Positions 1 to 64,000 of a DNA stretch of 64,000 bases are shown here, piece after piece. The stretch spans positions 8,180 through 72,179 of the forward strand of contig DATHEF010000069.1 of the NCBI GenBank assembly GCA_035490435.1, given 5' to 3'. This DNA is from Thermoanaerobaculia bacterium (GTDB lineage: Bacteria > Acidobacteriota > Thermoanaerobaculia > Multivoradales > UBA5704). The notes below the pieces were generated by a model. The model ran no database searches. It saw only the letters and a list, made by a program, of their open reading frames with translations, and was not told where the DNA came from. How positions within the stretch are numbered: the first letter of the stretch is position 1; every line of letters starts with the position of its first letter. The position numbers and the translations under genes were made by a program.

Positions 1-740
1 CGAACGACTCGCGGAGAAGGGCCGCGCGCTCCTCTTCGCTCTCCAGGGTCCTCTCGTGCCGCTCGTTGCCGCGGGTGGTGATCAGTCTCATTCCGCTCAA
101 GGTGACGCGCCCTTCCGGCGTGGCCAGGGAGCAGAGCGTCCGCTGGGTAAAGTGCGACTCCGGCGAGGTCTGGTGGTAGTGGCACATCCCGGCGTAGTCC
201 GCATACTCGTAGGGTTGCAGGGTGAATCGGTACTGTGGCTGCCAGGGCTCTTCGGCGCCGTCCCGCATCAAAAGGAGGAGAAGGTCACCGCCCTCGTCGA
301 TCCGGAACGCTCGCACGCCCTCCGGCTGCTCTCCCCTTTCGTCCAGCCGTAGCGGATCGCGGAACGAATCCCCGAAGCCGACGTCGGCGAGCCAGCGGTC
401 CTCGAGAGTGACCAGGAGCAACATGTGATCGAACTCCGGGCCGAAGGTGCCGTCCGCCCTCGCCACGCCAGCCGAGAGCATGGCGACCTGAAATCCCAAG
501 GCGCGCAGCAGGGCCGCGAACAGCCCATTGAGCTCGTAGCAGAAGCCGCCGCGCCGCCGTGCCACCACCTTGTCGAACAGGGAGTCATCATCGAGGACGA
601 TCGGCTGCCGGGCGTGGATGCTGAGGTTCTCGAAGGGGACCCTCTGGAGGTGGGCTATCTGTAGCGCCCGCAGGGTCTCGGCCGTGACGGTCAGCGGACC
701 ACGGTAGCCGATCCGGTCGAGGTAGGCTTGAATGTCCATG
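1..740 (-). CDS. arylamine N-acetyltransferase (NAT family), 3'-partial at window edge
   Basis: Absent from the ORF track because it runs off the window. Reverse translation from ATG 740..738 gives MDIQAYLDRIGYRGPL...VARRRGGFCYELNGLFAALLRALGF (NAT catalytic Cys motif RGGxCxExN), then FDHMLLLV (His) and ADVGFGD (Asp), which is the Cys-His-Asp triad. Confidence 0.85.
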
Positions 741-878
741 ACCGAGTCTAACTGGGGGAGATGCTATTTTCGTCGTTCTCGTGTAGCTTGTCCGTTCAGG
801 GCCGCGGAACCTTTTCACCGGGGCGGTCTCAAGGACAGGTCAGGGCCTCTGGGAGCTGTTCTCCTGGTTTTCTGGAAC

Positions 879-1151
879 GGTTCCCCTCAGCTCGGAGACG
901 GTCGCCCTTTTCGTTTCGCTGTCTCCCCGGAGTCGCGCGACGGTTCCCCGCGACGCGGAGACGCCTCCCCAATTCGGGCGCTCCTTTCCCCCGAGACTCT
1001 GGGCGCCTCCCCTATTGGCGAGGCCGCTTCCCCAACTCGCGGTGGCGGTTCCCCAATTCCGAAAGTCGGTTCCCCCAAGTTTCCGGACGTTTCCCCCATT
1101 CGCTCCGGCGGCTACCCTATTCCGACGGCTCTCCCCCCTTTCGGGCCCGCA
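879..1151. repeat. 13 tandem units of exactly 21 bp with conserved core G(G/C)YTCCCC(A/T)AYTCG
   Basis: Units start at 879, 900, 921, 942, 963, 984, 1005, 1026, 1047, 1068, 1089, 1110 and 1131. Examples are ggttccccaattccgaaagtc, gcctccccaattcgggcgctc and gcttccccaactcgcggtggc. The array lies in the intergenic space between the stop of the 1401..2222 gene and the NAT start at 740. Confidence 0.9.
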
Positions 1152-1400
1152 TCGCAAAAAACGTTTCGTGCAAGGCCGGCCGGGTTTCACGACATCCCGG
1201 AGCGGCTCCAGCGCGTGCTACGCGCCTGCGGCGGGGGCTTGGAGACCGGCCGGGATCTCCGCGAACGGTTTCAGGGCGGGCTCGACGGGTTCAAGGCTGG
1301 CCGCGGAGAGTCTAGCGGCAGGCGCGGAAGCTTTCCGGGCCTTGCGGCGGCGACGGCCACGGATGCCGATTCCAAACTGGCTGAGCAACGGACGCTTGAA

Positions 1401-2222
1401 CTACTTCTTCCCCTTCTCCAGCGGGTCCCGCAGCCCGGAGTACTGCACCTCGATCTCCTCCACCACGACCTCGTCGTTGGCGATCGCCTCGAAGATAAGG
1501 TAGCGGCCGCGGAGTCCCGCGACCATCAGGTCGTAGTTCTGTCCCACCTTCGCCACGTCGAGGTCGCGGGCTAAGGTGTGATGGTCGATGCGGACCCGCA
1601 GATGGGCGCGGGTGCGCGGCCCGACGTCGTCATTCGCGCGGAAGCGGATGCCCCAGATCGGGGCGGACGCGAGCGGCACGCGGAGCAGGCGCCCCTGGGT
1701 CTGACAGCGCTCGCCGCCGATGCAGCCCGACTCCTCGGGATAGGCCTTCCACTGGCGGTGCGCGCGGGGCGCCCGCAGGCCGGCGTAGCGGATCGCGATG
1801 TCCTCGACCACGACCTCCTCGTCGGCGCGGGTCTCGATGATCAGGAAGCGGCCGCGCCGGCCTGCGACCGGCAGCTCGTAGAGCTCGCCCGCGTCCGCGA
1901 CGTCGATCTCGGGGGCGATCGGGGTGTTGTCGATGCGGACGCGCAGGCGCCCGCCACGGCTCTCGCCGACGTCGTCGCCGGCGTGGAACCGGACGCCCCA
2001 GACGGCGGCGTCCTCGAGCGGAATGCGTAGGGCGTCCCCCTGATCGCCGCAACGGCTGCCGCCGATGCACCCGCCCTCGTCGTCGTAAGATTCCCAGGCG
2101 GTCTCAACCGCCGGCGCGGCCGGCGGCGTGGCCGCACGGGCAGCGCAGGCGACCGCCAGAGCGGTCACCGCCAAAAGACACCGGCACCATCGCATCGCAG
2201 ATCCCCTACCGAAAGCCCGCAC
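1401..2222 (-). CDS. secreted protein of unknown function built from two homologous ~110-aa repeats
   Basis: ORF-track protein. It has a signal-peptide-like MRWCRCLLAVTALAVACAARA (alternative start ATG at 2195). Repeat 1 is WESYDDEGGCIGGSRCGDQG...RLRVRIDN...VVVEDIAIRYAGLR. Repeat 2 is WKAYPEESGCIGGERCQTQG...HLRVRIDH...VVVEEIEVQYSGLR. Confidence 0.7.
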   Translation of the reverse strand: MRAFGRGSAMRWCRCLLAVTALAVACAARAATPPAAPAVETAWESYDDEGGCIGGSRCGDQGDALRIPLEDAAVWGVRFHAGDDVGESRGGRLRVRIDNTPIAPEIDVADAGELYELPVAGRRGRFLIIETRADEEVVVEDIAIRYAGLRAPRAHRQWKAYPEESGCIGGERCQTQGRLLRVPLASAPIWGIRFRANDDVGPRTRAHLRVRIDHHTLARDLDVAKVGQNYDLMVAGLRGRYLIFEAIANDEVVVEEIEVQYSGLRDPLEKGKK

Positions 2223-2284
2223 AGCTCCCCAACCCGCGGCAGGCGCGCGGTCATTCCCCGGAAGGGTGCTACGTCATGGATGGA

Positions 2285-2596
2285 TCAAGGTTTCTGATCG
2301 ACGCCGACAGGCCGCAGGGCCTCCAGCGCGCGCCGGGCGCGCCGGAAGCTGTTCTCGGCGACGTAGATCATCGCCACCTGCCCTCCCGGCTCGATCGAAG
2401 GCTCGCTCTGGACGTACCAGGGAACCCCCTCCTCCTCGAGCCGGTGAGCGAGCGCCTGGAAGTCGGCTTCGTCGGCCACTTCGGCCAGGGGAATGAACTC
2501 TACCGCCCGGACGGCCTCCCCTTCCCCATTGCCATCCCCATCCATACAGTGCGCCGAGCCCCCCTCGTGATCAAGACCACATTCAGGACAGACCAT
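2285..2596 (-). CDS. small protein: N-terminal Cys-rich knuckle (CPECG...HC) plus a DUF2007-like putative signal-transducing fold
   Basis: ORF track 103 aa, starting at ATG 2596. The pattern VEFIPLAEVADEADFQALAHRLEEEGVPWYVQSE...IYVAENSFRRARRAL resembles DUF2007. This assignment is from memory only. Confidence 0.5.
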   Translation of the reverse strand: MVCPECGLDHEGGSAHCMDGDGNGEGEAVRAVEFIPLAEVADEADFQALAHRLEEEGVPWYVQSEPSIEPGGQVAMIYVAENSFRRARRALEALRPVGVDQKP

Positions 2597-2729
2597 GGAC
2601 CCTCCTCTCCGCTCCGGCCGCGGTTCGAGCGCCGAAGCACCCGCGCATGTCTTTGCTTCTCTTCTTGAGTGGCGGCAGGTGCCCCAGGCGAGACAGTCGC
2701 GTGAAATCCCGTTGAAAATCGTGCCGCGA

Positions 2730-4292
2730 TCATTCCCACTCGATCGTCGCCGGCGGCTTGCTGGTGACGTCGTAGACCACCCGGTTGACCCCCTTCACCT
2801 CGTTGACGATGCGGTTGGCCACCCGGCCGAGGAGGTCGTAGGGGAGGTGGCTCCAGTCGGCGGTCATGAAGTCGTGGGTGTCGACGGAGCGCAGGGCGAT
2901 CACGCTCTCGTAGGTGCGGTAGTCGCCCATCACGCCCACGCTCTTGACCGGCAGGAGCACGGCGAAGGCCTGGCTGACCTTCTCGTACCAGCCGCTCTCG
3001 CGCAGCTCCTGGAGGAAGATGGCGTCGGCTTCCTGGAGCAGGGCCACCCGCTCGGCCGTGATCTCGCCGAGGATGCGCACGGCGAGGCCAGGGCCGGGGA
3101 AGGGGTGGCGGGTGAGGATCTGCTCGGGGAGGCCGAGCTCGCGGCCGAGCTGGCGCACCTCGTCCTTGAACAGGAAGCGGAGCGGCTCGATCAGCTCGAA
3201 GCCCAGCTCCGCCGGCAGGCCGCCGACGTTGTGGTGGGTCTTGATCACCGCCGAGGGGCCCTTGACCGAGACCGACTCGATGACGTCCGGATAGAGCGTC
3301 CCCTGGGCGAGGAAGCCGACCTCCTCGATCCGCTTCGCCTCGTCCTTGAAGACGTCGATGAACACGCGGCCGATCACTTTCCGCTTGGTCTCGGGCTCCT
3401 CGACGCCGGCGAGCTCGGAGAGGAAGCGCTGGCGGGCGTCGATCGCCAGGATCGGGATCCCCAGTCCATCGCGCAGGCTGTGCATCACCTGCACCGCCTC
3501 GTCTTTGCGCAGCACGCCGTTGTCGACGAAGATCGCCGTCGAGCGCTCGCCCACGGCGCGCTCGAGCAGGGCGGCGACCACGGAGGAGTCGACGCCGCCG
3601 GAGAGCGCGCAGATCACCCGCCCCGCCCCCACCCGCTCGCGGATGGTCGAGACCGCCTCCTCGAGATAGTTCGCCATCCGCCAGTCGCCGCCGGCGCCGC
3701 AGATGCCGTAGAGGAAGTTGCGCAGGATGTCGCCGCCGGAGACGGTGTGCGACACCTCGGGGTGGAACTGGATGCCGTAGAGCCCGCGCTCCGGGTTCTC
3801 GAAGGCGACCACCGGGGCGTTGGTGGTGGTGGCGGTCGCCTGGAAGCCGGGCGGCAGCTCGCGCACGCGGTCGCCGTGGCTCATCCAGACGGTCTCGCGG
3901 GAGGAGAGCCCCTCGAACAGCCGGCCGGGCGCGGTGATCGCGATCTCGGCGCGGCCGTACTCGCGGTGGCTCGACCCCTCGACGCCGCCGCCGAGCTCGT
4001 GCGCCATCACCTGCATGCCATAGCAGATCCCCAGCACCGGCACCCCGAGCCCGAACAGCTCGGGGGAGGCGCTGGGCGCGCCCTCCTCGTAGACGCTCTG
4101 CGGGCCGCCGGAGAGAATCAGGCCGGCCGGCCGGCGGCGGCGGATCTCGTCCAGGGAGAGATCGAAGGGGTGGACCTCGCAGTAGACCCGGTTCTCGCGC
4201 ACCCGGCGGGCGATGAGCTGGGTGAACTGGCTGCCGAAGTCGAGGATAAGGACGGTCTGGTGCTGCGTTTCGGGGCTCGGTTCAGTGGGCAT
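2730..4292 (-). CDS. guaA: GMP synthase (glutamine-hydrolysing)
   Basis: 520 aa. The GATase N-terminus is LILDFGSQFTQLIARRVRE...GICYGMQ, the ATP-PPase motif is ALSGGVDSSV, and the C-terminus KPPATIEWE is typical of GuaA. Confidence 0.97.
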   Translation of the reverse strand: MPTEPSPETQHQTVLILDFGSQFTQLIARRVRENRVYCEVHPFDLSLDEIRRRRPAGLILSGGPQSVYEEGAPSASPELFGLGVPVLGICYGMQVMAHELGGGVEGSSHREYGRAEIAITAPGRLFEGLSSRETVWMSHGDRVRELPPGFQATATTTNAPVVAFENPERGLYGIQFHPEVSHTVSGGDILRNFLYGICGAGGDWRMANYLEEAVSTIRERVGAGRVICALSGGVDSSVVAALLERAVGERSTAIFVDNGVLRKDEAVQVMHSLRDGLGIPILAIDARQRFLSELAGVEEPETKRKVIGRVFIDVFKDEAKRIEEVGFLAQGTLYPDVIESVSVKGPSAVIKTHHNVGGLPAELGFELIEPLRFLFKDEVRQLGRELGLPEQILTRHPFPGPGLAVRILGEITAERVALLQEADAIFLQELRESGWYEKVSQAFAVLLPVKSVGVMGDYRTYESVIALRSVDTHDFMTADWSHLPYDLLGRVANRIVNEVKGVNRVVYDVTSKPPATIEWE

Positions 4293-4311
4293 GTCTCAGA
4301 CTTCTCCTCCG

Positions 4312-4364
4312 TAGGGTGCGCTGTGCGCACCTTTTGCCGCCAACGGTGCGCACAGCGCACCCTA
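4312..4364 (-). terminator. perfect 20-bp inverted repeat with 13-nt loop between gpsA and guaA (intercistronic hairpin; terminator, attenuator or REP-like)
   Basis: TAGGGTGCGCTGTGCGCACC (4312-4331), loop ttttgccgccaac, GGTGCGCACAGCGCACCCTA (4345-4364). The right arm includes the gpsA stop codon (4362-4364). No U-tract follows on the minus strand; the guaA Shine-Dalgarno sequence GGAGGAG follows directly. Confidence 0.5.
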
Positions 4365-5396
4365 CAGCTCGGTTTCCGATTTCAGCTCGCGGGTCATCAG
4401 CTCTTCGAGGCCACGGCGCGGGTCCTTGCCGTGGTGCAGCACGGCCACCATCTGCTGGGTGATCGGCATCTCGACGCTCCGCTGGGCCGCCAGGCTGGCG
4501 ATGGCGACGGAGTTGCGGACCCCCTCGGCCACCATGTGGGTCTGCTCCAGGATCTCGGCGGTGCTGCGCCCAGCGGCGAGGTCGAGGCCGATCTGGCGGT
4601 TGCGCGACAGGCCGCCGGTGCAGGTGAGCACCAGGTCGCCGAGGCCGGCGAGGCCGGCGAAGGTGCGCGGCTCGCCGCCGTAGGCGATCCCCAGCCGGGT
4701 GATCTCGTGCAGGCCGCGGGTGATCAGCGCCGCCAGGGTGTTCTGCCCCAGGCCGAGCCCGGAGAGGGTGCCGGCGGCGATGGCGATGACGTTCTTGGTC
4801 GCCGCGCCGAGCTCGACCCCGACCACGTCGGCCGAGGAGTAGAGCCGCAGCAGGGGGGTCGCCAGACACTCGCGGACCTCGGTGGCGAGCAGGGCCTCCT
4901 CGGAGGCGATGACGGCGGCGCTCGGCACATTGCGGGCGAGCTCGGCGGCGAAGGTGGGGCCGGAGAGCACCGCGAAGCGGATCTCGCGGCCGGCGGCCTC
5001 CCCCTCCTCGCGGGCGACCTGGCTCATCCGCGCCAGGGTCCCGGGCTCGATCCCCTTGGTGGCCGAGATCAGCGGCAGCGGCTGGCCATCCGAGGCGAGC
5101 CGCAGGAATTGCCGGAGGATCTCGCGGAAGCCGTGGGAGGGCACGGCGATGAGGACGAATTCGCTGCCGGCGAGCGCCGCGAGGTCGGCGGTCGGCTCGA
5201 GGCGGGGCGGCAGCGCGACGCCGGGCAGATAGTTGGGGTTCGCCCGCTCGCTCCCCATCCGCTCGACCAGCTCGGGGTTGCGGGCCCAGAGCCGCACCTC
5301 GTGCCCGCCGGCGCCGGCGAAGTGGACGGCGAGCGCGGTCCCGAAGGAGCCCGCGCCCAGGATCCCGATCCGTCTCGGAGTGCAGTTGGTGGTCAT
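4362..5396 (-). CDS. gpsA: NAD(P)H-dependent glycerol-3-phosphate dehydrogenase
   Basis: IGILGAGSFGTALAVHFAGAGGHEVRLWARNPE...NPNYLPGV. The start was trimmed to ATG 5396, which forms an ATGA overlap with the plsY stop (5393-5395). Confidence 0.94.
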   Translation of the reverse strand: MTTNCTPRRIGILGAGSFGTALAVHFAGAGGHEVRLWARNPELVERMGSERANPNYLPGVALPPRLEPTADLAALAGSEFVLIAVPSHGFREILRQFLRLASDGQPLPLISATKGIEPGTLARMSQVAREEGEAAGREIRFAVLSGPTFAAELARNVPSAAVIASEEALLATEVRECLATPLLRLYSSADVVGVELGAATKNVIAIAAGTLSGLGLGQNTLAALITRGLHEITRLGIAYGGEPRTFAGLAGLGDLVLTCTGGLSRNRQIGLDLAAGRSTAEILEQTHMVAEGVRNSVAIASLAAQRSVEMPITQQMVAVLHHGKDPRRGLEELMTRELKSETEL

Positions 5397-6037
5397 CCCA
5401 TCTCCCCGGCAGGCTTCCGGCGCCGCTCTCCCAGCCGGGGCTCGGTCCCGCGCCACAGGCGCTGAAGGTTTCTCTGATGCTTGAAGACGATGAGCAGCCC
5501 GATCCCCGCCGCGGAAAGGACCAGCCAGGGGCCGCCGGACGGCGTCCAGCCCAGCCGGACGCCGAGGCCGGCCAGGAACGGGAAGAGCGCCGCGGTGACG
5601 ATCGATCCCAGCGAGACGTAGCGCTTCCAGAGCACCACGGCGGCGAAGACGGCCAGGCCGAGCGCCATCGCGGCCGGCGCCAGCATGCCCAGGGCGCCGG
5701 CCGAGGTGGCGACCCCCTTGCCGCCGCGGAAGCCGAAGAAGACGGGGAAGACGTGGCCGAGCACCACGGCCACCGCCGCGCTGCCGATCACCGCCGGCGG
5801 CGCGTCGAGCGCCCGGGGAACGGCGACCGCGGTCATCCCCTTGATCACGTCGAGGATCAGGACCGCCGCCCCTACCTTCTTGCCGGCGGCGCGCATGACG
5901 TTGGTGGCCCCGGCGTTGCCGCTGCCGACGGTGCGGACGTCCAGGCCCTGCACGAGCTTGACCAGCACGACGCTGAACGAGACCGAGCCGAGCAGGTAGG
6001 CACCGGCGACCAGCGCGACCACCGTGCCGAGACTCAT
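5393..6037 (-). CDS. plsY: glycerol-3-phosphate acyltransferase PlsY
   Basis: 214 aa polytopic protein with GSVSFSVVLVKL...DVRTVGSGNAGATNVMRAAGKKVG...DVIKG, the PlsY signature. Confidence 0.94.
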   Translation of the reverse strand: MSLGTVVALVAGAYLLGSVSFSVVLVKLVQGLDVRTVGSGNAGATNVMRAAGKKVGAAVLILDVIKGMTAVAVPRALDAPPAVIGSAAVAVVLGHVFPVFFGFRGGKGVATSAGALGMLAPAAMALGLAVFAAVVLWKRYVSLGSIVTAALFPFLAGLGVRLGWTPSGGPWLVLSAAGIGLLIVFKHQRNLQRLWRGTEPRLGERRRKPAGEMG

Positions 6038-6600
6038 TCTTCAGCCTCCATGGGGAAGACCTCGACCTCGCGATAGCGCGCTCCCTTCGGCGACAGCTTG
6101 CTCTCGAAGAGGACGCCCTGGTCGGCCACGAACGGCGGCCCGACGGGTCCGGTGAAGGCGTTCCTGAACTTGTCGATCGCCTCCCGCCGCCAGGGGGCCG
6201 GGCAGCGCGCCAGGGTGACGTGCGGATGGTAGCCCCGCTCCTCGGGCTCGAAGCCGAGGGTCTCGACGGCGGCGCGGGTGATCTCCGCCTGCAGGGTCTC
6301 CAGGGCGTCCGGAGCCTCGACGCCGATCCAGGCGACGCGGGCGGGGCGGCCGGGCGGAAAGGTGCCGCCGCCGTCGAGGCGCAGGCCGAGCGGCGGGCAG
6401 CGCGCGAACGCCTCGCGCAACCCGGCGGCGAGCACCGGGACGTCCGCCTCGGCGGTCTCGCCGAGGAAGAGCAGGGTGAGGTGGACGTTGTCGAAATCGA
6501 CCCAGCGGGCCCGCGGCAGCCGGTCGCGGACGGCGTCGACGCGGCGGCGCAGCTCGCGGCGCGGCGGCTCGGGGACCTCGACGGCGACGAACAGCCTCAT
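6034..6600 (-). CDS. thpR: RNA 2',3'-cyclic phosphodiesterase (2H phosphoesterase, ThpR/LigT)
   Basis: MRLFVAVEVP..., with the two HxTx motifs HLTL and HVTL, 188 aa. Confidence 0.85.
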   Translation of the reverse strand: MRLFVAVEVPEPPRRELRRRVDAVRDRLPRARWVDFDNVHLTLLFLGETAEADVPVLAAGLREAFARCPPLGLRLDGGGTFPPGRPARVAWIGVEAPDALETLQAEITRAAVETLGFEPEERGYHPHVTLARCPAPWRREAIDKFRNAFTGPVGPPFVADQGVLFESKLSPKGARYREVEVFPMEAEE

Positions 6601-7856
6601 GGACGCTCCGCCGCTACGGCCAGCAGGCGCCGCCTGAGCATCTCGAGCACGATCTGGGTGGAGAACCGGCGCACCCGGTCGCGGTCGCCCGGCAGGCGGA
6701 GCTGGCGGTGCTCGACCTCGCCGTCGCTCGGGCCCGCCACGGCGAGGTGGACGGTGCCCACCGGCTTGGCCTCGCTGCCGCCGCCGGGGCCGGCGACGCC
6801 GGTGATGCCCACCGCCCAGTCGCTCCCCAGGACGCGCCGCGCCCCCTCGGCCATCGCCCGGGCCACCGGCTCGGAGACCGCGCCGTGCTCGGCGATCATT
6901 TCGGCCGGCACGCCCACCAGTTGGGTTTTCAGCCCGTTGCTGTAGGTGATAGCGGCGCCCAGGAAGTAGTCGCTGCTGCCGGGCACGGCGGTGATCCGCT
7001 GCGAGAAGAGGCCGCCGGTGCAGGACTCGGCGGCGGTGAGGGTCGATCCGGCGGCGCGCAGCAGATCGCCGACGACGCTCTCCAGCGTGTCCTCCTCACG
7101 GGTGGTGAAGACGGCGTCGCCGGCGAGCGTGGCGAGGCGCTCCACCATCGCCTGGAGGCGGGCGCGGCGCTCGGGCTCGGGGCCGGCGGCGGTCGCCCGC
7201 AGTTGGATCTCGCCGGCGTTGGCCAGGATGGTGATCGCCTCGCGGCCGAACTCGCCGTAGGCCGGCGCGATCCGCTCCTCCACCACCGACTCGGGGAGGC
7301 CGGCGATCTTGAGCACCGCCGTCTCGCGGGCGACGCCGCCGGAGCGTCGGGCAAGCCAGGGCTCCAGGGCGGAGGCCATCAGCCCTTCCAGCTCGGTGGG
7401 CACGCCGGGGAAGAGGAACAGGGTGCAGCCGCCGCTCTCGACGCGCAACCCCGGCGCCGTCCCCCGCTCGTTGGCGAGGACGGCCGCCCCCTCCACCACC
7501 CAGGCCTGCCGGCGGTTGACCTCGGGCATCTGCCAGCCGAGCGACTGGAACCGGCGCTCGAGGGCGGCGAGGACCTCGCCGTCGAGGTGGAGCCCGCGGC
7601 CGAGGGCGGCGGCGACCGCCTCGCGGGTGACGTCGTCGGCCGTGGGGCCGAGGCCGCCGGTGATCAGGATGAGATCGACGCTGGGGAGGAGGTTGCGCAG
7701 CTCGGCGGCGATCTCGGTTTCCGAATCGCCGATCACGGCCTTGCGCCGCAGCTCGGCGCCATGGCGCTCCAGAAGGGCCGTCAGCTTCAGCGAATTGGTG
7801 TCCAGCCGGTCGGTGCCCAGCAACTCCGAGCCGACGGCGAGAATGGCGGCCTTCAT
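6597..7856 (-). CDS. cinA: CinA family protein (MoCF-binding domain plus nicotinamide-nucleotide amidase domain)
   Basis: MKAAILAVGSELLGTDRLDTNSLKL... at the N-terminus and AESCTGGLFSQRIT in the C-terminal PncC-like domain. Confidence 0.9.
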   Translation of the reverse strand: MKAAILAVGSELLGTDRLDTNSLKLTALLERHGAELRRKAVIGDSETEIAAELRNLLPSVDLILITGGLGPTADDVTREAVAAALGRGLHLDGEVLAALERRFQSLGWQMPEVNRRQAWVVEGAAVLANERGTAPGLRVESGGCTLFLFPGVPTELEGLMASALEPWLARRSGGVARETAVLKIAGLPESVVEERIAPAYGEFGREAITILANAGEIQLRATAAGPEPERRARLQAMVERLATLAGDAVFTTREEDTLESVVGDLLRAAGSTLTAAESCTGGLFSQRITAVPGSSDYFLGAAITYSNGLKTQLVGVPAEMIAEHGAVSEPVARAMAEGARRVLGSDWAVGITGVAGPGGGSEAKPVGTVHLAVAGPSDGEVEHRQLRLPGDRDRVRRFSTQIVLEMLRRRLLAVAAERP

Positions 7857-7886
7857 GGGGCGGGATGATATCGCAGGGGTTGGGAT

Positions 7887-9170
7887 CTACCCCACCCGGC
7901 CCGCGATCAGCGGTGGCGCCTCGCCACCATCCCCCACCGTGAAGCAAGCCCCGAAGGCTTCCGCCAAGCGCTCGTTCTCGCTCCTCAGATAGACCCGGGC
8001 CAGCTCCTCCCCTGCCTCCACCGCGGCGCCGAGGCGGACCCGGGTGTCGAGGGAGATCCCGAAATCGATGGCGTCGCCGGGGTGGGCGCGGCCGCCGCCG
8101 GCCTCGACCAGGAGGAGCCCGAGCTGGCGCACGTCCACGGCGGCGAGCCGGCCGGAGCGCCGGGCGAGGAGGGGGCGCTCGACCGGAGCGAGGTCGAAGC
8201 GGGGGGCGCGCAGCCATGCGGGGTCGGCGCCCTGGAGCGCGGCCCAGCGCTCGAACGCCTCGCGGGCGCGGCCGGAGGCGATCGCCGCCGCCATCTCCCG
8301 CCGCTCGAGGGGCTGGCCGGCGAGCCGCGCGACCTCCTCCGCGAGAGCGAAGGTGACCTTCATGAGGTCCTCCGGCCCCTCCCCCGCCAGGGCGTCGAGC
8401 GACTCGCGGACCTCGGCGGCGTGGCCGGCCCAGCGGCCGAGCGGCTGGCTCATGTCGGTGACCAGGCAGGCGGCCGGCGTGCCGAGGGCGCGCGAGGTCT
8501 CGACCAGGCCGCGCGCCAGCTCCAGCGAGCGGTCGAGCTCGGGGAGGAAGGCGCCGTTGCCGGTCTTGACGTCGAAGACCACCGCGGCGGCGGCGGTCGC
8601 CAGCTTCTTCGAGAGGATGCTGGCGGTGATCAGCGGGATCGAGTCGACGGTGGCGGTGACGTCGCGCAGGGAGTACAGGCGGCGGTCGGCGGGAGCGAGC
8701 CCGGCGGTGGCGGCGCCGATCGCCATGCCGCAGCGGGCGAGGAGGTCGAGGCAGCGGCCGCGGTCGAGCCGCAGGTCCATCCCCGGGATGCTCTCCAGCT
8801 TGTCGATGGTGCCGCCGGTGTGGCCGAGGCCGCGGCCGGCGAGCATGAAGACGGGGAGCCCGCAGCTCGCCAGCAGCGGCGCGATCACCAGCGACACCTT
8901 GTCGCCGACGCCCCCCGTCGAGTGCTTGTCGCAGAGGCGCGGGACCTCCGCCCCGAGGTCCCAGAGCTCGCCCGAGTCGCGCATCGCGAGCGTCAGGGCG
9001 CGGGTCTCCTCGCCGTCCAGCCCGCGGATGGCGGCCGCCATCAGGAACGCCGCGAGCTGCCCCTCGCTCCAGGAGCCGTCGGTGGCGCCACGGGCGACCG
9101 ACCGGATCTCCTCGGCGTCGAGCCGCATCCCGGCGCGCTTGCGCTCCAGGATGCGGTAGGGAAGGAGCAT
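7887..9170 (-). CDS. deoA: thymidine / pyrimidine-nucleoside phosphorylase
   Basis: ILERKRAG..L..EEI...SEGQLAAFLMAAAIRGL...CDKHSTGGVGDKVSLVIAPLLASCG, 427 aa. Confidence 0.9.
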   Translation of the reverse strand: MLLPYRILERKRAGMRLDAEEIRSVARGATDGSWSEGQLAAFLMAAAIRGLDGEETRALTLAMRDSGELWDLGAEVPRLCDKHSTGGVGDKVSLVIAPLLASCGLPVFMLAGRGLGHTGGTIDKLESIPGMDLRLDRGRCLDLLARCGMAIGAATAGLAPADRRLYSLRDVTATVDSIPLITASILSKKLATAAAAVVFDVKTGNGAFLPELDRSLELARGLVETSRALGTPAACLVTDMSQPLGRWAGHAAEVRESLDALAGEGPEDLMKVTFALAEEVARLAGQPLERREMAAAIASGRAREAFERWAALQGADPAWLRAPRFDLAPVERPLLARRSGRLAAVDVRQLGLLLVEAGGGRAHPGDAIDFGISLDTRVRLGAAVEAGEELARVYLRSENERLAEAFGACFTVGDGGEAPPLIAGRVG

Positions 9171-9194
9171 CAGAGAATCAGCGAATCGGCCGGA

Positions 9195-9983
9195 TCAGCC
9201 GGGGAAGCCGGCCGGCATGCCGCCCGGAATGGCACCGCCACCGCCCGCCGGGGCGCGCGTCGGATCGAGGGCGGCCACCTTCTGCTGGGCTTCCGTGCGG
9301 TAGGGGGACTGCGGGAACTCGTCGAGGATCCGCTGGTAGGACTGGATCGCCTCCTGCGGGCGGTGGAGATCCTCCAGGGTGGTCCCCAGCTCGTGCAGGA
9401 TCATGTCCTGCGGGAGCGGCGTGTCCCCCTTCTCGAGCATCCCGCGCAGTTGCTGGGCCACCTGCTCCCCCTTGCCCTGCTTGCGGTCGAGGGCGAGCAG
9501 GTTGAGCCGCGCCTCGGTGCCGAGCATGGTCCCCTCGTGGTCGTCGGCGTAGTCGTTCCAGAGCTTGCGGGCCTCGTCCAGGCGCCCCTCGTCGGCGGCG
9601 ATCTGGGCGAGGTAGAGGCTGGCCACGGCGCCGGCGGCGGTCGAGCCGTAGTCGTCGTGGACCTTCTTCAGCAGCTCCTTGGCGCGCGTCCGGCGGGCGG
9701 AGTCGGTCGGGAAGCTCGGCTCGTCGGCGTCGGCGGGCTTGGCGCCGGTCGCCGCGACGGGGGCCTGATAGACCTTCATCGCCGCGGACAGCGCGTGGTT
9801 GGCCTCCTCCAGGCGGTGGACGCGATAGAAGTGGATCGCGATCCCGAGCGCCACGAGCAGGAGGATGCCGCCGATCGCGTAGGCGATGTTCCGGACGTGG
9901 CTGCCGGCGTACTCGACGCCGCGGCCCATGGCGGCGGTGAATTCGTCACGTTTGATATCTTTGCGGGTCAGACGTTCGTTCAT
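9195..9983 (-). CDS. single-pass membrane TPR protein (YfgM-like)
   Basis: N-terminus LTRKDIKRDEFTAAMGRGVEYAGSH, followed by a TM helix IAYAIGGILLLVALGIAIHFY and TPR-like helices. Confidence 0.7.
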   Translation of the reverse strand: MNERLTRKDIKRDEFTAAMGRGVEYAGSHVRNIAYAIGGILLLVALGIAIHFYRVHRLEEANHALSAAMKVYQAPVAATGAKPADADEPSFPTDSARRTRAKELLKKVHDDYGSTAAGAVASLYLAQIAADEGRLDEARKLWNDYADDHEGTMLGTEARLNLLALDRKQGKGEQVAQQLRGMLEKGDTPLPQDMILHELGTTLEDLHRPQEAIQSYQRILDEFPQSPYRTEAQQKVAALDPTRAPAGGGGAIPGGMPAGFPG

Positions 9984-10058
9984 CGAAAAACTCTCCCAAC
10001 CTGTTCAGGGATGACGGCGACTAGGCGTAGCGAGCGCAAAAGGCTACCACAGTCGGGC

Positions 10059-13000
10059 TTACGTCTCGACCGCCCGCCCCAGTCCCTCGTCGCCGGTCTC
10101 CGCCACCCGCGCCCGCAGGGCGTGCTCGATGCAGCTCCGCAGCCGTGCCGCGAGCGTCTCGGCATGCGGCGGGAAGTGCATCGAGAGATGGTTGCCGGGA
10201 GCCTCGTGGACCTCGGCGCCGCCGAGCGCCAGCCCGGCCCAGACGGCGTCGTCCCCCAGCCCCTCCTCGGCGCGGATATAGAACAGGCTGGTGTCGAACG
10301 GCTGCGGCTCGTAGGCGCGCACCGCCTGCCGGTTGGCGTGCACCACCCGCACCAGCCGCCGCAGCTCGGGCAGGCCGAACGACCCGGCGAGGGTGCCCGC
10401 CCGCCGTCCATGGTCGAGGATGAGCCGCAGGCGCTCCTCCGGCGCGAGCGCGCGGAGATCGCCGAGCGAAACGCCCGGAGCCCCCTGGGCGACGTGCTGC
10501 AGGATCGAGAGCTCGGCATCCCCTTCCGCGTCCCCCTGCTGGCGCGCGAAGCGGGCCGGGTCGGGCGCGTCGAGCAGCGCCAGGAACGCCACCTCCCGCT
10601 GCAGGGAGCGCAGCTTGCGGGCCATCTCGAAGGCGATCAGCCCGCCCAGCGAGCTGCCGGCCAGGAGGTAGGGGCCCTGGGGCTGGAACGAGAGCAGCGC
10701 GTTGACGTAGACGGCCGCCATCTCCTCGACGGTCGTCAGCGGCTCCTCGTCGGCGGCGAAGCCCACCGCCTGGAGGCCGTAGACCGGCTGCTCCGGCCCG
10801 AGCGCCGCCACCACCTGGCGGTAGAGGAACAGCTCGCCGGAGAGCGGGTGGACGAGGAAGAGCGGCGGCTCCGAGCCCCCCGGCTGCAGGCCGACCAGCA
10901 CGGAGGGGATCGGCGACCAGCGCTCCCCGGGCTCCTCCGGCTTGACGTCGTAGCCGAGCCGGGCCGCGAGGTCCCGCGTCCCGCCGTCGAGGGACTCCAG
11001 GGCGTGGCTCTCCCGCCACCTCTCCGCCACCCGCGCCTCGACCCCCTGGTACTGGTGGAACTTGACGTCGCCCAGCATGCGCGACTCGGCGTGGACGCCG
11101 TCGGTCATGCGGGCCGACTTCCGCTTGTAGGGCTCCGCCATGTCGGGGTGGTACTCGAGCCCCAGGAACTCGCAGATCCCGCGCAGGATCGCCTCCGGCT
11201 CGCGCAGCAGGTCCTCGAAGCGGACCCAGTGCTGGCGGCCGGCCGGCACGCCGCCCAGGAACTCCACGATGTTCTCGTGGCTCTCCCGCCAGATCAGCTC
11301 GGCGAGCTGGCGCCGGGAGAACGGGTGCTCGTAGCGGAAGAAGAGCTGGTCGAGCTTGGCTTCCTCGAAGGAGTGGATCATGCCCAGCGGATGGCGGATG
11401 AGGTGGATGTAGCGCGGCTCCTCGAACCCCTCCTCGGCCCGCCGCAGCACCGCCGGATCGAGCGCGTAGGACGGGGTCTTGTCGACCAGGATGCGGTCGC
11501 CGAGCCACTCCTGCAGCCGGCCGTAGAATTCGAGCGCCGTCAGCCCCTCCCGCTCGCAGCCGGCGACCAGCGCCTCGGCCTCCTCGGCGCCGCAGCCGCG
11601 GATCTCCATGACGGCGCGGATCACCCCCTCGAGCCAGAAGGCGTCGCGGCCGCTGAACGCCGCCCGGCGCTCCTGGAGCGTGTTGAAGGAGAGCAGCTCC
11701 AGCTCCGGCGGCGAGAAGAGCCGCGGATGGCCGCCGAGCATCACCCGCATCAGGGTGGAGCCCGAGCGCGGCGGCGAGAGCACGAAAACCGCTTTGGGGT
11801 TCCTGGCCGGGGCCTGCGCCAGCGGGGCGAGCGGCCGGATCAGACTCCGCAGCTCCGCCAGCTCGGCGTCGCCGGCGGCCGCCACCGCCGCCGCCCGCCC
11901 GCCCGAGCTGCCCAGGGCACCCCGGCCGAACAGCCTCGCCACCCCCTCCGGATGCTGGTCGATCAGATAGGCGGACATCTCGGCGATCGTGGGATGGTCG
12001 AAGATCACCACCACGTGGACGATCTCCCGCAGCTTCTCCTGCAGCCGGCTGACCAGCACCGCGCCGGTGATCGAGCTCCCCCCCACCGCGAAGAAGTCGT
12101 CGTGCACCCCGACCTGGGAGACCTTCAGGACCTCCTGCCAGAGGATGGCCAGGAACCGCTCGAGATCGTTCGCCGGGGCGACATAGGAGGCCTCGAGCAC
12201 CGATCCCGCCGCTCCGGGCGCCGGCAGGGCGCGGCGGTCCACCTTGCCGTTGGCGGTCAGCGGCATGCGGTCGAGCGCCACCAGGGACGACGGCAGCATG
12301 TACTCGGGGAGAGTGGCGGCGAGCGCCTCCCGCAGCTCGGCCAGGCCGGGCGCGGCGGCGCCGGCCGGCACCACGTAGGCCACCAGACGCCGCTCCGCCC
12401 CGTCCTCGCGGGCCAGCACCACTGCCTCGCGCACCGCCGGATGAGCGGCGAGCGCCGACTCGATCTCCCCCAGCTCGATGCGGAAACCGCGGATCTTCAC
12501 CTGGTGGTCGATCCGCCCCAGGTACTCGAGGTCGCCGTCGGCCAGGAAGCGCGCCAAGTCGCCGCTGCGGTAGAGCCGCGAGCCCGGCTCGCCGTAGGGA
12601 TCGGGCACGAAGCGCTCCGCCGTCAGCTCCGGCCGGCCGAGGTAGCCCAGGGCGAGGCCGGCGCCGCCGACGTGGATCTCTCCCGGCACTCCCGCCGGCA
12701 GCGGCTGGGCGGCGGCGTCGAGCACGTAGAGCCCGAGGTCGGGGATCGGCCGGCCGATGACGCTGCCGGCGCCGGCCACCTCCGTCCATCCGACCGGGCG
12801 ATAGGTGACGTGCACCGTCGTCTCGGTGATGCCGTACATGTTGATCAGCCGCGGCGTCTGATCGCCATGGCGCTCGAACCAGGGCGCGAGGCTCGCCGGC
12901 TCCAGCGCCTCGCCGCCGAAGACCACGTAGCGCAGGGCGAGGTCCGGCGCCGCTCCGCCGAGCGCCGACTCCTCGGCCCAGATGAGCTGCCGGAACGCCG

Positions 13001-16000
13001 ACGGCGTCTGGTTGAGCACCGTCACCCGCTCGGTCGCCAGCAGGTCGTAGAACGCCTCGGGCGAGCGGCTCACCCAGTACGGCACGACCACCAGCCGGCC
13101 GCCATGAAGCAGGGCGCCCCACAGCTCCCAGACCGAGAAGTCGAAGGCGTAGGAGTGGAACAGCGTCCAGACGTCCTCGGCGCCGAAGCCGAACCAGGGC
13201 TCGGTGGCGGTGAACAGCCGCACGGCGTTGCCGTGCCGCACCACCACCCCCTTGGGCTGGCCCGTCGAGCCCGAGGTGTAGATGACGTAGGCCGGGTAGT
13301 CCGCCGCGACCGCGACCCGCGGATCGCCGGCGCTCTCGCCGAGGATCCGCTCGCGGTCGCGATCGAGCAGGATCACCCGGGTGCCGGGGCCGGGCTCCGG
13401 CAGGACGGCGGCCAGCGACTCCTGGGCGATCAGCACCGGCACCTGGCTGTCCTCCAGCATGAAGGCCAGCCGCTCCCGCGGATACGCCGGATCGAGGGGC
13501 ACGTAGGCGCCGCCGGCCTTGAGCACGGCGAGCATCGCCACCACCATCCCGACGGACCGCTCGAGGCAGAGGCCCACGAGATCCCCAGGCGCGACCCCTG
13601 AAGCGATCAGGTGATGCGCCAGCCGGTTCGCTCTCTGGTCGAGCTCGCCGTAGCTCAGCCCCTCGCCTTCGCAGCTCACCGCGATCGCCTCCGGCGCGCG
13701 CGCCGCCTGGGCCGCGAAGATCTCGTGCAGGCAGGAGCCGCCGAGCGCTTCCGACCGGCGCTCCTCGAGACCGAGCTGCCGGCGTTCCGCCGCGGTGAGG
13801 ATCGGCAGCTCCGCCAAGCTCCGGTCGGGATCGGCGGCGGCGCCGGCGATCAGCATCTCGAAGTGCCGGGACATGCGCGCGAGGGTGGCGCGGTCGAAGA
13901 GGTCGGTGTTGAACTTCCAGACGCCGAGGAGGCCGCCGGCGCCCTCCCGCAGGTTGAGCACGATGTCGAACTTGGCGCTCTGGCTGCTCCCCTCGACCGG
14001 GCTCAAGGTGAGGCCGGGCAGCTCGAGGGCGGCGGCGGCGGCCGCCTGCTGGAACTGGAAGACCACCTGGAACAGCGGCGAGCGCGACAGGTCGCGCTCC
14101 GGCTGCAGCTCCTCGACCAGCTTCTCGAACGGCAGGTCCTGATGGCTGAGGGCGCCGAGGGCGACCTCGCGCACGCGGTCGAGCAGCTCGCGGAAGGCCG
14201 GCCGGCCCGACAGGCCGGTGCGCATCGGCAGGGTGTTGACGAAGAAGCCGATCAGCGGCTCGAGCTCGCGGCGGTCCCGCCCGGCGACGGTGGCGCCGAC
14301 GATCACGTCGTCCTGCCCCGAGTAGCGGTAGAGCAGCGCCTGGAAGCCCGCCAGCAGCGTCATGTAGGAGGTCGCCCCCTGCCGCCGGCCGAGGTCGAGG
14401 AACGCCCGGCTCGCCTCGCGGCCGAAGGCGAGCGGCTCGTCGGCGCCGCGGAACTGCTGGACGGCCGGCCGCGGGCGGTCGGTGGGGAGCTGCAGGACGG
14501 CGTGCCCGGCGAGCACCCGCCGCCAGTAGGCGAGCTGCGACTCCAGAACCTCGCCGCGCAGCCACTGCCGCTGCCAGACGGCGAAGTCGCCGTACTGGAC
14601 GGCGAGCTCGGGCAGCGGCGACGGCTCACCGGCGAGCAGGGCCGGGTAGAGGGCCGCGAGCTCGCCGATCAGGACCCCCATCGACCAGCCATCCGAAACG
14701 ATGTGATGCGTCGTCAGCAAGGCGACGTGCTCGTCCTCGCCGGAGCGCAGGAGCGTGGCGCGGATCAGCGGGCCGGCGCCGAGATCGAACGGCCGCCGCG
14801 CCTCGACACCGGCGAGCCGGCGGACGGCCGCCTCGCGCTCCTCTTCCGGTAGCCGTCGCAGGTCGATCAGCGGCATCTCCAGCGCCGGCTCCGCCACCAC
14901 CTGCACCGGGGTTCCGCCGCGCACGGCGAAGGTCGTGCGCAGGGCCTCGTGGCGGCGCACCACCTCCCGCAGGCTGCCGCGCAGGGCGGCCACGTCCAGC
15001 ACGCCGCGGAAGCGGACGGCGGTGGGCATGTTGTAGGTGGCCGTGCCCGGCTGGAGCTGCTCCAGGAACCAGAGCCGCTGCTGGGCGAAGGAGAGCGGCA
15101 GGTCGCCGCCGCGTGGCACCGGCACCAGCGGCGGCGCGGTCAGTCCGGAACCGGCGCCGAGGGCGGCTTCCACCGCCTCGGCCAGCGCGGCGACCGTCGG
15201 CCGCTCGAACAGCAGGCGCAGCGGCAGCTCGACGCCGAAGCTCTCGCGCACCCGGGAGATCACCTGCGTCGCGAGCAGCGAATGGCCGCCGAGGTCGAAG
15301 AAGCTGTCGTGGATGCCGACCGTCTCGCGCGACAGCAGCGCCGCCCAGATCGCCGCCAGCCGCTCCTCGGCCGGATTGCGCGGCGCCGCGAAGCCGGCGG
15401 CGGCGCTCCGGCGCTCCGGCGCCGGCAGGGCGCGGCGGTCGACCTTGCCGGTCGGCGCCAGCGGCAGGGCCGCCATCACCACGAAGTCCGCGGGCACCAT
15501 GTAGGCCGGCAGGGCGGCGAGCAGGAACCGCCGCAGCTCCCCCTCCTCCGGCGCCTCGCCCGGCTGGAAGACCAGGTAGGCGGCGAGGCTGCGGGTGGGC
15601 CCGTCCTCGCGGTCGACCACCGCCACCTCGCGCACCGCCGGATGGCGGGCGAGGACGGCCTCGATCTCCCCCAGCTCGACCCGGAAGCCGCGGATCTTGA
15701 CCTGCTGGTCGACCCGCCCGGCGAACTCGATGGCGCCGTCCGTCCGGTAGCGGGCGAGGTCGCCGGTGCGATAGAGGCGCCCGCCGGCATCGCCCGAGAA
15801 CGGATCGGGAACGAACTTCTCGGCCGTCAGCGCCGGCTGGCGCAGGTAGCCGCGCGCCACGCAGAGGCCGCCGAGGAAGATCTCCCCCGGCATGCCCACC
15901 GGCACCGGCTGCAGCTCGCGGTCGAGCAGATAGACGCGCGCCTTCGCCGTCGGCCGGCCGATCGGCAGCGTGCGCGGCGGCGCTCCCCGCTCGCAGAGCC

Positions 16001-19000
16001 AGGAGGTGACCGAGATCGTCGCCTCGGTCGGGCCGTAGCGGTTGAGCAGATCGGCGCCCGGCAGGACCGCGTAGAACTGCCCCGGCAGCGGGGCGGGGAC
16101 CGTCTCGCCGCCGGTGATGACGGTGCGCAGGCTGGCGCAGCCGTCGAACCCCGGCTGCTCGAACAATACGGAGAGCAGCGCCGGGGGGAAGGAGGCGTAG
16201 GTGATCCCCTGCTCGCGGATGAGATCCACCAGATAGGCCGCGTCCTGCTGGCCGCCGGGACGGGCGAGCACGGTCCGGCCGCCGGCGGCGAGCGGAGCGA
16301 AGATCTCGAGCAGCGAGACGTCGAAGCTGATCGTCGTCTTCTGGAGGAAGGCGTCGGCCGCGGTCACGTCCCCCGTGCGGGCGTATTGCAGGCGGTTGCC
16401 GAGTGCGCGGTGGGAGACCACCACCCCCTTCGGCTGCCCGGTCGAGCCCGAGGTGTAGATGACGTAGGCGGGATGGTCCGGGAGCACCGGGACGCCCAGA
16501 TCTCGCTCGCTCCCGACGGCGGGGCCGTCGAGCGAGTCGAGCGGGACGATCCGGAGGCCATCGCGCGCCGGGAGATCCGGCACCAGCCGCTCCTGGGCCA
16601 GGAGCAGCCCGATGCCGGCGTCCTCCATCATGAAGGCCAGCCGCTCGGCCGGCAGCGCGGGATCGAGCGGCAGATAGGCGCCGCCCGCCTTGAGAATGGC
16701 GAGCAGCCCCACCACCATCTCGAACGAGCGCTCGGCGCTGATGCCCACCACCGACTCCGGTCCCACTCCGAGATCCCGGAGATGCCGGGCGAGCCGGTTG
16801 GCGCGCGCGTTCAGCTCGCCATAGCTGAGGCTCTCCGCCTCGAAGACGACGGCGGCGGCCTGCGGAGTCCTCGCGGCCTGCTCCTCGACGAGCCGGTGGA
16901 CGAAACCCTCGTCGGGGTAGTCGGCCGGCGGCCGGTTCCACTCCACCAGGAGCTGCTCCCGCTCGGGGGCGGTGAGCAGCGGCAATTCGGTGAGACGGCG
17001 GGCGGGATCGGCCGTCAGCTCCGCGAGCAGGGTCTGGAAGTGCCCGGCCCAGCGGGCGATCGTCTCCGCCTCGAAGAGGGCGGTGCTGTAGACCCACTGC
17101 CCGAAGATCTGCGGGCCGTTGTCGAACACGGTCAGGGAGAGGTCGAACTTCGAGACCGCGAAGTCCTCGGCCACCGGGGCGAGGGTGAGGCCGGGCAGCT
17201 CGAAGCGCGCCGCCGGGGCGTTCTGGAAGGCGAGCATCACCTGGAACAGCGGCGGGTAGCTCAGGTTGCGCTCGGGAGCGATCTCCTGCACCACCTTCTC
17301 GAACGGCACGTCCTGGTGAGCGTAGCCCTCCAGGGACGCCCGGCGAACCCGCTCCAGCAGCGTCGCGAAGCCGGGCGCCCCGGCGAGGTCGGCGCGCAGC
17401 ACCAGCGTATTGACGAAGAACCCGATCAGCGGCTCCAGCTCCTTGCGGTTGCGGCCGGCTACGGGCGAGCCGACGGCGAAGTCCTCCTGCCCGGAGTAGC
17501 GGCCGAGGAAGGCCTGGAACGCGGCCATCACGGTCATGAAGCTGGTCGCTCCGCGCTCGCGGCTCAGCATCCGCAGGGCCGCCGAGAGCTCGCCCGAGAG
17601 CACGAAGCCGTGCGTCGAGCCGCGGAAGCTCTGGACGCTCGGGCGCGGCCGGTCGCCCGGGAGCTGCAGGACCGGCACGCCGGCGAGCCGCTCGCGCCAG
17701 TAGGCGAGCTGCCGCTCGATGGCCGCCCCTTCCAGCCACCGCCGCTGCCAGCGGGCGAAGTCGACGTACTGCACCGGCAGCGCCGGCAGCGGCGACGGCT
17801 CCCCTGCCACGAAGGCGGCGTAGAGAGCCGCGACCTCGCGCACCAGCACGCCGATCGACCAGCCGTCGCAGACGATGTGATGGGCGGTGAACGAGGCGAC
17901 GTGATCCTCGGCGCCCAGCCGCACCAGCAGGGCCCGGATCAGCGGGCCGGCGGCGAGGTCGAACGGCTCGCCGCCGTAGGCCGCGACGGCATCGCGGGCC
18001 GCGAGATCGCCCGCCGCGGCGGGCAGCGCCGACAGATCGACCACCCGCGGCTCCAGCCGCGGCTCCGGGCCGATGATCTGGACCGGGTTCCCCTGCGCCG
18101 CCGCGAACGTGGTGCGCAGCGCGGCATGGCGGCGCGCGATCTCTTCCAGGCTGCGGCCGAGCACCGGCACGTCGAGGCGACCGAGCAGACGCACGCTCAT
18201 CGAGACGTTGTAGGTCCGCGTCCCCGGATCGAGCTGGTCGAGGAACCAGAGCCGCTCCTGCGAGAAGGAGAGCGGCAGCGCCTCCCCTTCCCGCCAATCC
18301 CCGGCTTCGAGGACCGCTGCCTCCCCCTCCAGCCCGGCGATGACGCCCACGCGCTCGCGCTCGACGTCGTAGCCCAGCCGGGCCGCCAGCCGCCACGTCG
18401 CCTCGCCGAGGAAGTCGTGGTCATAGGCTTCGCGCCAGCGTTCGGCCACCTCCGCGTCGACCCCGCTATGCTCGTGAAACTTGACGTCCCCGAGCATCCG
18501 CGACTCGGCGTAGAGGCCGTCCGTCATCCGCGCCCGCCGCTTGACGTACGGCACGGCCATGTCGGGGTGATAGTCGATCCCGAGCGACGCGCACACCCCG
18601 CGCAGAACCCCCTCGGGGTCCTTCAGGAGCTCCTCGAAGTGGAGGGTCTGCTGGCGCTCCGGCGGGACTTCGGCGAGGAAGTCGAGGATGTTCTGATGCG
18701 CGATCCCCCACAGCGCCTCGGCCAGCTCCCGGCGGTCGAACGAGTGATTCTCGGCAAAGAAGATCTGGTCGATCCGGGCCTCCTCGAAGGAGTGGATCAT
18801 GCCGTAGGGGTGGCGAACCAGATGCAGATAGCGGGCGCCGCCGAACACTTCCTCGGCGCGCCGCAGCGTCGCCGGATCCCAGGCGTAGGTCGGCGTCTTG
18901 TCGACCAGCAGGCGCGGCGCGATGCGCTCCTGGAGGATGCGGTAGGCCTCCTGCGTCGTCGTGCCGTTCCATTCGAGCTGCTCGACCAGCGTGCCCGCCT

Positions 19001-22000
19001 CCTCCGGGGTGATGCCCTGGACCTCGACGACCGCCCGCAGCAGGCCCTCCAGCCGGAAGCTGTCGCGGCCCGGAAAGGCCTCCCGCCGCTCGCGCAAGGT
19101 GTTGAAGTTGAGCAGCTCGAGCTCCGGCGGCGCGAAGAGCTGCGGGTTGCCGCCCAGCATCACGCGCAGCAGCGTCGATCCCGACCGCGGCGGCGAGAGC
19201 ACGAACAGCGCGGGAGGATTGACGATGCCGTCGAGGATGGCGGGCGCCAGCTTGCGGAGATGCCAGCGGATCTGCGCCAGCCGCTCCTCATCGACCGTGG
19301 GCTCGGCCGCCGGCGCCGCGGCGCCCGCTTCGGCGACCTCCTCGCCCCAGATCCGCGCCACGCCGGCCGGATACTCCCGCGCCACGAAGGCCGCGAAACG
19401 CTCCAGGACCGGCGCGTCGAACAGCGCCACGACGTGGATGATCTCCCCCAGCATCTCCTGGAGCTGGTTGATGAAGATCGCGCCGGTGATCGAGTTGCCG
19501 CCGAGGTCGAAGAAATGATCCCGCAGGCCGATGCGCTCGACCTCGACCCCCAGCACCTCGCTCCACAGCCGGGCCAGGCCGGTCTCCAGGACCGTCCGCG
19601 GCGCCACGTACTCCGCCGCGGCGCCGGTGGCCTCGAAATCCGGGGCCGGCAGAGCCTTGCGGTCCACTTTGCCGTTGGGGTTGAGCGGCAGGGCGTCGAG
19701 CAGCACGAACACCGCGGGGATCATGTAGTCCGGCAGGACCGCCCCGAGGTGGGAGCGCAGGTCGGCGACGGTGACCTCCGCGCCCGCGGCGGCCACGACG
19801 TAGGCGATCAGCCGCCAGTCGCCCACCGCCCCCGCCGTCCCGGCCGAGCGGTCGGCCACCACCACCGTCTCGCGCACCGCCCCCTGGCCGGTCAGCGCCG
19901 CCTCGATCTCCCCCAGCTCGATGCGGAAGCCGCGGATCTTCACCTGGAAGTCGATCCGCCCCAGGAACTCGATCGCGCCGTCCGGCAGGAAACGGGTGAG
20001 ATCGCCCGTGCGGTAGGCCCGGGCCCCGGGCAGGCCGAAGGGGTCGGGGACGAAGCGCTCCGCTGTCAGCTCGGGCCGGCCGAGATATCCCCGGCCGACC
20101 TGCACGCCGCCGATCCAGAGCTCGCCGGCGACCCCGACCGGCATCAGCTCCCCCTCGCGGCCGAGGATGCGCAGCCCGGTGTTGGCGACCGGCCGTCCGA
20201 TCGGCACGGCGGCGCGCGAGCTGCCGCGCTCGCAGGGCCACCAGCTCACGTCGACCGCGGCCTCGGTCGGGCCGTAGAGGTTGTGGAGCGGAGCGTCCAG
20301 GAGCTCGTAGAAACGCCGCGCCAGCTCGGCGGGCAGCGCCTCGCCGCTGCACAGGACGCGGCGCAGCGAGCCGCAGCGGCCGACCCCGCGCGCCTCCAGG
20401 AAGACCTGCAGCATCGAGGGCACGAAGTGCAGGGTGGTGATCTCCTGGGCGACGATCTCCTCGACCAGGTAGGCGGGGTCCTGATGGCCGCCCGGCTTCG
20501 CCATCACCAGCCGGGCGCCGGTCATCAACGGCCAGAAGAACTCCCAGACCGAGACGTCGAAGCTGAAGGGGGTCTTCTGGAGCACCCGGTCGGTGGCGTC
20601 GAGCCCGAAGGTCTCCTGCATCCAGAGCAGCCGGTTGACGATGCCGCGGTGGGAGTTCATCGCCCCCTTCGGCCGGCCCGTCGAGCCCGAGGTGAAGATG
20701 GCGTAGGCGAGGCCGTCGGGATCGATCTCGACGGCGGGGCGGAGGTCCTCGGCGTCCTCCTCCCCCGCCACGAGCAGGAGGACCTCGGAGCCGTGCTCCG
20801 GCAGCCGTTCGAGCAGCGCCGGCTGGACCAGGAGGACCGGGGTGCCGGCGCTCGCCAGCATGAACGCCAGGCGGTCCGCCGGATACGAGGGGTCGAGCGG
20901 AACGTAGCCTCCCCCCGCCTTGAGCACCGCCACCAGGGCGACGACCATCTCGAGCGAGCGCTCGGCGCAGACGCCGACCGGCACCTCGGGCCCGACGCCC
21001 CTCTCCCGCAGCCGGCGCGCCAGGCCGTTGGCGCGCCGGTCGAGCTCCCGATAGGTCAGCGACGCCTCGCCGGCGACCACCGCCACCGCCTCGGGATCGC
21101 GGTCCACCTGCGCCTCGATGAGCCGGTGCAGGAGGAGATCCCCGGGATAGTGGACGGCGGTCGCCGACCACTCGCGGAGCTGCTGGAGCTCGCCTTCGCT
21201 GAGCAGGGAGATCTCGTGAATCGGCCGCTCGGGATGGATTACCACGGTCTCCAGCAGCCGCTGGAGATGTCCCGCCAGGCGCTCGATCGTGGTGGCCTCG
21301 AAAAGGTCGGGGTTGAAGCGCAGAGCGATCACCAGCTTGCCGCTCATCTCGACGGCGTCGAGAGTGAAATCGAGCTTCGAGGCTTCGGCGTCCGAGGTCA
21401 CCGGCGACAGGGTGATCCCGGGCAGGACCAGCGGCTCCAGGGGAGCGTTCTGCAGCACCAGCAGGATCTGAAAGAAAGCCGTCTGGCTCAGGTTGCGCTC
21501 GGGCGCCAGCTCGTCGACCAGCTTCTCGAAGGGGAGGTCCTGATGGGCGTAGGCGGAGAGCGCGCTCTCGCGGACGCGGAGGAGCAGGGCCGCGAAGCTC
21601 GGATTGCCGGAGGCGTCGGTGCGCAGGAGCAGCATGTTGAGGAAGAGGCCGACCAGCCCCTCGATCTCCACCTTGCCACGCCCCGCGATCGGGGACCCGA
21701 CCACCAGGTCCTCCTGCCCGCCGTGACGCACCAGCAGGGTGTCGAGCAACGCCAGCAGCACCATGAACAGGGTCACCCCCTGGCGCCGCCCAAGGGCCTT
21801 CAGGCCATCGGTCAGCTCCGGCGTCAGCAGCAGCGCGCGGCGATCCCCCCGGTAGGTCTGCAGGGCGGGCCGCGGGTGGTCCAGCGGGAAGTTGGTGACC
21901 GGAGGAGCGCCGGCCAGCCGCTGCCGCCAGAAGTCGATCTGGGCCTCCAGGACCTCCCCTTGCAGCCACTCGCGCTGCCAGGCCGCGAAGTCGGCGTACT

Positions 22001-25000
22001 GGAAGGGGAGCTCCGGCAGGGGCGAGGGGCGGCCCGCCGAGAAGGCCTCGTAGAGGGCTCCGATCTCGCGCACCAGGATGCCCATCGACCAGCCATCCGA
22101 GACGATGTGATGCACGGTGAGCAGGAGGACATGGGTCTCGTCCTCGAGGCGCAGCAGCATGAAACGGTAGAGCGGCCCCTTGGCGAGATCGAACGGGAGC
22201 TGGCTGACGAGCTGGACGAGGGTGCGCCGCTCCCGCTCGCGGGCGGCATCCGGCAACCCCCGCAGATCGACCAGGGGGAGAGTGCCGATCCCGGACCGGA
22301 TCACCTGCGAGGCCTGCCCCTTGCGCAGGGGGAAGACGGTGCGCAGCGCCTCGTGACGGCGGACCACCTCGGCGAAGGCGCGCAGCAGGGCCGGCGTGTC
22401 GAGCCGGCCCGCGATCCGCACCCGGCCCGGGATGTTGTAGGCCGCCGAGCCCGGCTGCAGACGGTCGATGAACCAGAACCGTTCCTGACCGAAGGAGAGC
22501 GGGATCTCCCCCTTCCGCGAGACGCGCCGCAGCGGCGGCATCGCGAGCTTGCCGGCGGTCAGGCGCATCTCCTCCATCAACGCCGCCTGCCGGGCGACCG
22601 TCGTCGCCTCGAACAGCGCCCGCAGCGGCACGTCGATGTCGAGGGTCTCGCGCAGGCGCGACAGGACGCGCGTGGCCAGCAGCGAGTGCCCGCCCAGCTC
22701 GAAGAAGTTGTCGTCGCGCCCGACCTTGCCGACCTTCAGGACCTCCGACCAGACCCCCGCGATCAGCTCCTCGAGCGGGGTGCGCGGGCTCGCGAAGGCT
22801 TCCGCGCCGGAGCTCGCCGCCGTTCCCGGCGCGGGGAGGGCCCGGCGATCCACCTTGCCGTTGGGGCTCAGCGGCAGGGCCTCGAGGGGCACGAAGACCG
22901 CGGGGACCATGTACTCCGGCAGCGTGGTGGCCAGATGCGCCCGCAGCTCGGCCGGCGAGACCTCGACACCGGCGGCGGCGACCACGTAGCCGACCAGGCG
23001 CTGGTCGGCCGTCGCCACCACCACCGCCTCGCGCACCGACGGATGAGCGGTGAGAGCGGCCTCGATCTCCCCCAGCTCGATGCGCAGGCCGCGGATCTTC
23101 ACCTGATGGTCGATGCGGCCCAGGAACTCGATCGCGCCGTCCGGCAGATGGCGGGCGAGGTCGCCCGTCCGGTAGAGCCGGGCGCCGGCCCGGCCTCCGG
23201 CCACGCTGCCGAACGGATCGGGAACGAACTTCTCCGCCGTCAGCTCGGGGCGCCGGTGGTAGCCGCGGCCGACCTGGATGCCGCCGATGAACAGCTCGCC
23301 CCCGACTCCGATCGGCAGCCGCCGGCCCGCGCGATCCAGGACGTGGAGCTCGGTGTTGGCGACCGGGCGCCCGATCGGTACGGTAGTGCGGTCGTCGCCG
23401 CGCGCGCACCACCAGCAGCTCACGTCCACCGCCGCCTCGGTCGGTCCGTAGAGGTTGATCAGCGGCGCCGCGAAGATCTCGTGGAAGCGCCGCTGCAGCT
23501 CGGCCGGCAGGGCCTCGCCGCTGCAGACCACCCGCCGCAACGCCGCGCAGCGCTCGAGCCCGCGGGCCTCCAGGAAGACCTGCAGCATGGAGGGGACGAA
23601 GTGGAGGGTCGTCACCCGCTGGCGGGCGATCTCCTCGACGAGGTAGTCGGGATCCTGATGGCCGCCCGGCTTCGCCACCACCAGGCAGGCGCCCATCATC
23701 AGGGGCCAGAAGAACTCCCAGACCGAGACGTCGAAGCTGAACGGGGTCTTCTGCAGCACCCGGTCAGTGGCGTCGAGCCCCAGGGCGTCCTGCATCCAGA
23801 GCAGGCGGTTGACGATCGCGCGATGGGTGTTCATCGCCCCCTTGGGGCGCCCGGTCGAGCCGGAGGTGTAGATCATGTAGGCGACGTTGCCGGGGGTGAC
23901 CGCGGCGGCCGGCTCCTGCTCTTCCGGAGCCCCGTCCTCCTCGCCGGCCCCCTTGCCGTCGAGCAGGACGACGCGGGCCTCGGGAGCCGGCAACCGGTCG
24001 AGCACCGCCGTCTGGGCGAGCAGCACCGGGACCCGCGAATCCTCCAGCATGTAGGCGAGGCGGTCCGCGGGATAGGAGGGGTCGAGGGGGACGTAGCCGC
24101 CGCCGGCCTTGAGCACCGCCAGCAGGGCCACCACCATCTCGAGCGAGCGCTCGGCGCAGACGCCGACCAGCACCTCGGGGCCCACCCCCATCCGCCGCAG
24201 CCGGCGGGCCAGCCGCCCGGCCCGGGCGTCGAGCTCACCGTAGGTCAGCGACTCCTGGCCGAAGACCACCGCCACCGCGTCGGGCTGGGACGCCACCCGG
24301 GCCGCGATGATCTCGTGCAGCAGGAGATCGGCGCCGTCATAGCGGACGGCGGTCGCCGACCACTCCCGCACCTGCCGGAGCTCGCCGGGGGTGAGGATGT
24401 CGATCGCATCCAGCCGCTGCTCGGGGTTGGCCAGAAAGGCCGGGAGCACGCTCCGCATGTGCCCGAGGAGGCGCTCGATCACCGCCGGCTCGAAACGCTC
24501 GAGCTCGTAGTCGATCCGCAGCACGATCTCGCGGTCCGGGCCCGCCACCAGGGTGAGCGGATAGCCGGTGCGCTGGAACGCCCCCTCGCGGGCCGTGTCC
24601 GTGAACCCCTCGAAGACGAAGATGCTCTCGAACAGGGGGGTCGGACGCGGCACGTCGGACCAGCCCAGCACCTGGACCAGGGGGCTCTGCTCATAGCGCC
24701 GCATCTCCAACTGTTCCGCCTGCATACTCTGGAGCCAGGCGCGGACCGGCGCGCCGCCCGGCACGCGGACGCGCACCGGGAGCGTGTTGATGAAGCAGCC
24801 CAGCATCGTATCCACCCCGGGCAGGGAGGTGGGGCGGCCGGAGACCGTCACGCCGAAGACCAGGTCGTCCTCTCCGCTGTAGCGGGACAGCACCAGGGAC
24901 CAGGCCCCCTGCAGCACTGTGCTCAGGGTGAGCCGGTTCTCCCGCGCCCACGCCTTCAGCGCCTCGCTCTCCCCCTCCGGGACGAGGGCGGACGCCATCG

Positions 25001-25685
25001 CGCGGCCGCTCTCCTCCGGCCGGCCCCGTCCGGCGGGGCGGTCGACCCCGAGCGGCGTCGGCGTGGTGAAGCCGCCGAGCACCCGCCGCCAGTAGCCCTC
25101 GATCGCGGAGAGGTCGAGCTGCCGCAGCCAGGCGATGTAATCCCGGAACGGGCGCCGCGGCTGCGGCTGGAACGATCCGCCGGTGACCACGGCCCGGTAG
25201 AGCGCGTGCGCGTCCTGCAGGAGCAGGCCCACCGACCAGCCGTCGAGGATCAGGTGGTGGTAGCTCCAGATCACATGGTAGAGGTCGTCGCGCAGCCGGA
25301 TGACGCAGAAGCGCATCAGCGGCGCCTGCAGCAGATCGAACCCCCGCCGCCGCTCCTCGGCGAGGCGCTCCTGGAGCTTCGCCCCACTCTCCGCCTCGGG
25401 AAGGCCGCGCCAGTCCAGAACCTCGAAGGGGAGCTCCACCTGCCGGTTGACGACCTGGACCGGCTCCTCCAGGCTCTCCCAGATGAACGAGGTCCGCAGG
25501 ATCGGATTCCGTGCCACCAGATCCCGCCAGGTCCGCTCGAAGAGCGAGGGTTCGAAACCCGCGCCGAACGTCATGTTGAACTGCTCGAAATAGACCCCCT
25601 CGCCCGGCGCGTAGAGGGTATGGAACAGCATTCCCTGCTGGATGGGCGACAGACGGTAGATATTCTCGATGTTCTCTTTTTTCAT
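10059..25685 (-). CDS. tetramodular NRPS: C-A(Ser)-T-C-A(Ser)-T-ST-C-A(?)-T-C-A(Thr)-T-ST-TE
   Basis: ORF 10059..25841 was trimmed to ATG 25685 ([22 protein letters not shown]), because the upstream 52 codons overlap the permease gene, whose stop is 25705-25707. Hand-located motifs, in order: C1 HHLILDGWS ~25236-25262; A1 [11 protein letters not shown] ~23841-23875; T1 LGGHSL ~22680-22700; C2 HHIVSDGWS ~22085-22115; A2 ~20667-20700; T2 GGNSITG ~19485-19515; ST1; C3 HHIVCDGWS ~17856-17885; A3 ~16427-16462; T3 ~15273-15300; C4 ~14680-14710; A4 ~13250-13285; T4 GGSSITG ~12061-12095; ST2; TE GSSLGG ~10640-10662. Hand-aligned Stachelhaus residues are A1 DVWHVSLVD and A2 DVWHLSLVD (EntF-like, Ser) and A4 DFWNVGMVH (Thr). 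A3 is not recognised. Confidence 0.97.
   Translation of the reverse strand: [5208 protein letters not shown]
10110..10875 (-). other. thioesterase (TE) domain of the NRPS
   Basis: [18 protein letters not shown]..., nucleophile elbow GSSLGG, and His motif PGNHLSM. It directly follows ST2. Confidence 0.85.
10944..11810 (-). other. sulfotransferase domain ST2 (PAPS-dependent, Sulfotransfer_3-like) between T4 and TE
   Basis: [33 protein letters not shown] (5'-PSB loop PRSGST) ... LVDKTPSY ... [15 protein letters not shown] (3'-PB-like RHPxGxxxS). It is paralogous to ST1. Confidence 0.85.
18364..19230 (-). other. sulfotransferase domain ST1 (PAPS-dependent, Sulfotransfer_3-like) between T2 and C3
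   Basis: [33 protein letters not shown] ... LVDKTPTY ... [15 protein letters not shown] ... [11 protein letters not shown]. Confidence 0.85.
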
Positions 25686-25704
25686 CGCCAGATTCACATC
25701 CGGA

Positions 25705-28140
25705 TCAGTCGTAGCGGAGCGCCACGAGGGGATCGACCTTCGCCGCGCGGCGCGCGGGCAGATAGCTCGCCGCGAGCCCCAGCGCTCCGAGCAGGAGCGG
25801 GACGCCCACGAAGGTGACGGCGTCGCTCGCCCCGACGCCATAGAGCAGGCTCAGCATCAGCCGCGACAGCCCCCAGGCTGCGGCGAGGCCGAGGACGAGC
25901 CCTGCCGAGGTGAGCCGCGCCCCCTGGCCGACGATCAGGCGCAACACGTCCTGCTTGCCGGCGCCGAGCGCCATGCGGATGCCCACGTCGCGCGTGCGCT
26001 GGGCCACCGAGTAGGCCATCACCCCGTAGACGCCGATCACCGTCAGGGCGAGCGCGACGCAGCCGAAGAAGGTGAAGAGCAGCGTGTTGAAGCGCTGCCG
26101 GCTCAACGAGTCGTCGATCACCTGGTCGATCGTCTTGACGTCGATCGGAAGATCCCGGTCGATCGACCGGACGGCATCGCGCAGCCCCGTGCCCAGGCTT
26201 TCCGGGCTGCCGCCGGCGGGGCGCAGCACCAGGGTGGTCAGCCGCACCGGGTATTGCGCCAGCGGGACATAGAGCTGATCGCCGCCGGCCTCGGCCAGCC
26301 CCTGCTGGCGGACGTGCCCCACGACGCCGACCACCGTGCGCCAGACGCTCTGCGCCGGCGTGCGGGCGTTGAGCTTCAGGCGCTTGCCGAGAGCGCTCTC
26401 GCCGGGCCAGAGGCGGCGCGCGAGCGCCTCGTCCAGGACCACGGCGCCGGGCGCGTTCTCGTCGTCCGCCGCCGCCAGCGGGCGCCCCTGGAGGAGCGGG
26501 ATCTCCATGGTCTTGAAGTAGCCGGGGCTCACCATCCGCCAGCCGGTCACCGGGGGAGCCTCGTTCGGGCCGAGCACCCGCCCCTCGATGGTGACGTCGC
26601 CCGAGAGGTTCAACCCGGCGCCCATGGGGAGCTCGGAGGCGGTCGCCGCGCTCTCGATCCCGGGCAGGGCCGCGACCCGCTCCAGAAGCCGCCGGTGCAG
26701 CGCCATCGCCTGCGCCTCCTCGGGGAACCGCGCCGACGTCAGGGTGTAGCGGGCGGTGAGGAGCCCCTGGGTGCGGAAGCCGGGATTGACGTCCAGCAAT
26801 CGCCGGAAGCTCTGGATCATCAGTCCGGTGCCGACGAGCACGACGAGCGCGATCGCGATCTCGGCCACCACCAGCGCGCTCCGCGTCCGCTGGCCGGAGG
26901 TGGTTCCGGCCGAGGTCTTGCCGCCATCCTGGAGCGGCGCGCGCAGACTCTTGCCCAGGCTGTGGAAGACCGGCACCAGGCCGAAGATGCAACCGGTCAC
27001 CACCACCAGGCTGAGGGTGAAGAGGAGGACGGAGCCGTCGAGACGGACCTGATCGAGTCGGGGGATGCTACCCGGATTGAAGGCCACCAGCGTCCGGGTG
27101 CTCCAGAACGCCAGCAGGAGCCCGAGCAGGGCGCCGAAAAACGACAGCACGAGACCCTCGGTCAGGAACTGCCGGACCAGGATGGAACGGCTCGAGCCGA
27201 GGGCGGTCCGGATCGCCACCTCCTTGGAGCGGGAGGTCGCCCGCGCGAGCAGCAGGTTGGCGACATTGATACAGGAGATCACCAGCACCAGACCGACGGC
27301 GCCGAAGAGGACCAGCAGGGTCGTCCGTACCCCTCCCACCAGGTCCTCGCGCGCCGGCACCAGGTGGATCCCGTGGCCGCTCGCCGGCGGGTAGCTCTCG
27401 GGATAATCGCGCTCGAACCGCTGCGCGATGAGGTTCATCTCCTCCTGGGCCCGCGCCAGGCTGACGCCGGTCTTCAGCTTGCCGACCACCGTCACGGTGC
27501 GGACCTGCCGCGGCATCAGCTTGGTTGGATTCAACGCCATCGGAATCCAGAGATCGGTCGCATAGTTGCCGAAGCTGAAGCTCTCCGGCATGACGCCGGC
27601 AACGGTGTACGGCTTGCCGTCGAGCGTGATCTTGCCCCCGACGACTCCGGGATCGCCACCGAAGCGCTCGCGCCAGAGCTTGTGGGTGAGGATGGCGACG
27701 TTGTTCTTGCCCAGCACGTCCTCGTCGGCGGTGAAGACCCGCCCGATCGCCGGTTTTATCCCCAGCGTCGGGAACAGGCTCGCCGTGGCGCGGCTGGCCA
27801 GCAGCTCCAGCGGCTCGGTCTTGCCCGTGAGGCTGACGAACTGCGGAGCCACCGCGCCGACACCGTCGAACACCGTGGTCTGGCGTTGCAGATCCAGGAA
27901 CTCCCGCCCGGAGAAGGGGGACTTGGGAGTGTCCTGCAGGAGGAACTGATTCCAGATCATCGTCACCCGGTCCGGCTCGGCGAAGGGCAGCGGCTTGAGC
28001 AGAACGGTGTTGACGACGCTGAAGATCGCACTGCTCGCGCCGATGCCCAGGGCAAGGCAGAGGAGAGCCGCGAAGGTGAATCCCCGGTTCTTCAAAAGAC
28101 TGCGGAAGGCCAATCGAAGATCGCGCAGCAGTATTTCCAT
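25705..28140 (-). CDS. duplicated FtsX/MacB-type ABC permease (ADOP family orphan permease); no ATPase partner adjacent
   Basis: MEILLRDLRLAFRSLLKNRGFTFAALLCLALGIGASSAIFSVVNTVLLKPLPF... There are two FtsX halves, each preceded by a MacB-like periplasmic domain. The start was trimmed to ATG 28140. The stop lies 19 nt upstream of the NRPS start. Confidence 0.9.
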   Translation of the reverse strand: MEILLRDLRLAFRSLLKNRGFTFAALLCLALGIGASSAIFSVVNTVLLKPLPFAEPDRVTMIWNQFLLQDTPKSPFSGREFLDLQRQTTVFDGVGAVAPQFVSLTGKTEPLELLASRATASLFPTLGIKPAIGRVFTADEDVLGKNNVAILTHKLWRERFGGDPGVVGGKITLDGKPYTVAGVMPESFSFGNYATDLWIPMALNPTKLMPRQVRTVTVVGKLKTGVSLARAQEEMNLIAQRFERDYPESYPPASGHGIHLVPAREDLVGGVRTTLLVLFGAVGLVLVISCINVANLLLARATSRSKEVAIRTALGSSRSILVRQFLTEGLVLSFFGALLGLLLAFWSTRTLVAFNPGSIPRLDQVRLDGSVLLFTLSLVVVTGCIFGLVPVFHSLGKSLRAPLQDGGKTSAGTTSGQRTRSALVVAEIAIALVVLVGTGLMIQSFRRLLDVNPGFRTQGLLTARYTLTSARFPEEAQAMALHRRLLERVAALPGIESAATASELPMGAGLNLSGDVTIEGRVLGPNEAPPVTGWRMVSPGYFKTMEIPLLQGRPLAAADDENAPGAVVLDEALARRLWPGESALGKRLKLNARTPAQSVWRTVVGVVGHVRQQGLAEAGGDQLYVPLAQYPVRLTTLVLRPAGGSPESLGTGLRDAVRSIDRDLPIDVKTIDQVIDDSLSRQRFNTLLFTFFGCVALALTVIGVYGVMAYSVAQRTRDVGIRMALGAGKQDVLRLIVGQGARLTSAGLVLGLAAAWGLSRLMLSLLYGVGASDAVTFVGVPLLLGALGLAASYLPARRAAKVDPLVALRYD

Positions 28141-28181
28141 GGTGGTTGGCGCCCTTGAGGTCAGAGCCTTTTTACAACGAA

Positions 28182-28207
28182 GCCCGCCACGCAAGCGCGT
28201 GGCGGGC
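28182..28207 (-). terminator. 11-bp GC stem, 4-nt loop hairpin downstream of the CRTAC1-like gene
   Basis: GCCCGCCACGC-aagc-GCGTGGCGGGC. On the minus strand it is followed by TTCGTTGTAAAAAGG, a T-rich but imperfect U-tract. Confidence 0.5.
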
Positions 28208-28264
28208 GGCGACCTGCGGCTATGAACGTTTCAGGGTCTCGTGGTCAGAGTCCCGAACACGGCC

Positions 28265-30355
28265 TCAGGGATTCGTCTCGGAGTCGAAGGCGCGCAGCGC
28301 GCTCGTCAGGAGCCGCTTCGAGTACTTCTTGTTGATCACGCTCTTGGTGGTCAGGCTCTGCAGCGACTTGTCGACGCACTGCCGGTAGAGCTCGCGGTGA
28401 GCCTTGCGCGACGCGCGCGGCCCCAGGTTGTCCGTCCAGTTGGCGTAGTCGCACGGGATCTCGGGCACCACCAGCTTCTCGCCGGCCTTCACGTCATAGA
28501 GGCGGTTGTGCAAGCCGCCCGGCCAGAAGATTTCGGCGGTTCCCTGGGCCGTCTTGCCGAGGCCGAACGTCGTCCGCAGGCTGTCCTGCGAGGCGTAGCT
28601 CGCGCCACCCACGACCGGGCGGATCGAGGTCTTGCCGCCGTCGGGCGTGAAGCTGATCACGGCGCCGATACCGTCACGGTTGACCTTGCCGCCCGCCGTC
28701 AGGCCCTTGGTGCCCCGCAGCGTGAGCTGGGCGAACGCGTTGCCGTTGTTGGCGCTGTTGATCTCGATCGAGAGGGTACCGTCGTTGATCACCGGATCCA
28801 CGTACTCGAAGCCGGCCGGCGTGAACGCGAAGAAGGCGGTTTCGAACGCCGCGATCTTGTCGAACACCGGGCTGCGCGGCGTCGGCGAGGCGGTCGGCAC
28901 GAAGAGGAAGAAGTTGAACGGCGTGATGTCCATCTCGGAGACGGTGAGAATGTCGTCGAAACCGTCGTTGTTCAGGTCGCCGACGGCGACACCCTCGACC
29001 AGGCGCGGCCGGTGGTCTTCCAGAATCGCCTCGCCGTCATACAGCATGTTGGCCGAGCAAGTGCCCGAGTTCTGCAGCAGCACGCCCGGGTTGTCGAGCT
29101 GGATCTGCCGCAGCATGTCGACCTTGCCGTCGTAGAAGATGTCGACGTCGCCGTCGTTGTCATAGTCGAGCGGCGACGCGCCCCAGCCGAAGGGGGTTCC
29201 GCCGAGGCTGCCGAGACCCGGATCCTTGAAGGTGCCGTTGGCGTTCTGCAGGTACCAGCGGGAGGCCCGGCCCGGCGTCAGGTAGCTGCCGGTGTCGGTG
29301 ACGAAGAAGTCGATGGTGCCGTCGCAGTTGAGGTCGGTGAAAGCGTAGCCCATGAAGCCGCCGGCGACCTTGAGACCCAGATTGAAGGTCTCATCGGTGA
29401 AGTGGCCGGTGCCGTCGTTCTTGAGCAGACGCATGTAACCGCGCTCGGTGTCGCCGGGACCGGCATCCTCGGCTTCCATCAGGTCGAGGTCGCCGTCCTG
29501 GTCGATGTCGACCAGCGCGATGCCCCAGGTGACGTTCCGGCCGGCCGGTACGTTGGCGCCCAGCAGGTTGCGGATGCCCGAGCTCTGGCTGGCGTTCGTG
29601 AAGGTGAGATTGCCGTTGTTGACGAACAGATAGTCGGGCTCGGTTCCGGAGATGAACCCCGCCTGGAAGACCGGGCGGCGATGCGTCCACGGGTGGTAGG
29701 TGGTGCCCACCACGATGTCGAGCAGGCCGTCGTTGTTGACGTCGCCCATCGAGCAGCCCGCGTAGAACCAGGAGGGCTGGCCACCCACGCCGGCGGTGGG
29801 GGTGATGTCCGCGAAGGTGCCGTTGCCGTTGTTGTGGTACAGGTGGTTCGCATAACCGGAACCGAGGACGTACAGCTCCTGGCTGCCGTCGTTGTCGAGG
29901 TCGCCGAAGCAGACACCCGAGCTGTCGTGATCGACCAGCGCCACGCCGGCCTGGGTCGCGACATCGACGAAGGTGGTGGAGCCGGTCTCGATCAGCATGT
30001 TCTTGTAGAGGCTGTTGGCCGCCCCGGGACCATTGGTGGTGTAGACGTCGAGGTCGCCGTCGTTATCGAAGTCGAGGACGGCGATACCGGGAGCCCCGTG
30101 CCACTTCTGGGAGGATTCCCGGACTTTCGCGGCGATCTGCGGGATCGGGATCGGCGACGCGGCGGCGGCCGCATCGTGCACGGCTTTCCGATCCGGGGTC
30201 GCGATGCGGTGATACGAAATCCCCGCACCTCCATCATGCGCGATGTTCGTGAACGTGACGCCACCGTCGGCGTAGGCAGCGCCCACGCCCGCCAGCAGCA
30301 GCGAAATGCCACTGAAGGCTCTGATCGTTCTTCTCAAGGCAATCTCCTTTTCCAT
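28265..30355 (-). CDS. secreted CRTAC1-family protein (FG-GAP/VCBS beta-propeller repeats plus ASPIC/UnbV C-terminal domain)
   Basis: Signal peptide RRTIRAFSGISLLLAGVGAAYA. Repeated DxDxDG loops are present (DFDNDGDLDVY, GDLDNDGSQELY, GDVNNDGLLDIVV, VDIDQDGDLDLM, DYDNDGDVDIF, GDLNNDGFDDIL). The C-terminus GKVNRDGIGAVISF...GGASYASQDS is UnbV_ASPIC-like. It has its own Shine-Dalgarno sequence GGAGG. Confidence 0.9.
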   Translation of the reverse strand: MEKEIALRRTIRAFSGISLLLAGVGAAYADGGVTFTNIAHDGGAGISYHRIATPDRKAVHDAAAAASPIPIPQIAAKVRESSQKWHGAPGIAVLDFDNDGDLDVYTTNGPGAANSLYKNMLIETGSTTFVDVATQAGVALVDHDSSGVCFGDLDNDGSQELYVLGSGYANHLYHNNGNGTFADITPTAGVGGQPSWFYAGCSMGDVNNDGLLDIVVGTTYHPWTHRRPVFQAGFISGTEPDYLFVNNGNLTFTNASQSSGIRNLLGANVPAGRNVTWGIALVDIDQDGDLDLMEAEDAGPGDTERGYMRLLKNDGTGHFTDETFNLGLKVAGGFMGYAFTDLNCDGTIDFFVTDTGSYLTPGRASRWYLQNANGTFKDPGLGSLGGTPFGWGASPLDYDNDGDVDIFYDGKVDMLRQIQLDNPGVLLQNSGTCSANMLYDGEAILEDHRPRLVEGVAVGDLNNDGFDDILTVSEMDITPFNFFLFVPTASPTPRSPVFDKIAAFETAFFAFTPAGFEYVDPVINDGTLSIEINSANNGNAFAQLTLRGTKGLTAGGKVNRDGIGAVISFTPDGGKTSIRPVVGGASYASQDSLRTTFGLGKTAQGTAEIFWPGGLHNRLYDVKAGEKLVVPEIPCDYANWTDNLGPRASRKAHRELYRQCVDKSLQSLTTKSVINKKYSKRLLTSALRAFDSETNP

Positions 30356-30374
30356 TTGCTAAACCTCCATCATT

Positions 30375-30394
30375 GACAGATGAATGTCTCTGTC
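30375..30394. promoter_or_regulatory. inverted repeat GACAGA-N8-TCTGTC 20-40 bp upstream of the CRTAC1-like start (candidate operator)
   Basis: gacagatgaatgtctctgtc read directly from the sequence. No protein partner is identified. Confidence 0.25.
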
Positions 30395-30468
30395 TCGCAA
30401 GTCTTCCTATCGCTAGAGTGCCGGCCCGGTCCGAAACCGAGACAACGGGTCCTCTCAACCTTCAAGGG

Positions 30469-33400
30469 CTAGGAAAAGAGCTTGTCGAGCTCCTCCTGGC
30501 TGAGCTCCGCGTCGGGGAAGTCCGAAGGGGTGTATACGCTCAGGACTCCGGAGCGGCAGACCTCGATCAACGAGCGGAGCTCGGTCAGGAAACCTGCCGC
30601 GATCGCCGCGACCGCGCCGCCGAGCGCCCCCTCCCCGCCGCTTCGCCAATCGAAGCGCAGCCCTTCGCCGTCGAGCTGGCCGGTCACCGCCAGGGCGGCT
30701 CCCGCCGGGCGGAGCCCGGTGGTCTGGGCCTCTCCGTGGTAGGAGAAGCTCACTTCAGGGAACGGCAGGGCCGCCAGCCGGCGCCGGACATCCTCGTCCC
30801 CCGTGAGCTCGCCCAGGAGGATGGGGTCGACGCCGTTCGATACCGCGCCGCGGACCTGCTCCTTGACCAGGCGCAGCTCCTGGACCAGGTCTTCCGATTC
30901 CCCGACGTCGAGCACCATGGGGAGCGAAGCGCTGAAGCACCCTGCCGTCCGTGGCAGATCGGCGTTCAGCGGATCGGCGTCGCGCGCGTCCACTTCGACC
31001 CGCAGCAGGACCGGACGCCTGACGGCACCGCGGGACAGCGTCTTGGCCAGGGCGGCCAGCACGGCCTCCTCAGGCCGCACGCGCTGCAGATCTGGGATCT
31101 CGGTGAGCAGGGCCCGGGTCTCCTCGGCGTCGAGCCGGACCGAGACGGTCTCCCGGCTCTCGCCGCCGCCCCAGAGCGCCGGATCGATCGCCGGCACGGC
31201 GCCGGAGCTCTCCCAGGCCACCAGCCAGGCGCCCGACTCCGGGCGCAGGCCCTGGCTCCTCACCCGCTCGATCCGCTCCGCCAGCCAGGGGTGGAAGCTC
31301 CCGGCGGCCGGCGGCGGGGCGGCCTCCCCTCCCGCCGCGAGCTGCTGACACGCGCTCCTCAGCTCCTCGCGCAGGAAATCCCAGGAGTGGGTGTCCACCG
31401 CCACCGGATGGGCGACCACCAGGACGCGCTCCGCGTTCTCCTCCCCTTCGCTCAGCACCGCGGCGGCCAGCAGGACGCCCCGCTCCGGATCGAGGCTCGT
31501 CCGCAGCTCTCGGGCCAGCCTCGCCAGGTCCGCCTCGCGGTCCGCCGGCGAGGTGACGGCGAGCGCCATCTCCCCCACCGTGAGCTCGGGCGCGGACCCC
31601 GGGACCTGCGTCCAGCCTTCCGGCCCCGGCACGAAACGAGTGCGCAACGCGTCGTGCCGGGCCACCACCTGCGCGAGCGCCCGGCGTACGACCTCGCGCT
31701 CCGCTCCGGCGGCTATCCGCGGCAGCGACCAGGTCGTGTACCAGCAGGGGGCCGCCGCGGGGCCGGCGAGCAACTCCCGCTGGAAGGAGGTCACCGGCAG
31801 CGGTTCGGCCGCCGTCTCCGCCTGCGGAGAGGCATCCGTATCCAGAAGCTTGGCAAGCTCCGCGATGGTCTGATGCTCGAAGAGCTGATCGGGAGCGAGC
31901 CGGAGCCCGGCGGCGCTCGCCCGGGCGATGAGCTGGATGCCGATGATCGAATCGCCGCCGAGATCGAAGAAGTTGTCGTTGACGCCGACCTGCTCGAGGC
32001 CGAGCGTCGCCTGCCAGACGTCGGCCAGCCGGCGCTCGATCCCGGGCGCGGGGGCGACGTAGGGGGTCGGGATGTTCGGCCGCTCGTGGATCACCGCCGA
32101 CGGTGCCGTGACCCCTCCCGCCGCCGCGAACAGCGACGCCTGGTTCATCGCGCTCACCTGGGCGATCAGCGCGTGGAGATCCTTGGCCGTGACCACGATC
32201 TGCGCGGCCTCGAGGTCCCGGGACAGCGCCCGGCGCAGTGCCTCCACTCCCTCGTGAGGGAGGATGCCGTCGCTCTCCTCGTCGTCCGCCTCGTCCGCCG
32301 CGTCCGCCGCCACCTCCACCGCCGCCGGCCGAGCGGGCTCGGCCACGATCTGGGCCTCGGCCTGGGGCGCCGGAGCCTCCGCCCCACGGCCGGTCTTGAT
32401 CGTCTGGCTGTTGATCCGCTTCAGCATGAAGTGGTCGATCTCGATCAGCACCTCGCCGTCTTCGCCCAGGATCATCACGTCGACCGAGGTCGTCTCATTC
32501 CGCGAGCCGGGCTCGCCATGGCGGCGCAGATAGCTGTAGAAGCGCTGCGGCAGGTGGCGGTGAACCCGCACCCTCTGATAGGAGAGCGGCAGGTAGCTGT
32601 CCTCCTCGAAGAAGCCGGCGATGCCGGTGGCGACGTCCAGGAGGGCCGGGTGCAGGCCGTAGTGCAGGGCGTCTTCAGCGAACTCCTCGGGAAGCTCGAC
32701 GCGGGCGATCCCTTCGCCACGGCCCAGGTAGATCTTCTTGAGGCTCTGCCAGTGAGGCCCCCAGGAGACGAACGCCTCCCCCTCGCTCATCACCGGTCCG
32801 GCGATCTCCATCTCACGCTCGCTGCAGCGGGCGAGGATCTCGGCGACGTCGTAGCGCGACCGGGCAGCCGGCTCGCCCAGCGCCTGCACCCTGCCACGGG
32901 CATGCGGCTGCCAGGTCGGCTCGCCGATGCCGGACTGCGGATCGATGCGGCTGGTCACCCGGAAATTGAAGGCATCCCCCTCCTTCTCCAGGAGGACACG
33001 GATCCGCCGCTCCCCCTCGGACACCAGCAGGGGCGAGAGGAAGAAGACGTCCCGCAACTCGACCCCGCCGTCCGGCGAGTACCCCTCGAAGAGGGCGCCG
33101 TGGTGCAGAAAGGCGGCCCGCCCCAGCTCGAGATAGGTGGTGCCGGGCAGGGTGGGAACCCCCATCAGCTTGTGCTCTGCCAGCACCCAGTGCCGGGCGG
33201 CGCTGAGATCGGTCTCGTAGATGGTCTGGTCCGCCATCTCGAAGACGCAGCGGTCGAGCAGTGGATGAATGTCCTCGCCCTTCGTCTGCTTCGAGGAGCC
33301 GGTCGAGGCGCCGCGGGTGATCCCCGCCGCCACCGCCATGCCGACCTCCTCCCAGGCTCCCCAGTTGATCGACACCGTCCGTGGCCCGCCGGCCAGGGCC

Positions 33401-36400
33401 ACGTCGTGGGCGAGCGCGTCGAGAAAGTTGTTGGCCGCGCCGTAATCGACCTGCCCCAGGCCGCCCGCCACGGCGATGGTCGACGAGCAGAAGACGACGA
33501 AGTCGAGGGGCACGCCGGCGAAGGCGGCCAGCAGCGAACGGGTGCCCTCCACCTTCGGCGCGAGCACCCGGCTCGCCGCTTCCGCGGTCTTGAGCTGGAT
33601 CAAGCCGCCGCCGGCCAGGCCGGCGGCGTGGATCACGCCGTGGACCTCGCCGAACCGGGCGATCGCCTGGCCGGCCAGGGCGCGCATCTGCTCCCGGTCG
33701 GTGACGTCGGCGCCGGCCACCAGCACCTCCGCACCGAGGGCCTCGATCTCACGGATCTTGCGGATCCGCTGACTGATGCGGTCCGTCTCGCCGTGATTGG
33801 CGAGCCACTCGTTCCAGGTGCTCGGGTCGGGCAGCGCCGTGACGCCGAGCAGCACGAGCCGGGCCCGGTACTCCCGCGCGAGGAACTCGGCGAAGGTCAG
33901 GCCCAGGCCGCCAAGGCCGCCGGTGATCAGGTAGACCCCCCGCTCGCGCAGCCGGACCGCCGCGGGGGCCGGCGCCTCCAGATGCACGGCCTCGTAGTCC
34001 TGCACCCAGCGGCCGCCGCCCCGGTAGGCGACCACCGGCCGCGCGGGCTCCGCGGTCGTTTCGGCGATCAGCCGCCCGGCCAGCGAGCCGTCGGCCGGCC
34101 AGGCGACATCCACGCTGACGCAACGCAGGTTCGCGTACTCCTGGGACATGGTCTTGAGCGGCCCCAACAGCATGGCCCGCTCGGGCAGCAGCCGGTCCTC
34201 GCCCGCGACCCGCTGCATGTGGCTGGAGACGACGACCAGATGGATGCGCTGGGTGACGCCGTTCTTGCCGAGCGCCTGGGTGAGGTAGAGCAGGCTCCAG
34301 AAGCTGCGCTCCGGCACCCGCGCGAGGGCCTGCGGATCGGCGGTGGCCGGCCCGACATTCCACAGGTGGAGCACGCAGTCCGGAAGGCCACCGGCGGCGG
34401 CGAGATCCTTGATCAGAGCGTCATGGTCCTCGCGCCGGCCCGGGGCGACCTCGTAGCTCCCCTCGCCGACCTTGCGGAAACTCTCGCCGGGCCGCACCAC
34501 GGTCACGCGCCGCCCCTCGCCGGCCAGCCGCTCGACCGCCCGCTCCCCGACTTCCCCCTCGTCGAGGAAGACCAGCCAGCGGCCGGCTCTCTCCACCTCC
34601 TCCGCCGACGGCACGGGCGGCAGCGAGGGCTTCCAGTAAGGAAGGTAGAACCAGTCGGCGATGTTCTCCTTCTTGTGGTGATCCACGGTGGCCCCCCCAC
34701 CGAAGGGGAGAGCTCCCTGGACCCGCTCGACCCAGAAACGCCGGCCCTCGAACGGGTAGGTCGGCAGGGGGACCCGCCGCCGGCGCTCGCGCGCGTAGAA
34801 GCCTTTCCAGTCCGGCTCGACGCCGTGCATCCAGAGCTGACCCAGCGCCTTGAGCAGAACCGGCAGATCCTCCTTCCGCTCCTTCGGATGGCGGAGCGAA
34901 GAGAGGACGACGTGGCGGGTGCCGCAGTCGGGGTGCTGCCGGACGAGGGTCGCCAGGGTCTGCCCCGGCCCGACCTCCAGCAGGACCCGTTGCGCGTCCT
35001 TGCACAGCTCGCGCACGCCGTCAGCGAAGCGCACCGCCTGCCGCAGATGTCGCGCCCAGTAGGACGGATCGGTCGCCTCCGCGTCGGTGATCCAGGTCCC
35101 GGTCACGTTCGAGACGTAGGGGATCTTCGGCGGATGGAGCTGGAGCTCCGCGAACCGCTCGACGAACGGCGCCAGGATCGGCTCCATCATCTCCGAATGG
35201 AACGCGTGAGACGTGTGGAGCGGCCGCGCGCCCACGCCGCGGGATTCGAGCTCGGCGCGCAGCGCCTCCACCGCCGCCTCGGGACCCGAGACCACACAGC
35301 GGTCCGGGGCGTTGATGGCGGCGAGAGAGAGCCCCGCGCCCAGCAGCGGCGCGACCTTCTCTTCGCTCAGCGGCACCGCGAGCATCCCTCCCGAGGGGAG
35401 GCTCTGCATCAGCCGGCCGCGCTCCGCCACCAGGGCGAGAGCGTCGTCAAGCTCGAAGACACCCGCGAGACAGGCGGCGACATACTCGCCGATGCTGTGC
35501 CCCATCATCGCCGTGGGCACGATGCCCCACTCCATCCACAGGCGGGCGAGCGCGTACTCGACGACGAACAGCGCCGGCTGGGTGAAGCGGGTCTGGCCGA
35601 GCCGCTCCGCGGCCTCGGCGTCGCCGTCCGCCGCGAGCAGAAGCTCCCTCAGGTCGAGCCCGAGGTGCGGCCGCAGCCGCTCGCAACAGAGGTCGACCTG
35701 AGCGCGGAAGGCCGGCTCCGACTCATAGAGACCGCGGCCCATCCCGGCGTACTGCGCCCCCTGCCCCGAGAAGAGGAAAGCGGCCGAGCGCTCGCGGCCG
35801 GGAGAGAAGGACGCGACGGACCACTCCGGGTCCTCCCCGGCCAGGATCCGGACGGCGTGCCCGGCGTCCCGGCAGACCACCGCCCGCCGGTGCTCGTGCA
35901 GCTTGCGCCCGACCTGCAGCGTGTGGACGACGTCGGCGAATTCGCTCTCCGGGTGCTCTTCCAGGTGAGAGGCGAGGTTCCCGGCCAGGGTGGCGAGGGC
36001 GGTGTCCGTGCGGGCCGAGAGGAGCAGGAGCTGCCAGGGACGGGACGGCGTGGCGGGCGCGGGTTCCGGAGCCTCCTCGAGGATCACGTGGGCGTTGGTG
36101 CCGCCCATGCCGAAGGCGCTCACACCGGCCCGGCGCGGCGTGCCGTTCGCCTCCCACTCGCGCAGGCGCGTGTTGACGAAGAACGGGCTGCTCTCGAAGT
36201 CGATCTGCGGATTCGGCGTTTCGAACAGCAGAGAGGGGGGGATCATTCGATGCTTCAGGGCGAGCACGGCCTTGATCAGGCTGGCCACGCCGGCCGCGGC
36301 GCCGAGGTGCCCGATGTTGGTCTTGACCGAGCCCAGGGCGCAGAACTGCCGCTCCTGGGTTTTCTCGCGGAAGACCTTGGTCAGCGCCGTCACCTCGATG

Positions 36401-37395
36401 GGATCTCCCACCGGAGTCCCGGTGCCGTGGGCCTCGACGTAGCTCAGCGTGTCGGGCTCGATGTCGGCGGCGGTCAGCGCGGCCCGGATGACCCGGTACT
36501 GGCCGTCGACGCCGGGAGCGGTGAAACCCACCTTCTGGGAGCCGTCGTTCGACACCGCCGACCCTTTGATCACGGCGTGGATGGTGTCGCCATCGGCCAG
36601 CGCGTCGGCCAGCCGCTTGAGCACCACGACACCCAGGCCGGTGCCGAAGATGGTCCCCTGGGCCTTGGCGTCGAAAGCCCGCACGTGCCCGTCCGGCGAG
36701 TTGATGTCCCCTTCCAGGTAGGGGTAGCCGACCTCCGGGACGCGGACCGAGACGCCCCCCGCGAGCGCCATGTCGCATTCGCCGCCCAGCAGTCCCTGGC
36801 AGGCCATGTGGACGGCGACCAGGGCCGTCGAGCAGGCGGACTGGACGTTGACGCTGGGCCCTCCCAGGTTGAGCTTGTAGGACACCCGGGTGGCCAGGTA
36901 GTCCTTCTCGTTGGAGATCTGCGCCGTCAGGTCGCCCACGGCACGCACCAGAGCCGGGTCCGAGTAGACGTTCATCAGGTAGAAGTTCATCCGGGAGCCG
37001 GCGTAGACGCCGATCCCCCCGGGGTAGCGTTCCGGGTCGTAGCCGGCGTCCTCCAGGGCGGCCCAGGAGGACTCCAGGAAGAGCCGGTGCTGAGGGTCCA
37101 TGACGTCGGCTTCGCGCGGGTTGACGCCGAAGAAGGCGGCATCGAAGAGGGCGACGTCCTTGATCGTGCGCGCGACCTTGACGTAAGTCGGCGACTTGCG
37201 CATCTTGGGGGGGACGCTCGCCAGCTCCTCGTCGCTGAGCACCGTCCGCGACTCCACTCCATCCCGCAGATTGCGCCAGAACTCCTCGACGCTCTCGGCG
37301 CCGGGAAAACGGCCGGCCATCCCGACGATGGCGACCTCCAGGCCGTTGCCGTCGTGGCTCTCCGCTTCGCTCCTGTACGTCTCGTCACTGCTCAT
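30469..37395 (-). CDS. hybrid PKS/NRPS megasynthase: KS-AT(malonyl)-KR-DH-T-(inactive E-like domain with COM-type tail)
   Basis: Hand-located domains: KS ~36080-37340 (VQSACSTALVAVH, HGTGT, NIGH); AT ~34925-35790 (GHSIGE, HAFHS indicating malonyl type); KR ~33400-34590 (GVYLITGGLGGLG); DH ~32410-33270 (HPLL, HxxxGxxxxP as HKLMGVPTLP, LHPALLD); T ~31860-32060 (FFDLGGDSI, Ser codon 31948-31950); C/E-fold domain ~30472-31803. Confidence 0.95.
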   Translation of the reverse strand: MSSDETYRSEAESHDGNGLEVAIVGMAGRFPGAESVEEFWRNLRDGVESRTVLSDEELASVPPKMRKSPTYVKVARTIKDVALFDAAFFGVNPREADVMDPQHRLFLESSWAALEDAGYDPERYPGGIGVYAGSRMNFYLMNVYSDPALVRAVGDLTAQISNEKDYLATRVSYKLNLGGPSVNVQSACSTALVAVHMACQGLLGGECDMALAGGVSVRVPEVGYPYLEGDINSPDGHVRAFDAKAQGTIFGTGLGVVVLKRLADALADGDTIHAVIKGSAVSNDGSQKVGFTAPGVDGQYRVIRAALTAADIEPDTLSYVEAHGTGTPVGDPIEVTALTKVFREKTQERQFCALGSVKTNIGHLGAAAGVASLIKAVLALKHRMIPPSLLFETPNPQIDFESSPFFVNTRLREWEANGTPRRAGVSAFGMGGTNAHVILEEAPEPAPATPSRPWQLLLLSARTDTALATLAGNLASHLEEHPESEFADVVHTLQVGRKLHEHRRAVVCRDAGHAVRILAGEDPEWSVASFSPGRERSAAFLFSGQGAQYAGMGRGLYESEPAFRAQVDLCCERLRPHLGLDLRELLLAADGDAEAAERLGQTRFTQPALFVVEYALARLWMEWGIVPTAMMGHSIGEYVAACLAGVFELDDALALVAERGRLMQSLPSGGMLAVPLSEEKVAPLLGAGLSLAAINAPDRCVVSGPEAAVEALRAELESRGVGARPLHTSHAFHSEMMEPILAPFVERFAELQLHPPKIPYVSNVTGTWITDAEATDPSYWARHLRQAVRFADGVRELCKDAQRVLLEVGPGQTLATLVRQHPDCGTRHVVLSSLRHPKERKEDLPVLLKALGQLWMHGVEPDWKGFYARERRRRVPLPTYPFEGRRFWVERVQGALPFGGGATVDHHKKENIADWFYLPYWKPSLPPVPSAEEVERAGRWLVFLDEGEVGERAVERLAGEGRRVTVVRPGESFRKVGEGSYEVAPGRREDHDALIKDLAAAGGLPDCVLHLWNVGPATADPQALARVPERSFWSLLYLTQALGKNGVTQRIHLVVVSSHMQRVAGEDRLLPERAMLLGPLKTMSQEYANLRCVSVDVAWPADGSLAGRLIAETTAEPARPVVAYRGGGRWVQDYEAVHLEAPAPAAVRLRERGVYLITGGLGGLGLTFAEFLAREYRARLVLLGVTALPDPSTWNEWLANHGETDRISQRIRKIREIEALGAEVLVAGADVTDREQMRALAGQAIARFGEVHGVIHAAGLAGGGLIQLKTAEAASRVLAPKVEGTRSLLAAFAGVPLDFVVFCSSTIAVAGGLGQVDYGAANNFLDALAHDVALAGGPRTVSINWGAWEEVGMAVAAGITRGASTGSSKQTKGEDIHPLLDRCVFEMADQTIYETDLSAARHWVLAEHKLMGVPTLPGTTYLELGRAAFLHHGALFEGYSPDGGVELRDVFFLSPLLVSEGERRIRVLLEKEGDAFNFRVTSRIDPQSGIGEPTWQPHARGRVQALGEPAARSRYDVAEILARCSEREMEIAGPVMSEGEAFVSWGPHWQSLKKIYLGRGEGIARVELPEEFAEDALHYGLHPALLDVATGIAGFFEEDSYLPLSYQRVRVHRHLPQRFYSYLRRHGEPGSRNETTSVDVMILGEDGEVLIEIDHFMLKRINSQTIKTGRGAEAPAPQAEAQIVAEPARPAAVEVAADAADEADDEESDGILPHEGVEALRRALSRDLEAAQIVVTAKDLHALIAQVSAMNQASLFAAAGGVTAPSAVIHERPNIPTPYVAPAPGIERRLADVWQATLGLEQVGVNDNFFDLGGDSIIGIQLIARASAAGLRLAPDQLFEHQTIAELAKLLDTDASPQAETAAEPLPVTSFQRELLAGPAAAPCWYTTWSLPRIAAGAEREVVRRALAQVVARHDALRTRFVPGPEGWTQVPGSAPELTVGEMALAVTSPADREADLARLARELRTSLDPERGVLLAAAVLSEGEENAERVLVVAHPVAVDTHSWDFLREELRSACQQLAAGGEAAPPPAAGSFHPWLAERIERVRSQGLRPESGAWLVAWESSGAVPAIDPALWGGGESRETVSVRLDAEETRALLTEIPDLQRVRPEEAVLAALAKTLSRGAVRRPVLLRVEVDARDADPLNADLPRTAGCFSASLPMVLDVGESEDLVQELRLVKEQVRGAVSNGVDPILLGELTGDEDVRRRLAALPFPEVSFSYHGEAQTTGLRPAGAALAVTGQLDGEGLRFDWRSGGEGALGGAVAAIAAGFLTELRSLIEVCRSGVLSVYTPSDFPDAELSQEELDKLFS
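30472..31803 (-). other. epimerisation/condensation-fold domain with degenerate active site (HPVAVDT instead of HHxxxDG) and TPSD-type COM donor tail
   Basis: VVAHPVAVDTHSW at ~31390-31410. The C-terminus is ...SVYTPSDFPDAELSQEELDKLFS (30472-30534). Confidence 0.7.
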
Positions 37396-37404
37396 CGCTG
37401 TCCA

Positions 37405-37743
37405 CTATCCCTTCTGCTGCTGCAGGCGCCGCCGCAGGCGATCCCGCCCCTGGCGTAGTTGAGCGGAACGATCGCCGGACGGTCCGGCCGGAGAGGCGGG
37501 CGCCGCTCCCTGTTCCAGATGAGCGGCGAGTGCCCGCACCGTCGGGTTGTTGAAGATTTCGACCAGCAGGATCTCGCGGCCGAACCGCTCCTGCAGCCGC
37601 TCGTGGACCTGGATCAGCAGCATGGAGGTGCCGCCGAGGTCGAAGAAGTTGTCGTCCACGCCGACCCGCTCGACCTTCAGGACCTCCTGCAGGATCGCGG
37701 CGAGGGTCAGCTCCGCTTCGGTCTGGGGCGCTTTGTAATCCAA
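37405..37743 (-). CDS. free-standing peptidyl carrier protein
   Basis: YKAPQTEAELTLAAILQEVLKVERVGVDDNFFDLGGTSMLLIQV is the PCP core LGGxS. The start is TTG at 37743, preceded by GGAG. The stop lies 9 nt upstream of the PKS start. Confidence 0.85.
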   Translation of the reverse strand: MDYKAPQTEAELTLAAILQEVLKVERVGVDDNFFDLGGTSMLLIQVHERLQERFGREILLVEIFNNPTVRALAAHLEQGAAPASPAGPSGDRSAQLRQGRDRLRRRLQQQKG

Positions 37744-37983
37744 GTCGATCTCCGGTGCCTGTCAGGGGTGGAGCGGCACGTCGCACGCGACTTCCGAGAT
37801 TCGGCAGATGCGAAGAGACATGTTCAGTGGATGACCGTCAAACCAACCGCTCCGGGCACATCTAGTTGGTGCGCCGAGCTTCCGGATGCGGGACAGAAAT
37901 GGCGGCTGACAGACCCCGCCGGGGCATGCCGCACCCGATCTGGAGAGCCTGGCGAGAGGTCCTGTAAGTTGTTGAAGAGAGAG

Positions 37984-38060
37984 TGGTGCGGCTGGGAGGA
38001 CTCGAACCCCCGACCAAGAGTTTAGGAAACTCCTGCTCTTTCCACCTGAGCTACAGCCGC
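37984..38060 (-). tRNA. tRNA-Arg (anticodon CCT), CCA encoded
   Basis: The minus-strand sequence GCGGCTG-TA-GCTC-AGGTGGAAA-GAGC-A-GGAGT-TTCCTAA-ACTCT-TGGTC-GGGGG-TTCGAGT-CCTCC-CAGCCGC-A-CCA folds by hand into a 77-nt cloverleaf. The acceptor stem is perfect at 7 bp. Confidence 0.93.
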
Positions 38061-38115
38061 AGGCCGAGAGGATTATAGCGGCTCTCGGTGCTCCATATCG
38101 GAATCGATACCAGGA

Positions 38116-38631
38116 TCAGTACTGGATCAGCGAGGCCACATCGTGCCCGCTGAGCTTCTTGCGCCCGTCGAGAAAGGTGAGCTCGATGATGAAGCCGAAG
38201 CCGGCCACCACCCCGCCGAGCGACTCGACCAGCCGGGCGGTCGCGGCGGCGGTGCCGCCAGTGGCGACCACGTCGTCGACGATCAGGACGTGCTCCCCCG
38301 GCTGGATCGCGTCGCTGTGCATCTCCAGGGTGTCGGTGCCGTACTCCAGGTCGTAGGTCTCACGGACTTTCTCGGCCGGCAGCTTGCCGGGCTTGCGCAC
38401 CGGCACGAACCCGGCATTCAGGTCATAGGCCACGATCGGGGCGAACATGAACCCGCGCGACTCGATGCCGACCACCTTGTCGATGCGCCGCTCGGCGAAC
38501 AGCCAGACGAAGCGGTCGACGGTCATGCGCAGCGTCAGCGAGTTCTGCAGCAGGGTCGTGATGTCGTAGAACAGGATCCCCGGCTTGGGGAAATCGGGGA
38601 TCTGGCGGATGTGCGACTTCAGGTCGTCCAT
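38116..38631 (-). CDS. apt: adenine phosphoribosyltransferase
   Basis: [28 protein letters not shown]...[15 protein letters not shown] (PRPP motif). The start was trimmed to ATG 38631; the longer track ORF overlaps acyP. Confidence 0.95.
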
Positions 38632-38921
38632 GGTCTCTCCTGGCGATCGATGACGAATCCGTCCCAGGTCGGGACGGGGGATATCTCCTGCTCTTCGAGG
38701 CCGGTCACCCGCGCCCCTTGCGGCCCCTGCCGCACCCGCTCGCGGAACACTGCGAGCGGCTCGCTCCCGCCGGCCACCTCGATCTCCACGCAGCCGTCCG
38801 GCAGGTTGCGCACCCGCCCCGTGAGGCCCAGCTCCCGCGCCGCCTGGCGGGTGAACCAGCGGAAGCCCACCCCCTGCACCCGGCCGCTCAGCCGCAGCCG
38901 GAAAGCCTGGACCGCGCTCAC
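38619..38921 (-). CDS. acyP: acylphosphatase
   Basis: [43 protein letters not shown], the acylphosphatase signature, 100 aa. Confidence 0.9.
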
Positions 38922-39571
38922 TTCTGCGGCTTCCAGCCGTGCCGGCCGAGCAGCGGCACGAAAGCGACGTCCTCCCCCTCCTTGCGCCGGATCTCACCGC
39001 GCGCCGACTTGCGGTAGAGCACCAGCTTCTGGAGGTTGAGCTGCCCTTCCGGAATCAGCAGGGTACCGCCCAACGCGAGCTGCCCCAGCAGCGGCTCGGG
39101 CACTTTCGGCGCGCCGGCGGTGACCAGGATACGGTCGTAGGGGGCCCATTCGCTCCACCCCACGGTGCCGTCGAACACCTGGATCTTGACGTTGTCGAAA
39201 CCGAGCTGGCGCATGCGCGGGATGGCGGCCTGCGCGAGCTCCGGCACCCGCTCGAGGCTGTAGACCCGGCGCGCGAGCAGAGCGAGAACAGCGGTCTGAT
39301 ACCCCGAGCCGGTGCCGATCTCCAGCACCGAGTGCTCGGGTCCCACCTCCAGCAGCTCGCTCATCCGCGCCACGATGTACGGCTGGGAGATCGTCTGCGC
39401 CGAGCCGATCGGCAGCGCGTGATCGCCGTAGGCCTGGCTGCGCAGGTGGTCCTTGACGAACAGGTGGCGCGGGGTCTTGCGCAAGGCCGCCAGCACCCGC
39501 TCGTCGCGCACCCCCCGGGCGGCGATCAGGTCGCGGACCATCCGCTCGCGCTGGACGGCGTAGTCGCTCAT
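38918..39571 (-). CDS. pcm: protein-L-isoaspartate O-methyltransferase
   Basis: [15 protein letters not shown]...[15 protein letters not shown]...[16 protein letters not shown]. The start was trimmed to ATG 39571, overlapping the surE stop by 1 nt. Confidence 0.93.
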
Positions 39572-40353
39572 CAATCCCGTGGAGCGGGGGGAGCGGCCGG
39601 GAAGGCGAGCGCCGAGAGCTTGTCCTTCAGCGAGGTGACGCTCTCGAGCCCCGGATAGTAGGTGAGGTCCAGATGCAGCGGGGTCACCGAGATCCGGCCC
39701 GTGGAGACGGCCTCGTAGTCGGTGCCGCTCGCGTTCTGCCACTGCGGCGTGCCGGCGATCCAGTAGTACTTGCGCCCGCGCGGGTCGAGCTTCTCGATCA
39801 CCGACTGCTTGTAGACCCGCCGGCCCAGCCGGGTGTAGCTCAGCCCCTGGATCTCGCCCGCGGGCACGTTGACGTTGAGCAGCAGGTCGCGCGGCAGCTC
39901 CTCACCGAGCAGGATCTCGACGAGCTGACGGGCGAAAGCGGCCGCGGCGTCGAAGGAGAAACCCTCCCCCACCTCCTGGCTGAAGGCGACCGAGGGGATG
40001 CCGAGCAGCGTCCCCTCGAAGGTCGCGCTCACCGTGCCCGAGTAGGTCACGTCGTCCCCCAGGTTGAGGCCGAAGTTGATCCCGGAGCAGACGAGGTCGG
40101 GCGGGTGGTCCTTGAGCAGCGACAGCACCCCCAGATTGACGCAGTCGGTCGGCGTGCCGTCGACGGCGTACCAGCGCTCCTCGACCTTCTGCATGCGCAG
40201 CGGCCGCGACAGGGTGAGCGCATGGCCGGTCGCGCTCTGCTCCCGGTCGGGCGCGACGACGAACACCTCGGCGATCTCGCTCAGGGAGGAGGCGAGCAGC
40301 CGGATCCCCTGCGAGAAGATGCCGTCGTCGTTGGTGACCAGGATACGGGTCAT
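39571..40353 (-). CDS. surE: 5'/3'-nucleotidase SurE
   Basis: MTRILVTNDDGIFSQGIRLL...GTPTDCV...SGINFGLNLGDDVTYSGTV. The start was trimmed to ATG 40353, overlapping the mtnP stop. Confidence 0.95.
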   Translation of the reverse strand: MTRILVTNDDGIFSQGIRLLASSLSEIAEVFVVAPDREQSATGHALTLSRPLRMQKVEERWYAVDGTPTDCVNLGVLSLLKDHPPDLVCSGINFGLNLGDDVTYSGTVSATFEGTLLGIPSVAFSQEVGEGFSFDAAAAFARQLVEILLGEELPRDLLLNVNVPAGEIQGLSYTRLGRRVYKQSVIEKLDPRGRKYYWIAGTPQWQNASGTDYEAVSTGRISVTPLHLDLTYYPGLESVTSLKDKLSALAFPAAPPAPRD

Positions 40354-41225
40354 CAGCTCTTGATGTACTTGCCCACGATCGGGGCGAGGGCTTGCAGGGT
40401 CTCGGCCGGGATCAGCGAGCGCTCGGTGATCAGCGAATACTTGAGCGCCTCGGCGCAGATGCAGTCGCGCGAGTGCGGCTGGCCCACCTTCTTGAGCAGG
40501 TGGCGGACCACCTCCTGCGACATCTTCACGTTCTGGCGGACGACTTCCATCACCGCCTCGCCGGAGACCGCCTCTTCCGTCTCGTGCCAGCAGTCGTAGT
40601 CGGTGACCATGGAGAGGGAGACGTAGCAGATCTCCGCCTCGCGGGCGAGCTTCGCCTCCTGGAGGTTGGTCATGCCGATGATGTCCATCCCCAACTGGCG
40701 GTAGGCCTCGGACTCGGCGCGGGTCGAGAACTGCGGCCCCTCCATGCAAACGTAGGCGCCGCCGCGGTGGACGGTGGCCCCGGCGGCGCGCGCGGCGTCG
40801 ACCGCGATGTCGATCAGCCGCGGGCAGACCGGCTTGGCCATCGAGACGTGGGCCACCAGGCCGTTGCCGAAGAAGGTGTCCGGGCGGTGCCGCGTGCGGT
40901 CGAGGAACTGGTCGGGGACGACGATGTCGGTCGGCTTGTACTCGATCTTCAGCGAGCCCACGGCGGAGACCGAGATGATCTCCTCGACGCCCAGCACCTT
41001 GAAGCCATAGAGATTGGCGCGGTAGTTGAGCTCGGTGGGGAGCAGCCGGTGCCCCTTGCCATGGCGGGGGAGGAAGGCCACGAGCTGGCCGTCCAGCTCG
41101 CCGATCACATAGGCGTCCGAGGGGTCGCCGAACGGCGTCTGGATCCGGCGCTCCTCGCGGACCGTCATCCCCTCCATGCCGTAGAGGCCGCTGCCGCCGA
41201 TCACACCGATACGGATATCGCTCAT
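40353..41225 (-). CDS. mtnP: S-methyl-5'-thioadenosine phosphorylase
   Basis: MSDIRIGVIGGSGLY...QTPFGDPSD...FLPRHGKGHRLLPTELNYRANL...MEGPQFSTRAES...GMT. The start was trimmed to ATG 41225. Confidence 0.92.
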   Translation of the reverse strand: MSDIRIGVIGGSGLYGMEGMTVREERRIQTPFGDPSDAYVIGELDGQLVAFLPRHGKGHRLLPTELNYRANLYGFKVLGVEEIISVSAVGSLKIEYKPTDIVVPDQFLDRTRHRPDTFFGNGLVAHVSMAKPVCPRLIDIAVDAARAAGATVHRGGAYVCMEGPQFSTRAESEAYRQLGMDIIGMTNLQEAKLAREAEICYVSLSMVTDYDCWHETEEAVSGEAVMEVVRQNVKMSQEVVRHLLKKVGQPHSRDCICAEALKYSLITERSLIPAETLQALAPIVGKYIKS

Positions 41226-41291
41226 CAGAAACTCTCCTTCAAAGGAAATCACAAGAACTGCCGGCCGTGGAGCCGGCAGAGTCTAGCAGGG

Positions 41292-42245
41292 CTAGCGGAT
41301 CGCCTCCACTACCGCGAGGGCGGTCTCCAGGGCGCGGCGGCCCTGCTCGCCGCTCACCCGCGGCGCCGGCTCGCCGCGGCAGGCCGCGAGGAAGGCCTCG
41401 AGCTCCCGCCGCAGTGGCTCGGCGCGCTCCAGAGGGAGATCGTCTGGCAGGATGCGGCGCTGCTCCCCCTCCCCCTCCAGCCGGTACCCCTTGATCTCCT
41501 GCGCCTGGTAGTCGAGCGAGTAGTAGCGGTTCGGCAGGAAGACCCGCAGCCGGCGCGCCCGCTCGGAGGAGACACGCGAGGCGGTCAGATTGGCGACGGC
41601 GCCGGAGGCGAGCTCGACGCGGACGTTGGCGATGTCGATGCGGGAGGAGAGCACGGCGATCCCGGTGGCGCGGATCTCGGCCACCGGGCTGGGGTCGAGG
41701 GCGTGCAGGATCTGGAGATCGTGGATCATCAGATCGAGGACGACGTCGACGTCGAGGCTGCGCGGGGAGAAGACCCCCAGCCGCTGCACCTCGACGAAGC
41801 GCGGCGGCGAGCCGACCGCGAGCAGCGCCTGGACCGCCGGGTTGAAGAATTCGATGTGGCCGACGGCGAGCACCCGGTCGCCGGCGTGGGCGAGCAGCCG
41901 GTCCGCCTCCTCCAGGCTGGCCGCCAGCGGCTTCTCGATCAGCACGTGGAGCCCGCGGTCGAGCAGCGCGCAGCCCATCTCGGCGTGCGCCACCGTGGGC
42001 GCCGCCACCACCGCCGCCTCGATCTCCCCGGCCAATTCCTCCAGCCCTGGGAAGACCCGCGCGCCGTGATCCCGGGCGGCCGCCTCGGCCGCCTCCGGAC
42101 GCGGATCATAGACACCGACCAGCTCGGCGCCGGGGAGCGACGACAGCAGGCGGACGTGGTTGCGCCCCATGGAGCCGGCGCCGAAGACGCCGACGCGCAA
42201 CGGTCGAAGGGGATTACTCAGGCTCGCCTCCCCCCCGGCCGCCAC
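41292..42245 (-). CDS. Gfo/Idh/MocA family NAD(P)-dependent oxidoreductase in the lipid A cluster
   Basis: LRVGVFGAGSMGRNHVRLLSSLPGAELVGVYD is the Rossmann N-terminus. The annotated start overlaps lpxA by 32 nt, so the true start may be the downstream TTG near 42200. Confidence 0.85.
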   Translation of the reverse strand: MAAGGEASLSNPLRPLRVGVFGAGSMGRNHVRLLSSLPGAELVGVYDPRPEAAEAAARDHGARVFPGLEELAGEIEAAVVAAPTVAHAEMGCALLDRGLHVLIEKPLAASLEEADRLLAHAGDRVLAVGHIEFFNPAVQALLAVGSPPRFVEVQRLGVFSPRSLDVDVVLDLMIHDLQILHALDPSPVAEIRATGIAVLSSRIDIANVRVELASGAVANLTASRVSSERARRLRVFLPNRYYSLDYQAQEIKGYRLEGEGEQRRILPDDLPLERAEPLRRELEAFLAACRGEPAPRVSGEQGRRALETALAVVEAIR

Positions 42246-43035
42246 CGCGGGGTGGCGACTTGATGACCCCGCGCTGGGAGCTCTCGACGAAGGCGATCAG
42301 ATAGTCGACGTCCGGATCGCCGGCGAGCTCGGCGCGGATCTGCTCCACGGCCCTGGAGGTCGGCAGGCGCGAGCGGACCAGGAGGCGGTAGGCGGCCTCC
42401 AGCCGGCGGAGGGTCTCGGGCCCCATCCCTTTGCGCTTGAGGCCGATCGAGTTCAGGCCGTAGCAGGCCGGCTTCTGCCCCACCGTCTTGACAAACGGCA
42501 GAGCGTCCATGGTGGCCACGGTGTAGCCGCCCAGATAGGCGTGGCGCCCCACTCGGCAGAACTGGTGCACGGAGGTGAAGGCGCTCACGGTGGCGTCGTC
42601 GTGGACCTCGACGTGCCCGGCCAGGGTGGCGTTGTTGGCGAACACGATCCGGCTCCCCACCTGGCAGTCGTGGGCGATGTGGGTATAGGCCATGAACAGG
42701 CTGTCGTTCCCCACCCGGGTGACGCCGCCCCCCTTGGCGGTGCCGCGGTGGACGGTGCAGAACTCCCGGAACTGGTTGCGGTCGCCGATCTCCAGCCAGA
42801 CCTCCTCGCCCTGGAACTTGAGGTCCTGGGGATCGAAGCCGATGGCGGCGTTGGGGTAGATCTGGTTCTCCCGGCCGATCCGGGTCGGGCCCTGGATCTG
42901 GGCCGCGGCGCCGATCTCGGTGCCGTCGCCGATCTCGACGCCGGCGCCGATCACCGCGAACGGACCGACGCGGACCCCGTCGCCCAGCCGGGCTTGCGGG
43001 TCGACCGATGCGAGCGGATGAATCTCCACCCCCAT
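42214..43035 (-). CDS. lpxA: acyl-ACP--UDP-N-acetylglucosamine O-acyltransferase
   Basis: MGVEIHPLASVDPQARLGDGVRVGPFAVIG... with hexapeptide repeats, and ...GLNSIGLKRKG. The start was trimmed to ATG 43035, overlapping the fabZ stop. Confidence 0.95.
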   Translation of the reverse strand: MGVEIHPLASVDPQARLGDGVRVGPFAVIGAGVEIGDGTEIGAAAQIQGPTRIGRENQIYPNAAIGFDPQDLKFQGEEVWLEIGDRNQFREFCTVHRGTAKGGGVTRVGNDSLFMAYTHIAHDCQVGSRIVFANNATLAGHVEVHDDATVSAFTSVHQFCRVGRHAYLGGYTVATMDALPFVKTVGQKPACYGLNSIGLKRKGMGPETLRRLEAAYRLLVRSRLPTSRAVEQIRAELAGDPDVDYLIAFVESSQRGVIKSPPRGGGRGGGEPE

Positions 43036-43526
43036 CAGCGGTTCACCATCGCCGAGGAGAGCACCGCCTCGGCGGCGAGCTGGCCGTCCACCAGGACCTT
43101 GCCCGCCAGCTTGCAGTAGCTGCTCCGCAGCCGCAGCACCTCGATCTCGTAGCGGATCTGGTCGCCGGGGACCACCGGCCGCCGGAACTTCGCCGCCTCG
43201 ATCGAGGCGAAGAGCAGCAGCTTGTTCTGGCGGTCGGGAATGTCGCTCAGCAGCAGCAGGCCGCCGGCCTGCGCCATCCCCTCGATCAGCAGCACCCCGG
43301 GCATCACCGGCCGGCCGGGGAAGTGGCCGAGGAAGACCGGCTCGTTGATGGTGACGTTCTTGATCGCGACGATCCGCTTGCCGGGCTCCATCTCCAGCAC
43401 GCGGTCGACCAGCAGGATCGGATAGCGGTGGGGCAGCACCGAGAGGATCCACTCGATGTCCCATTTTGCCGCCGGTTCGGGCGTCGGTTCGGAGGTCTGC
43501 TCGCTCAACTCATTCTCCCTCTCCAA
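43035..43526 (-). CDS. fabZ: 3-hydroxyacyl-ACP dehydratase FabZ
   Basis: LPHRYPILLVDRVLEMEPGKRIVAIKNVTINEPVFLGHFPGRPVMPGVLLIEGMAQ. Confidence 0.95.
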   Translation of the reverse strand: MERENELSEQTSEPTPEPAAKWDIEWILSVLPHRYPILLVDRVLEMEPGKRIVAIKNVTINEPVFLGHFPGRPVMPGVLLIEGMAQAGGLLLLSDIPDRQNKLLLFASIEAAKFRRPVVPGDQIRYEIEVLRLRSSYCKLAGKVLVDGQLAAEAVLSSAMVNR

Positions 43527-44532
43527 GCTTCTTTTCGAGAGCCCGCACGCGCCGGCTCATCTCTTCCAGACGCGACAGCAGGACGGCCTGGCGGCGCCAT
43601 TTCCGCATCTCGATCGCGGGGATGCCGGCCACCACCGCCCCCGGCTCGAGCGAGGCGAGGGCTGCCGACTTGGCGGCCACCTGGACACCGTCCCCGAGCT
43701 GGATGTGCCCGGAAACCCCCGACTGCCCCGCCAGCACGACGTAGTCGCCCAGCCGGGTGCTGCCGGCGATGCCGGCCTGGCCGCAAAGGATACAGTGCCG
43801 GCCGACCTCGACGTTGTGCCCGACCTGGACGAGGTTGTCGATCTTGCTGCCCGCCCCGATCCGGGTCTCCCCCAGGGTGGCGCGGTCGATCGTGCTGTTG
43901 GCCCCCACCTCGACGTCCCCCTCGAGGACCACCCGCCCGATCTGCGGCACCTTGTGGTGGGCTCCGCCGTGGGTGGCGTAGCCGAAGCCGTCGGCCCCCA
44001 GCACCACGCCGGCATGGACGATGCTCCCGGCTCCGACCTCGGTGCCGTCGTAGAGCACGGCGTGAGGATGGAGCACCGCCCCCTCCCCCACCACGCAGCC
44101 ACGGCCGATGGCGACAAAGGCGAGGACGGCCGCCCCGGCGGCGATCCGGCTGCCGGCGCCGATCACGGCGTACGGGCCGACGTGGGCCGCCGGATCGACC
44201 GCGCAGCCGGGCTCCAGGATCGCCGTGGAATGGATCCCCGCCGGGCGGCGCTCTCCGGGATGGAGGACGGCGAGCAGCTGCGCCAGAGCGTAGGACGGAT
44301 CGTCGGCGATCAGCAGGTCCCGGCTGAGGGCGGCGTCGGCGAGCGACGGCCCCACCAGCAGGGCGCCGGCCGAGCTCGCCACGGCCTGACCGCGATAGCG
44401 GGGGTCTTTCAGGAACGAGAGGTCGCGGGGACCCGCGGATTCCAGGGAGCGGATCGCCTCGACGGCGCGCTCCGGGTCCCCTTCGACCCGGCCGCCGACC
44501 AGAGCGGCGAGATCGGCGAGCCGGTAGTCCAC
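43510..44532 (-). CDS. lpxD: UDP-3-O-acylglucosamine N-acyltransferase
   Basis: MDYRLADLAALVGGRVEGDPERAVEAIRSLESAGPRDLSFLKDPRY... followed by a hexapeptide-repeat body, 340 aa. Confidence 0.95.
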   Translation of the reverse strand: MDYRLADLAALVGGRVEGDPERAVEAIRSLESAGPRDLSFLKDPRYRGQAVASSAGALLVGPSLADAALSRDLLIADDPSYALAQLLAVLHPGERRPAGIHSTAILEPGCAVDPAAHVGPYAVIGAGSRIAAGAAVLAFVAIGRGCVVGEGAVLHPHAVLYDGTEVGAGSIVHAGVVLGADGFGYATHGGAHHKVPQIGRVVLEGDVEVGANSTIDRATLGETRIGAGSKIDNLVQVGHNVEVGRHCILCGQAGIAGSTRLGDYVVLAGQSGVSGHIQLGDGVQVAAKSAALASLEPGAVVAGIPAIEMRKWRRQAVLLSRLEEMSRRVRALEKKLGEGE

Positions 44533-44536
44533 GCCG

Positions 44537-45106
44537 TTACTTGCCCTGGGCGGCGGTGTCCAACCGCTGGATCACGACGCTCGTGATGTCGATCGCCTCG
44601 TCGGCGTAGATCAGCCCGCTCTCGAACTTGCGGAAAATCAGCGTGTAGCCGAGATCCTTGCCGACCTGATTGATGACCGGCATCACGCGCTGGTCGATCT
44701 GGGCCAGCATCTCGTCGCGCTTCTTGTTGAGCTCGCGGGTGGCGTCGTCCTGGGCGCGGCGGATGGCGATCTCCTTCTCCTCGTACTGCTTGGAGAGGTC
44801 GGTGAGCTTGTCCTGGGCGAGCGACAGGCGGCCGTCGTTGATCTTGGTCTGCAGGTCCTTGAGCTCGGCCGCCCGCGCGCCGATCTCCTTCTCCCGCTGC
44901 TCCTGGAGTCTCTTGAGATCGGCCACCACCTTCTTGCCGGCGACCGACGACAGAAGGATCTTCTCGGTGTCGATCACCGCGACCCGGATGAGCCCGGAGG
45001 CCGCCGGGGCGGCGGGCGCCGCCTGCGCGGCGACCGGAGCCGTCGCGAGCGCGAGCCCAAGGAGACCGGCGGCGGCTCGGGACAGAAAATGGCTGGAAAG
45101 CGACAT
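44537..45106 (-). CDS. skp: OmpH/Skp family periplasmic chaperone
   Basis: Signal peptide, then a coiled region (KKVVADLKRLQEQREKEIGARAAELKDLQTK). The gene sits between bamA and lpxD. Confidence 0.85.
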   Translation of the reverse strand: MSLSSHFLSRAAAGLLGLALATAPVAAQAAPAAPAASGLIRVAVIDTEKILLSSVAGKKVVADLKRLQEQREKEIGARAAELKDLQTKINDGRLSLAQDKLTDLSKQYEEKEIAIRRAQDDATRELNKKRDEMLAQIDQRVMPVINQVGKDLGYTLIFRKFESGLIYADEAIDITSVVIQRLDTAAQGK

Positions 45107-45141
45107 GGTCTCTTCTCCTTCGTTTCTAGAAGCTGGTACCG

Positions 45142-47613
45142 CTAAAAGCTGGTCCCAATACTGAACTGGAAGCTCTCAAAGCTGTCCTGGGGTTGAGGAT
45201 CGAGGTTCTTGGCGTAGATGAACCGCAGCGGCGCGCCGAACACCGGCAGAAACACCCGCAGCTCGACGCCCGCGGTCTTGCGCAGATTGGAGAGGTCGAA
45301 CGACTGACCATCGCCGAAGACGTTGCCGGCGTCGCCGAACAGCAGCACGCGGAACGGCCCGCCCAGCACGAAATGGTACTCCAAATTGAACTGGACGTAC
45401 TTGTCGCCGCCGAGGATGACCGCGTTCCTGTCGCGCAGCGGCACGCCGTTCTTGTCGCGCAGGAAGATCGAGCGGTACCGGTGACCGCGGATGCTGTTCT
45501 CGCCGCCCAGGAAGAAGCGCTCGAGGACGTTGATCTCCTCGCCGCCGAACGGATGGATCAGCCCCCCCTCGGCGTTGAAGGCGATCAGCGTCTTGGTCGG
45601 ATAGTTGCTCACCGGCCGGAAGATGCTGTATCCGATCTCCGGCCGCAGGAAGTCGTTGTCGCCGCCCAGCGGGCCGCCCGCGTACTCGACGGCGAGCGAC
45701 AGCTTCTGGCCGCGGGTCGGCTCGAACGGGTTGTCCCGGCTGTCGAACAGGTAGGCCGGACGCAGCGACGAGTTGTGGATCCGGTACTGCGTCCGGATCA
45801 GGCTGCCCGGCTGCGGCTCGGTGGGCGGCGGCGGCGTCTCGCCGGGCAGCAGGGCCGGCACCTGGATCTGGGTCTCGTCGTTGTACTTCGACAGGTTGTA
45901 GCTGAGGCTCGCCGACTGGAAGAGCCGGAAGTTGCGGCCGTAGGTGAACACCGCGCCCTTGCTGTTGCGGGTATAGCGGTCCTGGTTCGAGTACAGGTTG
46001 TAGTCGTAGTTCTCGTCGTAGGCGCGGACGCCGATGCTCTGCGGCCGGTCGAGGAACCAGGGGATCGAGTAGGAGAGGTCGAAGTAGTCGCGCAGCTTGC
46101 CGGTCTGCACCGAGACGCCGACCTGCTCGCCGCGGCCGAGGAAGTTCTTGGTGCTGACGGAGAACTGGCCGAAGAAGCCGTCGAGCTGGCTCCAGCCGCC
46201 GCCGAACTGCAGCTCGGTGCGGTCCGACTCGTCCCCCTTGAAGAGAAGGTTGACCTTCTTCTTCTCGGAGTCGGTGTCGATGTCGACCGGGTTCTCCTCG
46301 TTGAGCTTGAAGTAGCCGAGCTGGTTGACCTTGGTGACGCTGTTACGGATCGCCGTCACGTTGACCAGGCCACCCTCGTAGACCCGCAGCTCGCGGCGCA
46401 GCACCTTGTCCTTGGTGCGGTCGTTGCCCTGGAACTCGATGCGGCCGACCTGGAACTGGTCCCCCTCGTTGATGTGGACGACCAGGTCGGCGACGCGGTC
46501 CGGGCGCTCGACCAGCTCCGGCTCGACACGGGCGAAGATGTAGCCGGTGTTGTGGTAGGCGTCGGTGATCTCCTTGACGGCGTCGTCGATCACCTTGGCG
46601 CGCAGCCAGCCGGTCGCCCGGCGGTCGAAGGCCCGGAGCAGGTTCTTCTCCGGATAGACCTTGTTGCCCTCGATCGACACCATGCCGAACTTCCAGCGCT
46701 CCCCCTCCTCGATCGGGATGGTGATGAACATCCGGCGCTTCTGGTCGGCCACCCTGGAGTCGACCGCCCGCACGTCGATCTTCGGATCGCCGATGACCAC
46801 GTTCTTGTAGCCGGCGCCGCGGTAGATCTCGCGGACCTTGTCGAGGTCTTCCTGGAGCTTGGCCGGATCGTAGAGGTCTTTCTTGCTGACCCGGGAGATG
46901 AACGCGCTCTCCTTGGTGTTCTTCATCGTCCAGCGCAGGCGGGGGTCGTTGAACACCGTGTTGCCCTCGAACTCGATGTCCGAGATGCGGACGCGGTCCC
47001 CCTCGTCGACCTTGAAGACCACCTTCTTCTCGTTGGGACCGACGTCCTCGACCGTGTACTGCGCGGTCGCGAAGCGGTACCCCTTCTCGCCGTACATCTG
47101 CTCGATCAGCCCCTTGACCCGCTGCAGCTCGCCGAGCGACAGCGGCTCCCCCTCGTGGACGCGGACCCGCTGGGTGGTCAGCTTGTCCTGGAGGTCGGTC
47201 TTGGAGATCCGCTTCAGCCCCTCGTAGTCGATCGAGCGCAGGACCGGGCGCTCCACCACGGTGATCACCAGGCGGACGCCGGCCGGCGTGGGCACGCTCT
47301 CCACCTGGACGTCGTCGACCAGGTTGCGGTCCCAGAGCTGCTTGATATTTTTGTTGAGGGTCTCCTCGTTCAGCGGCTCGCCCTGAGTGAGGCCGAGGTA
47401 ATAACGCAGGGTCTCCTCGGAGAGCCCCTTGAGACCCTTGAATTCGATCCCCTCGATAGTGCGGCCGTTCGCCGACGGCTGCGGGAGCGCCTGGGCTCGC
47501 GCCGCGCGCACACCGCCGGAAAGCAGCAGAGGAAGCAACGACGCCGCCATCAGGCGGCGCACAGCCCTCCACCGGCGCGGCCTGCGCCGGCCCACGATGA
47601 CATCAGGCATCAT
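45142..47613 (-). CDS. bamA: outer membrane protein assembly factor BamA
   Basis: 823 aa. POTRA repeats (IEGIEFKGLKGLSEETLRYYLGLTQGEPL...) plus a C-terminal beta-barrel ending ...FQFSIGTSF. Confidence 0.95.
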   Translation of the reverse strand: MMPDVIVGRRRPRRWRAVRRLMAASLLPLLLSGGVRAARAQALPQPSANGRTIEGIEFKGLKGLSEETLRYYLGLTQGEPLNEETLNKNIKQLWDRNLVDDVQVESVPTPAGVRLVITVVERPVLRSIDYEGLKRISKTDLQDKLTTQRVRVHEGEPLSLGELQRVKGLIEQMYGEKGYRFATAQYTVEDVGPNEKKVVFKVDEGDRVRISDIEFEGNTVFNDPRLRWTMKNTKESAFISRVSKKDLYDPAKLQEDLDKVREIYRGAGYKNVVIGDPKIDVRAVDSRVADQKRRMFITIPIEEGERWKFGMVSIEGNKVYPEKNLLRAFDRRATGWLRAKVIDDAVKEITDAYHNTGYIFARVEPELVERPDRVADLVVHINEGDQFQVGRIEFQGNDRTKDKVLRRELRVYEGGLVNVTAIRNSVTKVNQLGYFKLNEENPVDIDTDSEKKKVNLLFKGDESDRTELQFGGGWSQLDGFFGQFSVSTKNFLGRGEQVGVSVQTGKLRDYFDLSYSIPWFLDRPQSIGVRAYDENYDYNLYSNQDRYTRNSKGAVFTYGRNFRLFQSASLSYNLSKYNDETQIQVPALLPGETPPPPTEPQPGSLIRTQYRIHNSSLRPAYLFDSRDNPFEPTRGQKLSLAVEYAGGPLGGDNDFLRPEIGYSIFRPVSNYPTKTLIAFNAEGGLIHPFGGEEINVLERFFLGGENSIRGHRYRSIFLRDKNGVPLRDRNAVILGGDKYVQFNLEYHFVLGGPFRVLLFGDAGNVFGDGQSFDLSNLRKTAGVELRVFLPVFGAPLRFIYAKNLDPQPQDSFESFQFSIGTSF

Positions 47614-47627
47614 CTCGTCCTTTCATG

Positions 47628-47654
47628 ACCCCGGCGGCGCAAAGCCGCCGGGGT
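47628..47654 (-). terminator. 11-bp GC hairpin downstream of clpC
   Basis: ACCCCGGCGGC-gcaaa-GCCGCCGGGGT. A smaller CCGCC-ggtc-GGCGG hairpin lies at ~47675-47690. No clear U-tract is present. Confidence 0.4.
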
Positions 47655-47695
47655 GGTACTGCCCTCTCTTGCTGGGAACCGCCGGTCGGCGGGAA

Positions 47696-50122
47696 TCAGC
47701 GCCTGGGGATGACGATCTCCTGGGCGCCGGCATGGAACGTCAGCTCACCGCCCTCCAGATCCACTTCGATGTTATCGATCGTCTCGCCGTGCGCGTTGAT
47801 GAGAATCTCTGAAACCGCGTCCTGGATGTGGCGCTGAATGGCCCGGCGCAACGGTCGAGCTCCCGTGGAGGGCTCGACGCCCGCCTTGGTCAGGATCCAC
47901 TCCTTGGCACGGTCCGAGACCCCGACGCGCAGTCCCCGCTCAGCGAGCGTATTGTTCACATCCTCGACCAGAATGTCCACGATCGACCGCAGCTCCTTCT
48001 CACCCAAGGGGTTGAAGACGATCACCTCGTCGATGCGGTTGATGAACTCGGGGCTGAAGGTGCGCCGCAGCTCGGCGAGGATCTCCTCCTCGAGCTTCTG
48101 GAAGCTGGCCTCCTCGCTCCCCTCGCCGAAGCCCACCCGGCCGCCGCGCAGCACCAGCTTGCTGCCGATGTTGGAGGTCATCAGCACCAGCGTGTTGCGG
48201 AAGTCGACCAGGTTGCCGTAGGCGTCGGTCAACTGGCCGTCCTCCAGGATCTGGAGCAGCAGGTTGGCGACGTCCGGATGCGCCTTCTCGATCTCGTCGA
48301 ACAGGATCAGCGAGTAGGGCGCGCGGCGCACCCGCTCGGTGAGCTGCCCCCCCTCCTCGTGACCGACGTAGCCCGGCGGCGAGCCGATCAGCTTGGAGAC
48401 CGCGTGCTTCTCCATGTACTCGCTCATGTCGAACCGGATCATCGCCCGCTGGTTGCCGAACAGGAACTCCGAGAGCTGGCGGGCGACCTCGGTCTTGCCG
48501 ACCCCCGAGGGGCCGAGGAAGATGAACGAGCCCATCGGCCGCTGCGGGTTCGAGACCCCCAACCGCGAACGGCGGATCGCCCGGCTGATGGCGTTGATCG
48601 AGCGGTCCTGGCCGATCACCCGCAGCCGCAGGATCTCCTCCATCTTGAGCAGCCGCTCGGCCTCCTCGCTCTGCAGCGCCGCCACCGGGATGCCGGTCCA
48701 GGAGGAGATGACCTCCTCGATGTCGTGCCGGGTCACCTCGAGGATACCGGTCTCGTCGGTCGCGACGCTCATTCTCTCAAGATCCTCGCGCAGCTCGATC
48801 TCCCGCTCGCGCAGGTAGACCGCCCGCTCGAAGTCCTTGTCGGAGATGGCGACCTTCATCTCCTTGACCACCTGGCGGATCTCCTGCTCGAGCCGCCGCA
48901 GGTTCTGGGTGTCGCGCACCCGCCGCAGCTTGACCCGCGCGCCGGCCTCGTCGAGGACGTCGATCGCCTTGTCCGGCAGATGGCGGTCCGGGATGTACCG
49001 GCTCGACTGGTAGATCGCCGTGCGCAGCGAGTCGGGGCGGTAGCGCACCTTGTGGAACGACTCGTAGCGATCCTTGATCCCCTCGAGGATCTGCTGCGTC
49101 TGCTCCGGCGTCGGCGGATTGACCTGAATCGCCTGGAACCGGCGCAGCAGCGAGCGGTCCTTCTCGATGTACTTGCGGTATTCCTTGAGCGTCGTCGCGC
49201 CGATGCAGGAGATCTCGCCGCGCGACAGCGCCGGCTTCAAAATATTGGCCGCGTCGAGAGACCCCTCGGCCGAGCCGGCGCCGATCAGCGAGTGGATCTC
49301 GTCGATGAAGACGATCAGCTCCTTGCTCTCCTTGAGCTCCTTCAAAATCCCCTTCAGGCGCTCCTCGAACTGGCCGCGGTACTTGGTGCCGGCGACGATC
49401 AGCGACAGGTCGAGCGCCATGATCCGCTTGTTGGCCAGGAAGATCGGCACCCGCCCCTCGATGATCCGCTGGGCGAGACCCTCGACGATGGCGGTCTTGC
49501 CGACGCCCGGCTCGCCGAGCAGGATGGGGTTGTTCTTGGTCCGCCGAGAGAGGATCTGGATGATGCGGTCCACCTCCTCCTCGCGGCCGATCAGGGGATC
49601 GAAGGACTGCTCGGTGGCCAGCGCCGTCAGGTCGCGGCCGTACTCGGAGAGGAACGGCAGCTCTTTCTTCTGCTGGGAGGCCTCGCGCTCCTTGGCGATC
49701 GCCAGCACCTCCTCGCGCACCGTGTAGACGTCGAATCCGTGCTGGGCCAGGATGCGCATCGCCGTGCACCCCTCGACCCTCAGGATGCCGATCAGCAGGT
49801 GCTCGGAGCCGACCGTCGCGTGAAGCATGCTCTCGGCCTCATGCGAAGCGTAGGCCAGGATCTTTTTCGATTCCTCTGAAAGAGGAAGCTCGGCGGTGGA
49901 AGAGATCCGTTCGACGAAGACCCGCTCGCCTTCAATCTCCCTGCGGATGTCCTCCGGCTTGACCTGAAAGCGCCGGAAGATCTCGCTCACCGTCTCTTCC
50001 CCCTCCCGCAGGATCCCCAGAAGGATGTGCTCGGATTCGATAACGCGGCTGCCCAGCTTGCTGGCTTCGTAGCGGGCGAAGAAGAGAGCTCGGCGGGCCT
50101 TCTCGTTGTACTTCTCAAACAT
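47696..50122 (-). CDS. clpC: ATP-dependent Clp protease ATP-binding subunit ClpC (class I AAA+, two NBDs)
   Basis: [42 protein letters not shown] is the Clp_N repeat. Walker A motifs are GEPGVGKTA and GPSGVGKTE, and a UVR-like linker is present. The start was trimmed to ATG 50122. Confidence 0.93.
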
Positions 50123-50216
50123 TTTTGTTCGACCTCTTTTGACACCGGCGCGCTGCGTCGCACCTCGATTCTGAGGGCGTGGAGAGCGGCGATGCTTCTT
50201 TGTTACAGGCAATCGG

Positions 50217-50222
50217 ATTCTA
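50217..50222 (-). promoter_or_regulatory. candidate extended -10 element (TGcTAGAAT) for clpC
   Basis: The minus strand reads GGCGTGCTAGAATCC about 90 nt upstream of the clpC ATG. The -35 element is weak. Confidence 0.3.
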
Positions 50223-50363
50223 GCACGCCGCCATCCTCCCGAAGGTCGCGGGGCTCCGAAGAGCCTGCGCCCGGCAGTCCGATTCCTAACCGGATGAAGC
50301 GCCCGGAAGGCGGGCAAAATTCCCGCCGCCCCCACCGGGAATAGGTCACCCGGTGTCCGCTTT

Positions 50364-51037
<674 letters not shown>

Positions 51038-51041
<4 letters not shown>

Positions 51042-52233
51042 CGGCGCAACGCCTCCACCGGGTCGAGCGCCGCGGCCCGTTGCGCGGCGTAGAGGGAAGA
51101 GGCGAGGGCGAGCGCAAAGGTCAGCAACAGCACCACGACGAGATCCTCCGGCTGCACCAGGAAGGGGACGTAGTCGAGGAAGTAGACCCGCCCCGGCACC
51201 TTCAGCAGCCGGTAGTGATTCATCACCCAGGCGCCGCCTACCCCGAGCGTTGTCCCCGCCAGCACGCCGGTGCCAGCGACCAGCCCTCCCAGCAGCACGA
51301 ACGCCTGGCGTAGCGCCGCCGGGGTCGCCCCAAGGGTGCCCAGCATGCCGATCTCCGGCCGCTTGCTGGAGATGATCAGCGCCAGATCCGCCACCAGGGC
51401 CAGCGACGCCACCAGGACGATCAGCGACACGGCCACGAACATCACCAGCTTCTCCAGCCGCAGCGCGAAGAGGAGCGGGCGGTTGAGGTCCTTCCAGGTG
51501 CGCACCGCGCTCCCCGGCGGCAGCGCGGCCGGCAGCCGGGCCGCCGCGTCGAGAGCGGCGTCGAGCCCCCCGGCCTCGACGTCCAGCCGGCGGTCGGCGA
51601 TCCCGAGCAGCGTCTCGGCCACCGCGCGTGGCAGCGCCACCGGCTCCTTCTCCTCCTGGGTGCGCGCCCCCTCGTAGGTGCCGGCGAGAACGATGCTGCG
51701 CACGCGCGGCTGCGGCCCGAGCGGGGTGAGGGTCGGGCGCGGCGAGACGACCTCCAGGCTCTCCCCCGGCTTGAGCCCCCACCGGGCGGCGAGCGTCGCC
51801 GGCACGTAGAGTCCCTCGGGCCGCCCCGCGGCGCCGGGAAACGTCCGCGGCACCCGGCCGTCGAACCCCACCAGCTCGACCGGCTGCACCTTGCCGCGCT
51901 CGACCAGCCAGCCCCCCCCGCGCACCTGGATCTGCGCCGACGCCACCCCGGAGACCCGCAGCGCCGCCTGCCGGGCGGCCGCGGCGTCGGCGCCGGGGGG
52001 GAGCTCGACCTCGATCTGCGGCGTGCGGCCGAGCAGCTCCGAGCGCAGCGCGCTCTGGAACCCCGAGATCACCGCCAGCGACAGCACCATCGCCGCCACC
52101 CCCAGCGCCAGCCCGCCGGCGGCGACGATCGAGAGAAAGCTCGCGAAGGCGTCCCGCCGCGTGCTGCGCAGATAGCGCAGCGCGATCAGCGCCGGGAACG
52201 GCAGCTTGCGCAGGAGCAGGCGGGAGGGGCGGC

Positions 52234-52237
<4 letters not shown>
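51038..52237 (-). CDS. LolC/LolE family lipoprotein-releasing system permease (FtsX-like)
   Basis: 399 aa. N-terminus [44 protein letters not shown] start overlaps the lysS stop. Confidence 0.87.
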
Positions 52238-53745
<1,508 letters not shown>

Positions 53746-53807
53746 GGACTCCCCTCTCCTCTTCCCTGAGAGCGGATAGCCTATCCGAGAAAGGCGAGAG
53801 GGTTGAA

Positions 53808-53836
53808 GGCGCCCGTGCCCCCGAGGCCCGGGCGCC
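53808..53836 (-). terminator. 8-bp GC hairpin downstream of the Cys-rich peptide gene
   Basis: GGCGCCCG-(13 nt)-CGGGCGCC, 16 nt after the stop at 53852. No U-tract is present. Confidence 0.3.
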
Positions 53837-53851
53837 CGGAAAGCCGGCGGC

Positions 53852-54052
53852 TCAACCGCAGGTGCAGGTGCCGGCGCAGGGGTTGTGGTTCTGGCAGTTG
53901 AAGACGACGTTGTTGCTGCCGCAGAACGTCTTGCAGGACTGCAGCAGCTCCGGGCAGGTGGCGCACTTGCCGGCCGCCGCCGGGGCCGGCACCAGGGCTG
54001 TTACAGCGAGAAGGGCACTGGCGCAGGCGAGCTTGAGGATGGTCTTCTTCAT
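53852..54052 (-). CDS. 66-aa secreted cysteine-rich peptide (8 Cys in a ~39-aa mature region)
   Basis: It is hidden inside the 179-aa track ORF 53852..54391. An internal ATG at 54052 is preceded by AAGGAGA with a 7-nt spacer. The product is [27 protein letters not shown]|[39 protein letters not shown]. Confidence 0.6.
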
Positions 54053-54155
54053 GATGTCATCTCCTTGTAGCGTGACCGCCAGAACCGGCGGCCATCCCGC
54101 GGCTCGGCGGGGATGACATCTTACCGAACTGTCCGCGCTGCTACGATACGCCCCC

Positions 54156-55049
54156 ATGAACGAGACCGACGAGATGGAAGGGCTGGTCCACGAGCCTCTG
54201 GAGGAGGCTTCCGCGGGCCTGGAGACACTGATCGAGCAGCACAAGTCCGCCGTCGAGCGCTTCGACCTGCTCGGCTGGCCGCGTCCGGAGGTGGCCCTGG
54301 TCTCCGGCTCCGGCCTGGCGATAGACCTCGGGGAGCGCACCCACGGGCCGATCCAGCTCGAGTTCCTCCTCCCCTTCGAGAGCCACGCCATCGAGGGACA
54401 TCCGCACGCCGTCGAGATGTTCGAGCCGCTCCCCGGCCGCCCGGTCCTCTACTTCAAGGGGCGTCTCCACTCCTACCAGGGGTACAGCGCGCATGAGACG
54501 GTCTTCCCCGTCCGCCTCGCCGCCCTGCTCGGCGCCAAGGCGCTGGTGATGACCAATGCCACGGGCGGCCTGCAGCCCCACCACCGTCCCGGCGACCTGG
54601 TGCTGATCAAGGACCACATCAACCTGACCGGGCTGAACCCCCTGCGCGGCCAGCTCCCGCCGGAGTGGGGCCCCCGCTTCCCCGATATGGGAGCCGCCTA
54701 CGATCCGCGCCTGCGAGAGCTGACTTTGAGAATCGCCGGCGAGCTCGGCATCCCGCTGACCGAAGGGATCTACGCCGGCATGGCCGGCCCCAGCTACGAG
54801 ACCCCCGCCGAGGTGCGGATGCTCCAGTTCCTCGGCGGCGACGTCACCGGCATGTCGACCGTGCTGGAGATCATCGCCGCCCACCACATGGGGGTGCGCT
54901 GCCTCTGTGTCTCGATGGTGAGCAACCCCGGAGCCGGCCTCTCCGAGGTGCCGGTGACCCACGAGGACGTCCTCGCCGCCGCCCAGGCCGCGTCGGTGAA
55001 TCTCAAGGCGCTGCTGGGAGCGGTGCTCAAGGCGCCGGGGCTGGTTTAG
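54156..55049 (+). CDS. purine nucleoside phosphorylase (trimeric PNP/MTAP family)
   Basis: VALVSGSGLA..., GRLHSYQGY, TNATGGL and GMAGPSYETPAEVRML...GGDVTGMSTVLE. Confidence 0.9.
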   Translation: MNETDEMEGLVHEPLEEASAGLETLIEQHKSAVERFDLLGWPRPEVALVSGSGLAIDLGERTHGPIQLEFLLPFESHAIEGHPHAVEMFEPLPGRPVLYFKGRLHSYQGYSAHETVFPVRLAALLGAKALVMTNATGGLQPHHRPGDLVLIKDHINLTGLNPLRGQLPPEWGPRFPDMGAAYDPRLRELTLRIAGELGIPLTEGIYAGMAGPSYETPAEVRMLQFLGGDVTGMSTVLEIIAAHHMGVRCLCVSMVSNPGAGLSEVPVTHEDVLAAAQAASVNLKALLGAVLKAPGLV

Positions 55050-55053
55050 GGCG

Positions 55054-56151
55054 GTGCCCGACCGCATCGAAGAGCGCGCCCGGTTCGACCTCGTCCGCTA
55101 TGCCAACGTGTGGGAGGACGCAGAGGTGCTCTGCTCCGCGCTCGCTCCGGCCGCGGGGCGGCGCATGCTCTCGATCGCCTCGGCAGGGGACAATGCCTTT
55201 GCCCTTCTCGCCGCCGGCGCCGAGGTGGTGGCCGCCGATCTCTCCCCCGCCCAGCTCGCCCTGGTCGAGCTCAAGCGCGCCGCCATCCGCCGTCTTGGCT
55301 ACGAGGAGGCGCTGGCGTTCCTCGGAATTCAGCGCGGCGCGGAGGACCGGCGCTCGGTCTACGAGCGGCTGGAACGGGACCTCCCGGCCAGCGCGCGGGA
55401 CTTCTTCCGCGAACGGCTGGACACGATCGCCGGCGGTGTCCTCCATGACGGCAAGTTCGAGGGGTACTTCCGGCTCTTCCGCGAGCGCGTCCTCCCCCTG
55501 ATCCACGGCAGGAAAACGGTGGTCGCCCTGCTGGACGAAAAGGACGCGGAGGCGCGCAGGGCGTTCTATCGCCGCACCTGGAACAACCTGCGCTGGCGCC
55601 TCCTCTTCCGGGTCTTCTTCAGCCGCTTCGCCATGGGCCGGCTGGGGCGCGACCCCGAGTTCTTCCGCTACGTCGAGGGGTCGGTCGCCGAGCGTATCCT
55701 GGCGCGGACGGAGTACGCCCTGACCATGCTCCCCGGCTACGCCAATCCTTATATGGAGTACATCCTCACCGGCAACTTCCGGCGGGCCCTCCCCCTGTAT
55801 CTCCGCCCCGAGGTCTTCACCGAGCTGAAGCGGAACCTCGACAGGCTCACCCTGTTCGAGGGGGCGATCGAGGAGGCCGCGCTCGCGCACCGGGGGGAAG
55901 GATTCGACGGCTTCAACCTCTCGGACATTTTCGAGTACATGGACGAGCCCACGAGCGTCGCCATCTACGGGCGATTGCTGGAGACGGCCCGTCCGGGCGC
56001 CCGCTTCGCCTACTGGAACATGCTCGTGCCCCGGCGCCTCGCCGCCGCCTTCCCCGGACGCGTCCGCTCGCTCGACGCCGAGGCGCGCGCGCTGTTCGCC
56101 CGCGATCTCGCCTTCTTCTACAGCGCCTTCGTGCTGGAGGAAGCCGTCTGA
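55054..56151 (+). CDS. DUF3419 / BtaA-like protein (S-adenosylmethionine:diacylglycerol 3-amino-3-carboxypropyl transferase family)
   Basis: RYANVWEDAEVLCSAL...MLSIASAGDNAFALLA...DLSPAQLALVELK...GKFEGYFRLF...FNLSDIFEYM, recognised as the BtaA/DUF3419 pattern. Confidence 0.8.
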   Translation: MPDRIEERARFDLVRYANVWEDAEVLCSALAPAAGRRMLSIASAGDNAFALLAAGAEVVAADLSPAQLALVELKRAAIRRLGYEEALAFLGIQRGAEDRRSVYERLERDLPASARDFFRERLDTIAGGVLHDGKFEGYFRLFRERVLPLIHGRKTVVALLDEKDAEARRAFYRRTWNNLRWRLLFRVFFSRFAMGRLGRDPEFFRYVEGSVAERILARTEYALTMLPGYANPYMEYILTGNFRRALPLYLRPEVFTELKRNLDRLTLFEGAIEEAALAHRGEGFDGFNLSDIFEYMDEPTSVAIYGRLLETARPGARFAYWNMLVPRRLAAAFPGRVRSLDAEARALFARDLAFFYSAFVLEEAV

Positions 56152-56210
56152 TCTCGCCGGATGACCTGCGCGGGGCGGCGATCCTCTCCGCCGCCTTCGT
56201 CTTCCTGCTC

Positions 56211-57506
56211 GTGATCGCCGAGCTCTGGCGGCGCCTCGGCAACCCGAAACCGGAGCACACGCGCAAGCTCGTCCATCTCGGCGGCGGCATCGCCTGCCTG
56301 TTCTTCCCCTTTCTCGTCCGCTCCCCCTGGGTGGTGCTGGCGATGTCGCTGCCGCTCACCGCGCTGTTCGTGGCCGGCAGCCGCTTCGGGTTCTTGAAGA
56401 GCCTGCACGGCATCGGCCGCCGGAGCCGCGGGGCGGAGTACTACCCGCTCTCGGTTTTCCTGGTCTTCCTGATGACCCCGGGCCGCCCCTGGCTCTACCT
56501 CGCGGCGGTGCTGGTGCTCGCCGTGGGCGACGCCTTCGCCGCCCTGATCGGCAGCCGCTACGGGGTGATCCGCTACGAGGTCGAGGACGAGCGGAAGAGC
56601 CTCGAGGGGTCGCTGGTCTTCCTGGTGATCGCCTTCCTCGCCATCCACCTGCCGGTCCTGCTGCTGACCGACCTTCCCCGCCCGGTCTGCGTGCTGGCGG
56701 CGCTGCTGGTGGCGGCGCTGGTGACCGGCTTCGAGGCGATCTCGCTCGAAGGGGCGGACAACCTGTTCATCCCCCTCGCCGTGGTGGTGATCCTGGGCAA
56801 GATCACCACCAAGCCGCTCTCCGAGGTGATTTTCCAGAATCTCTCGCTGCTTGCCATCTGCCTGGGGGTGGGGCTCGCGGCCTGGCGCTTCCGCTCCTTC
56901 AACGTCGGCGGCGCGATCACCTTTATCCTCTTCGCCTACGGCACTTGGTCGCTCGGCTCGTGGATGTGGTCGCTGCCGGTGTTCCTGGGCTTCGCCGGCT
57001 ACCTGGCGGCATGGCTCCGCTTCGCCCCGCCCGGCCATGGCTCGGGTCTCAAGGTGCGGACCGTAGTGCGGGCCCTGCTGCCGCCGTTCTCCATGCTCGT
57101 GCTGTCGAACAGCCTGGCCCGGAACGAATTCTTCTTCGCCCCCTACCTGGCCGCCAGCGCCGCCGTGCTCGCCTTCAGCCTCGATACCGGCGTCTTCCGC
57201 CTGGAACGCCGCCGGAGCGGCCCGCTCGCCGCGCTCGGCGTCGCCCTTTTCGGCACCACCCTCGCCGTGGTGGGACCCTGCATCGGACACTGGCAGGCGC
57301 CGTGGAAGCCGCTGCTGGCGATCCTGGCGACCACCGCGGTCGCCACCCTCGCGAACGCCACCATCGAGCTGCGCGATCCAGCGGCCAGCCGGAGCCGCGA
57401 CTGGACCGCCTGGCGCTTCCTGCTGAGCTTCGCCGCGGCGGGCGCGATCCTGGGCTTGCAGGCGCTGGGGATGATCCCCCTGTGGGACCCGGGATCGGGC
57501 CGGTAG
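56211..57506 (+). CDS. polytopic membrane protein with a CTP-dependent polyprenol/diacylglycerol kinase-like (VTE5/Sec59/CdsA superfamily) N-terminal half
   Basis: RKLVHLGGGIACLFF..., AVGDAFAALIGSRYG and KSLEGSLVFLVIAF, plus ~200 aa of extra TM helices. The GTG start at 56211 is uncertain, because the frame stays open back to the upstream stop at 56149-56151. Confidence 0.65.
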   Translation: MIAELWRRLGNPKPEHTRKLVHLGGGIACLFFPFLVRSPWVVLAMSLPLTALFVAGSRFGFLKSLHGIGRRSRGAEYYPLSVFLVFLMTPGRPWLYLAAVLVLAVGDAFAALIGSRYGVIRYEVEDERKSLEGSLVFLVIAFLAIHLPVLLLTDLPRPVCVLAALLVAALVTGFEAISLEGADNLFIPLAVVVILGKITTKPLSEVIFQNLSLLAICLGVGLAAWRFRSFNVGGAITFILFAYGTWSLGSWMWSLPVFLGFAGYLAAWLRFAPPGHGSGLKVRTVVRALLPPFSMLVLSNSLARNEFFFAPYLAASAAVLAFSLDTGVFRLERRRSGPLAALGVALFGTTLAVVGPCIGHWQAPWKPLLAILATTAVATLANATIELRDPAASRSRDWTAWRFLLSFAAAGAILGLQALGMIPLWDPGSGR

Positions 57507-57560
57507 GCGCCGATCTGCTATAGGATTTCAGGATTCGTCTTGACCTCCGGAGAACCAAAC

Positions 57561-58171
57561 ATGCCCGAGATCCAGTGGCGCGACCAGCTCCAACCCTCTC
57601 TCGCGGAGGGCGCGAGGCCAGGAAACCGCTCCTCCTCTACTTCTGGACCCCCGAGTGACTGGGCTGCCGAAAAATGGGTGCCGTGACGTACCCACACGAG
57701 CAGGTCGCTGAGTTCGTCTCGGAGCGCTTCGTCGCCCTCAAGTTCAACGTCAAGGAGCCCCATCCGGACTTCAAGGAAGCGCTCGGCCGCGGCAAAGTGC
57801 TGTGGGCCCCGCTGCTCGTCTTCCTCGATGGCCGCGGCAGCGAGCTGCGGCGCTACGTGGGGTTCCTGCCACCCGACGAGTTCCTGGCCGAGCTGCGGCT
57901 CGTTATCGGGCTCTCCGAGATGACCCACGCCAACTTCCAGGAGGCGCTGCGCTGGTTCGACAGCGCGGCGGACGACTACCCCGAGTCGAGCGCCGCTCCC
58001 GAGGCGCTCTTCTGGGCCGCCGGGGCCGCCTACCGGCTCGAAGGCCTCGCCGGCGTGGTCAGCCGCTGGGACGACCTCCGCGCCCGCTATCCCGAGACCA
58101 CCTGGGCCCGCCGCGCCGACGTGGTGCCGGACGACGTGCGGATCAAGATCGCCGTGGAAACGGCCGGATGA
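57561..58171 (+). CDS. thioredoxin-fold (Thioredoxin_7-like) plus TPR-like protein, interrupted by a frame change near 57621-57625 and an in-frame TGA at 57656-57658 (candidate Sec in a UxxC motif, or a pseudogene)
   Basis: ATG 57561 has a GGAG Shine-Dalgarno sequence and gives MPEIQWRDQLQPSLAEGARPG in frame A. The -1 frame then reads KPLLLYFWTPE-TGA-LGCRKMGAVTYPHEQVAEFVSERFVALKFNVKE..., continuous with track ORF 57674..58171. Confidence 0.6.
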
Positions 58172-58221
58172 GCGACCCCGGCCGCCACGATAGCCCCCGT
58201 ATTCCCTTATACTTCAAACAT

Positions 58222-58494
58222 ATGCTTGGTAAGTCACTGACCCTCACCCTCCCGATTGCCTTGGTGAAAGAGATTGAGACACTCCACCAGGATCTCCTCG
58301 TCGAGTTGCTTCAAAGAGGTCTGCAAGAGGTCAAGATCGATCGGGCGCTCGACCTGTACATCCATGGCGGTCTTTCCTTTGGAGCCGCCGCGGAGCGGGC
58401 TGGAGTGTCTCAATCGGAGCTTTCCCGCCGTGCCTATGCCCGGGGCATAGAGCCCTCCTTCAGCGCCACGACGCTGGCCGAAGAGCTTGGCTGA
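58222..58494 (+). CDS. UPF0175-family antitoxin-like protein (orphan)
   Basis: MLGKSLTLTLPIALVKEIE...ALDLYIHGGLSFGAAAERAGVSQSELSRRAYARGI. This is the in-frame tail of track ORF 57802..58494. Local GC is low. Confidence 0.7.
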   Translation: MLGKSLTLTLPIALVKEIETLHQDLLVELLQRGLQEVKIDRALDLYIHGGLSFGAAAERAGVSQSELSRRAYARGIEPSFSATTLAEELG

Positions 58495-58693
58495 CCGTCC
58501 TTGCGACTCGTTCTCGTCAATGCCGGAGCAACTCAAGCAAGAACACTGAGCCCCATCTCCCCGGCTCGCTCCACCCCCTCCAGAGCACCACTCTAAGCAA
58601 GGGCATCGTCCCCCTCCCTTTCTTTCTTATCTGGTGCTTGGTCGGAAGCCGCAAATAGCTGCGGCGTTCCGTGATTGTTTGGAGGAGTGTTCA

Positions 58694-59788
58694 ATGACAA
58701 GACGTAGCGGAATCATGTTCCTGTTTGTAGCCGTGGCCACGTTCCTGGCGTTCGCGTCCTCGGCGTCGGCCGGGGTGCGTGGCCTCACCACGACGATCGA
58801 GTCGCAGCAGAGCTTCGTCGGCGTGTCGGACGACGCGGTCCTCAAGGTCACCTACACCAACAGCTCCAGGGAGGACATCTACCTCCTCCGCTGGCAGACC
58901 GCTCTCAAGGGCCTTGACGAGAACATCTTCGACGTGCGCCGCGACGGCAAGCCGGTCGCCTACACCGGCCGCCTCTATAAGCGCGCCACCCCGCGGGCCG
59001 AGGACTATGTCCGCATCCCGGCCGGCGGCTCCGTCTCCGCCAATGTCGAGCTGTCGAGCGTCTACGACCTGTCGCGCACCGGCGAGTACGCGATCCGCTA
59101 TCAGGTGCTGGTGCAGGACGGCCTGCGGGTGGACAACGCCAAAATCTCCGGATTCGCGGCGCTCCGCAATCTGGAGTCGAACGTGGTGTTCCTCGGAGTC
59201 GAGCGCAACGAGCGCGCCGTCGGCGCGGTCGAGACGCTGGTCCAGATCAACGAGGCCGTCCAAGGTGAGAAGGCCCTGACACCCAGCTACGTGAGCTGCT
59301 CCAGCACGCGCCAGAGCTCGCTGGTCACGGCCCTCAACAACGCCCAGGGGCTCGCGCAGCGGTCCCGTGACTATCTGAACGCCGTCCCCTCCGCCTCCCG
59401 CGGCACCGACAGCAACTACAAGACCTGGTTCGGCGCCTACACCTCGAGCCGCTACGCGGAGGTGACGGGCGACTACGTCAACATCTACAGCGCCATGTCC
59501 ACCAAGGCGTTCGTCTTCTATTGCGACTGCACGGACAGCTCCTACGCCTACGTGTACGCCAACCAGCCGTACAAGGTGCACCTGTGCGGCGCCTTCTGGA
59601 ACGCCCCGGCGACGGGCACCGACTCCAAGGCGGGCACGCTGATCCACGAGACCAGCCACTTCTCCGTCGTCGCCGGCACCCAGGACTACGCCTACGGCCA
59701 GACCGCCTGCAGGAACCTGGCGATCTCGAACCCGACCCGGGCCGTCAACAACGCCGACAGCCACGAGTACTTCGCCGAGCCCCGCTGA
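58694..59788 (+). CDS. secreted M35 (aspzincin) peptidyl-Lys metalloendopeptidase with an N-terminal prodomain
   Basis: Shine-Dalgarno GGAGGAG, then MTRRSGIMFLFVAVATFLAFASSASA as signal peptide. The catalytic motifs are HETSH (HExxH) followed by GTQDYAYG (aspzincin GTxDxxYG). Confidence 0.9.
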   Translation: MTRRSGIMFLFVAVATFLAFASSASAGVRGLTTTIESQQSFVGVSDDAVLKVTYTNSSREDIYLLRWQTALKGLDENIFDVRRDGKPVAYTGRLYKRATPRAEDYVRIPAGGSVSANVELSSVYDLSRTGEYAIRYQVLVQDGLRVDNAKISGFAALRNLESNVVFLGVERNERAVGAVETLVQINEAVQGEKALTPSYVSCSSTRQSSLVTALNNAQGLAQRSRDYLNAVPSASRGTDSNYKTWFGAYTSSRYAEVTGDYVNIYSAMSTKAFVFYCDCTDSSYAYVYANQPYKVHLCGAFWNAPATGTDSKAGTLIHETSHFSVVAGTQDYAYGQTACRNLAISNPTRAVNNADSHEYFAEPR

Positions 59789-59801
59789 GCCCGGCAACTG
59801 G

Positions 59802-59829
59802 ACGCGGGCGGAGCTCTCCGCCCGCGTTT
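59802..59829 (+). terminator. GC-rich hairpin plus TTT downstream of the M35 protease gene
   Basis: ACGCGGGCGGAG-ct-CTCCGCCCGCGT followed by TTT. It is 14 nt after the stop and 27 nt before the lipoprotein ATG. Confidence 0.55.
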
Positions 59830-59855
59830 CCCCCTGCTCGGGATAGACTGCGCGG

Positions 59856-60407
59856 ATGCGGAAGCCCGCCCTCTTCTCCCTGACCCTCCTCGCTCTCCTC
59901 TCCGCTGCCTGCTGGATGAAACCCCACGCTCCTCTCGATGCTGATCACCCCCTGGAGTGCCGCGTGGAGGCGGCGCGCCCGCGCATCGCCGGCGCGCCGA
60001 TCGCGATGCGCTTTCAGTTGACGAACCGCTCGGAGCAGCCGCTCTGGATGCTGCGCTGGAACACGCCCTGGGACGGCTGGAGGGGAACGATCTTCGACGT
60101 GAGCTTCGAGGGGCAGGATCTCCCCTATCAGGGCGCGATGACAAAGCGGGGCGATCCCACCGCCCAGGAGTACGTGAAGATCCGTGCCGGGGAATCGATG
60201 ATCATCGGCCTCGACCTCGCCCAGGCCTACGACATGAGCAAGCCCGGCACCTACAAGGTGAAGGTCGTCGGCAACCTGCAGGACGTGATCAAGGACGGCA
60301 CCAACCCGCCACGCCCGCGGGATCGCTTTCAGCCGATGGAGCTGAAGTGCGAAGAGCTGACCCTGGAGGTCGTGAAGGGGGAAGTGGCGCCGAAGGTCAA
60401 TTATTGA
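59856..60407 (+). CDS. lipoprotein homologous to the M35 protease prodomain (candidate trans inhibitor or immunity protein)
   Basis: Lipobox LLSAAC. The segment FQLTNRSEQPLWMLRWNTPWDGWRGTIFDVSFEGQDLPYQGAMTKRGDPTAQEYVKIRAGES...YDMSKPGTYKV aligns by eye with the protease segment VTYTNSSREDIYLLRWQTALKGLDENIFDVRRDGKPVAYTGRLYKRATPRAEDYVRIPAGGS...YDLSRTGEYAI. Confidence 0.8.
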   Translation: MRKPALFSLTLLALLSAACWMKPHAPLDADHPLECRVEAARPRIAGAPIAMRFQLTNRSEQPLWMLRWNTPWDGWRGTIFDVSFEGQDLPYQGAMTKRGDPTAQEYVKIRAGESMIIGLDLAQAYDMSKPGTYKVKVVGNLQDVIKDGTNPPRPRDRFQPMELKCEELTLEVVKGEVAPKVNY

Positions 60408-60436
60408 TCTTACCTGACCAGCCGAGGCGAACTGCA

Positions 60437-60898
60437 ATGTGGACGGTCTACCTGGAAACAACAATTCCAAGCTACCTCGCGGGTCGCCCAAGCCGCGATT
60501 TGATCGTTGCTGCGCATCAACAGATCACTCAGGAGTGGTGGAGCCGGGCAAAAGAGAGCTTCTCTCTCTACATATCCGAAGCAGTTCTCGAAGAAATCCG
60601 GGCCGGCGATCCGGAGATGGCGACTCGGCGGCTAGAAATCGTCTCAGGACTGCCTGTCCTCGGTATCCGCGATGATGTCCGTAGTCTGGTCCGTGTCTAC
60701 CACGGACAGCTTGGATTGCCTCCTCAGGCAGGAGCCGACCTGGTCCATATCGCAATTGCGGTGGCTTACGAGGTCGACTACCTGGTTACGTGGAACTGCA
60801 AACACATCGCGAACGGGCAGGTGATTCGTCGCTTGCTTGAGCTGAACCGGAAACTCGGCCGATCGACCCCTGTCATCGTGACCCCTGAAGAGTTATGA
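60437..60898 (+). CDS. PIN-like domain protein (putative type II toxin)
   Basis: MWTVYLETTIPSY...EAVLEEI...DLVHIAIAVAYEVDYLVTWNCKHIAN. This is the in-frame tail of track ORF 59957..60898. GC is lower than elsewhere. Confidence 0.65.
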   Translation: MWTVYLETTIPSYLAGRPSRDLIVAAHQQITQEWWSRAKESFSLYISEAVLEEIRAGDPEMATRRLEIVSGLPVLGIRDDVRSLVRVYHGQLGLPPQAGADLVHIAIAVAYEVDYLVTWNCKHIANGQVIRRLLELNRKLGRSTPVIVTPEEL

Positions 60899-61104
60899 TG
60901 ACTTGGAGGATGATTATGGCCAACTCACGCTTTAGCGATCCCTTCGTCGACGAGGTCCATGAAATTCGGGAAAAGCTCCTCCAGGAGTGCGACGGGGACC
61001 TCGAAAAGCTGATGGACTGCCTGCAACTCAGGGAGAAAGAGGACCGTCCTCGGGTCGTGAGGGACCTGAAAGAAGTCAAAGCTCCGTCAGACAGACGGAG
61101 CTGA
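60895..61104 (+). CDS. small partner protein of the PIN-like gene (antitoxin-like)
   Basis: It has an ATGA overlap with the PIN-like gene. SDPFVDEVHEIREKLLQECDGDLEKLMDCL resembles small proteins that accompany this PIN-like family, an assignment from memory. Confidence 0.5.
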   Translation: MMTWRMIMANSRFSDPFVDEVHEIREKLLQECDGDLEKLMDCLQLREKEDRPRVVRDLKEVKAPSDRRS

Positions 61105-63837
61105 ATTCTCCACCCGCACCGTCCCGGTCCCTCCATCCATAGTAACTCTCTGCCCGGTCTTCAGCGTTCCCACCAGCCCCGCGATTCCCACGATGGTGGG
61201 AATCCCCATCTCCCGGGCCACGATGGCGGAGTGGGAGAGGATGCTGCCGCGCTCGATCAGCAATCCTGAGACCGACGGGTAGAGCGGCACCCAGCCGGGA
61301 TCGGTGCGCTCGGCGACCAGGATCTCGCCGTCGAGGCGGGCGTCCTCGTTCGGGGTGCGGAGGACTTTGACAGGACCGGTCACGATCCCCGGGCAGCAGC
61401 CGGTGCCGCGGAGGACTCCGGGCTCGGCGTTGAGCGCCGCTTGTGGGCGCCCTTTGAAGAGGTTCCTGTGGTACGGCAGCCCGAAGGTCTCGAAGCGGTC
61501 GGCCGGCGGGTCCATGCGGCGGTAGGCGTCAAACTCCTCGCGGCGCAGGGCGGCGAGGCCGCGGAGGTTCGTGGTGACCGCCCGCCCCTTGGTGAAGTCC
61601 CAGACCTCGTCGAGCGTCAGAGAGAAGACGTCGTCCGCGCGATCGAGGAGGCCGGCTTCCGCGAAGTCCTCCCCCACCGCCCGCAGCAGCTCGCGCAGCA
61701 GACCGTAGATGCGCGTGCGGGCGAAACGGAGGTTCTCCCGATTCTTCACCCCCAGCCGGGCGTTTTGCAGCACGCGGCGAAAGATCCAGCGCCGCGGCGC
61801 GCTCCGGATGGCCTGAAAAGCTTTCTTTTCCGCCTCGCGGCGGATGTTCCCCTCCCGCTGCTCCATCGCCGCCGCGTCCATCCCCGCCGGGTCTTCGGCG
61901 GCCAGATAGTTGCGGAGGATCTGATAGAGGAAGGCCGGGCGATCCTTGAGCGAGAGCTCCTCCAGCTTCAGCTCGTTGACGCAGCGGAAGCCATAGAGGT
62001 CGAGATAGCGGCGGATGCCCGCCGCGAAATCCACGAACCGCGAATCGCCTGGCACCTCGCGGGCGAGATCCTCGGGCGATCCTTCCAGGAGCAGCCGCCG
62101 CAACTCGGGATCCTGCCGGGCCTGGGCGGCGAGGGCAAGGAGCATCTTCGTGGGCTCGGTGCTCTCGATGCCCCCCTCGCCGCAGATGAGGTCGTTCTGC
62201 AGCGAGCCGGACTCGTCCCCGCACCAGGAAACGCAGAGCTTCTTGAGCATGCCGTAGAAGATCATCACGAAAAAATCGTTGATGATTGGCGCCTTCCACT
62301 CCCAGAGGAGCTTCTCCTCCATCTCGCGATAGAGGGCCGCCAGCTCGTGCGGCGGCATGGCGCGGAAGTCCATCGCCGACCAGCGCTCGTAGTGCTCGCG
62401 GAAGTGCGCCTGAAAATCCCCTACGATGCGGCGGATGTGGAAGAAATTCCGCGCCGAGCGCCCCACTAGGCGCAGCAGAGCCGGCAGCTCGACCGTGTAG
62501 CGCTGGAGCCCCGAGGTCCGCGCCGGCGGCTCGGCATCAGGACGGGCGGGCTCGCGGACGCCCATCATCGACTCCATGAAGCTCTTGTTGTAGTTGAAGC
62601 CGGGGAAGAGCCGCACCAGCCGGTACCAGTTGAAAAGGTTGTAATAGACCTGCCCGCGGAACAGGCCGAGCATGTTCTCGAAGACCTCGCGATTCGCTCG
62701 CACGGTCCGTGCGTCGATCCCCATCACCTCCGCGAAGCAGTGATAGACGATCGAATAGGCCCGGCGGATGAAGCTGAAGGTCATCGGCGAGGTCACGCCC
62801 GAGTAGCTCTCGATGATGTTCGAGTTGTCCCAGATCAGCCCGTTGCCGGCGGCGGGGCCGATCTCCTCGACCATCGTCACCGGCCGCGCCTGGAGCAGGA
62901 ACGAACGCCCCTCCGCGTCGACGGCGAACTCGATATCCTGCGGCCAGCGGTAGTGGCGCTCGACGGCGATGCCCAGACGGGCGAGGGAGAGGGTCTCCTC
63001 GCGGGAGAGGCTGCTCCGCTCCTGGAGATCCCCCGGCACGGGGACGCGCACCAGCCCGCCGCCGGCCTCGCGGTCGAGGACGAGCTGCTCCGTCTTCGGC
63101 GCCAGCGTCTCCGCGACCTCCAGGGTCTCCTTGTCGACGACGTAGGTGTCCGCGTCGAGCCCCGCGCTCACCAAGCCCTCGCCGGCGCCCCAGAGCGAGC
63201 TGATCACCACCTCGTGGACGCTCCCGGTGTTCGGGTTGGCCGTGAACAGGACGCCGCTCGTCCGCGCCTCGACCATGCGCTGAACCACCACCGCGACGGC
63301 AATGCCGTCGAGCGAGATCCCCTTCGCCCGACGGTACGCCAGGGCGCGCTCGTTGTAGGCGGACGCCCAGACCTTGCGGATCGATTCCAGGATCTCCCTC
63401 CGCCCGCGGACGAAGAGGAAGCTGTCGTGCAGTCCGGCGAAGGACTCCCCCGCCGCATCCTCCCCCGCCGCCGAGGAGCGGACGGCCACGAAGGCGTCCT
63501 CCCCGATCCGAGAGGTATGGGCGACGGCAATCGCCTCCTCGAGGCCCAAGGGAAGATCGAGAGCGAGGATCCAGGAGCGGATCTCGGCGGAAGCCGCGCT
63601 GAAATTCACCTCTCCGTCCAAGCGGGAGGCGATACGACCGCGCAGATCGCCCAGGGCGCTCTCGAAAGTTCCGATCGTGATCGCGTACCAGGGAGGGACC
63701 GGCAGGCCCAGCGCTTCGAGCCGGGCGAGATTGGCGGCCTTGCCGCCCAGCCCGGGTTCGATCCGCGTGGAAAGGCTCGATCCGCCTGAAGGGTACCAGG
63801 TCCCCCCTTCTGGGCTCTCGGAGATCATGGCCGGCAC
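61087..63837 (-). CDS. PEP-utilising phosphotransferase: N-terminal PPDK_N ATP-grasp plus C-terminal swivel phosphohistidine domain (rifampin-phosphotransferase-like architecture)
   Basis: GGKAANLARLEALGLPVPPWYAI at the N-terminus. The extreme C-terminus is GIVTGPVKVL...ILVAERTDPGWVPLYPSVSGLLIERGSILSHSAIVAREMGIPTIVG. Confidence 0.88.
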   Translation of the reverse strand: MPAMISESPEGGTWYPSGGSSLSTRIEPGLGGKAANLARLEALGLPVPPWYAITIGTFESALGDLRGRIASRLDGEVNFSAASAEIRSWILALDLPLGLEEAIAVAHTSRIGEDAFVAVRSSAAGEDAAGESFAGLHDSFLFVRGRREILESIRKVWASAYNERALAYRRAKGISLDGIAVAVVVQRMVEARTSGVLFTANPNTGSVHEVVISSLWGAGEGLVSAGLDADTYVVDKETLEVAETLAPKTEQLVLDREAGGGLVRVPVPGDLQERSSLSREETLSLARLGIAVERHYRWPQDIEFAVDAEGRSFLLQARPVTMVEEIGPAAGNGLIWDNSNIIESYSGVTSPMTFSFIRRAYSIVYHCFAEVMGIDARTVRANREVFENMLGLFRGQVYYNLFNWYRLVRLFPGFNYNKSFMESMMGVREPARPDAEPPARTSGLQRYTVELPALLRLVGRSARNFFHIRRIVGDFQAHFREHYERWSAMDFRAMPPHELAALYREMEEKLLWEWKAPIINDFFVMIFYGMLKKLCVSWCGDESGSLQNDLICGEGGIESTEPTKMLLALAAQARQDPELRRLLLEGSPEDLAREVPGDSRFVDFAAGIRRYLDLYGFRCVNELKLEELSLKDRPAFLYQILRNYLAAEDPAGMDAAAMEQREGNIRREAEKKAFQAIRSAPRRWIFRRVLQNARLGVKNRENLRFARTRIYGLLRELLRAVGEDFAEAGLLDRADDVFSLTLDEVWDFTKGRAVTTNLRGLAALRREEFDAYRRMDPPADRFETFGLPYHRNLFKGRPQAALNAEPGVLRGTGCCPGIVTGPVKVLRTPNEDARLDGEILVAERTDPGWVPLYPSVSGLLIERGSILSHSAIVAREMGIPTIVGIAGLVGTLKTGQRVTMDGGTGTVRVENSAPSV

Positions 63838-63969
63838 GCCCGCAATTTAGCATGGGGCTGAAGTCCCGCGCGCGTTCATCCCCGCCTTGCGCCCAGATCC
63901 AAAACGTGGCACCCTTTCCTTATCCAAGCAAAGCACTATGAACTCAGGTTCTCTTGAGGAGGCGATTTC

Positions 63970-64000
63970 ATGGCCAGTCCGCTCACGCTGCTCCTGCCGG
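63970..64000 (+). CDS. 5' end of an unidentified gene (10 codons only)
   Basis: ATG at 63970 is preceded by GAGGAGG with a 7-nt spacer and begins MASPLTLLLP..., a signal-peptide-like start. It is too short to classify. Confidence 0.3.
   Translation, partial: MASPLTLLLP

Follow-up and report, generated by a model that had tools for sequence, protein, structure and literature searches.

Carrier-dependent sulfotransferases in known pathways

Carrier-dependent sulfotransferase (ST) domains are known from two settings. In PKS off-loading, the sulfate that the STs of CurM and OLS add is a leaving group (PMC11730487), and in glyceric acid loading modules the NRPS-embedded STs of OciA (Planktothrix cyanopeptolin) and DysB (dysinosin) give a sulfate ester that the product keeps (PMC2533009, PMC6520454). 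Sulfazecin provides another parallel: SulN is reported to carry out a PAPS-dependent sulfonation of the NRPS carrier-bound peptide ahead of TE release (PMC11298585).

In the locus described here, from an uncultured soil Acidobacterium (Thermoanaerobaculia-type), the CurM/OLS domain family is built into NRPS modules, both elongating and terminating ones, as a routine tailoring domain, and its sub-clades correspond to Ser, Thr and Tyr. The substrate would, as in CurM and OLS, be carrier-tethered, with a hydroxyl beta to the thioester, but the upstream module is an NRPS A-T pair (Ser/Thr) and not KS-AT-KR-ACP; the beta-hydroxyl of Thr makes the chemistry analogous, while the module type differs. 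One of the two STs lies between a carrier domain and the TE, as in CurM (T4-ST2-TE), whereas the other is internal and followed by a C domain (T2-ST1-C3). OciA and DysB likewise have an ST integrated in an NRPS, but their substrate is the glyceric acid starter that FkbH supplies to the loading module, and not a Ser, Thr or Tyr residue of an elongation or termination module. SulN is a stand-alone enzyme that acts in trans and N-sulfonates diaminopropionate; it is neither embedded nor responsible for O-sulfation. STs placed directly behind Ser and Thr NRPS modules were not found in the open-access full-text literature that was searched, nor was any characterised pathway with such modules, in keeping with the earlier note, which knew of none. 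Our preferred reading, to which we give a probability of about 0.45, is that the locus makes a sulfated N-acyl Ser-Ser-X-Thr peptide which retains its sulfate and is exported by an ADOP permease.

Organization of the locus

The window, that is, the whole 64 kb stretch of DNA that was analysed, contains a five-gene co-directional PKS/NRPS assembly line with an operon-like layout. All five genes, and the domains described below, are on the minus strand. From right to left they encode a free-standing PCP of 112 aa (37405..37743), a PKS of 2308 aa (30469..37395), a secreted FG-GAP/ASPIC-UnbV repeat protein of 696 aa identified by Pfam (28265..30355), an ADOP-family duplicated MacB/FtsX-type permease (25705..28194) and an NRPS of about 5208 aa (10059..25685). 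The NRPS open reading frame spans 10059-25841, but its likely true start is the ATG at 25685, 19 nt past the upstream stop. The PCP consists of one PP-binding domain (4.5e-17) with a GGTS serine motif and a basic C-terminal tail, and its stop codon lies 9 nt ahead of the PKS start. GC3 of the assembly-line genes is 0.84 to 0.94.

The earlier note, made without database searches, had read three co-directional assembly-line genes with the strings PCP, KS-AT-KR-DH-T-E* and C-A-T-C-A-T-ST-C-A-T-C-A-T-ST-TE. Pfam and core motifs, together with PDB matches for the PKS, gave the same strings; the inventory was incomplete, however, as the FG-GAP/ASPIC and ADOP genes between the PKS and the NRPS had been overlooked. 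The housekeeping genes that it placed on both sides are there: a TPR protein (9195-9983) and a pyrimidine-nucleoside phosphorylase (7887-9170) on the left, tRNA-Arg(CCT) (37984-38060) and a phosphoribosyltransferase on the right.

Three independent assemblies (L001, L063 and L064) share the collinear locus with approximately 96% nucleotide identity; all close relatives are MAGs. The dN/dS ratio is 0 to 0.37 for every domain, which indicates purifying selection throughout; for the PCP it is 0 (compared to L063). Collinear copies in independent assemblies and these ratios rule out an assembly artefact, a chance arrangement or a pseudogene.

The permease scored 943 bits with TIGR03434 (NCBIfam cut-off 622 bits), covering positions 1-803 of the 803 in the profile. 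Its homologues are found directly upstream of the NRPS in two related loci of other genomes, L036 (64%) and L022 (51%), where homologues of the FG-GAP/ASPIC protein also adjoin ST-containing NRPSs (58% and 47% identity, respectively). The permease is a probable exporter, the export route being inferred.

Several functions that the assembly line might call for were sought across the 64 kb window. Apart from the four NRPS modules it contains no A, FAAL or CAL domain; a PPTase, MbtH, PAPS-supply gene, acyl ligase or loading enzyme for the free PCP was not found in it either. When E* was used as a query against metagenomes for a starter-loading enzyme, the locus itself came back, in two copies of 96% identity, and nothing else. 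That a loading enzyme, a PPTase and a PAPS-supply gene are all missing from the window counts against the proposed pathway.

The PKS module and its junction with the NRPS

Pfam domains in the PKS follow the order KS, AT, Beta-ketacyl_N (the N-terminal subdomain of KR), KR, DH, PP-binding and a Condensation-family domain. The KS (36046..37353) has its active-site Cys in QSACST, and its best PDB matches are cis-AT KS-AT didomains, for example 8xju and CurL 4mz0. The AT (34906..35793) has the motifs GHSIG and HAFH, which point to malonyl specificity. The KR, with its structural and catalytic subdomains (Beta-ketacyl_N and KR, 33331..34578), has the YxxxN tyrosine, while the LDD motif was not found in it. 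It lies upstream of the DH, an order that is common in Acidobacteriota PKSs according to a protein-database search with KR-DH, the matches being mostly unnamed fragments. The DH (PKS_DH_N and PS-DH, 32386..33288) has HKLMGVPTLP as its HxxxGxxxxP motif as well as the catalytic Asp, and the carrier domain (31816..32058) has GGDS.

Catalytic core motifs are complete and collinear in the KS, AT, KR, DH, C, A, T and TE domains, and the sole degenerate domain is the epimerisation-type E* (30472..31743), where HHxxxD has become HPVAVD and EGHGRE has become EVDARD. E* has a dN/dS of 0.14, and its best PDB matches are the E-type condensation-family domains of TycB, GrsA and TycA, plus PvdL and BacC. 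Its C-terminus is COM-donor-like (TPSDFPDAELSQEELDKLFS). The first domain of the NRPS, the DCL-type condensation domain C1 (24372..25685), has a COM-acceptor-like N-terminus (MKKENIENIYRLSPIQQGMLFH), and in the PDB it best matches the C domains found after E domains in McyB, PvdL, BacC, SrfA-C and TycB; those of SrfA-C and TycB belong to E-to-C junctions between proteins. The arrangement thus resembles the TycA/TycB and SrfA-B/SrfA-C COM junctions in the E-domain fold of E*, in its TPSDFP...EELDKL tail and in the post-E neighbourhood of C1, but differs from them in having a PKS as donor protein and in the loss of the catalytic His of E* (HPVAVD). Because of this loss E* can act as no more than a scaffold or a docking element, and we infer that E* and C1 form a docking pair between the PKS and the NRPS.

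NRPS modules and thioesterase

The A-domain codes, read by alignment to the GrsA reference, are DVWHVSLVDK for A1 (Ser; 22812..24344), DVWHLSLVDK for A2 (Ser; 19617..21164), DVLSIGRISK for A3 (15402..16934) and DFWNVGMVHK for A4 (Thr; 12192..13754). They equal the codes previously read by hand, in which the third had likewise gone unrecognised. No specificity could be assigned to A3; it has an Arg in the pocket, and residue X may be acidic. About 12 modules in related loci share its code. No description of this code, or of the code DASTVAAVCK discussed below, was found in the open-access full-text literature that was searched.

The TE (10122..10889) is an ordinary type I NRPS thioesterase (Pfam Thioesterase, GSSLGG nucleophile). 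Its best PDB match is the TE of the NRPS AB3403 (4e-25), it is nearest to ordinary NRPS, FAS and Pks13 TEs, and the best 60 PDB matches listed for it (E <= 10) include no chain named CurM. A member of the same TE clade (55 to 59% identity) comes directly after a plain T domain without ST in L025, and a quite different TE type pairs with ST in L011 and L013. A specialised or CurM-like TE was ruled out by the ordinary NRPS matches and by this clade-mate without ST.

Two NRPS-linked sulfotransferases

ST1 lies between T2 and C3 (18342..19259; Sulfotransfer_3, 1e-25) and ST2 between T4 and the TE (10932..11834; Sulfotransfer_3, 1.4e-26). Over its full length, ST2 matches the solved CurM ST (4gbm) with E = 4e-67, and it matches the OLS ST (4gox) with 2e-58. 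ST1 is 41% identical to the CurM ST, and the overall identity of the two STs to CurM and OLS is 39 to 41%. With the PRSGST loop intact as well, these matches establish sulfotransferase folds, on which the earlier note had staked its reading. A protein-database search with ST2 returned mostly unnamed fragments and no functional names.

More than 70 relatives share with ST1 and ST2 the PAPS-binding PRSGST loop and the Glu of PPEL, which we take to be the catalytic base Glu60 of CurM; a DKTPSY motif is also conserved in the ST domains. Compared to CurM, the NRPS-linked STs have three small insertions, and at the position of His62 (PPELH) ST1, ST2 and all other NRPS-linked STs have Glu (PPELELL). 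The His was seen only in CurM and OLS, and three atypical relatives have N, G or Y. Every member of the NRPS subfamily has this change from His to Glu, which is therefore a signature rather than a sign of decay. Judged from sequence, then, ST1 and ST2 belong to a separate NRPS-linked subfamily of the CurM/OLS 'activating' STs, with PPELELL as its signature.

Placement of STs in related loci

The link between STs and hydroxy amino acids, inferred by the earlier note from this locus, extends to 62 other loci, mostly from Acidobacteriota MAGs. Counting unique A domains, a Ser-, Thr- or Tyr-type code was found in 49 of the 52 that are followed by T-ST, compared to 14 of the 87 without a following ST (Fisher P = 4.7e-21). 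ST sub-clades also track the upstream amino acid (Ser, Thr or Tyr): ST1 clusters with Ser-associated STs and ST2 with Thr-associated STs. This association gives good support to O-sulfation of hydroxy amino acids on the assembly line.

The Tyr group consists of 9 to 11 STs after modules with the code DASTVAAVCK, which we take as a Tyr code (Stachelhaus tables). They are 65 to 67% identical to ST1 and ST2, and no clade-specific indels that would suggest a longer acceptor channel were found in them relative to ST1 and ST2. The same family also occurs behind KS-AT-KR-T modules, makers of beta-hydroxyacyl thioesters, in L053 and L057. Across the loci examined, the ST-TE pair follows Ser modules, Thr modules and two modules without an assigned code (DLKNFGTVCK-type), but none of nine Tyr-type modules.

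The C domains that follow STs might form a special dehydrating clade. In an alignment of 156 C domains, mean identity was 0.51 within the class and 0.49 between classes (post-ST versus other), no column discriminated well between the two, and no conserved positively charged residues were found at the donor site of the post-ST domains. They are ordinary LCL domains without discriminating residues; the candidate was rejected, and they give no signal for either fate of the sulfate.

Proposed pathway and fate of the sulfate

In the pathway that we propose, the free-standing PCP would deliver the starter; whether this is an amino acid (the 'vinylogous' case) or an acyl group remains open. The single PKS module would take it over and add one malonyl unit, which would be reduced by KR and dehydrated by DH to give a 2-enoyl thioester. 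The catalytically dead E* may then dock to the DCL-type C1, as at a TycA/TycB-type E-to-C junction, and the NRPS would add Ser, Ser, X and Thr. ST1 and ST2 are predicted to move sulfate from PAPS onto the side-chain hydroxyls of Ser2 and Thr4 while these are carrier-bound, a timing that is inferred. The sulfated intermediates would pass to a condensation domain (LCL) and an NRPS thioesterase, both of ordinary type, and the putative product, released by hydrolysis or cyclisation and exported by the ADOP permease, would be an anionic N-acyl tetrapeptide with O-sulfo-Ser and O-sulfo-Thr. Domain order and codes agree here with the collinear logic of the earlier note, which had an acyl or vinylogous starter followed by Ser-Ser-X-Thr, with an ST after Ser2 and after Thr4.

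Sequence cannot tell whether the sulfate stays in the product or acts as a leaving group, and either outcome would be new relative to the literature searched. We lean modestly to retention, since neither the C domain nor the TE further down the line is unusual and no match to a CurM-type TE was found. Retention is also favoured by the Tyr-linked STs of the same family, because a phenol sulfate cannot be eliminated.

It is possible, if somewhat doubtful, that the sulfate is instead an activating group as in CurM and OLS, and that NRPSs make dehydro residues by means of the STs, driven by PAPS. Sulfation of Ser2 by ST1 would then be followed by beta-elimination to dehydroalanine, either spontaneously on the thioester or by action of ST or C3; sulfation of Thr by ST2 would lead, after TE hydrolysis and loss of CO2 and sulfate, to a C-terminal N-(1-propenyl) enamide, or else to dehydrobutyrine. 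The nearest homologues, and the only close relatives characterised biochemically, speak for this and against retention, as the STs of CurM and OLS install a leaving-group sulfate (mechanism in PMC11730487). So does the T-ST-TE end of the NRPS, which mirrors the ACP-ST-TE of CurM, although the TE of CurM couples hydrolysis to decarboxylative sulfate elimination and the TE here shows no such kinship, its clade occurring also without ST and a different TE type occurring with ST.

The substrates bear on the same question. The KS-AT-KR-T modules that precede STs in L053 and L057 fit a leaving group, and so does the distribution of ST-TE, confined to Ser and Thr modules with a beta-hydroxyl and the two unassigned ones; its absence after the nine Tyr-type modules also counts against retention. 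The Tyr-linked STs are nested in the family without indels and would contradict a leaving group, unless their substrate has a beta-hydroxyl of its own. DASTVAAVCK serves for beta-hydroxy-Tyr in glycopeptide NRPSs too, so that a beta-hydroxyl could be common to all ST substrates; if Tyr-type modules carry beta-hydroxy-Tyr, the absence of ST-TE behind them would likewise allow all substrates to be beta-hydroxy thioesters. However, no beta-hydroxylase was found near the Tyr-ST modules in the flanks examined (L003 and L025), which are mostly NRPS, with a converging NRPS gene end and housekeeping genes.

Only with a leaving group would the system resemble the dehydrating (modAA-type) C domains and the phosphorylation or glutamylation of lanthipeptides, where the hydroxyl of Ser or Thr is activated to leave, which yields Dha or Dhb. 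The activator would be the sulfate of PAPS, and the C domains downstream, unlike the known dehydrating ones, are not a distinct clade. The lack of a conserved positive charge at their donor site can also be noted against retention. Sulfate-activated dehydration or decarboxylation in an NRPS was not found in the open-access full-text literature that was searched. The same searches gave no natural product described with O-sulfo-Ser or O-sulfo-Thr, which is a point against retention; the only related match was N-sulfoserine in scleritodermin A.

An improbable variant is intramolecular displacement of the sulfate, by the amide O to an oxazoline or methyloxazoline (Burgess-type), by N to an aziridine, or by the carboxylate to a beta-lactone on release. 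The evidence for sulfation applies equally to it, and aziridine formation with sulfate leaving is known in other pathways. Pfam and core motifs revealed no Cy domains in the NRPS, so any heterocycle would need another route. No sequence feature suggests displacement, however, the Tyr-linked STs do not fit it and the C and TE domains are ordinary. That the STs are mere relics or structural inserts and the product an unmodified acyl-Ser-Ser-X-Thr peptide, as the loss of the PPELH His and the absence of PAPS-supply genes nearby might suggest, is very hard to reconcile with dN/dS values of 0.15 (ST1) and 0.14 (ST2), a PAPS loop and catalytic Glu kept in more than 70 domains, a His-to-Glu change shared by the whole NRPS subfamily and a tight co-variation with the upstream amino acid.

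Implications and distribution

The PPELELL signature provides a genome-mining rule to predict sulfated or dehydrated positions. The ST domain is a compact, portable catalyst for NRPS engineering, and the T-ST and T-ST-TE units are small and easily tested in vitro. Should the sulfate prove to be a leaving group, which we consider rather unlikely, peptide assembly lines would have a third, PAPS-driven way to make dehydro residues, and the terminal-alkene logic of CurM and OLS would have moved into NRPSs and be widespread in uncultured Acidobacteriota. ST-bearing NRPS modules themselves number dozens in uncultured Acidobacteriota, with a few more in cyanobacteria and sulfur-oxidising Gammaproteobacteria.

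Gene content and conservation of the locus

The cluster consists of five co-directional genes on the minus strand (GC3 0.84-0.94). They encode a PCP (37405-37743, 112 aa), a PKS (30469-37395, 2308 aa), a secreted FG-GAP/ASPIC-UnbV protein (28265-30355, 696 aa), a permease of the ADOP family (25705-28194, 829 aa) and a very large NRPS (open reading frame 10059-25841), the start of which is most likely the ATG at 25685, 19 nt past the permease stop. Housekeeping genes lie on both sides: on the left, those for a TPR protein, pyrimidine-nucleoside phosphorylase, CinA, LigT, PlsY, GpsA and GuaA; on the right, tRNA-Arg(CCT) (37984-38060), directly upstream of the PCP gene and marking the cluster boundary, then phosphoribosyltransferase, PCMT and PNP and, farther out, FabZ, LpxD, Skp, BamA, ClpB and LysS. 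The G+C content of the window is 65-75%, without a clear break between cluster (0.65-0.75) and flanks (0.68-0.74), so that nothing in its composition points to recent transfer. The genes, domain string, adenylation codes and flanks described in the earlier note were found to be correct by Pfam, core motifs and alignment to GrsA; the only omission from its gene list was the two genes between PKS and NRPS.

The window, flanks included, has collinear counterparts in three independent assemblies at about 96% nucleotide identity: a Danish Acidobacteriota MAG (L001, CAVXIG010000064.1) and two JGI metagenome contigs (L063 and L064). Between the window and these near-identical copies, dN/dS (Nei-Gojobori) was 0-0.37 in every domain, with values of 0 for the PCP, 0.14 for E*, the epimerisation-type domain closing the PKS, and 0.15 and 0.14 for the two sulfotransferase domains, ST1 and ST2. 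The locus is real and conserved. The L001 copy, which is 97% identical, has stop codons or frameshifts within its fourth adenylation domain (about 8132-9700); no such lesions interrupt the window, L063 or L064, so that long-read assembly errors are the probable cause, rather than decay.

Adenylation codes and sulfotransferase domains of the NRPS

According to Pfam and core motifs, the NRPS reads C-A-T-C-A-T-ST-C-A-T-C-A-T-ST-TE, with four copies each of the HHxxxDG, A3, A8 and carrier-serine motifs, two Sulfotransfer_3 matches (1e-25 and 1.4e-26) and one Thioesterase match. Codes were extracted by aligning the four A domains to what we take to be the GrsA reference segment, which yields DAWTIAAICK as its own code. 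Those of A1 to A4 were DVWHVSLVDK, DVWHLSLVDK, DVLSIGRISK and DFWNVGMVHK, in agreement with the earlier hand reading (Ser, Ser, unknown, Thr); all A-domain specificities discussed here rest on such codes. The A3 code (15402-16934) and its close variants occur in about 12 modules of related loci (L004, L005, L007, L009, L012, L022, L025, L031, L036, L041 and L050), often adjoining ST modules in Acidobacteriota NRPSs. It places an Arg in the pocket, and the substrate may be acidic. No mention of DVLSIGRISK was found in the open-access literature, bioRxiv included.

ST1 (18342-19259) lies between T2 and C3, and ST2 (10932-11834) between T4 and the TE. The alignment of ST2 to the solved ST domains of CurM (4gbm, E = 4e-67) and OLS (4gox, E = 2e-58), the curacin A and olefin synthase PKSs with ACP-ST-TE off-loading modules, runs over the full length. 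ST1 and ST2 are each 39-41% identical to these two domains and 61% identical to each other, and they conserve the PRSGST PAPS loop, the Glu of PPEL (the counterpart of the catalytic Glu60 of CurM ST) and DK(T/S)P(S/T)Y. The refutation foreseen in the earlier note, that these regions might not be sulfotransferase folds, thus did not materialize, and the sulfation step itself is considered likely.

In an alignment of ST1, ST2 and 70 domains from L002-L059, all NRPS-linked STs carry the signature PPELELL, compared to PPELHLL in CurM and OLS, and they share three short insertions relative to the latter. Together, these features define a distinct subfamily whose predicted substrates are carrier-bound hydroxy amino acids. 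ST sequences group according to the amino acid of the preceding module, giving Ser, Thr and Tyr clusters; ST1 belongs to the first and ST2 to the second. Four conserved positions are changed in the Tyr-linked clade relative to the other two (P to L, H to R, H to Q, AE to WS).

Sulfotransferase modules across related loci

A search with ST2-TE, in which each GTDB species was represented by a single genome, yielded 62 loci, nearly all from MAGs of Thermoanaerobaculia, Holophagales and other Acidobacteriota; the remaining few came from Thalassomonas sp. RHCl1, Beggiatoa, Thiomargarita, Thiotrichaceae, Desulfamplus and a cyanobacterial bin. Domains were mapped by tblastn in all loci, some MAG loci containing frameshifts, and A-domain codes were counted after removal of duplicates. 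Among A domains followed by T-ST, 49 of 52 had Ser-, Thr- or Tyr-type codes (22 Ser-type, 18 Thr-type and 9 of the type DA(S/A)TVAAVCK, which we take to be a Tyr code), compared to just 14 of the 87 A domains with no ST after them (Fisher p = 4.7e-21, which is not a strict probability because of the relatedness of the loci and the lack of phylogenetic correction). Loci with Tyr-type modules bearing an ST include L014, L015, L023, L025, L046 and L051.

No A(Ser/Thr/Tyr)-T-ST module of an NRPS was found in open-access papers and bioRxiv, a prior description elsewhere not being excluded, nor was any nonribosomal peptide with O-sulfo-Ser or O-sulfo-Thr found in the same sources; the nearest literature item was scleritodermin A, which contains N-sulfoserine. 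On present evidence, what is new is the combination, recurring across a lineage, of two familiar elements, the assembly-line logic and this family of STs.

Other contexts were encountered as well. The same ST family is also preceded by KS-AT-KR-T in two loci (L053, 5471-11194; L057, 5306-10895), where the modules read KS-AT-KR-T-ST-C, the CurM-family ST being followed by a condensation domain and not a TE; the ST signature position is N or G in these modules. A small hybrid cluster (L052) of the form A-T-KS-AT-KR-T-C-A(Thr)-T-ST-C-A(Gly)-T-TE is present in Thalassomonas sp. RHCl1, the only cultured strain in which an NRPS-linked ST was found. The Thiotrichaceae (L043) and Beggiatoa (L059) loci show this string from the KS on, with Thr or Ser ahead of the ST, and only ST-C-A(Gly)-T-TE is visible on the short Desulfamplus contig (L056). 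Many protein-database entries of 430-520 aa (among P0001-P0120) consist of a carrier domain and an ST alone. Where the contig is short, the entry may represent only part of a gene; some on long contigs resemble stand-alone proteins, an example being P0104 of Synechococcus sp. CBW1004 (436 aa, ST only by Pfam).

Possible fate of the sulfate

Our leading reading, held tentatively (probability roughly 0.45), is that the sulfate would be retained as an ester on the product. Tyr-linked STs are nested within the family (65-67% identity, no indels), and elimination of a phenol sulfate is impossible, which argues for retention. The C domains following an ST, which are ordinary LCL domains without class-specific residues, were also counted in its favour, as were the TE of the window, an ordinary NRPS TE with AB3403 as best match, and the very different TE that is paired with an ST in two related loci (L011 and L013). 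No chain named CurM was present among the 60 best TE matches at E <= 10, and in L025 a member of the TE clade of the window (55-59% identity, the same level as with other ST-linked TEs) comes after a T domain without an ST. OciA and DysB provide precedents for embedded STs whose sulfate stays on as a stable group (PMC2533009, PMC6520454).

The sulfate could instead serve as a leaving group, which we consider possible but rather unlikely. TE-coupled decarboxylative elimination of this kind takes place in the only characterised close relatives (PMC11730487), and the order T4-ST2-TE mirrors ACP-ST-TE. Moreover, ST-TE is seen behind modules for Ser or Thr, and behind two whose code (DLKNFGTVCK-type) is unassigned, but behind none of the nine Tyr-type modules. 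The Tyr-type code also serves for beta-hydroxy-Tyr in glycopeptide NRPSs, so that a beta-hydroxyl might be common to all ST substrates. Against such a role stand the presence of Tyr-linked STs in the same family and the ordinary nature of the post-ST C domains and TE. Intramolecular displacement of the sulfate appears improbable, and inactive ST domains still more so.

Polyketide synthase, starter and proposed docking junctions

The Pfam order of the PKS is KS, AT, Beta-ketacyl_N (the N-terminal subdomain of the KR), KR, DH, PP-binding and a Condensation-family domain. The KS retains its Cys within QSACST and the KR its Tyr (YGAAN); HKLMGVPTLP and the catalytic Asp are found in the DH, and the AT displays GHSIG and HAFH, which are malonyl indicators. 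As far as motifs can tell, these domains look functional. The KR (33331-34578) precedes the DH (32386-33288), giving a KS-AT-KR-DH-T module; this order is unusual among textbook modules, and a protein-database search found it to be frequent in PKS fragments of Acidobacteriota, Chloroflexota, Kouleothrix and other PKSs.

The best PDB matches of E* were chains of PvdL, TycB, BacC, GrsA and TycA, over E-type condensation-family domains. Its HHxxxD motif is changed to HPVAVD and EGHGRE to EVDARD, from which E* is predicted to be catalytically dead. Its tail is retained (TPSDFPDAELSQEELDKLFS). The first NRPS condensation domain, C1, begins with MKKENIENIYRLSPIQQGMLFH, and its best matches are E-following C domains (McyB, PvdL, BacC, SrfA-C and TycB). 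E* and C1 are inferred to dock as a COM-type pair, which would pass the polyketide to the NRPS despite the two intervening genes. The basic PCP tail and acidic PKS head suggest a second docking pair, by inference only. When E* was compared with the full set of 62 loci (some 1 Mb, chiefly NRPS), no tblastn match exceeded 150 bits, and no retained match in the domain mapping spanned more than half of the query; the dead E* of the window PKS is thus the only E-type domain seen. Several NRPS genes among the related loci open with C1-like (DCL-type) domains, in two cases after a TE (L007 and L031).

No extra A, FAAL or CAL domain that could load the PCP was detected anywhere in the 64 kb window. 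The identity of the starter is therefore not given, and the choice between 'vinylogous' and 'acyl', both mentioned in the earlier note, is undecided. PPTase and MbtH are also absent from these 64 kb.

Accessory genes

The permease is a duplicated MacB/FtsX permease of the ADOP family (TIGR03434, 943 bits for a cut-off of 622 bits) and is probably an exporter, and its neighbour is a secreted beta-propeller protein. This FG-GAP/ADOP pair (25705-30355, minus strand) was found beside ST-containing NRPSs in two other genomes, at 47-64% identity, and the two genes are accordingly conserved cluster members. In the first (L036, 1-3504), the gene order FG-GAP, ADOP, NRPS is that of the window, with 58% identity for the FG-GAP protein and 64% for the permease, and the NRPS, Thr-Ser(ST)-X(DVLSIGRISK-type)-Pro-like-Thr..., is a longer cousin of that of the window. 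In the second (L022, 11876-16756), the pair lies between two ST-containing NRPS genes.

What the first reader, a model, noticed from the sequence alone, without database searches (positions are those of the whole stretch)
10059..12100. Terminal T-ST-TE tridomain on an NRPS Thr module, a peptide analogue of the CurM/olefin-synthase ACP-ST-TE off-loading machinery
SEEN:
- The last module (A code consistent with Thr) ends in an atypical carrier (FFAVGGSSITG).
- A ~290-aa domain follows, carrying PAPS-binding motifs (SPPRSGST; RHPLGMIHS).
- A GxSxG/GxH thioesterase comes last.

ESTABLISHED: in CurM and cyanobacterial OLS, an ACP-ST-TE tridomain sulfonates the beta-hydroxyl of the tethered acyl chain. 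TE hydrolysis then triggers decarboxylative elimination of sulfate, giving a terminal alkene.

INFERENCE:
- A Thr thioester carries a beta-hydroxyl at the same position relative to the thioester as the CurM substrate.
- The same chemistry would convert the C-terminal Thr into a C-terminal enamide (1-propenylamide).
- Alternatively it would release an O-sulfo-Thr peptide.
- I am not aware that either outcome has been described for an NRPS.
Basis: partly seen in the sequence, partly recalled or inferred. Interest (0 to 1): 0.88.

Follow-up and report, generated by a model that had tools for sequence, protein, structure and literature searches.

The report
Built-in sulfotransferase domains in an NRPS

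Summary
The 5260-aa NRPS (window 10059-25841, minus strand) reads C-A(Ser)-T-C-A(Ser)-T-ST1-C-A(?)-T-C-A(Thr)-T-ST2-TE. ST2 is a clear homologue of the CurM and OLS sulfotransferases (E 1e-67 and 1e-58), with its PAPS-binding and catalytic Glu/Lys residues intact.

The analogy with CurM off-loading fails its tests:
- The TE is an ordinary type-I NRPS/PKS thioesterase, not a CurM-type one.
- The same atypical T-ST unit also sits inside this protein, after a Ser module.
- In 77 related genome loci, 75 of 98 ST domains precede a C domain and only 17 precede a TE.
- Terminal and internal STs interleave in a tree, as do TEs after ST and TEs after a plain T.
- A syntenic relative has lost ST2 cleanly and kept A-T-TE intact.

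ST domains follow Ser-, Thr- or Tyr-coded modules almost exclusively (66 of 75 such modules, against 6 of 87 others). Relatives also follow FkbH glycerate loaders. NRPSs published with that combination of domains (OciA, DysB) make products that keep the sulfate.

Best reading: T-ST is a portable tailoring unit that O-sulfonates carrier-bound hydroxy residues, giving an O-sulfated lipotetrapeptide. Use of the sulfate as a leaving group (Dha/Dhb or enamide) is not excluded. I judge it a new variant of a known kind. It is widespread in Acidobacteriota, and I found no description of it.

The parts
10059..25841 (-). NRPS gene, 5260 aa: C-A-T-C-A-T-ST1-C-A-T-C-A-T-ST2-TE. The true start is probably the Met at about 25685 (MKKENIENIY), because the first 52 codons overlap the upstream MacB gene.
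   Evidence: ORF list and translation; Pfam domains; domain string with A codes
12243..13718 (-). A4 adenylation domain, Thr-coded (DFWNVGMVHK)
11967..12164 (-). T4, an atypical carrier (FFAVGGSSITG), followed by a linker of about 50-60 aa that leads into ST2
   Evidence: every carrier preceding an ST in relatives shows a non-His residue before the Ser, where the carrier motif was found
10947..11822 (-). ST2, a PAPS-dependent sulfotransferase domain of the CurM/OLS lineage, NRPS-type subfamily (PPELELL)
   Evidence: Pfam PF13469; 4gbm E 1.2e-67; conserved PRSGST, Glu, DK and RHP..S
10179..10865 (-). TE, a canonical type-I thioesterase (PF00975) with a Ser/Asp/His triad
19662..21119 (-). A2 adenylation domain, Ser-coded (DVWHLSLVDK)
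19377..19574 (-). T2, a second atypical carrier (FFDLGGNSITG)
18402..19256 (-). ST1, an internal sulfotransferase domain, 62% identical to ST2 and followed by C3
30469..37395 (-). PKS (KS-AT-KR-DH-ACP-C), the presumed source of the N-acyl chain
   Evidence: Pfam
37405..37761 (-). free-standing carrier protein upstream of the PKS
   Evidence: Pfam PP-binding
25705..28194 (-). MacB/FtsX-type permease, a candidate exporter
   Evidence: Pfam

Best explanation
T-ST is a self-contained tailoring unit: a divergent carrier domain fused to a PAPS-dependent sulfotransferase. It is attached to NRPS modules that load hydroxy residues.

Proposed mechanism in this protein:
- ST1 O-sulfonates the Ser held on T2, and ST2 O-sulfonates the Thr held on T4, as aminoacyl or peptidyl thioesters.
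- C3 passes the sulfated chain on.
- The ordinary TE releases the chain by hydrolysis or macrocyclisation with the sulfate esters retained.
- The predicted product is an N-acylated tetrapeptide, acyl-Ser-Ser(OSO3)-X-Thr(OSO3). The acyl chain comes from the adjacent PKS, and the MacB-type permease may export the product.

Shown here: domain identities, conserved PAPS-binding and catalytic residues, the Ser/Thr codes, the link between ST and hydroxy-residue modules, and the independence of ST from TE.
Inferred: that the side-chain hydroxyl is the acceptor, when sulfonation happens, and that the sulfate is retained.
For: - ST1 and ST2 keep the PSB loop PRSGST, the catalytic Glu, the DK lysine and the RHP..S 3'-phosphate motif. 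These are invariant across 13 aligned sequences that include CurM and OLS.
- The modules bearing an ST are Ser-coded (A2) and Thr-coded (A4).
- Across 77 loci from species-representative genomes, an ST follows 26 of 30 Ser-coded, 33 of 37 Thr-coded and 7 of 8 Tyr-like-coded modules, but only 6 of 87 others. Fisher p = 5e-28, odds ratio 99; the sequences are related, so this p overstates independence.
- 75 of 98 STs precede a C domain, 17 precede a TE and 6 run off the contig.
- Terminal and internal STs interleave in a neighbour-joining tree. Window ST2 groups with Thr-ST-TE domains (L002, L003) and Thr-ST-C domains (L062, L037).
- Tyr-like modules carry an ST both internally (7 loci) and directly before a TE (P0028, P0032). 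A phenol sulfate cannot undergo beta- or decarboxylative elimination.
- ST domains 49-62% identical to ST2, but only 39-44% identical to CurM, follow FkbH (glycerate-loading) plus T domains, including in Microcoleaceae cyanobacteria.
- NRPSs published as combining a glycerate-loading (GA/FkbH) domain with a sulfotransferase domain (OciA, DysB) correlate with products that keep an O-sulfated glyceric acid (PMC2533009; PMC6520454).
- Syntenic relatives at the same chromosomal site vary the residue but keep the ST: Tyr-ST/Thr-ST-TE in L002 and Tyr-ST/Ser-ST-TE in L023.
- The TE is canonical. TEs after ST interleave with TEs after plain T.
Against: - No product is known for any member, so retention of the sulfate is inferred only.
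- The nearest structurally characterised relatives, CurM and OLS ST, install sulfate as a leaving group.
- An O-sulfo-Ser or O-sulfo-Thr thioester has an acidic alpha-proton and might eliminate easily.
- The Tyr-like code DASTVAAVCK is also used for beta-hydroxytyrosine in glycopeptide NRPSs (my recollection). The Tyr argument is therefore weaker than it looks.
- Tyr-associated STs form their own clade and may not represent the Ser/Thr ones.
- The homology of the OciA and DysB sulfotransferase domains to this family could not be tested, because I could not obtain their sequences.
- No PAPS-supply genes lie in the window.
Confidence: 0.55

Rival explanations
1. Sulfate as a leaving group for beta-elimination. 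ST1 and ST2 activate the Ser and Thr hydroxyls, and elimination on the thioester (spontaneous, or assisted by C3 or the TE) gives dehydroalanine at position 2 and dehydrobutyrine at the C-terminus. This would be a new route to dehydroamino acids in NRPs.
For: - The STs descend from the CurM/OLS 'activating' lineage.
- 59 of the 72 ST-bearing modules are Ser- or Thr-coded, the precursors of Dha and Dhb.
- The alpha-proton of a thioester is acidic (chemical reasoning).
- This reading accounts for internal and terminal STs with a single chemistry.
Against: - The same ST family sits on Tyr-like and FkbH-glycerate modules, where elimination is impossible or where published products keep the sulfate.
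- No lyase-like domain is present.
- C3 has an ordinary HHxxxDG motif.
- Known NRPS dehydrations use specialised C domains (my recollection).
Confidence: 0.18
2. ST2 sulfonates the Thr beta-hydroxyl, TE hydrolysis triggers decarboxylative elimination of sulfate, and the C-terminal Thr becomes a 1-propenylamide (enamide), as in CurM/OLS terminal-alkene formation.
For: - The T-ST-TE order matches ACP-ST-TE.
- ST2 is 40% identical to the CurM ST.
- The Thr beta-OH sits at the same position relative to the thioester. L-Thr is 3R, matching the (R)-beta-hydroxy substrate of CurM ST (stereochemistry from established knowledge and my recollection).
Against: - The TE is not CurM-type by sequence or by fold.
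- No basic residue specific to TEs that follow an ST was found in the segment examined. The best-conserved Arg (TE position 187, 83%) also occurs at the aligned position in some TEs that follow a plain T.
- ST is mostly internal in relatives, 75 of 98.
- Neither terminal STs nor their TEs form a separate lineage.
- The natural in-frame loss of ST2 in L078 leaves A-T-TE intact.
- Tyr-like-ST-TE proteins exist.
- ST1 in the same protein cannot work this way.
Confidence: 0.08
3. Sulfate as a leaving group for ring closure. An amide N or O displaces the Ser or Thr sulfate within the molecule (giving an aziridine, azetidinone or oxazoline), possibly during TE release.
For: - The STs belong to the activating-ST lineage.
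- There is a precedent for TE chemistry that depends on prior sulfonation of the carrier-bound peptide, SulN/SulM (PMC11298585).
Against: - The TE has a Ser nucleophile (GSSLGG), not the Cys of SulM TE.
- The TE is not a special lineage.
- The Tyr and glycerate contexts argue for simple sulfation.
Confidence: 0.05
4. The ST domains are inactive relics that now serve only as structural spacers.
For: - The position aligned with the His of the CurM/OLS PPELHLL motif is Glu here.
- One relative has lost ST2 without disrupting the gene.
Against: - All PAPS-binding and catalytic positions are invariant in the 13-sequence alignment, and the family is large: 654 proteins at E<=1e-10 and 581 genome stretches.
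- The tight association with hydroxy-residue modules implies selection for function.
- The His-to-Glu change is family-wide, not a sporadic loss.
Confidence: 0.03

Closest known systems
CurM / olefin synthase (OLS) / HlaB ACP-ST-TE off-loading tridomain (curacin A, 1-alkenes, haliamide)
   Same: - Same domain order: carrier, ST, TE.
- The ST domain is a true homologue: 4gbm E 1e-67, about 40% identity, same PAPS motifs, same catalytic Glu and Lys.
- The acceptor would be a beta-hydroxyl next to a thioester.
   Different: - The TE belongs to the ordinary PF00975 NRPS/PKS type, not the CurM type.
- The carrier belongs to an NRPS A-T module, not a KS-AT-KR-ACP module.
- The position of the His in the CurM/OLS PPELHLL motif is Glu.
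- NRPS-type STs form a separate clade.
- ST is usually internal and followed by a C domain, and it can be lost while the TE stays.
- HlaB ST-TE is reported as 41% and 37% identical to CurM ST and TE (PMC6274090). Nothing comparable holds for the TE here.
Sulfotransferase (S) domains built into the cyanobacterial NRPSs OciA (cyanopeptolin-1138 / oscillapeptin E) and DysB (dysinosins)
   Same: - The ST is embedded in an NRPS.
- The acceptor is an aliphatic hydroxyl of the bound unit, and the sulfate is retained in the product (PMC2533009; PMC6520454).
- FkbH-T-ST proteins found here, including some from Microcoleaceae, have ST domains 49-62% identical to ST2.
   Different: - In those systems the unit is glyceric acid loaded by an FkbH/GA domain at the start of the chain.
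- Here the units are Ser and Thr, activated by A domains in an elongation module and the termination module, twice in one protein, in Acidobacteriota.
- Direct homology to OciA and DysB themselves was not tested.
SulN / SulM (sulfazecin): sulfonation of the carrier-bound tripeptide by a separate enzyme before TE release
   Same: PAPS-dependent sulfonation happens on the last carrier of an NRPS, immediately before TE action (PMC11298585).
   Different: - SulN is a separate protein and N-sulfonates a Dap amine.
- SulM TE uses Cys and forms a beta-lactam.
- Here the ST is fused to the NRPS, the acceptor is predicted to be a hydroxyl, and the TE has Ser.

Membership tests
CurM/OLS-type ACP-ST-TE decarboxylative off-loading tridomain | ST domain of the CurM/OLS lineage with PAPS-binding loops and a catalytic Glu | tested here: met
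   - 4gbm E 1.2e-67 and 4gox E 1.2e-58.
- PRSGST, Glu, DK and RHP..S are invariant in alignment A1.
- Caveat: the position aligned with the His of the CurM/OLS PPELHLL motif is Glu, and NRPS-type STs form a separate clade.
CurM/OLS-type ACP-ST-TE decarboxylative off-loading tridomain | A specialised TE of the CurM type. As I recall, it is a distinct TE lineage with a sulfate-recognising Arg205 conserved among ST-coupled TEs. | tested here: not met
   - Best PDB matches by sequence are AB3403, NRPS4, Pks13, FAS and EntF. 3QIT is absent at E<=0.01.
- The AF2 model (pLDDT 93) has canonical type-I TEs as its top 50 Foldseek hits, without 3QIT.
- No basic residue specific to TEs that follow an ST was found in the segment examined.
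CurM/OLS-type ACP-ST-TE decarboxylative off-loading tridomain | ST functionally and evolutionarily coupled to the terminal TE | tested here: not met
   - 75 of 98 related STs precede a C domain and 17 precede a TE.
- The trees interleave the two classes of ST and of TE.
- L078 lacks ST2 but keeps T-TE.
- ST1 is internal in the same protein.
CurM/OLS-type ACP-ST-TE decarboxylative off-loading tridomain | Substrate carries a beta-hydroxyl relative to the thioester | tested here: met
   The A4 code DFWNVGMVHK indicates Thr. This is a prediction from the code, not an assay.
CurM/OLS-type ACP-ST-TE decarboxylative off-loading tridomain | Product shows loss of CO2 and sulfate (terminal alkene or enamide) | not testable with these tools
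   No product is known and the organism is uncultured (a metagenome-assembled genome).
NRPS with built-in tailoring sulfotransferase (OciA / DysB type) | ST domain embedded in an NRPS directly after a carrier domain | tested here: met
   T2-ST1 and T4-ST2.
NRPS with built-in tailoring sulfotransferase (OciA / DysB type) | The unit loaded on that carrier bears a free hydroxyl | tested here: met
   Ser and Thr codes here. In relatives, 66 of 72 ST-bearing modules are Ser-, Thr- or Tyr-coded.
NRPS with built-in tailoring sulfotransferase (OciA / DysB type) | Sequence homology of the ST to the OciA and DysB sulfotransferase domains | not tested
   - I could not obtain the OciA and DysB sequences.
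- As a proxy, FkbH-T-ST proteins, including cyanobacterial ones, are 49-62% identical to ST2.
- A dedicated search returned no named Planktothrix protein.
NRPS with built-in tailoring sulfotransferase (OciA / DysB type) | Sulfate ester retained in the final product | not testable with these tools
   Needs mass spectrometry of the product.
Canonical type-I NRPS/PKS thioesterase (PF00975) | PF00975 match, alpha/beta-hydrolase fold with lid, GxSxG Ser, Asp and His | tested here: met
   - PF00975 E 1.4e-27.
- S89, D116 and H243 conserved in A2.
- Model pLDDT 93, TM-score (query-normalised) 0.81 to the AB3403 TE.

The most novel reading that the evidence does not exclude
The sulfate installed by the fused ST domains may serve as a leaving group on the assembly line rather than as a final decoration. 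O-sulfo-Ser2 would then become dehydroalanine. The C-terminal O-sulfo-Thr would become dehydrobutyrine, or a 1-propenylamide enamide by decarboxylative elimination on release. That would be a PAPS-driven route to dehydro or enamide residues in nonribosomal peptides, and I know of no such route.
Probability: 0.25. Interest if true: 0.8.

Novelty: new variant of a known kind. Interest (0 to 1): 0.55.

Why it matters
O-sulfated Ser and Thr residues are almost unknown in nonribosomal peptides. The only published sulfotransferase domains built into NRPSs that I found act on a glyceric-acid starter in cyanobacteria.

This window shows a portable carrier-plus-sulfotransferase unit attached to ordinary Ser and Thr modules (and to Tyr-like modules in relatives). 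The unit is very common in uncultured soil Acidobacteriota:
- 654 protein clusters at E<=1e-10, a lower bound.

This predicts a large, unexplored class of polysulfated, anionic lipopeptides. It also offers a fused sulfation module that could be moved into engineered NRPSs.

It corrects an attractive but unsupported analogy as well. A carrier-ST-TE order alone does not imply CurM-type decarboxylative off-loading.

Tried and rejected
- Nine full-text literature searches found no paper on ST domains on Ser/Thr NRPS modules or on Acidobacteriota sulfated peptides. They yielded only OciA, DysB, SulN and HlaB.
- The CurM ST structure paper (McCarthy 2012) and the first oci paper (Rounge 2007) are not held. 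The residue numbering for CurM Glu60, His62, Lys133 and TE Arg205 therefore rests on my memory plus the PDB-chain alignment.
- I tried to link OciA to this family through an FkbH-T-ST query, cluster names and a T-ST query from a Microcoleaceae protein. No Planktothrix or OciA-named protein came back, so direct homology stays untested.
- I could not obtain the CurM TE sequence for a residue-by-residue alignment. I used its absence from the PDB sequence hits and from the top 50 fold hits instead.
- I looked for an Arg/Lys specific to TEs that follow an ST. The best candidate, at TE position 187, also occurs at the aligned position in some TEs that follow a plain T.
- I looked for PAPS-supply or hydroxylase genes in the window and downstream of L002 and L023. 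Only housekeeping genes were found.
- I considered that the ST-less relative L078 might be an assembly collapse of ST1 onto ST2. I rejected this because ST1 and ST2 are only 62% identical in protein (74.9-75.2% in DNA) and the flanks are syntenic.
Full report
**What is there**

The window is 65-75% G+C. A single 5260-codon ORF on the minus strand (10059-25841) encodes an NRPS. Its Pfam domains read C-A-T-C-A-T-ST-C-A-T-C-A-T-ST-TE, with two Sulfotransfer_3 domains (E 1e-25 and 1e-26) and one Thioesterase domain (E 1e-27).

- FFAVGGSSITG at 12063-12095
- SPPRSGST at 11754-11777
- RHPLGMIHS at 11370-11396
- GSSLGG at 10641-10658
- GNH at 10188-10196

I extracted Stachelhaus codes by aligning each A domain to positions 235-517:

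| Module | Code | Reading |
|---|---|---|
| A1 | DVWHVSLVDK | Ser-like |
| A2 | DVWHLSLVDK | Ser |
| A3 | DVLSIGRISK | unknown |
| A4 | DFWNVGMVHK | Thr |

One addition matters. The same unit, an atypical carrier (FFDLGGNSITG) plus an ST (SPPRSGST, RHPYGMIHS), also sits after the Ser module A2 and before C3. ST1 and ST2 are 62% identical.

**Context**

On the same strand upstream lie a free carrier protein (37405-37761), a PKS with KS-AT-KR-DH-ACP-C (30469-37395), an FG-GAP/ASPIC protein and a MacB/FtsX permease. Both flanks are housekeeping genes: GuaA, PlsY, CinA, thymidine phosphorylase and a TPR protein on one side, and a phosphoribosyltransferase-domain protein, LpxA, FabZ, LpxD, OmpH, BamA, ClpB and LysS further out on the other.

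The closest public sequence is a metagenome-assembled genome of an uncultured Acidobacteriota bacterium, 96% identical in DNA over 17.5 kb. Relatives are mostly Thermoanaerobaculia, Holophagales, Pyrinomonadaceae and Blastocatellia, with a few Chloroflexota.

**The sulfotransferase**

ST2 matches the crystallised CurM ST (4gbm, E 1.2e-67) and the OLS ST (4gox, E 1.2e-58) over about 290 residues. I aligned ST1, ST2, nine homologues, CurM and OLS. The following are invariant:
- the 5'-phosphosulfate loop PRSGST
- the Glu of PPEL (CurM Glu60 by my recollection of the numbering; chain index +3)
- the DK lysine
- the RHP..S motif

The His two residues after that Glu in CurM and OLS (PPELHLL) is Glu in ST1 and ST2. 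The motif reads PPELELL in all but two of the 98 related domains I examined, where the pattern search found none. It reads E, Q, D, N or Y, and rarely H, in more distant FkbH-linked relatives.

The STs look catalytically competent. They form a distinct NRPS-type subfamily, which is monophyletic against CurM and OLS in a neighbour-joining tree.

**The thioesterase**

By sequence, the TE's best PDB matches are the AB3403 NRPS TE (E 5e-25), an NRPS epimerising/cyclising TE (7crn), Pks13, FAS and EntF. The CurM TE (3QIT) is not among the 53 hits at E<=0.01, although distant hydrolases such as Cif are.

An AlphaFold2 model built on 30 homologues (pLDDT 93, pTM 0.91) gives only canonical type-I TEs in its top 50 Foldseek PDB hits, again without 3QIT. 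Ser, Asp and His are conserved.

The best-conserved basic residue is an Arg in the lid helix (83%). An Arg at the aligned position also occurs in some relatives whose TE follows an ordinary carrier. The TE is ordinary.

**Is ST coupled to the TE?**

It is not. In 77 loci from species-representative genomes I found 98 ST domains: 75 precede a C domain, 17 precede a TE and 6 run off a contig end.
- Terminal and internal STs interleave in the tree. Window ST2 groups with Thr-ST-TE domains (L002, L003) and Thr-ST-C domains (L062, L037) alike.
- TEs after ST interleave with TEs after ordinary GGHSL carriers. The sample is small: 17 against 5.
- Metagenome contig L078 is a syntenic relative, 81-86% identical in DNA, with the same downstream TPR gene. 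In it, window 10915-11913 (ST2) is replaced by about 30 nt in frame. The ST-type carrier (70% identical) and the TE (81% identical) remain intact.

In a CurM-like mechanism, loss of the ST would abolish off-loading.

**What decides where an ST sits?**

The residue does. I took A domains with a complete code and enough downstream sequence:

| A-domain code | Followed by ST | Total |
|---|---|---|
| Ser | 26 | 30 |
| Thr | 33 | 37 |
| Tyr-like (DASTVAAVCK / DAATVAAVCK) | 7 | 8 |
| other | 6 | 87 |

Fisher p = 5e-28 and the odds ratio is 99. The sequences are related, so the p-value overstates independence, but the effect is very large.

Further points:
- Metagenome proteins also include Tyr-like-T-ST-TE (P0028, P0032) and a few modules coded Dab-like, Gln-like or unknown.
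- Every carrier in front of an ST, where the motif was found, has a non-His residue before the phosphopantetheine Ser (GG[NSDT]S[IL]). T-ST therefore travels as one unit.
- At the same chromosomal site as in the window (NRPS-TE, then TPR, CinA, PlsY and GuaA, with thymidine phosphorylase between TPR and CinA in the window and L002), relatives carry ...Tyr-ST/Thr-ST-TE (L002) or ...Tyr-ST/Ser-ST-TE (L023). L003 repeats the window's order. The sulfated positions persist while the residues change.

**Link to known chemistry**

ST domains closer to ST2 (49-62% identity) than to CurM (39-44%) follow FkbH (TIGR01686) plus carrier domains. Some of these proteins come from Microcoleaceae and Microcoleus cyanobacteria.

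Two NRPSs have been published as combining a glycerate-loading (GA/FkbH) domain with a sulfotransferase domain. One is Planktothrix OciA, with its GA and S domains (PMC2533009). The other is DysB, with an FkbH domain and an 'unusual sulfotransferase domain' (PMC6520454). Both correlate with products that keep an O-sulfated glyceric acid.

Sulfonation of a carrier-bound peptide just before TE action is also established for SulN/SulM. There it is done by a separate enzyme on an amine, and the TE uses Cys (PMC11298585).

I could not obtain the OciA or DysB sequences, so their membership in this clade is untested.

**Most likely mechanism**

T-ST is a portable tailoring unit that O-sulfonates the side-chain hydroxyl of the residue on its own carrier, using PAPS. 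Here that gives acyl-Ser-Ser(OSO3)-X-Thr(OSO3), released by an ordinary TE. The domain identities, the residue association and the independence from the TE are shown. The acceptor atom, the timing and the retention of sulfate are inferred. I put this at 0.55.

Rivals:
- Beta-elimination to Dha/Dhb (0.18). It is attractive because the nearest characterised relatives use sulfate as a leaving group. The Tyr-like and glycerate contexts argue against it. The Tyr-like code may also stand for beta-hydroxytyrosine, and the Tyr-associated STs form their own clade, so this counter-argument is not airtight.
- Sulfate-displacing cyclisation (0.05).
- Inactive relic domains (0.03).

**Comparison and novelty**

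This is not a member of the CurM/OLS off-loading tridomain family. Two defining features, the specialised TE and the ST-TE coupling, were tested and not met.

It works most like the OciA/DysB type of NRPS sulfotransferase domain, extended to Ser, Thr and Tyr-like modules and to the termination module. The searchable literature has no description of this arrangement.

I rate it a new variant of a known kind, with interest 0.55. A natural-products specialist would find an abundant, uncharacterised route to O-sulfo-Ser/Thr lipopeptides worth pursuing. The more spectacular enamide-forming reading is unlikely.

Noticed in passing
window 30469-37761 (-): The PKS has the unusual domain order KS-AT-KR-DH-ACP-C, with KR before DH and a terminal C domain that matches only profile positions 34-356 of 456. 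A free-standing carrier protein precedes it. No acyl-AMP ligase or loading module is visible, so the source of the starter unit is unclear.
   Followed up: no
window 25705-30355 (-): An FG-GAP/ASPIC (UnbV) repeat protein and an 829-aa MacB/FtsX permease lie between the PKS and NRPS genes. No ABC ATPase gene was seen next to the permease. The first 52 codons of the NRPS ORF overlap the permease gene, so the real start is probably the Met at about 25685.
   Followed up: partly
window ~15400-16900 (A3 domain, -): The A3 code DVLSIGRISK matches no specificity I know. With the variant DVASIGRISK it accounts for 9 of the ST-less modules in relatives (7 and 2), where it lies in NRPSs that also carry ST modules. 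The Arg at position 322 may hint at an acidic side chain.
   Followed up: no
L002 1-12035; L023 1-19229; window 2730-25841: The same chromosomal site holds NRPSs with different module orders in related genomes: Ser-ST/X/Thr-ST-TE, Tyr-ST/Thr-ST-TE and Tyr-ST/Ser-ST-TE. In each case the NRPS-TE is followed by TPR, CinA, PlsY and GuaA, with thymidine phosphorylase between TPR and CinA in the window and L002. This looks like module shuffling at a fixed locus.
   Followed up: partly
L078 1-2560 (corresponds to window 9377-12885): This is a natural in-frame deletion of ST2 only. Window 10915-11913 is replaced by about 30 nt, while A-T-TE and the downstream TPR gene are kept at 81-86% DNA identity. 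It rests on a single 2.5-kb metagenome contig, so whether the allele is functional is unknown.
   Followed up: yes
L001 1-20861 (CAVXIG010000064.1): The closest public genome is 96.3% identical in DNA over 17.5 kb but has 52 gap openings. Its NRPS reading frame is broken into three pieces, whereas the window's is intact. Assembly indel errors in that record are the likely cause.
   Followed up: partly
proteins P0249, P0262, P0274, P0297, P0319, P0322; P0128, P0129, P0132: Stand-alone proteins of about 430 aa, many of them T-ST didomains, occur in cyanobacteria (Spirulinaceae, Anabaena PCC 7108, Sphaerospermopsis; some have no recorded carrier domain), in Thiothrix nivea and in other phyla. Free-standing FkbH-T-ST-TE proteins also exist, for example in Thermoguttaceae. 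P0132 has the CurM-like PPELHLL motif.
   Followed up: no
window 13773-22511 (C2, C3, C4, -): The NRPS has no epimerisation domain. Yet C2-C4 begin with LPLSF.Q.R.WF motifs, which I associate from memory with C domains that accept D-configured donors. The C-domain subtype and the product stereochemistry were not analysed.
   Followed up: no
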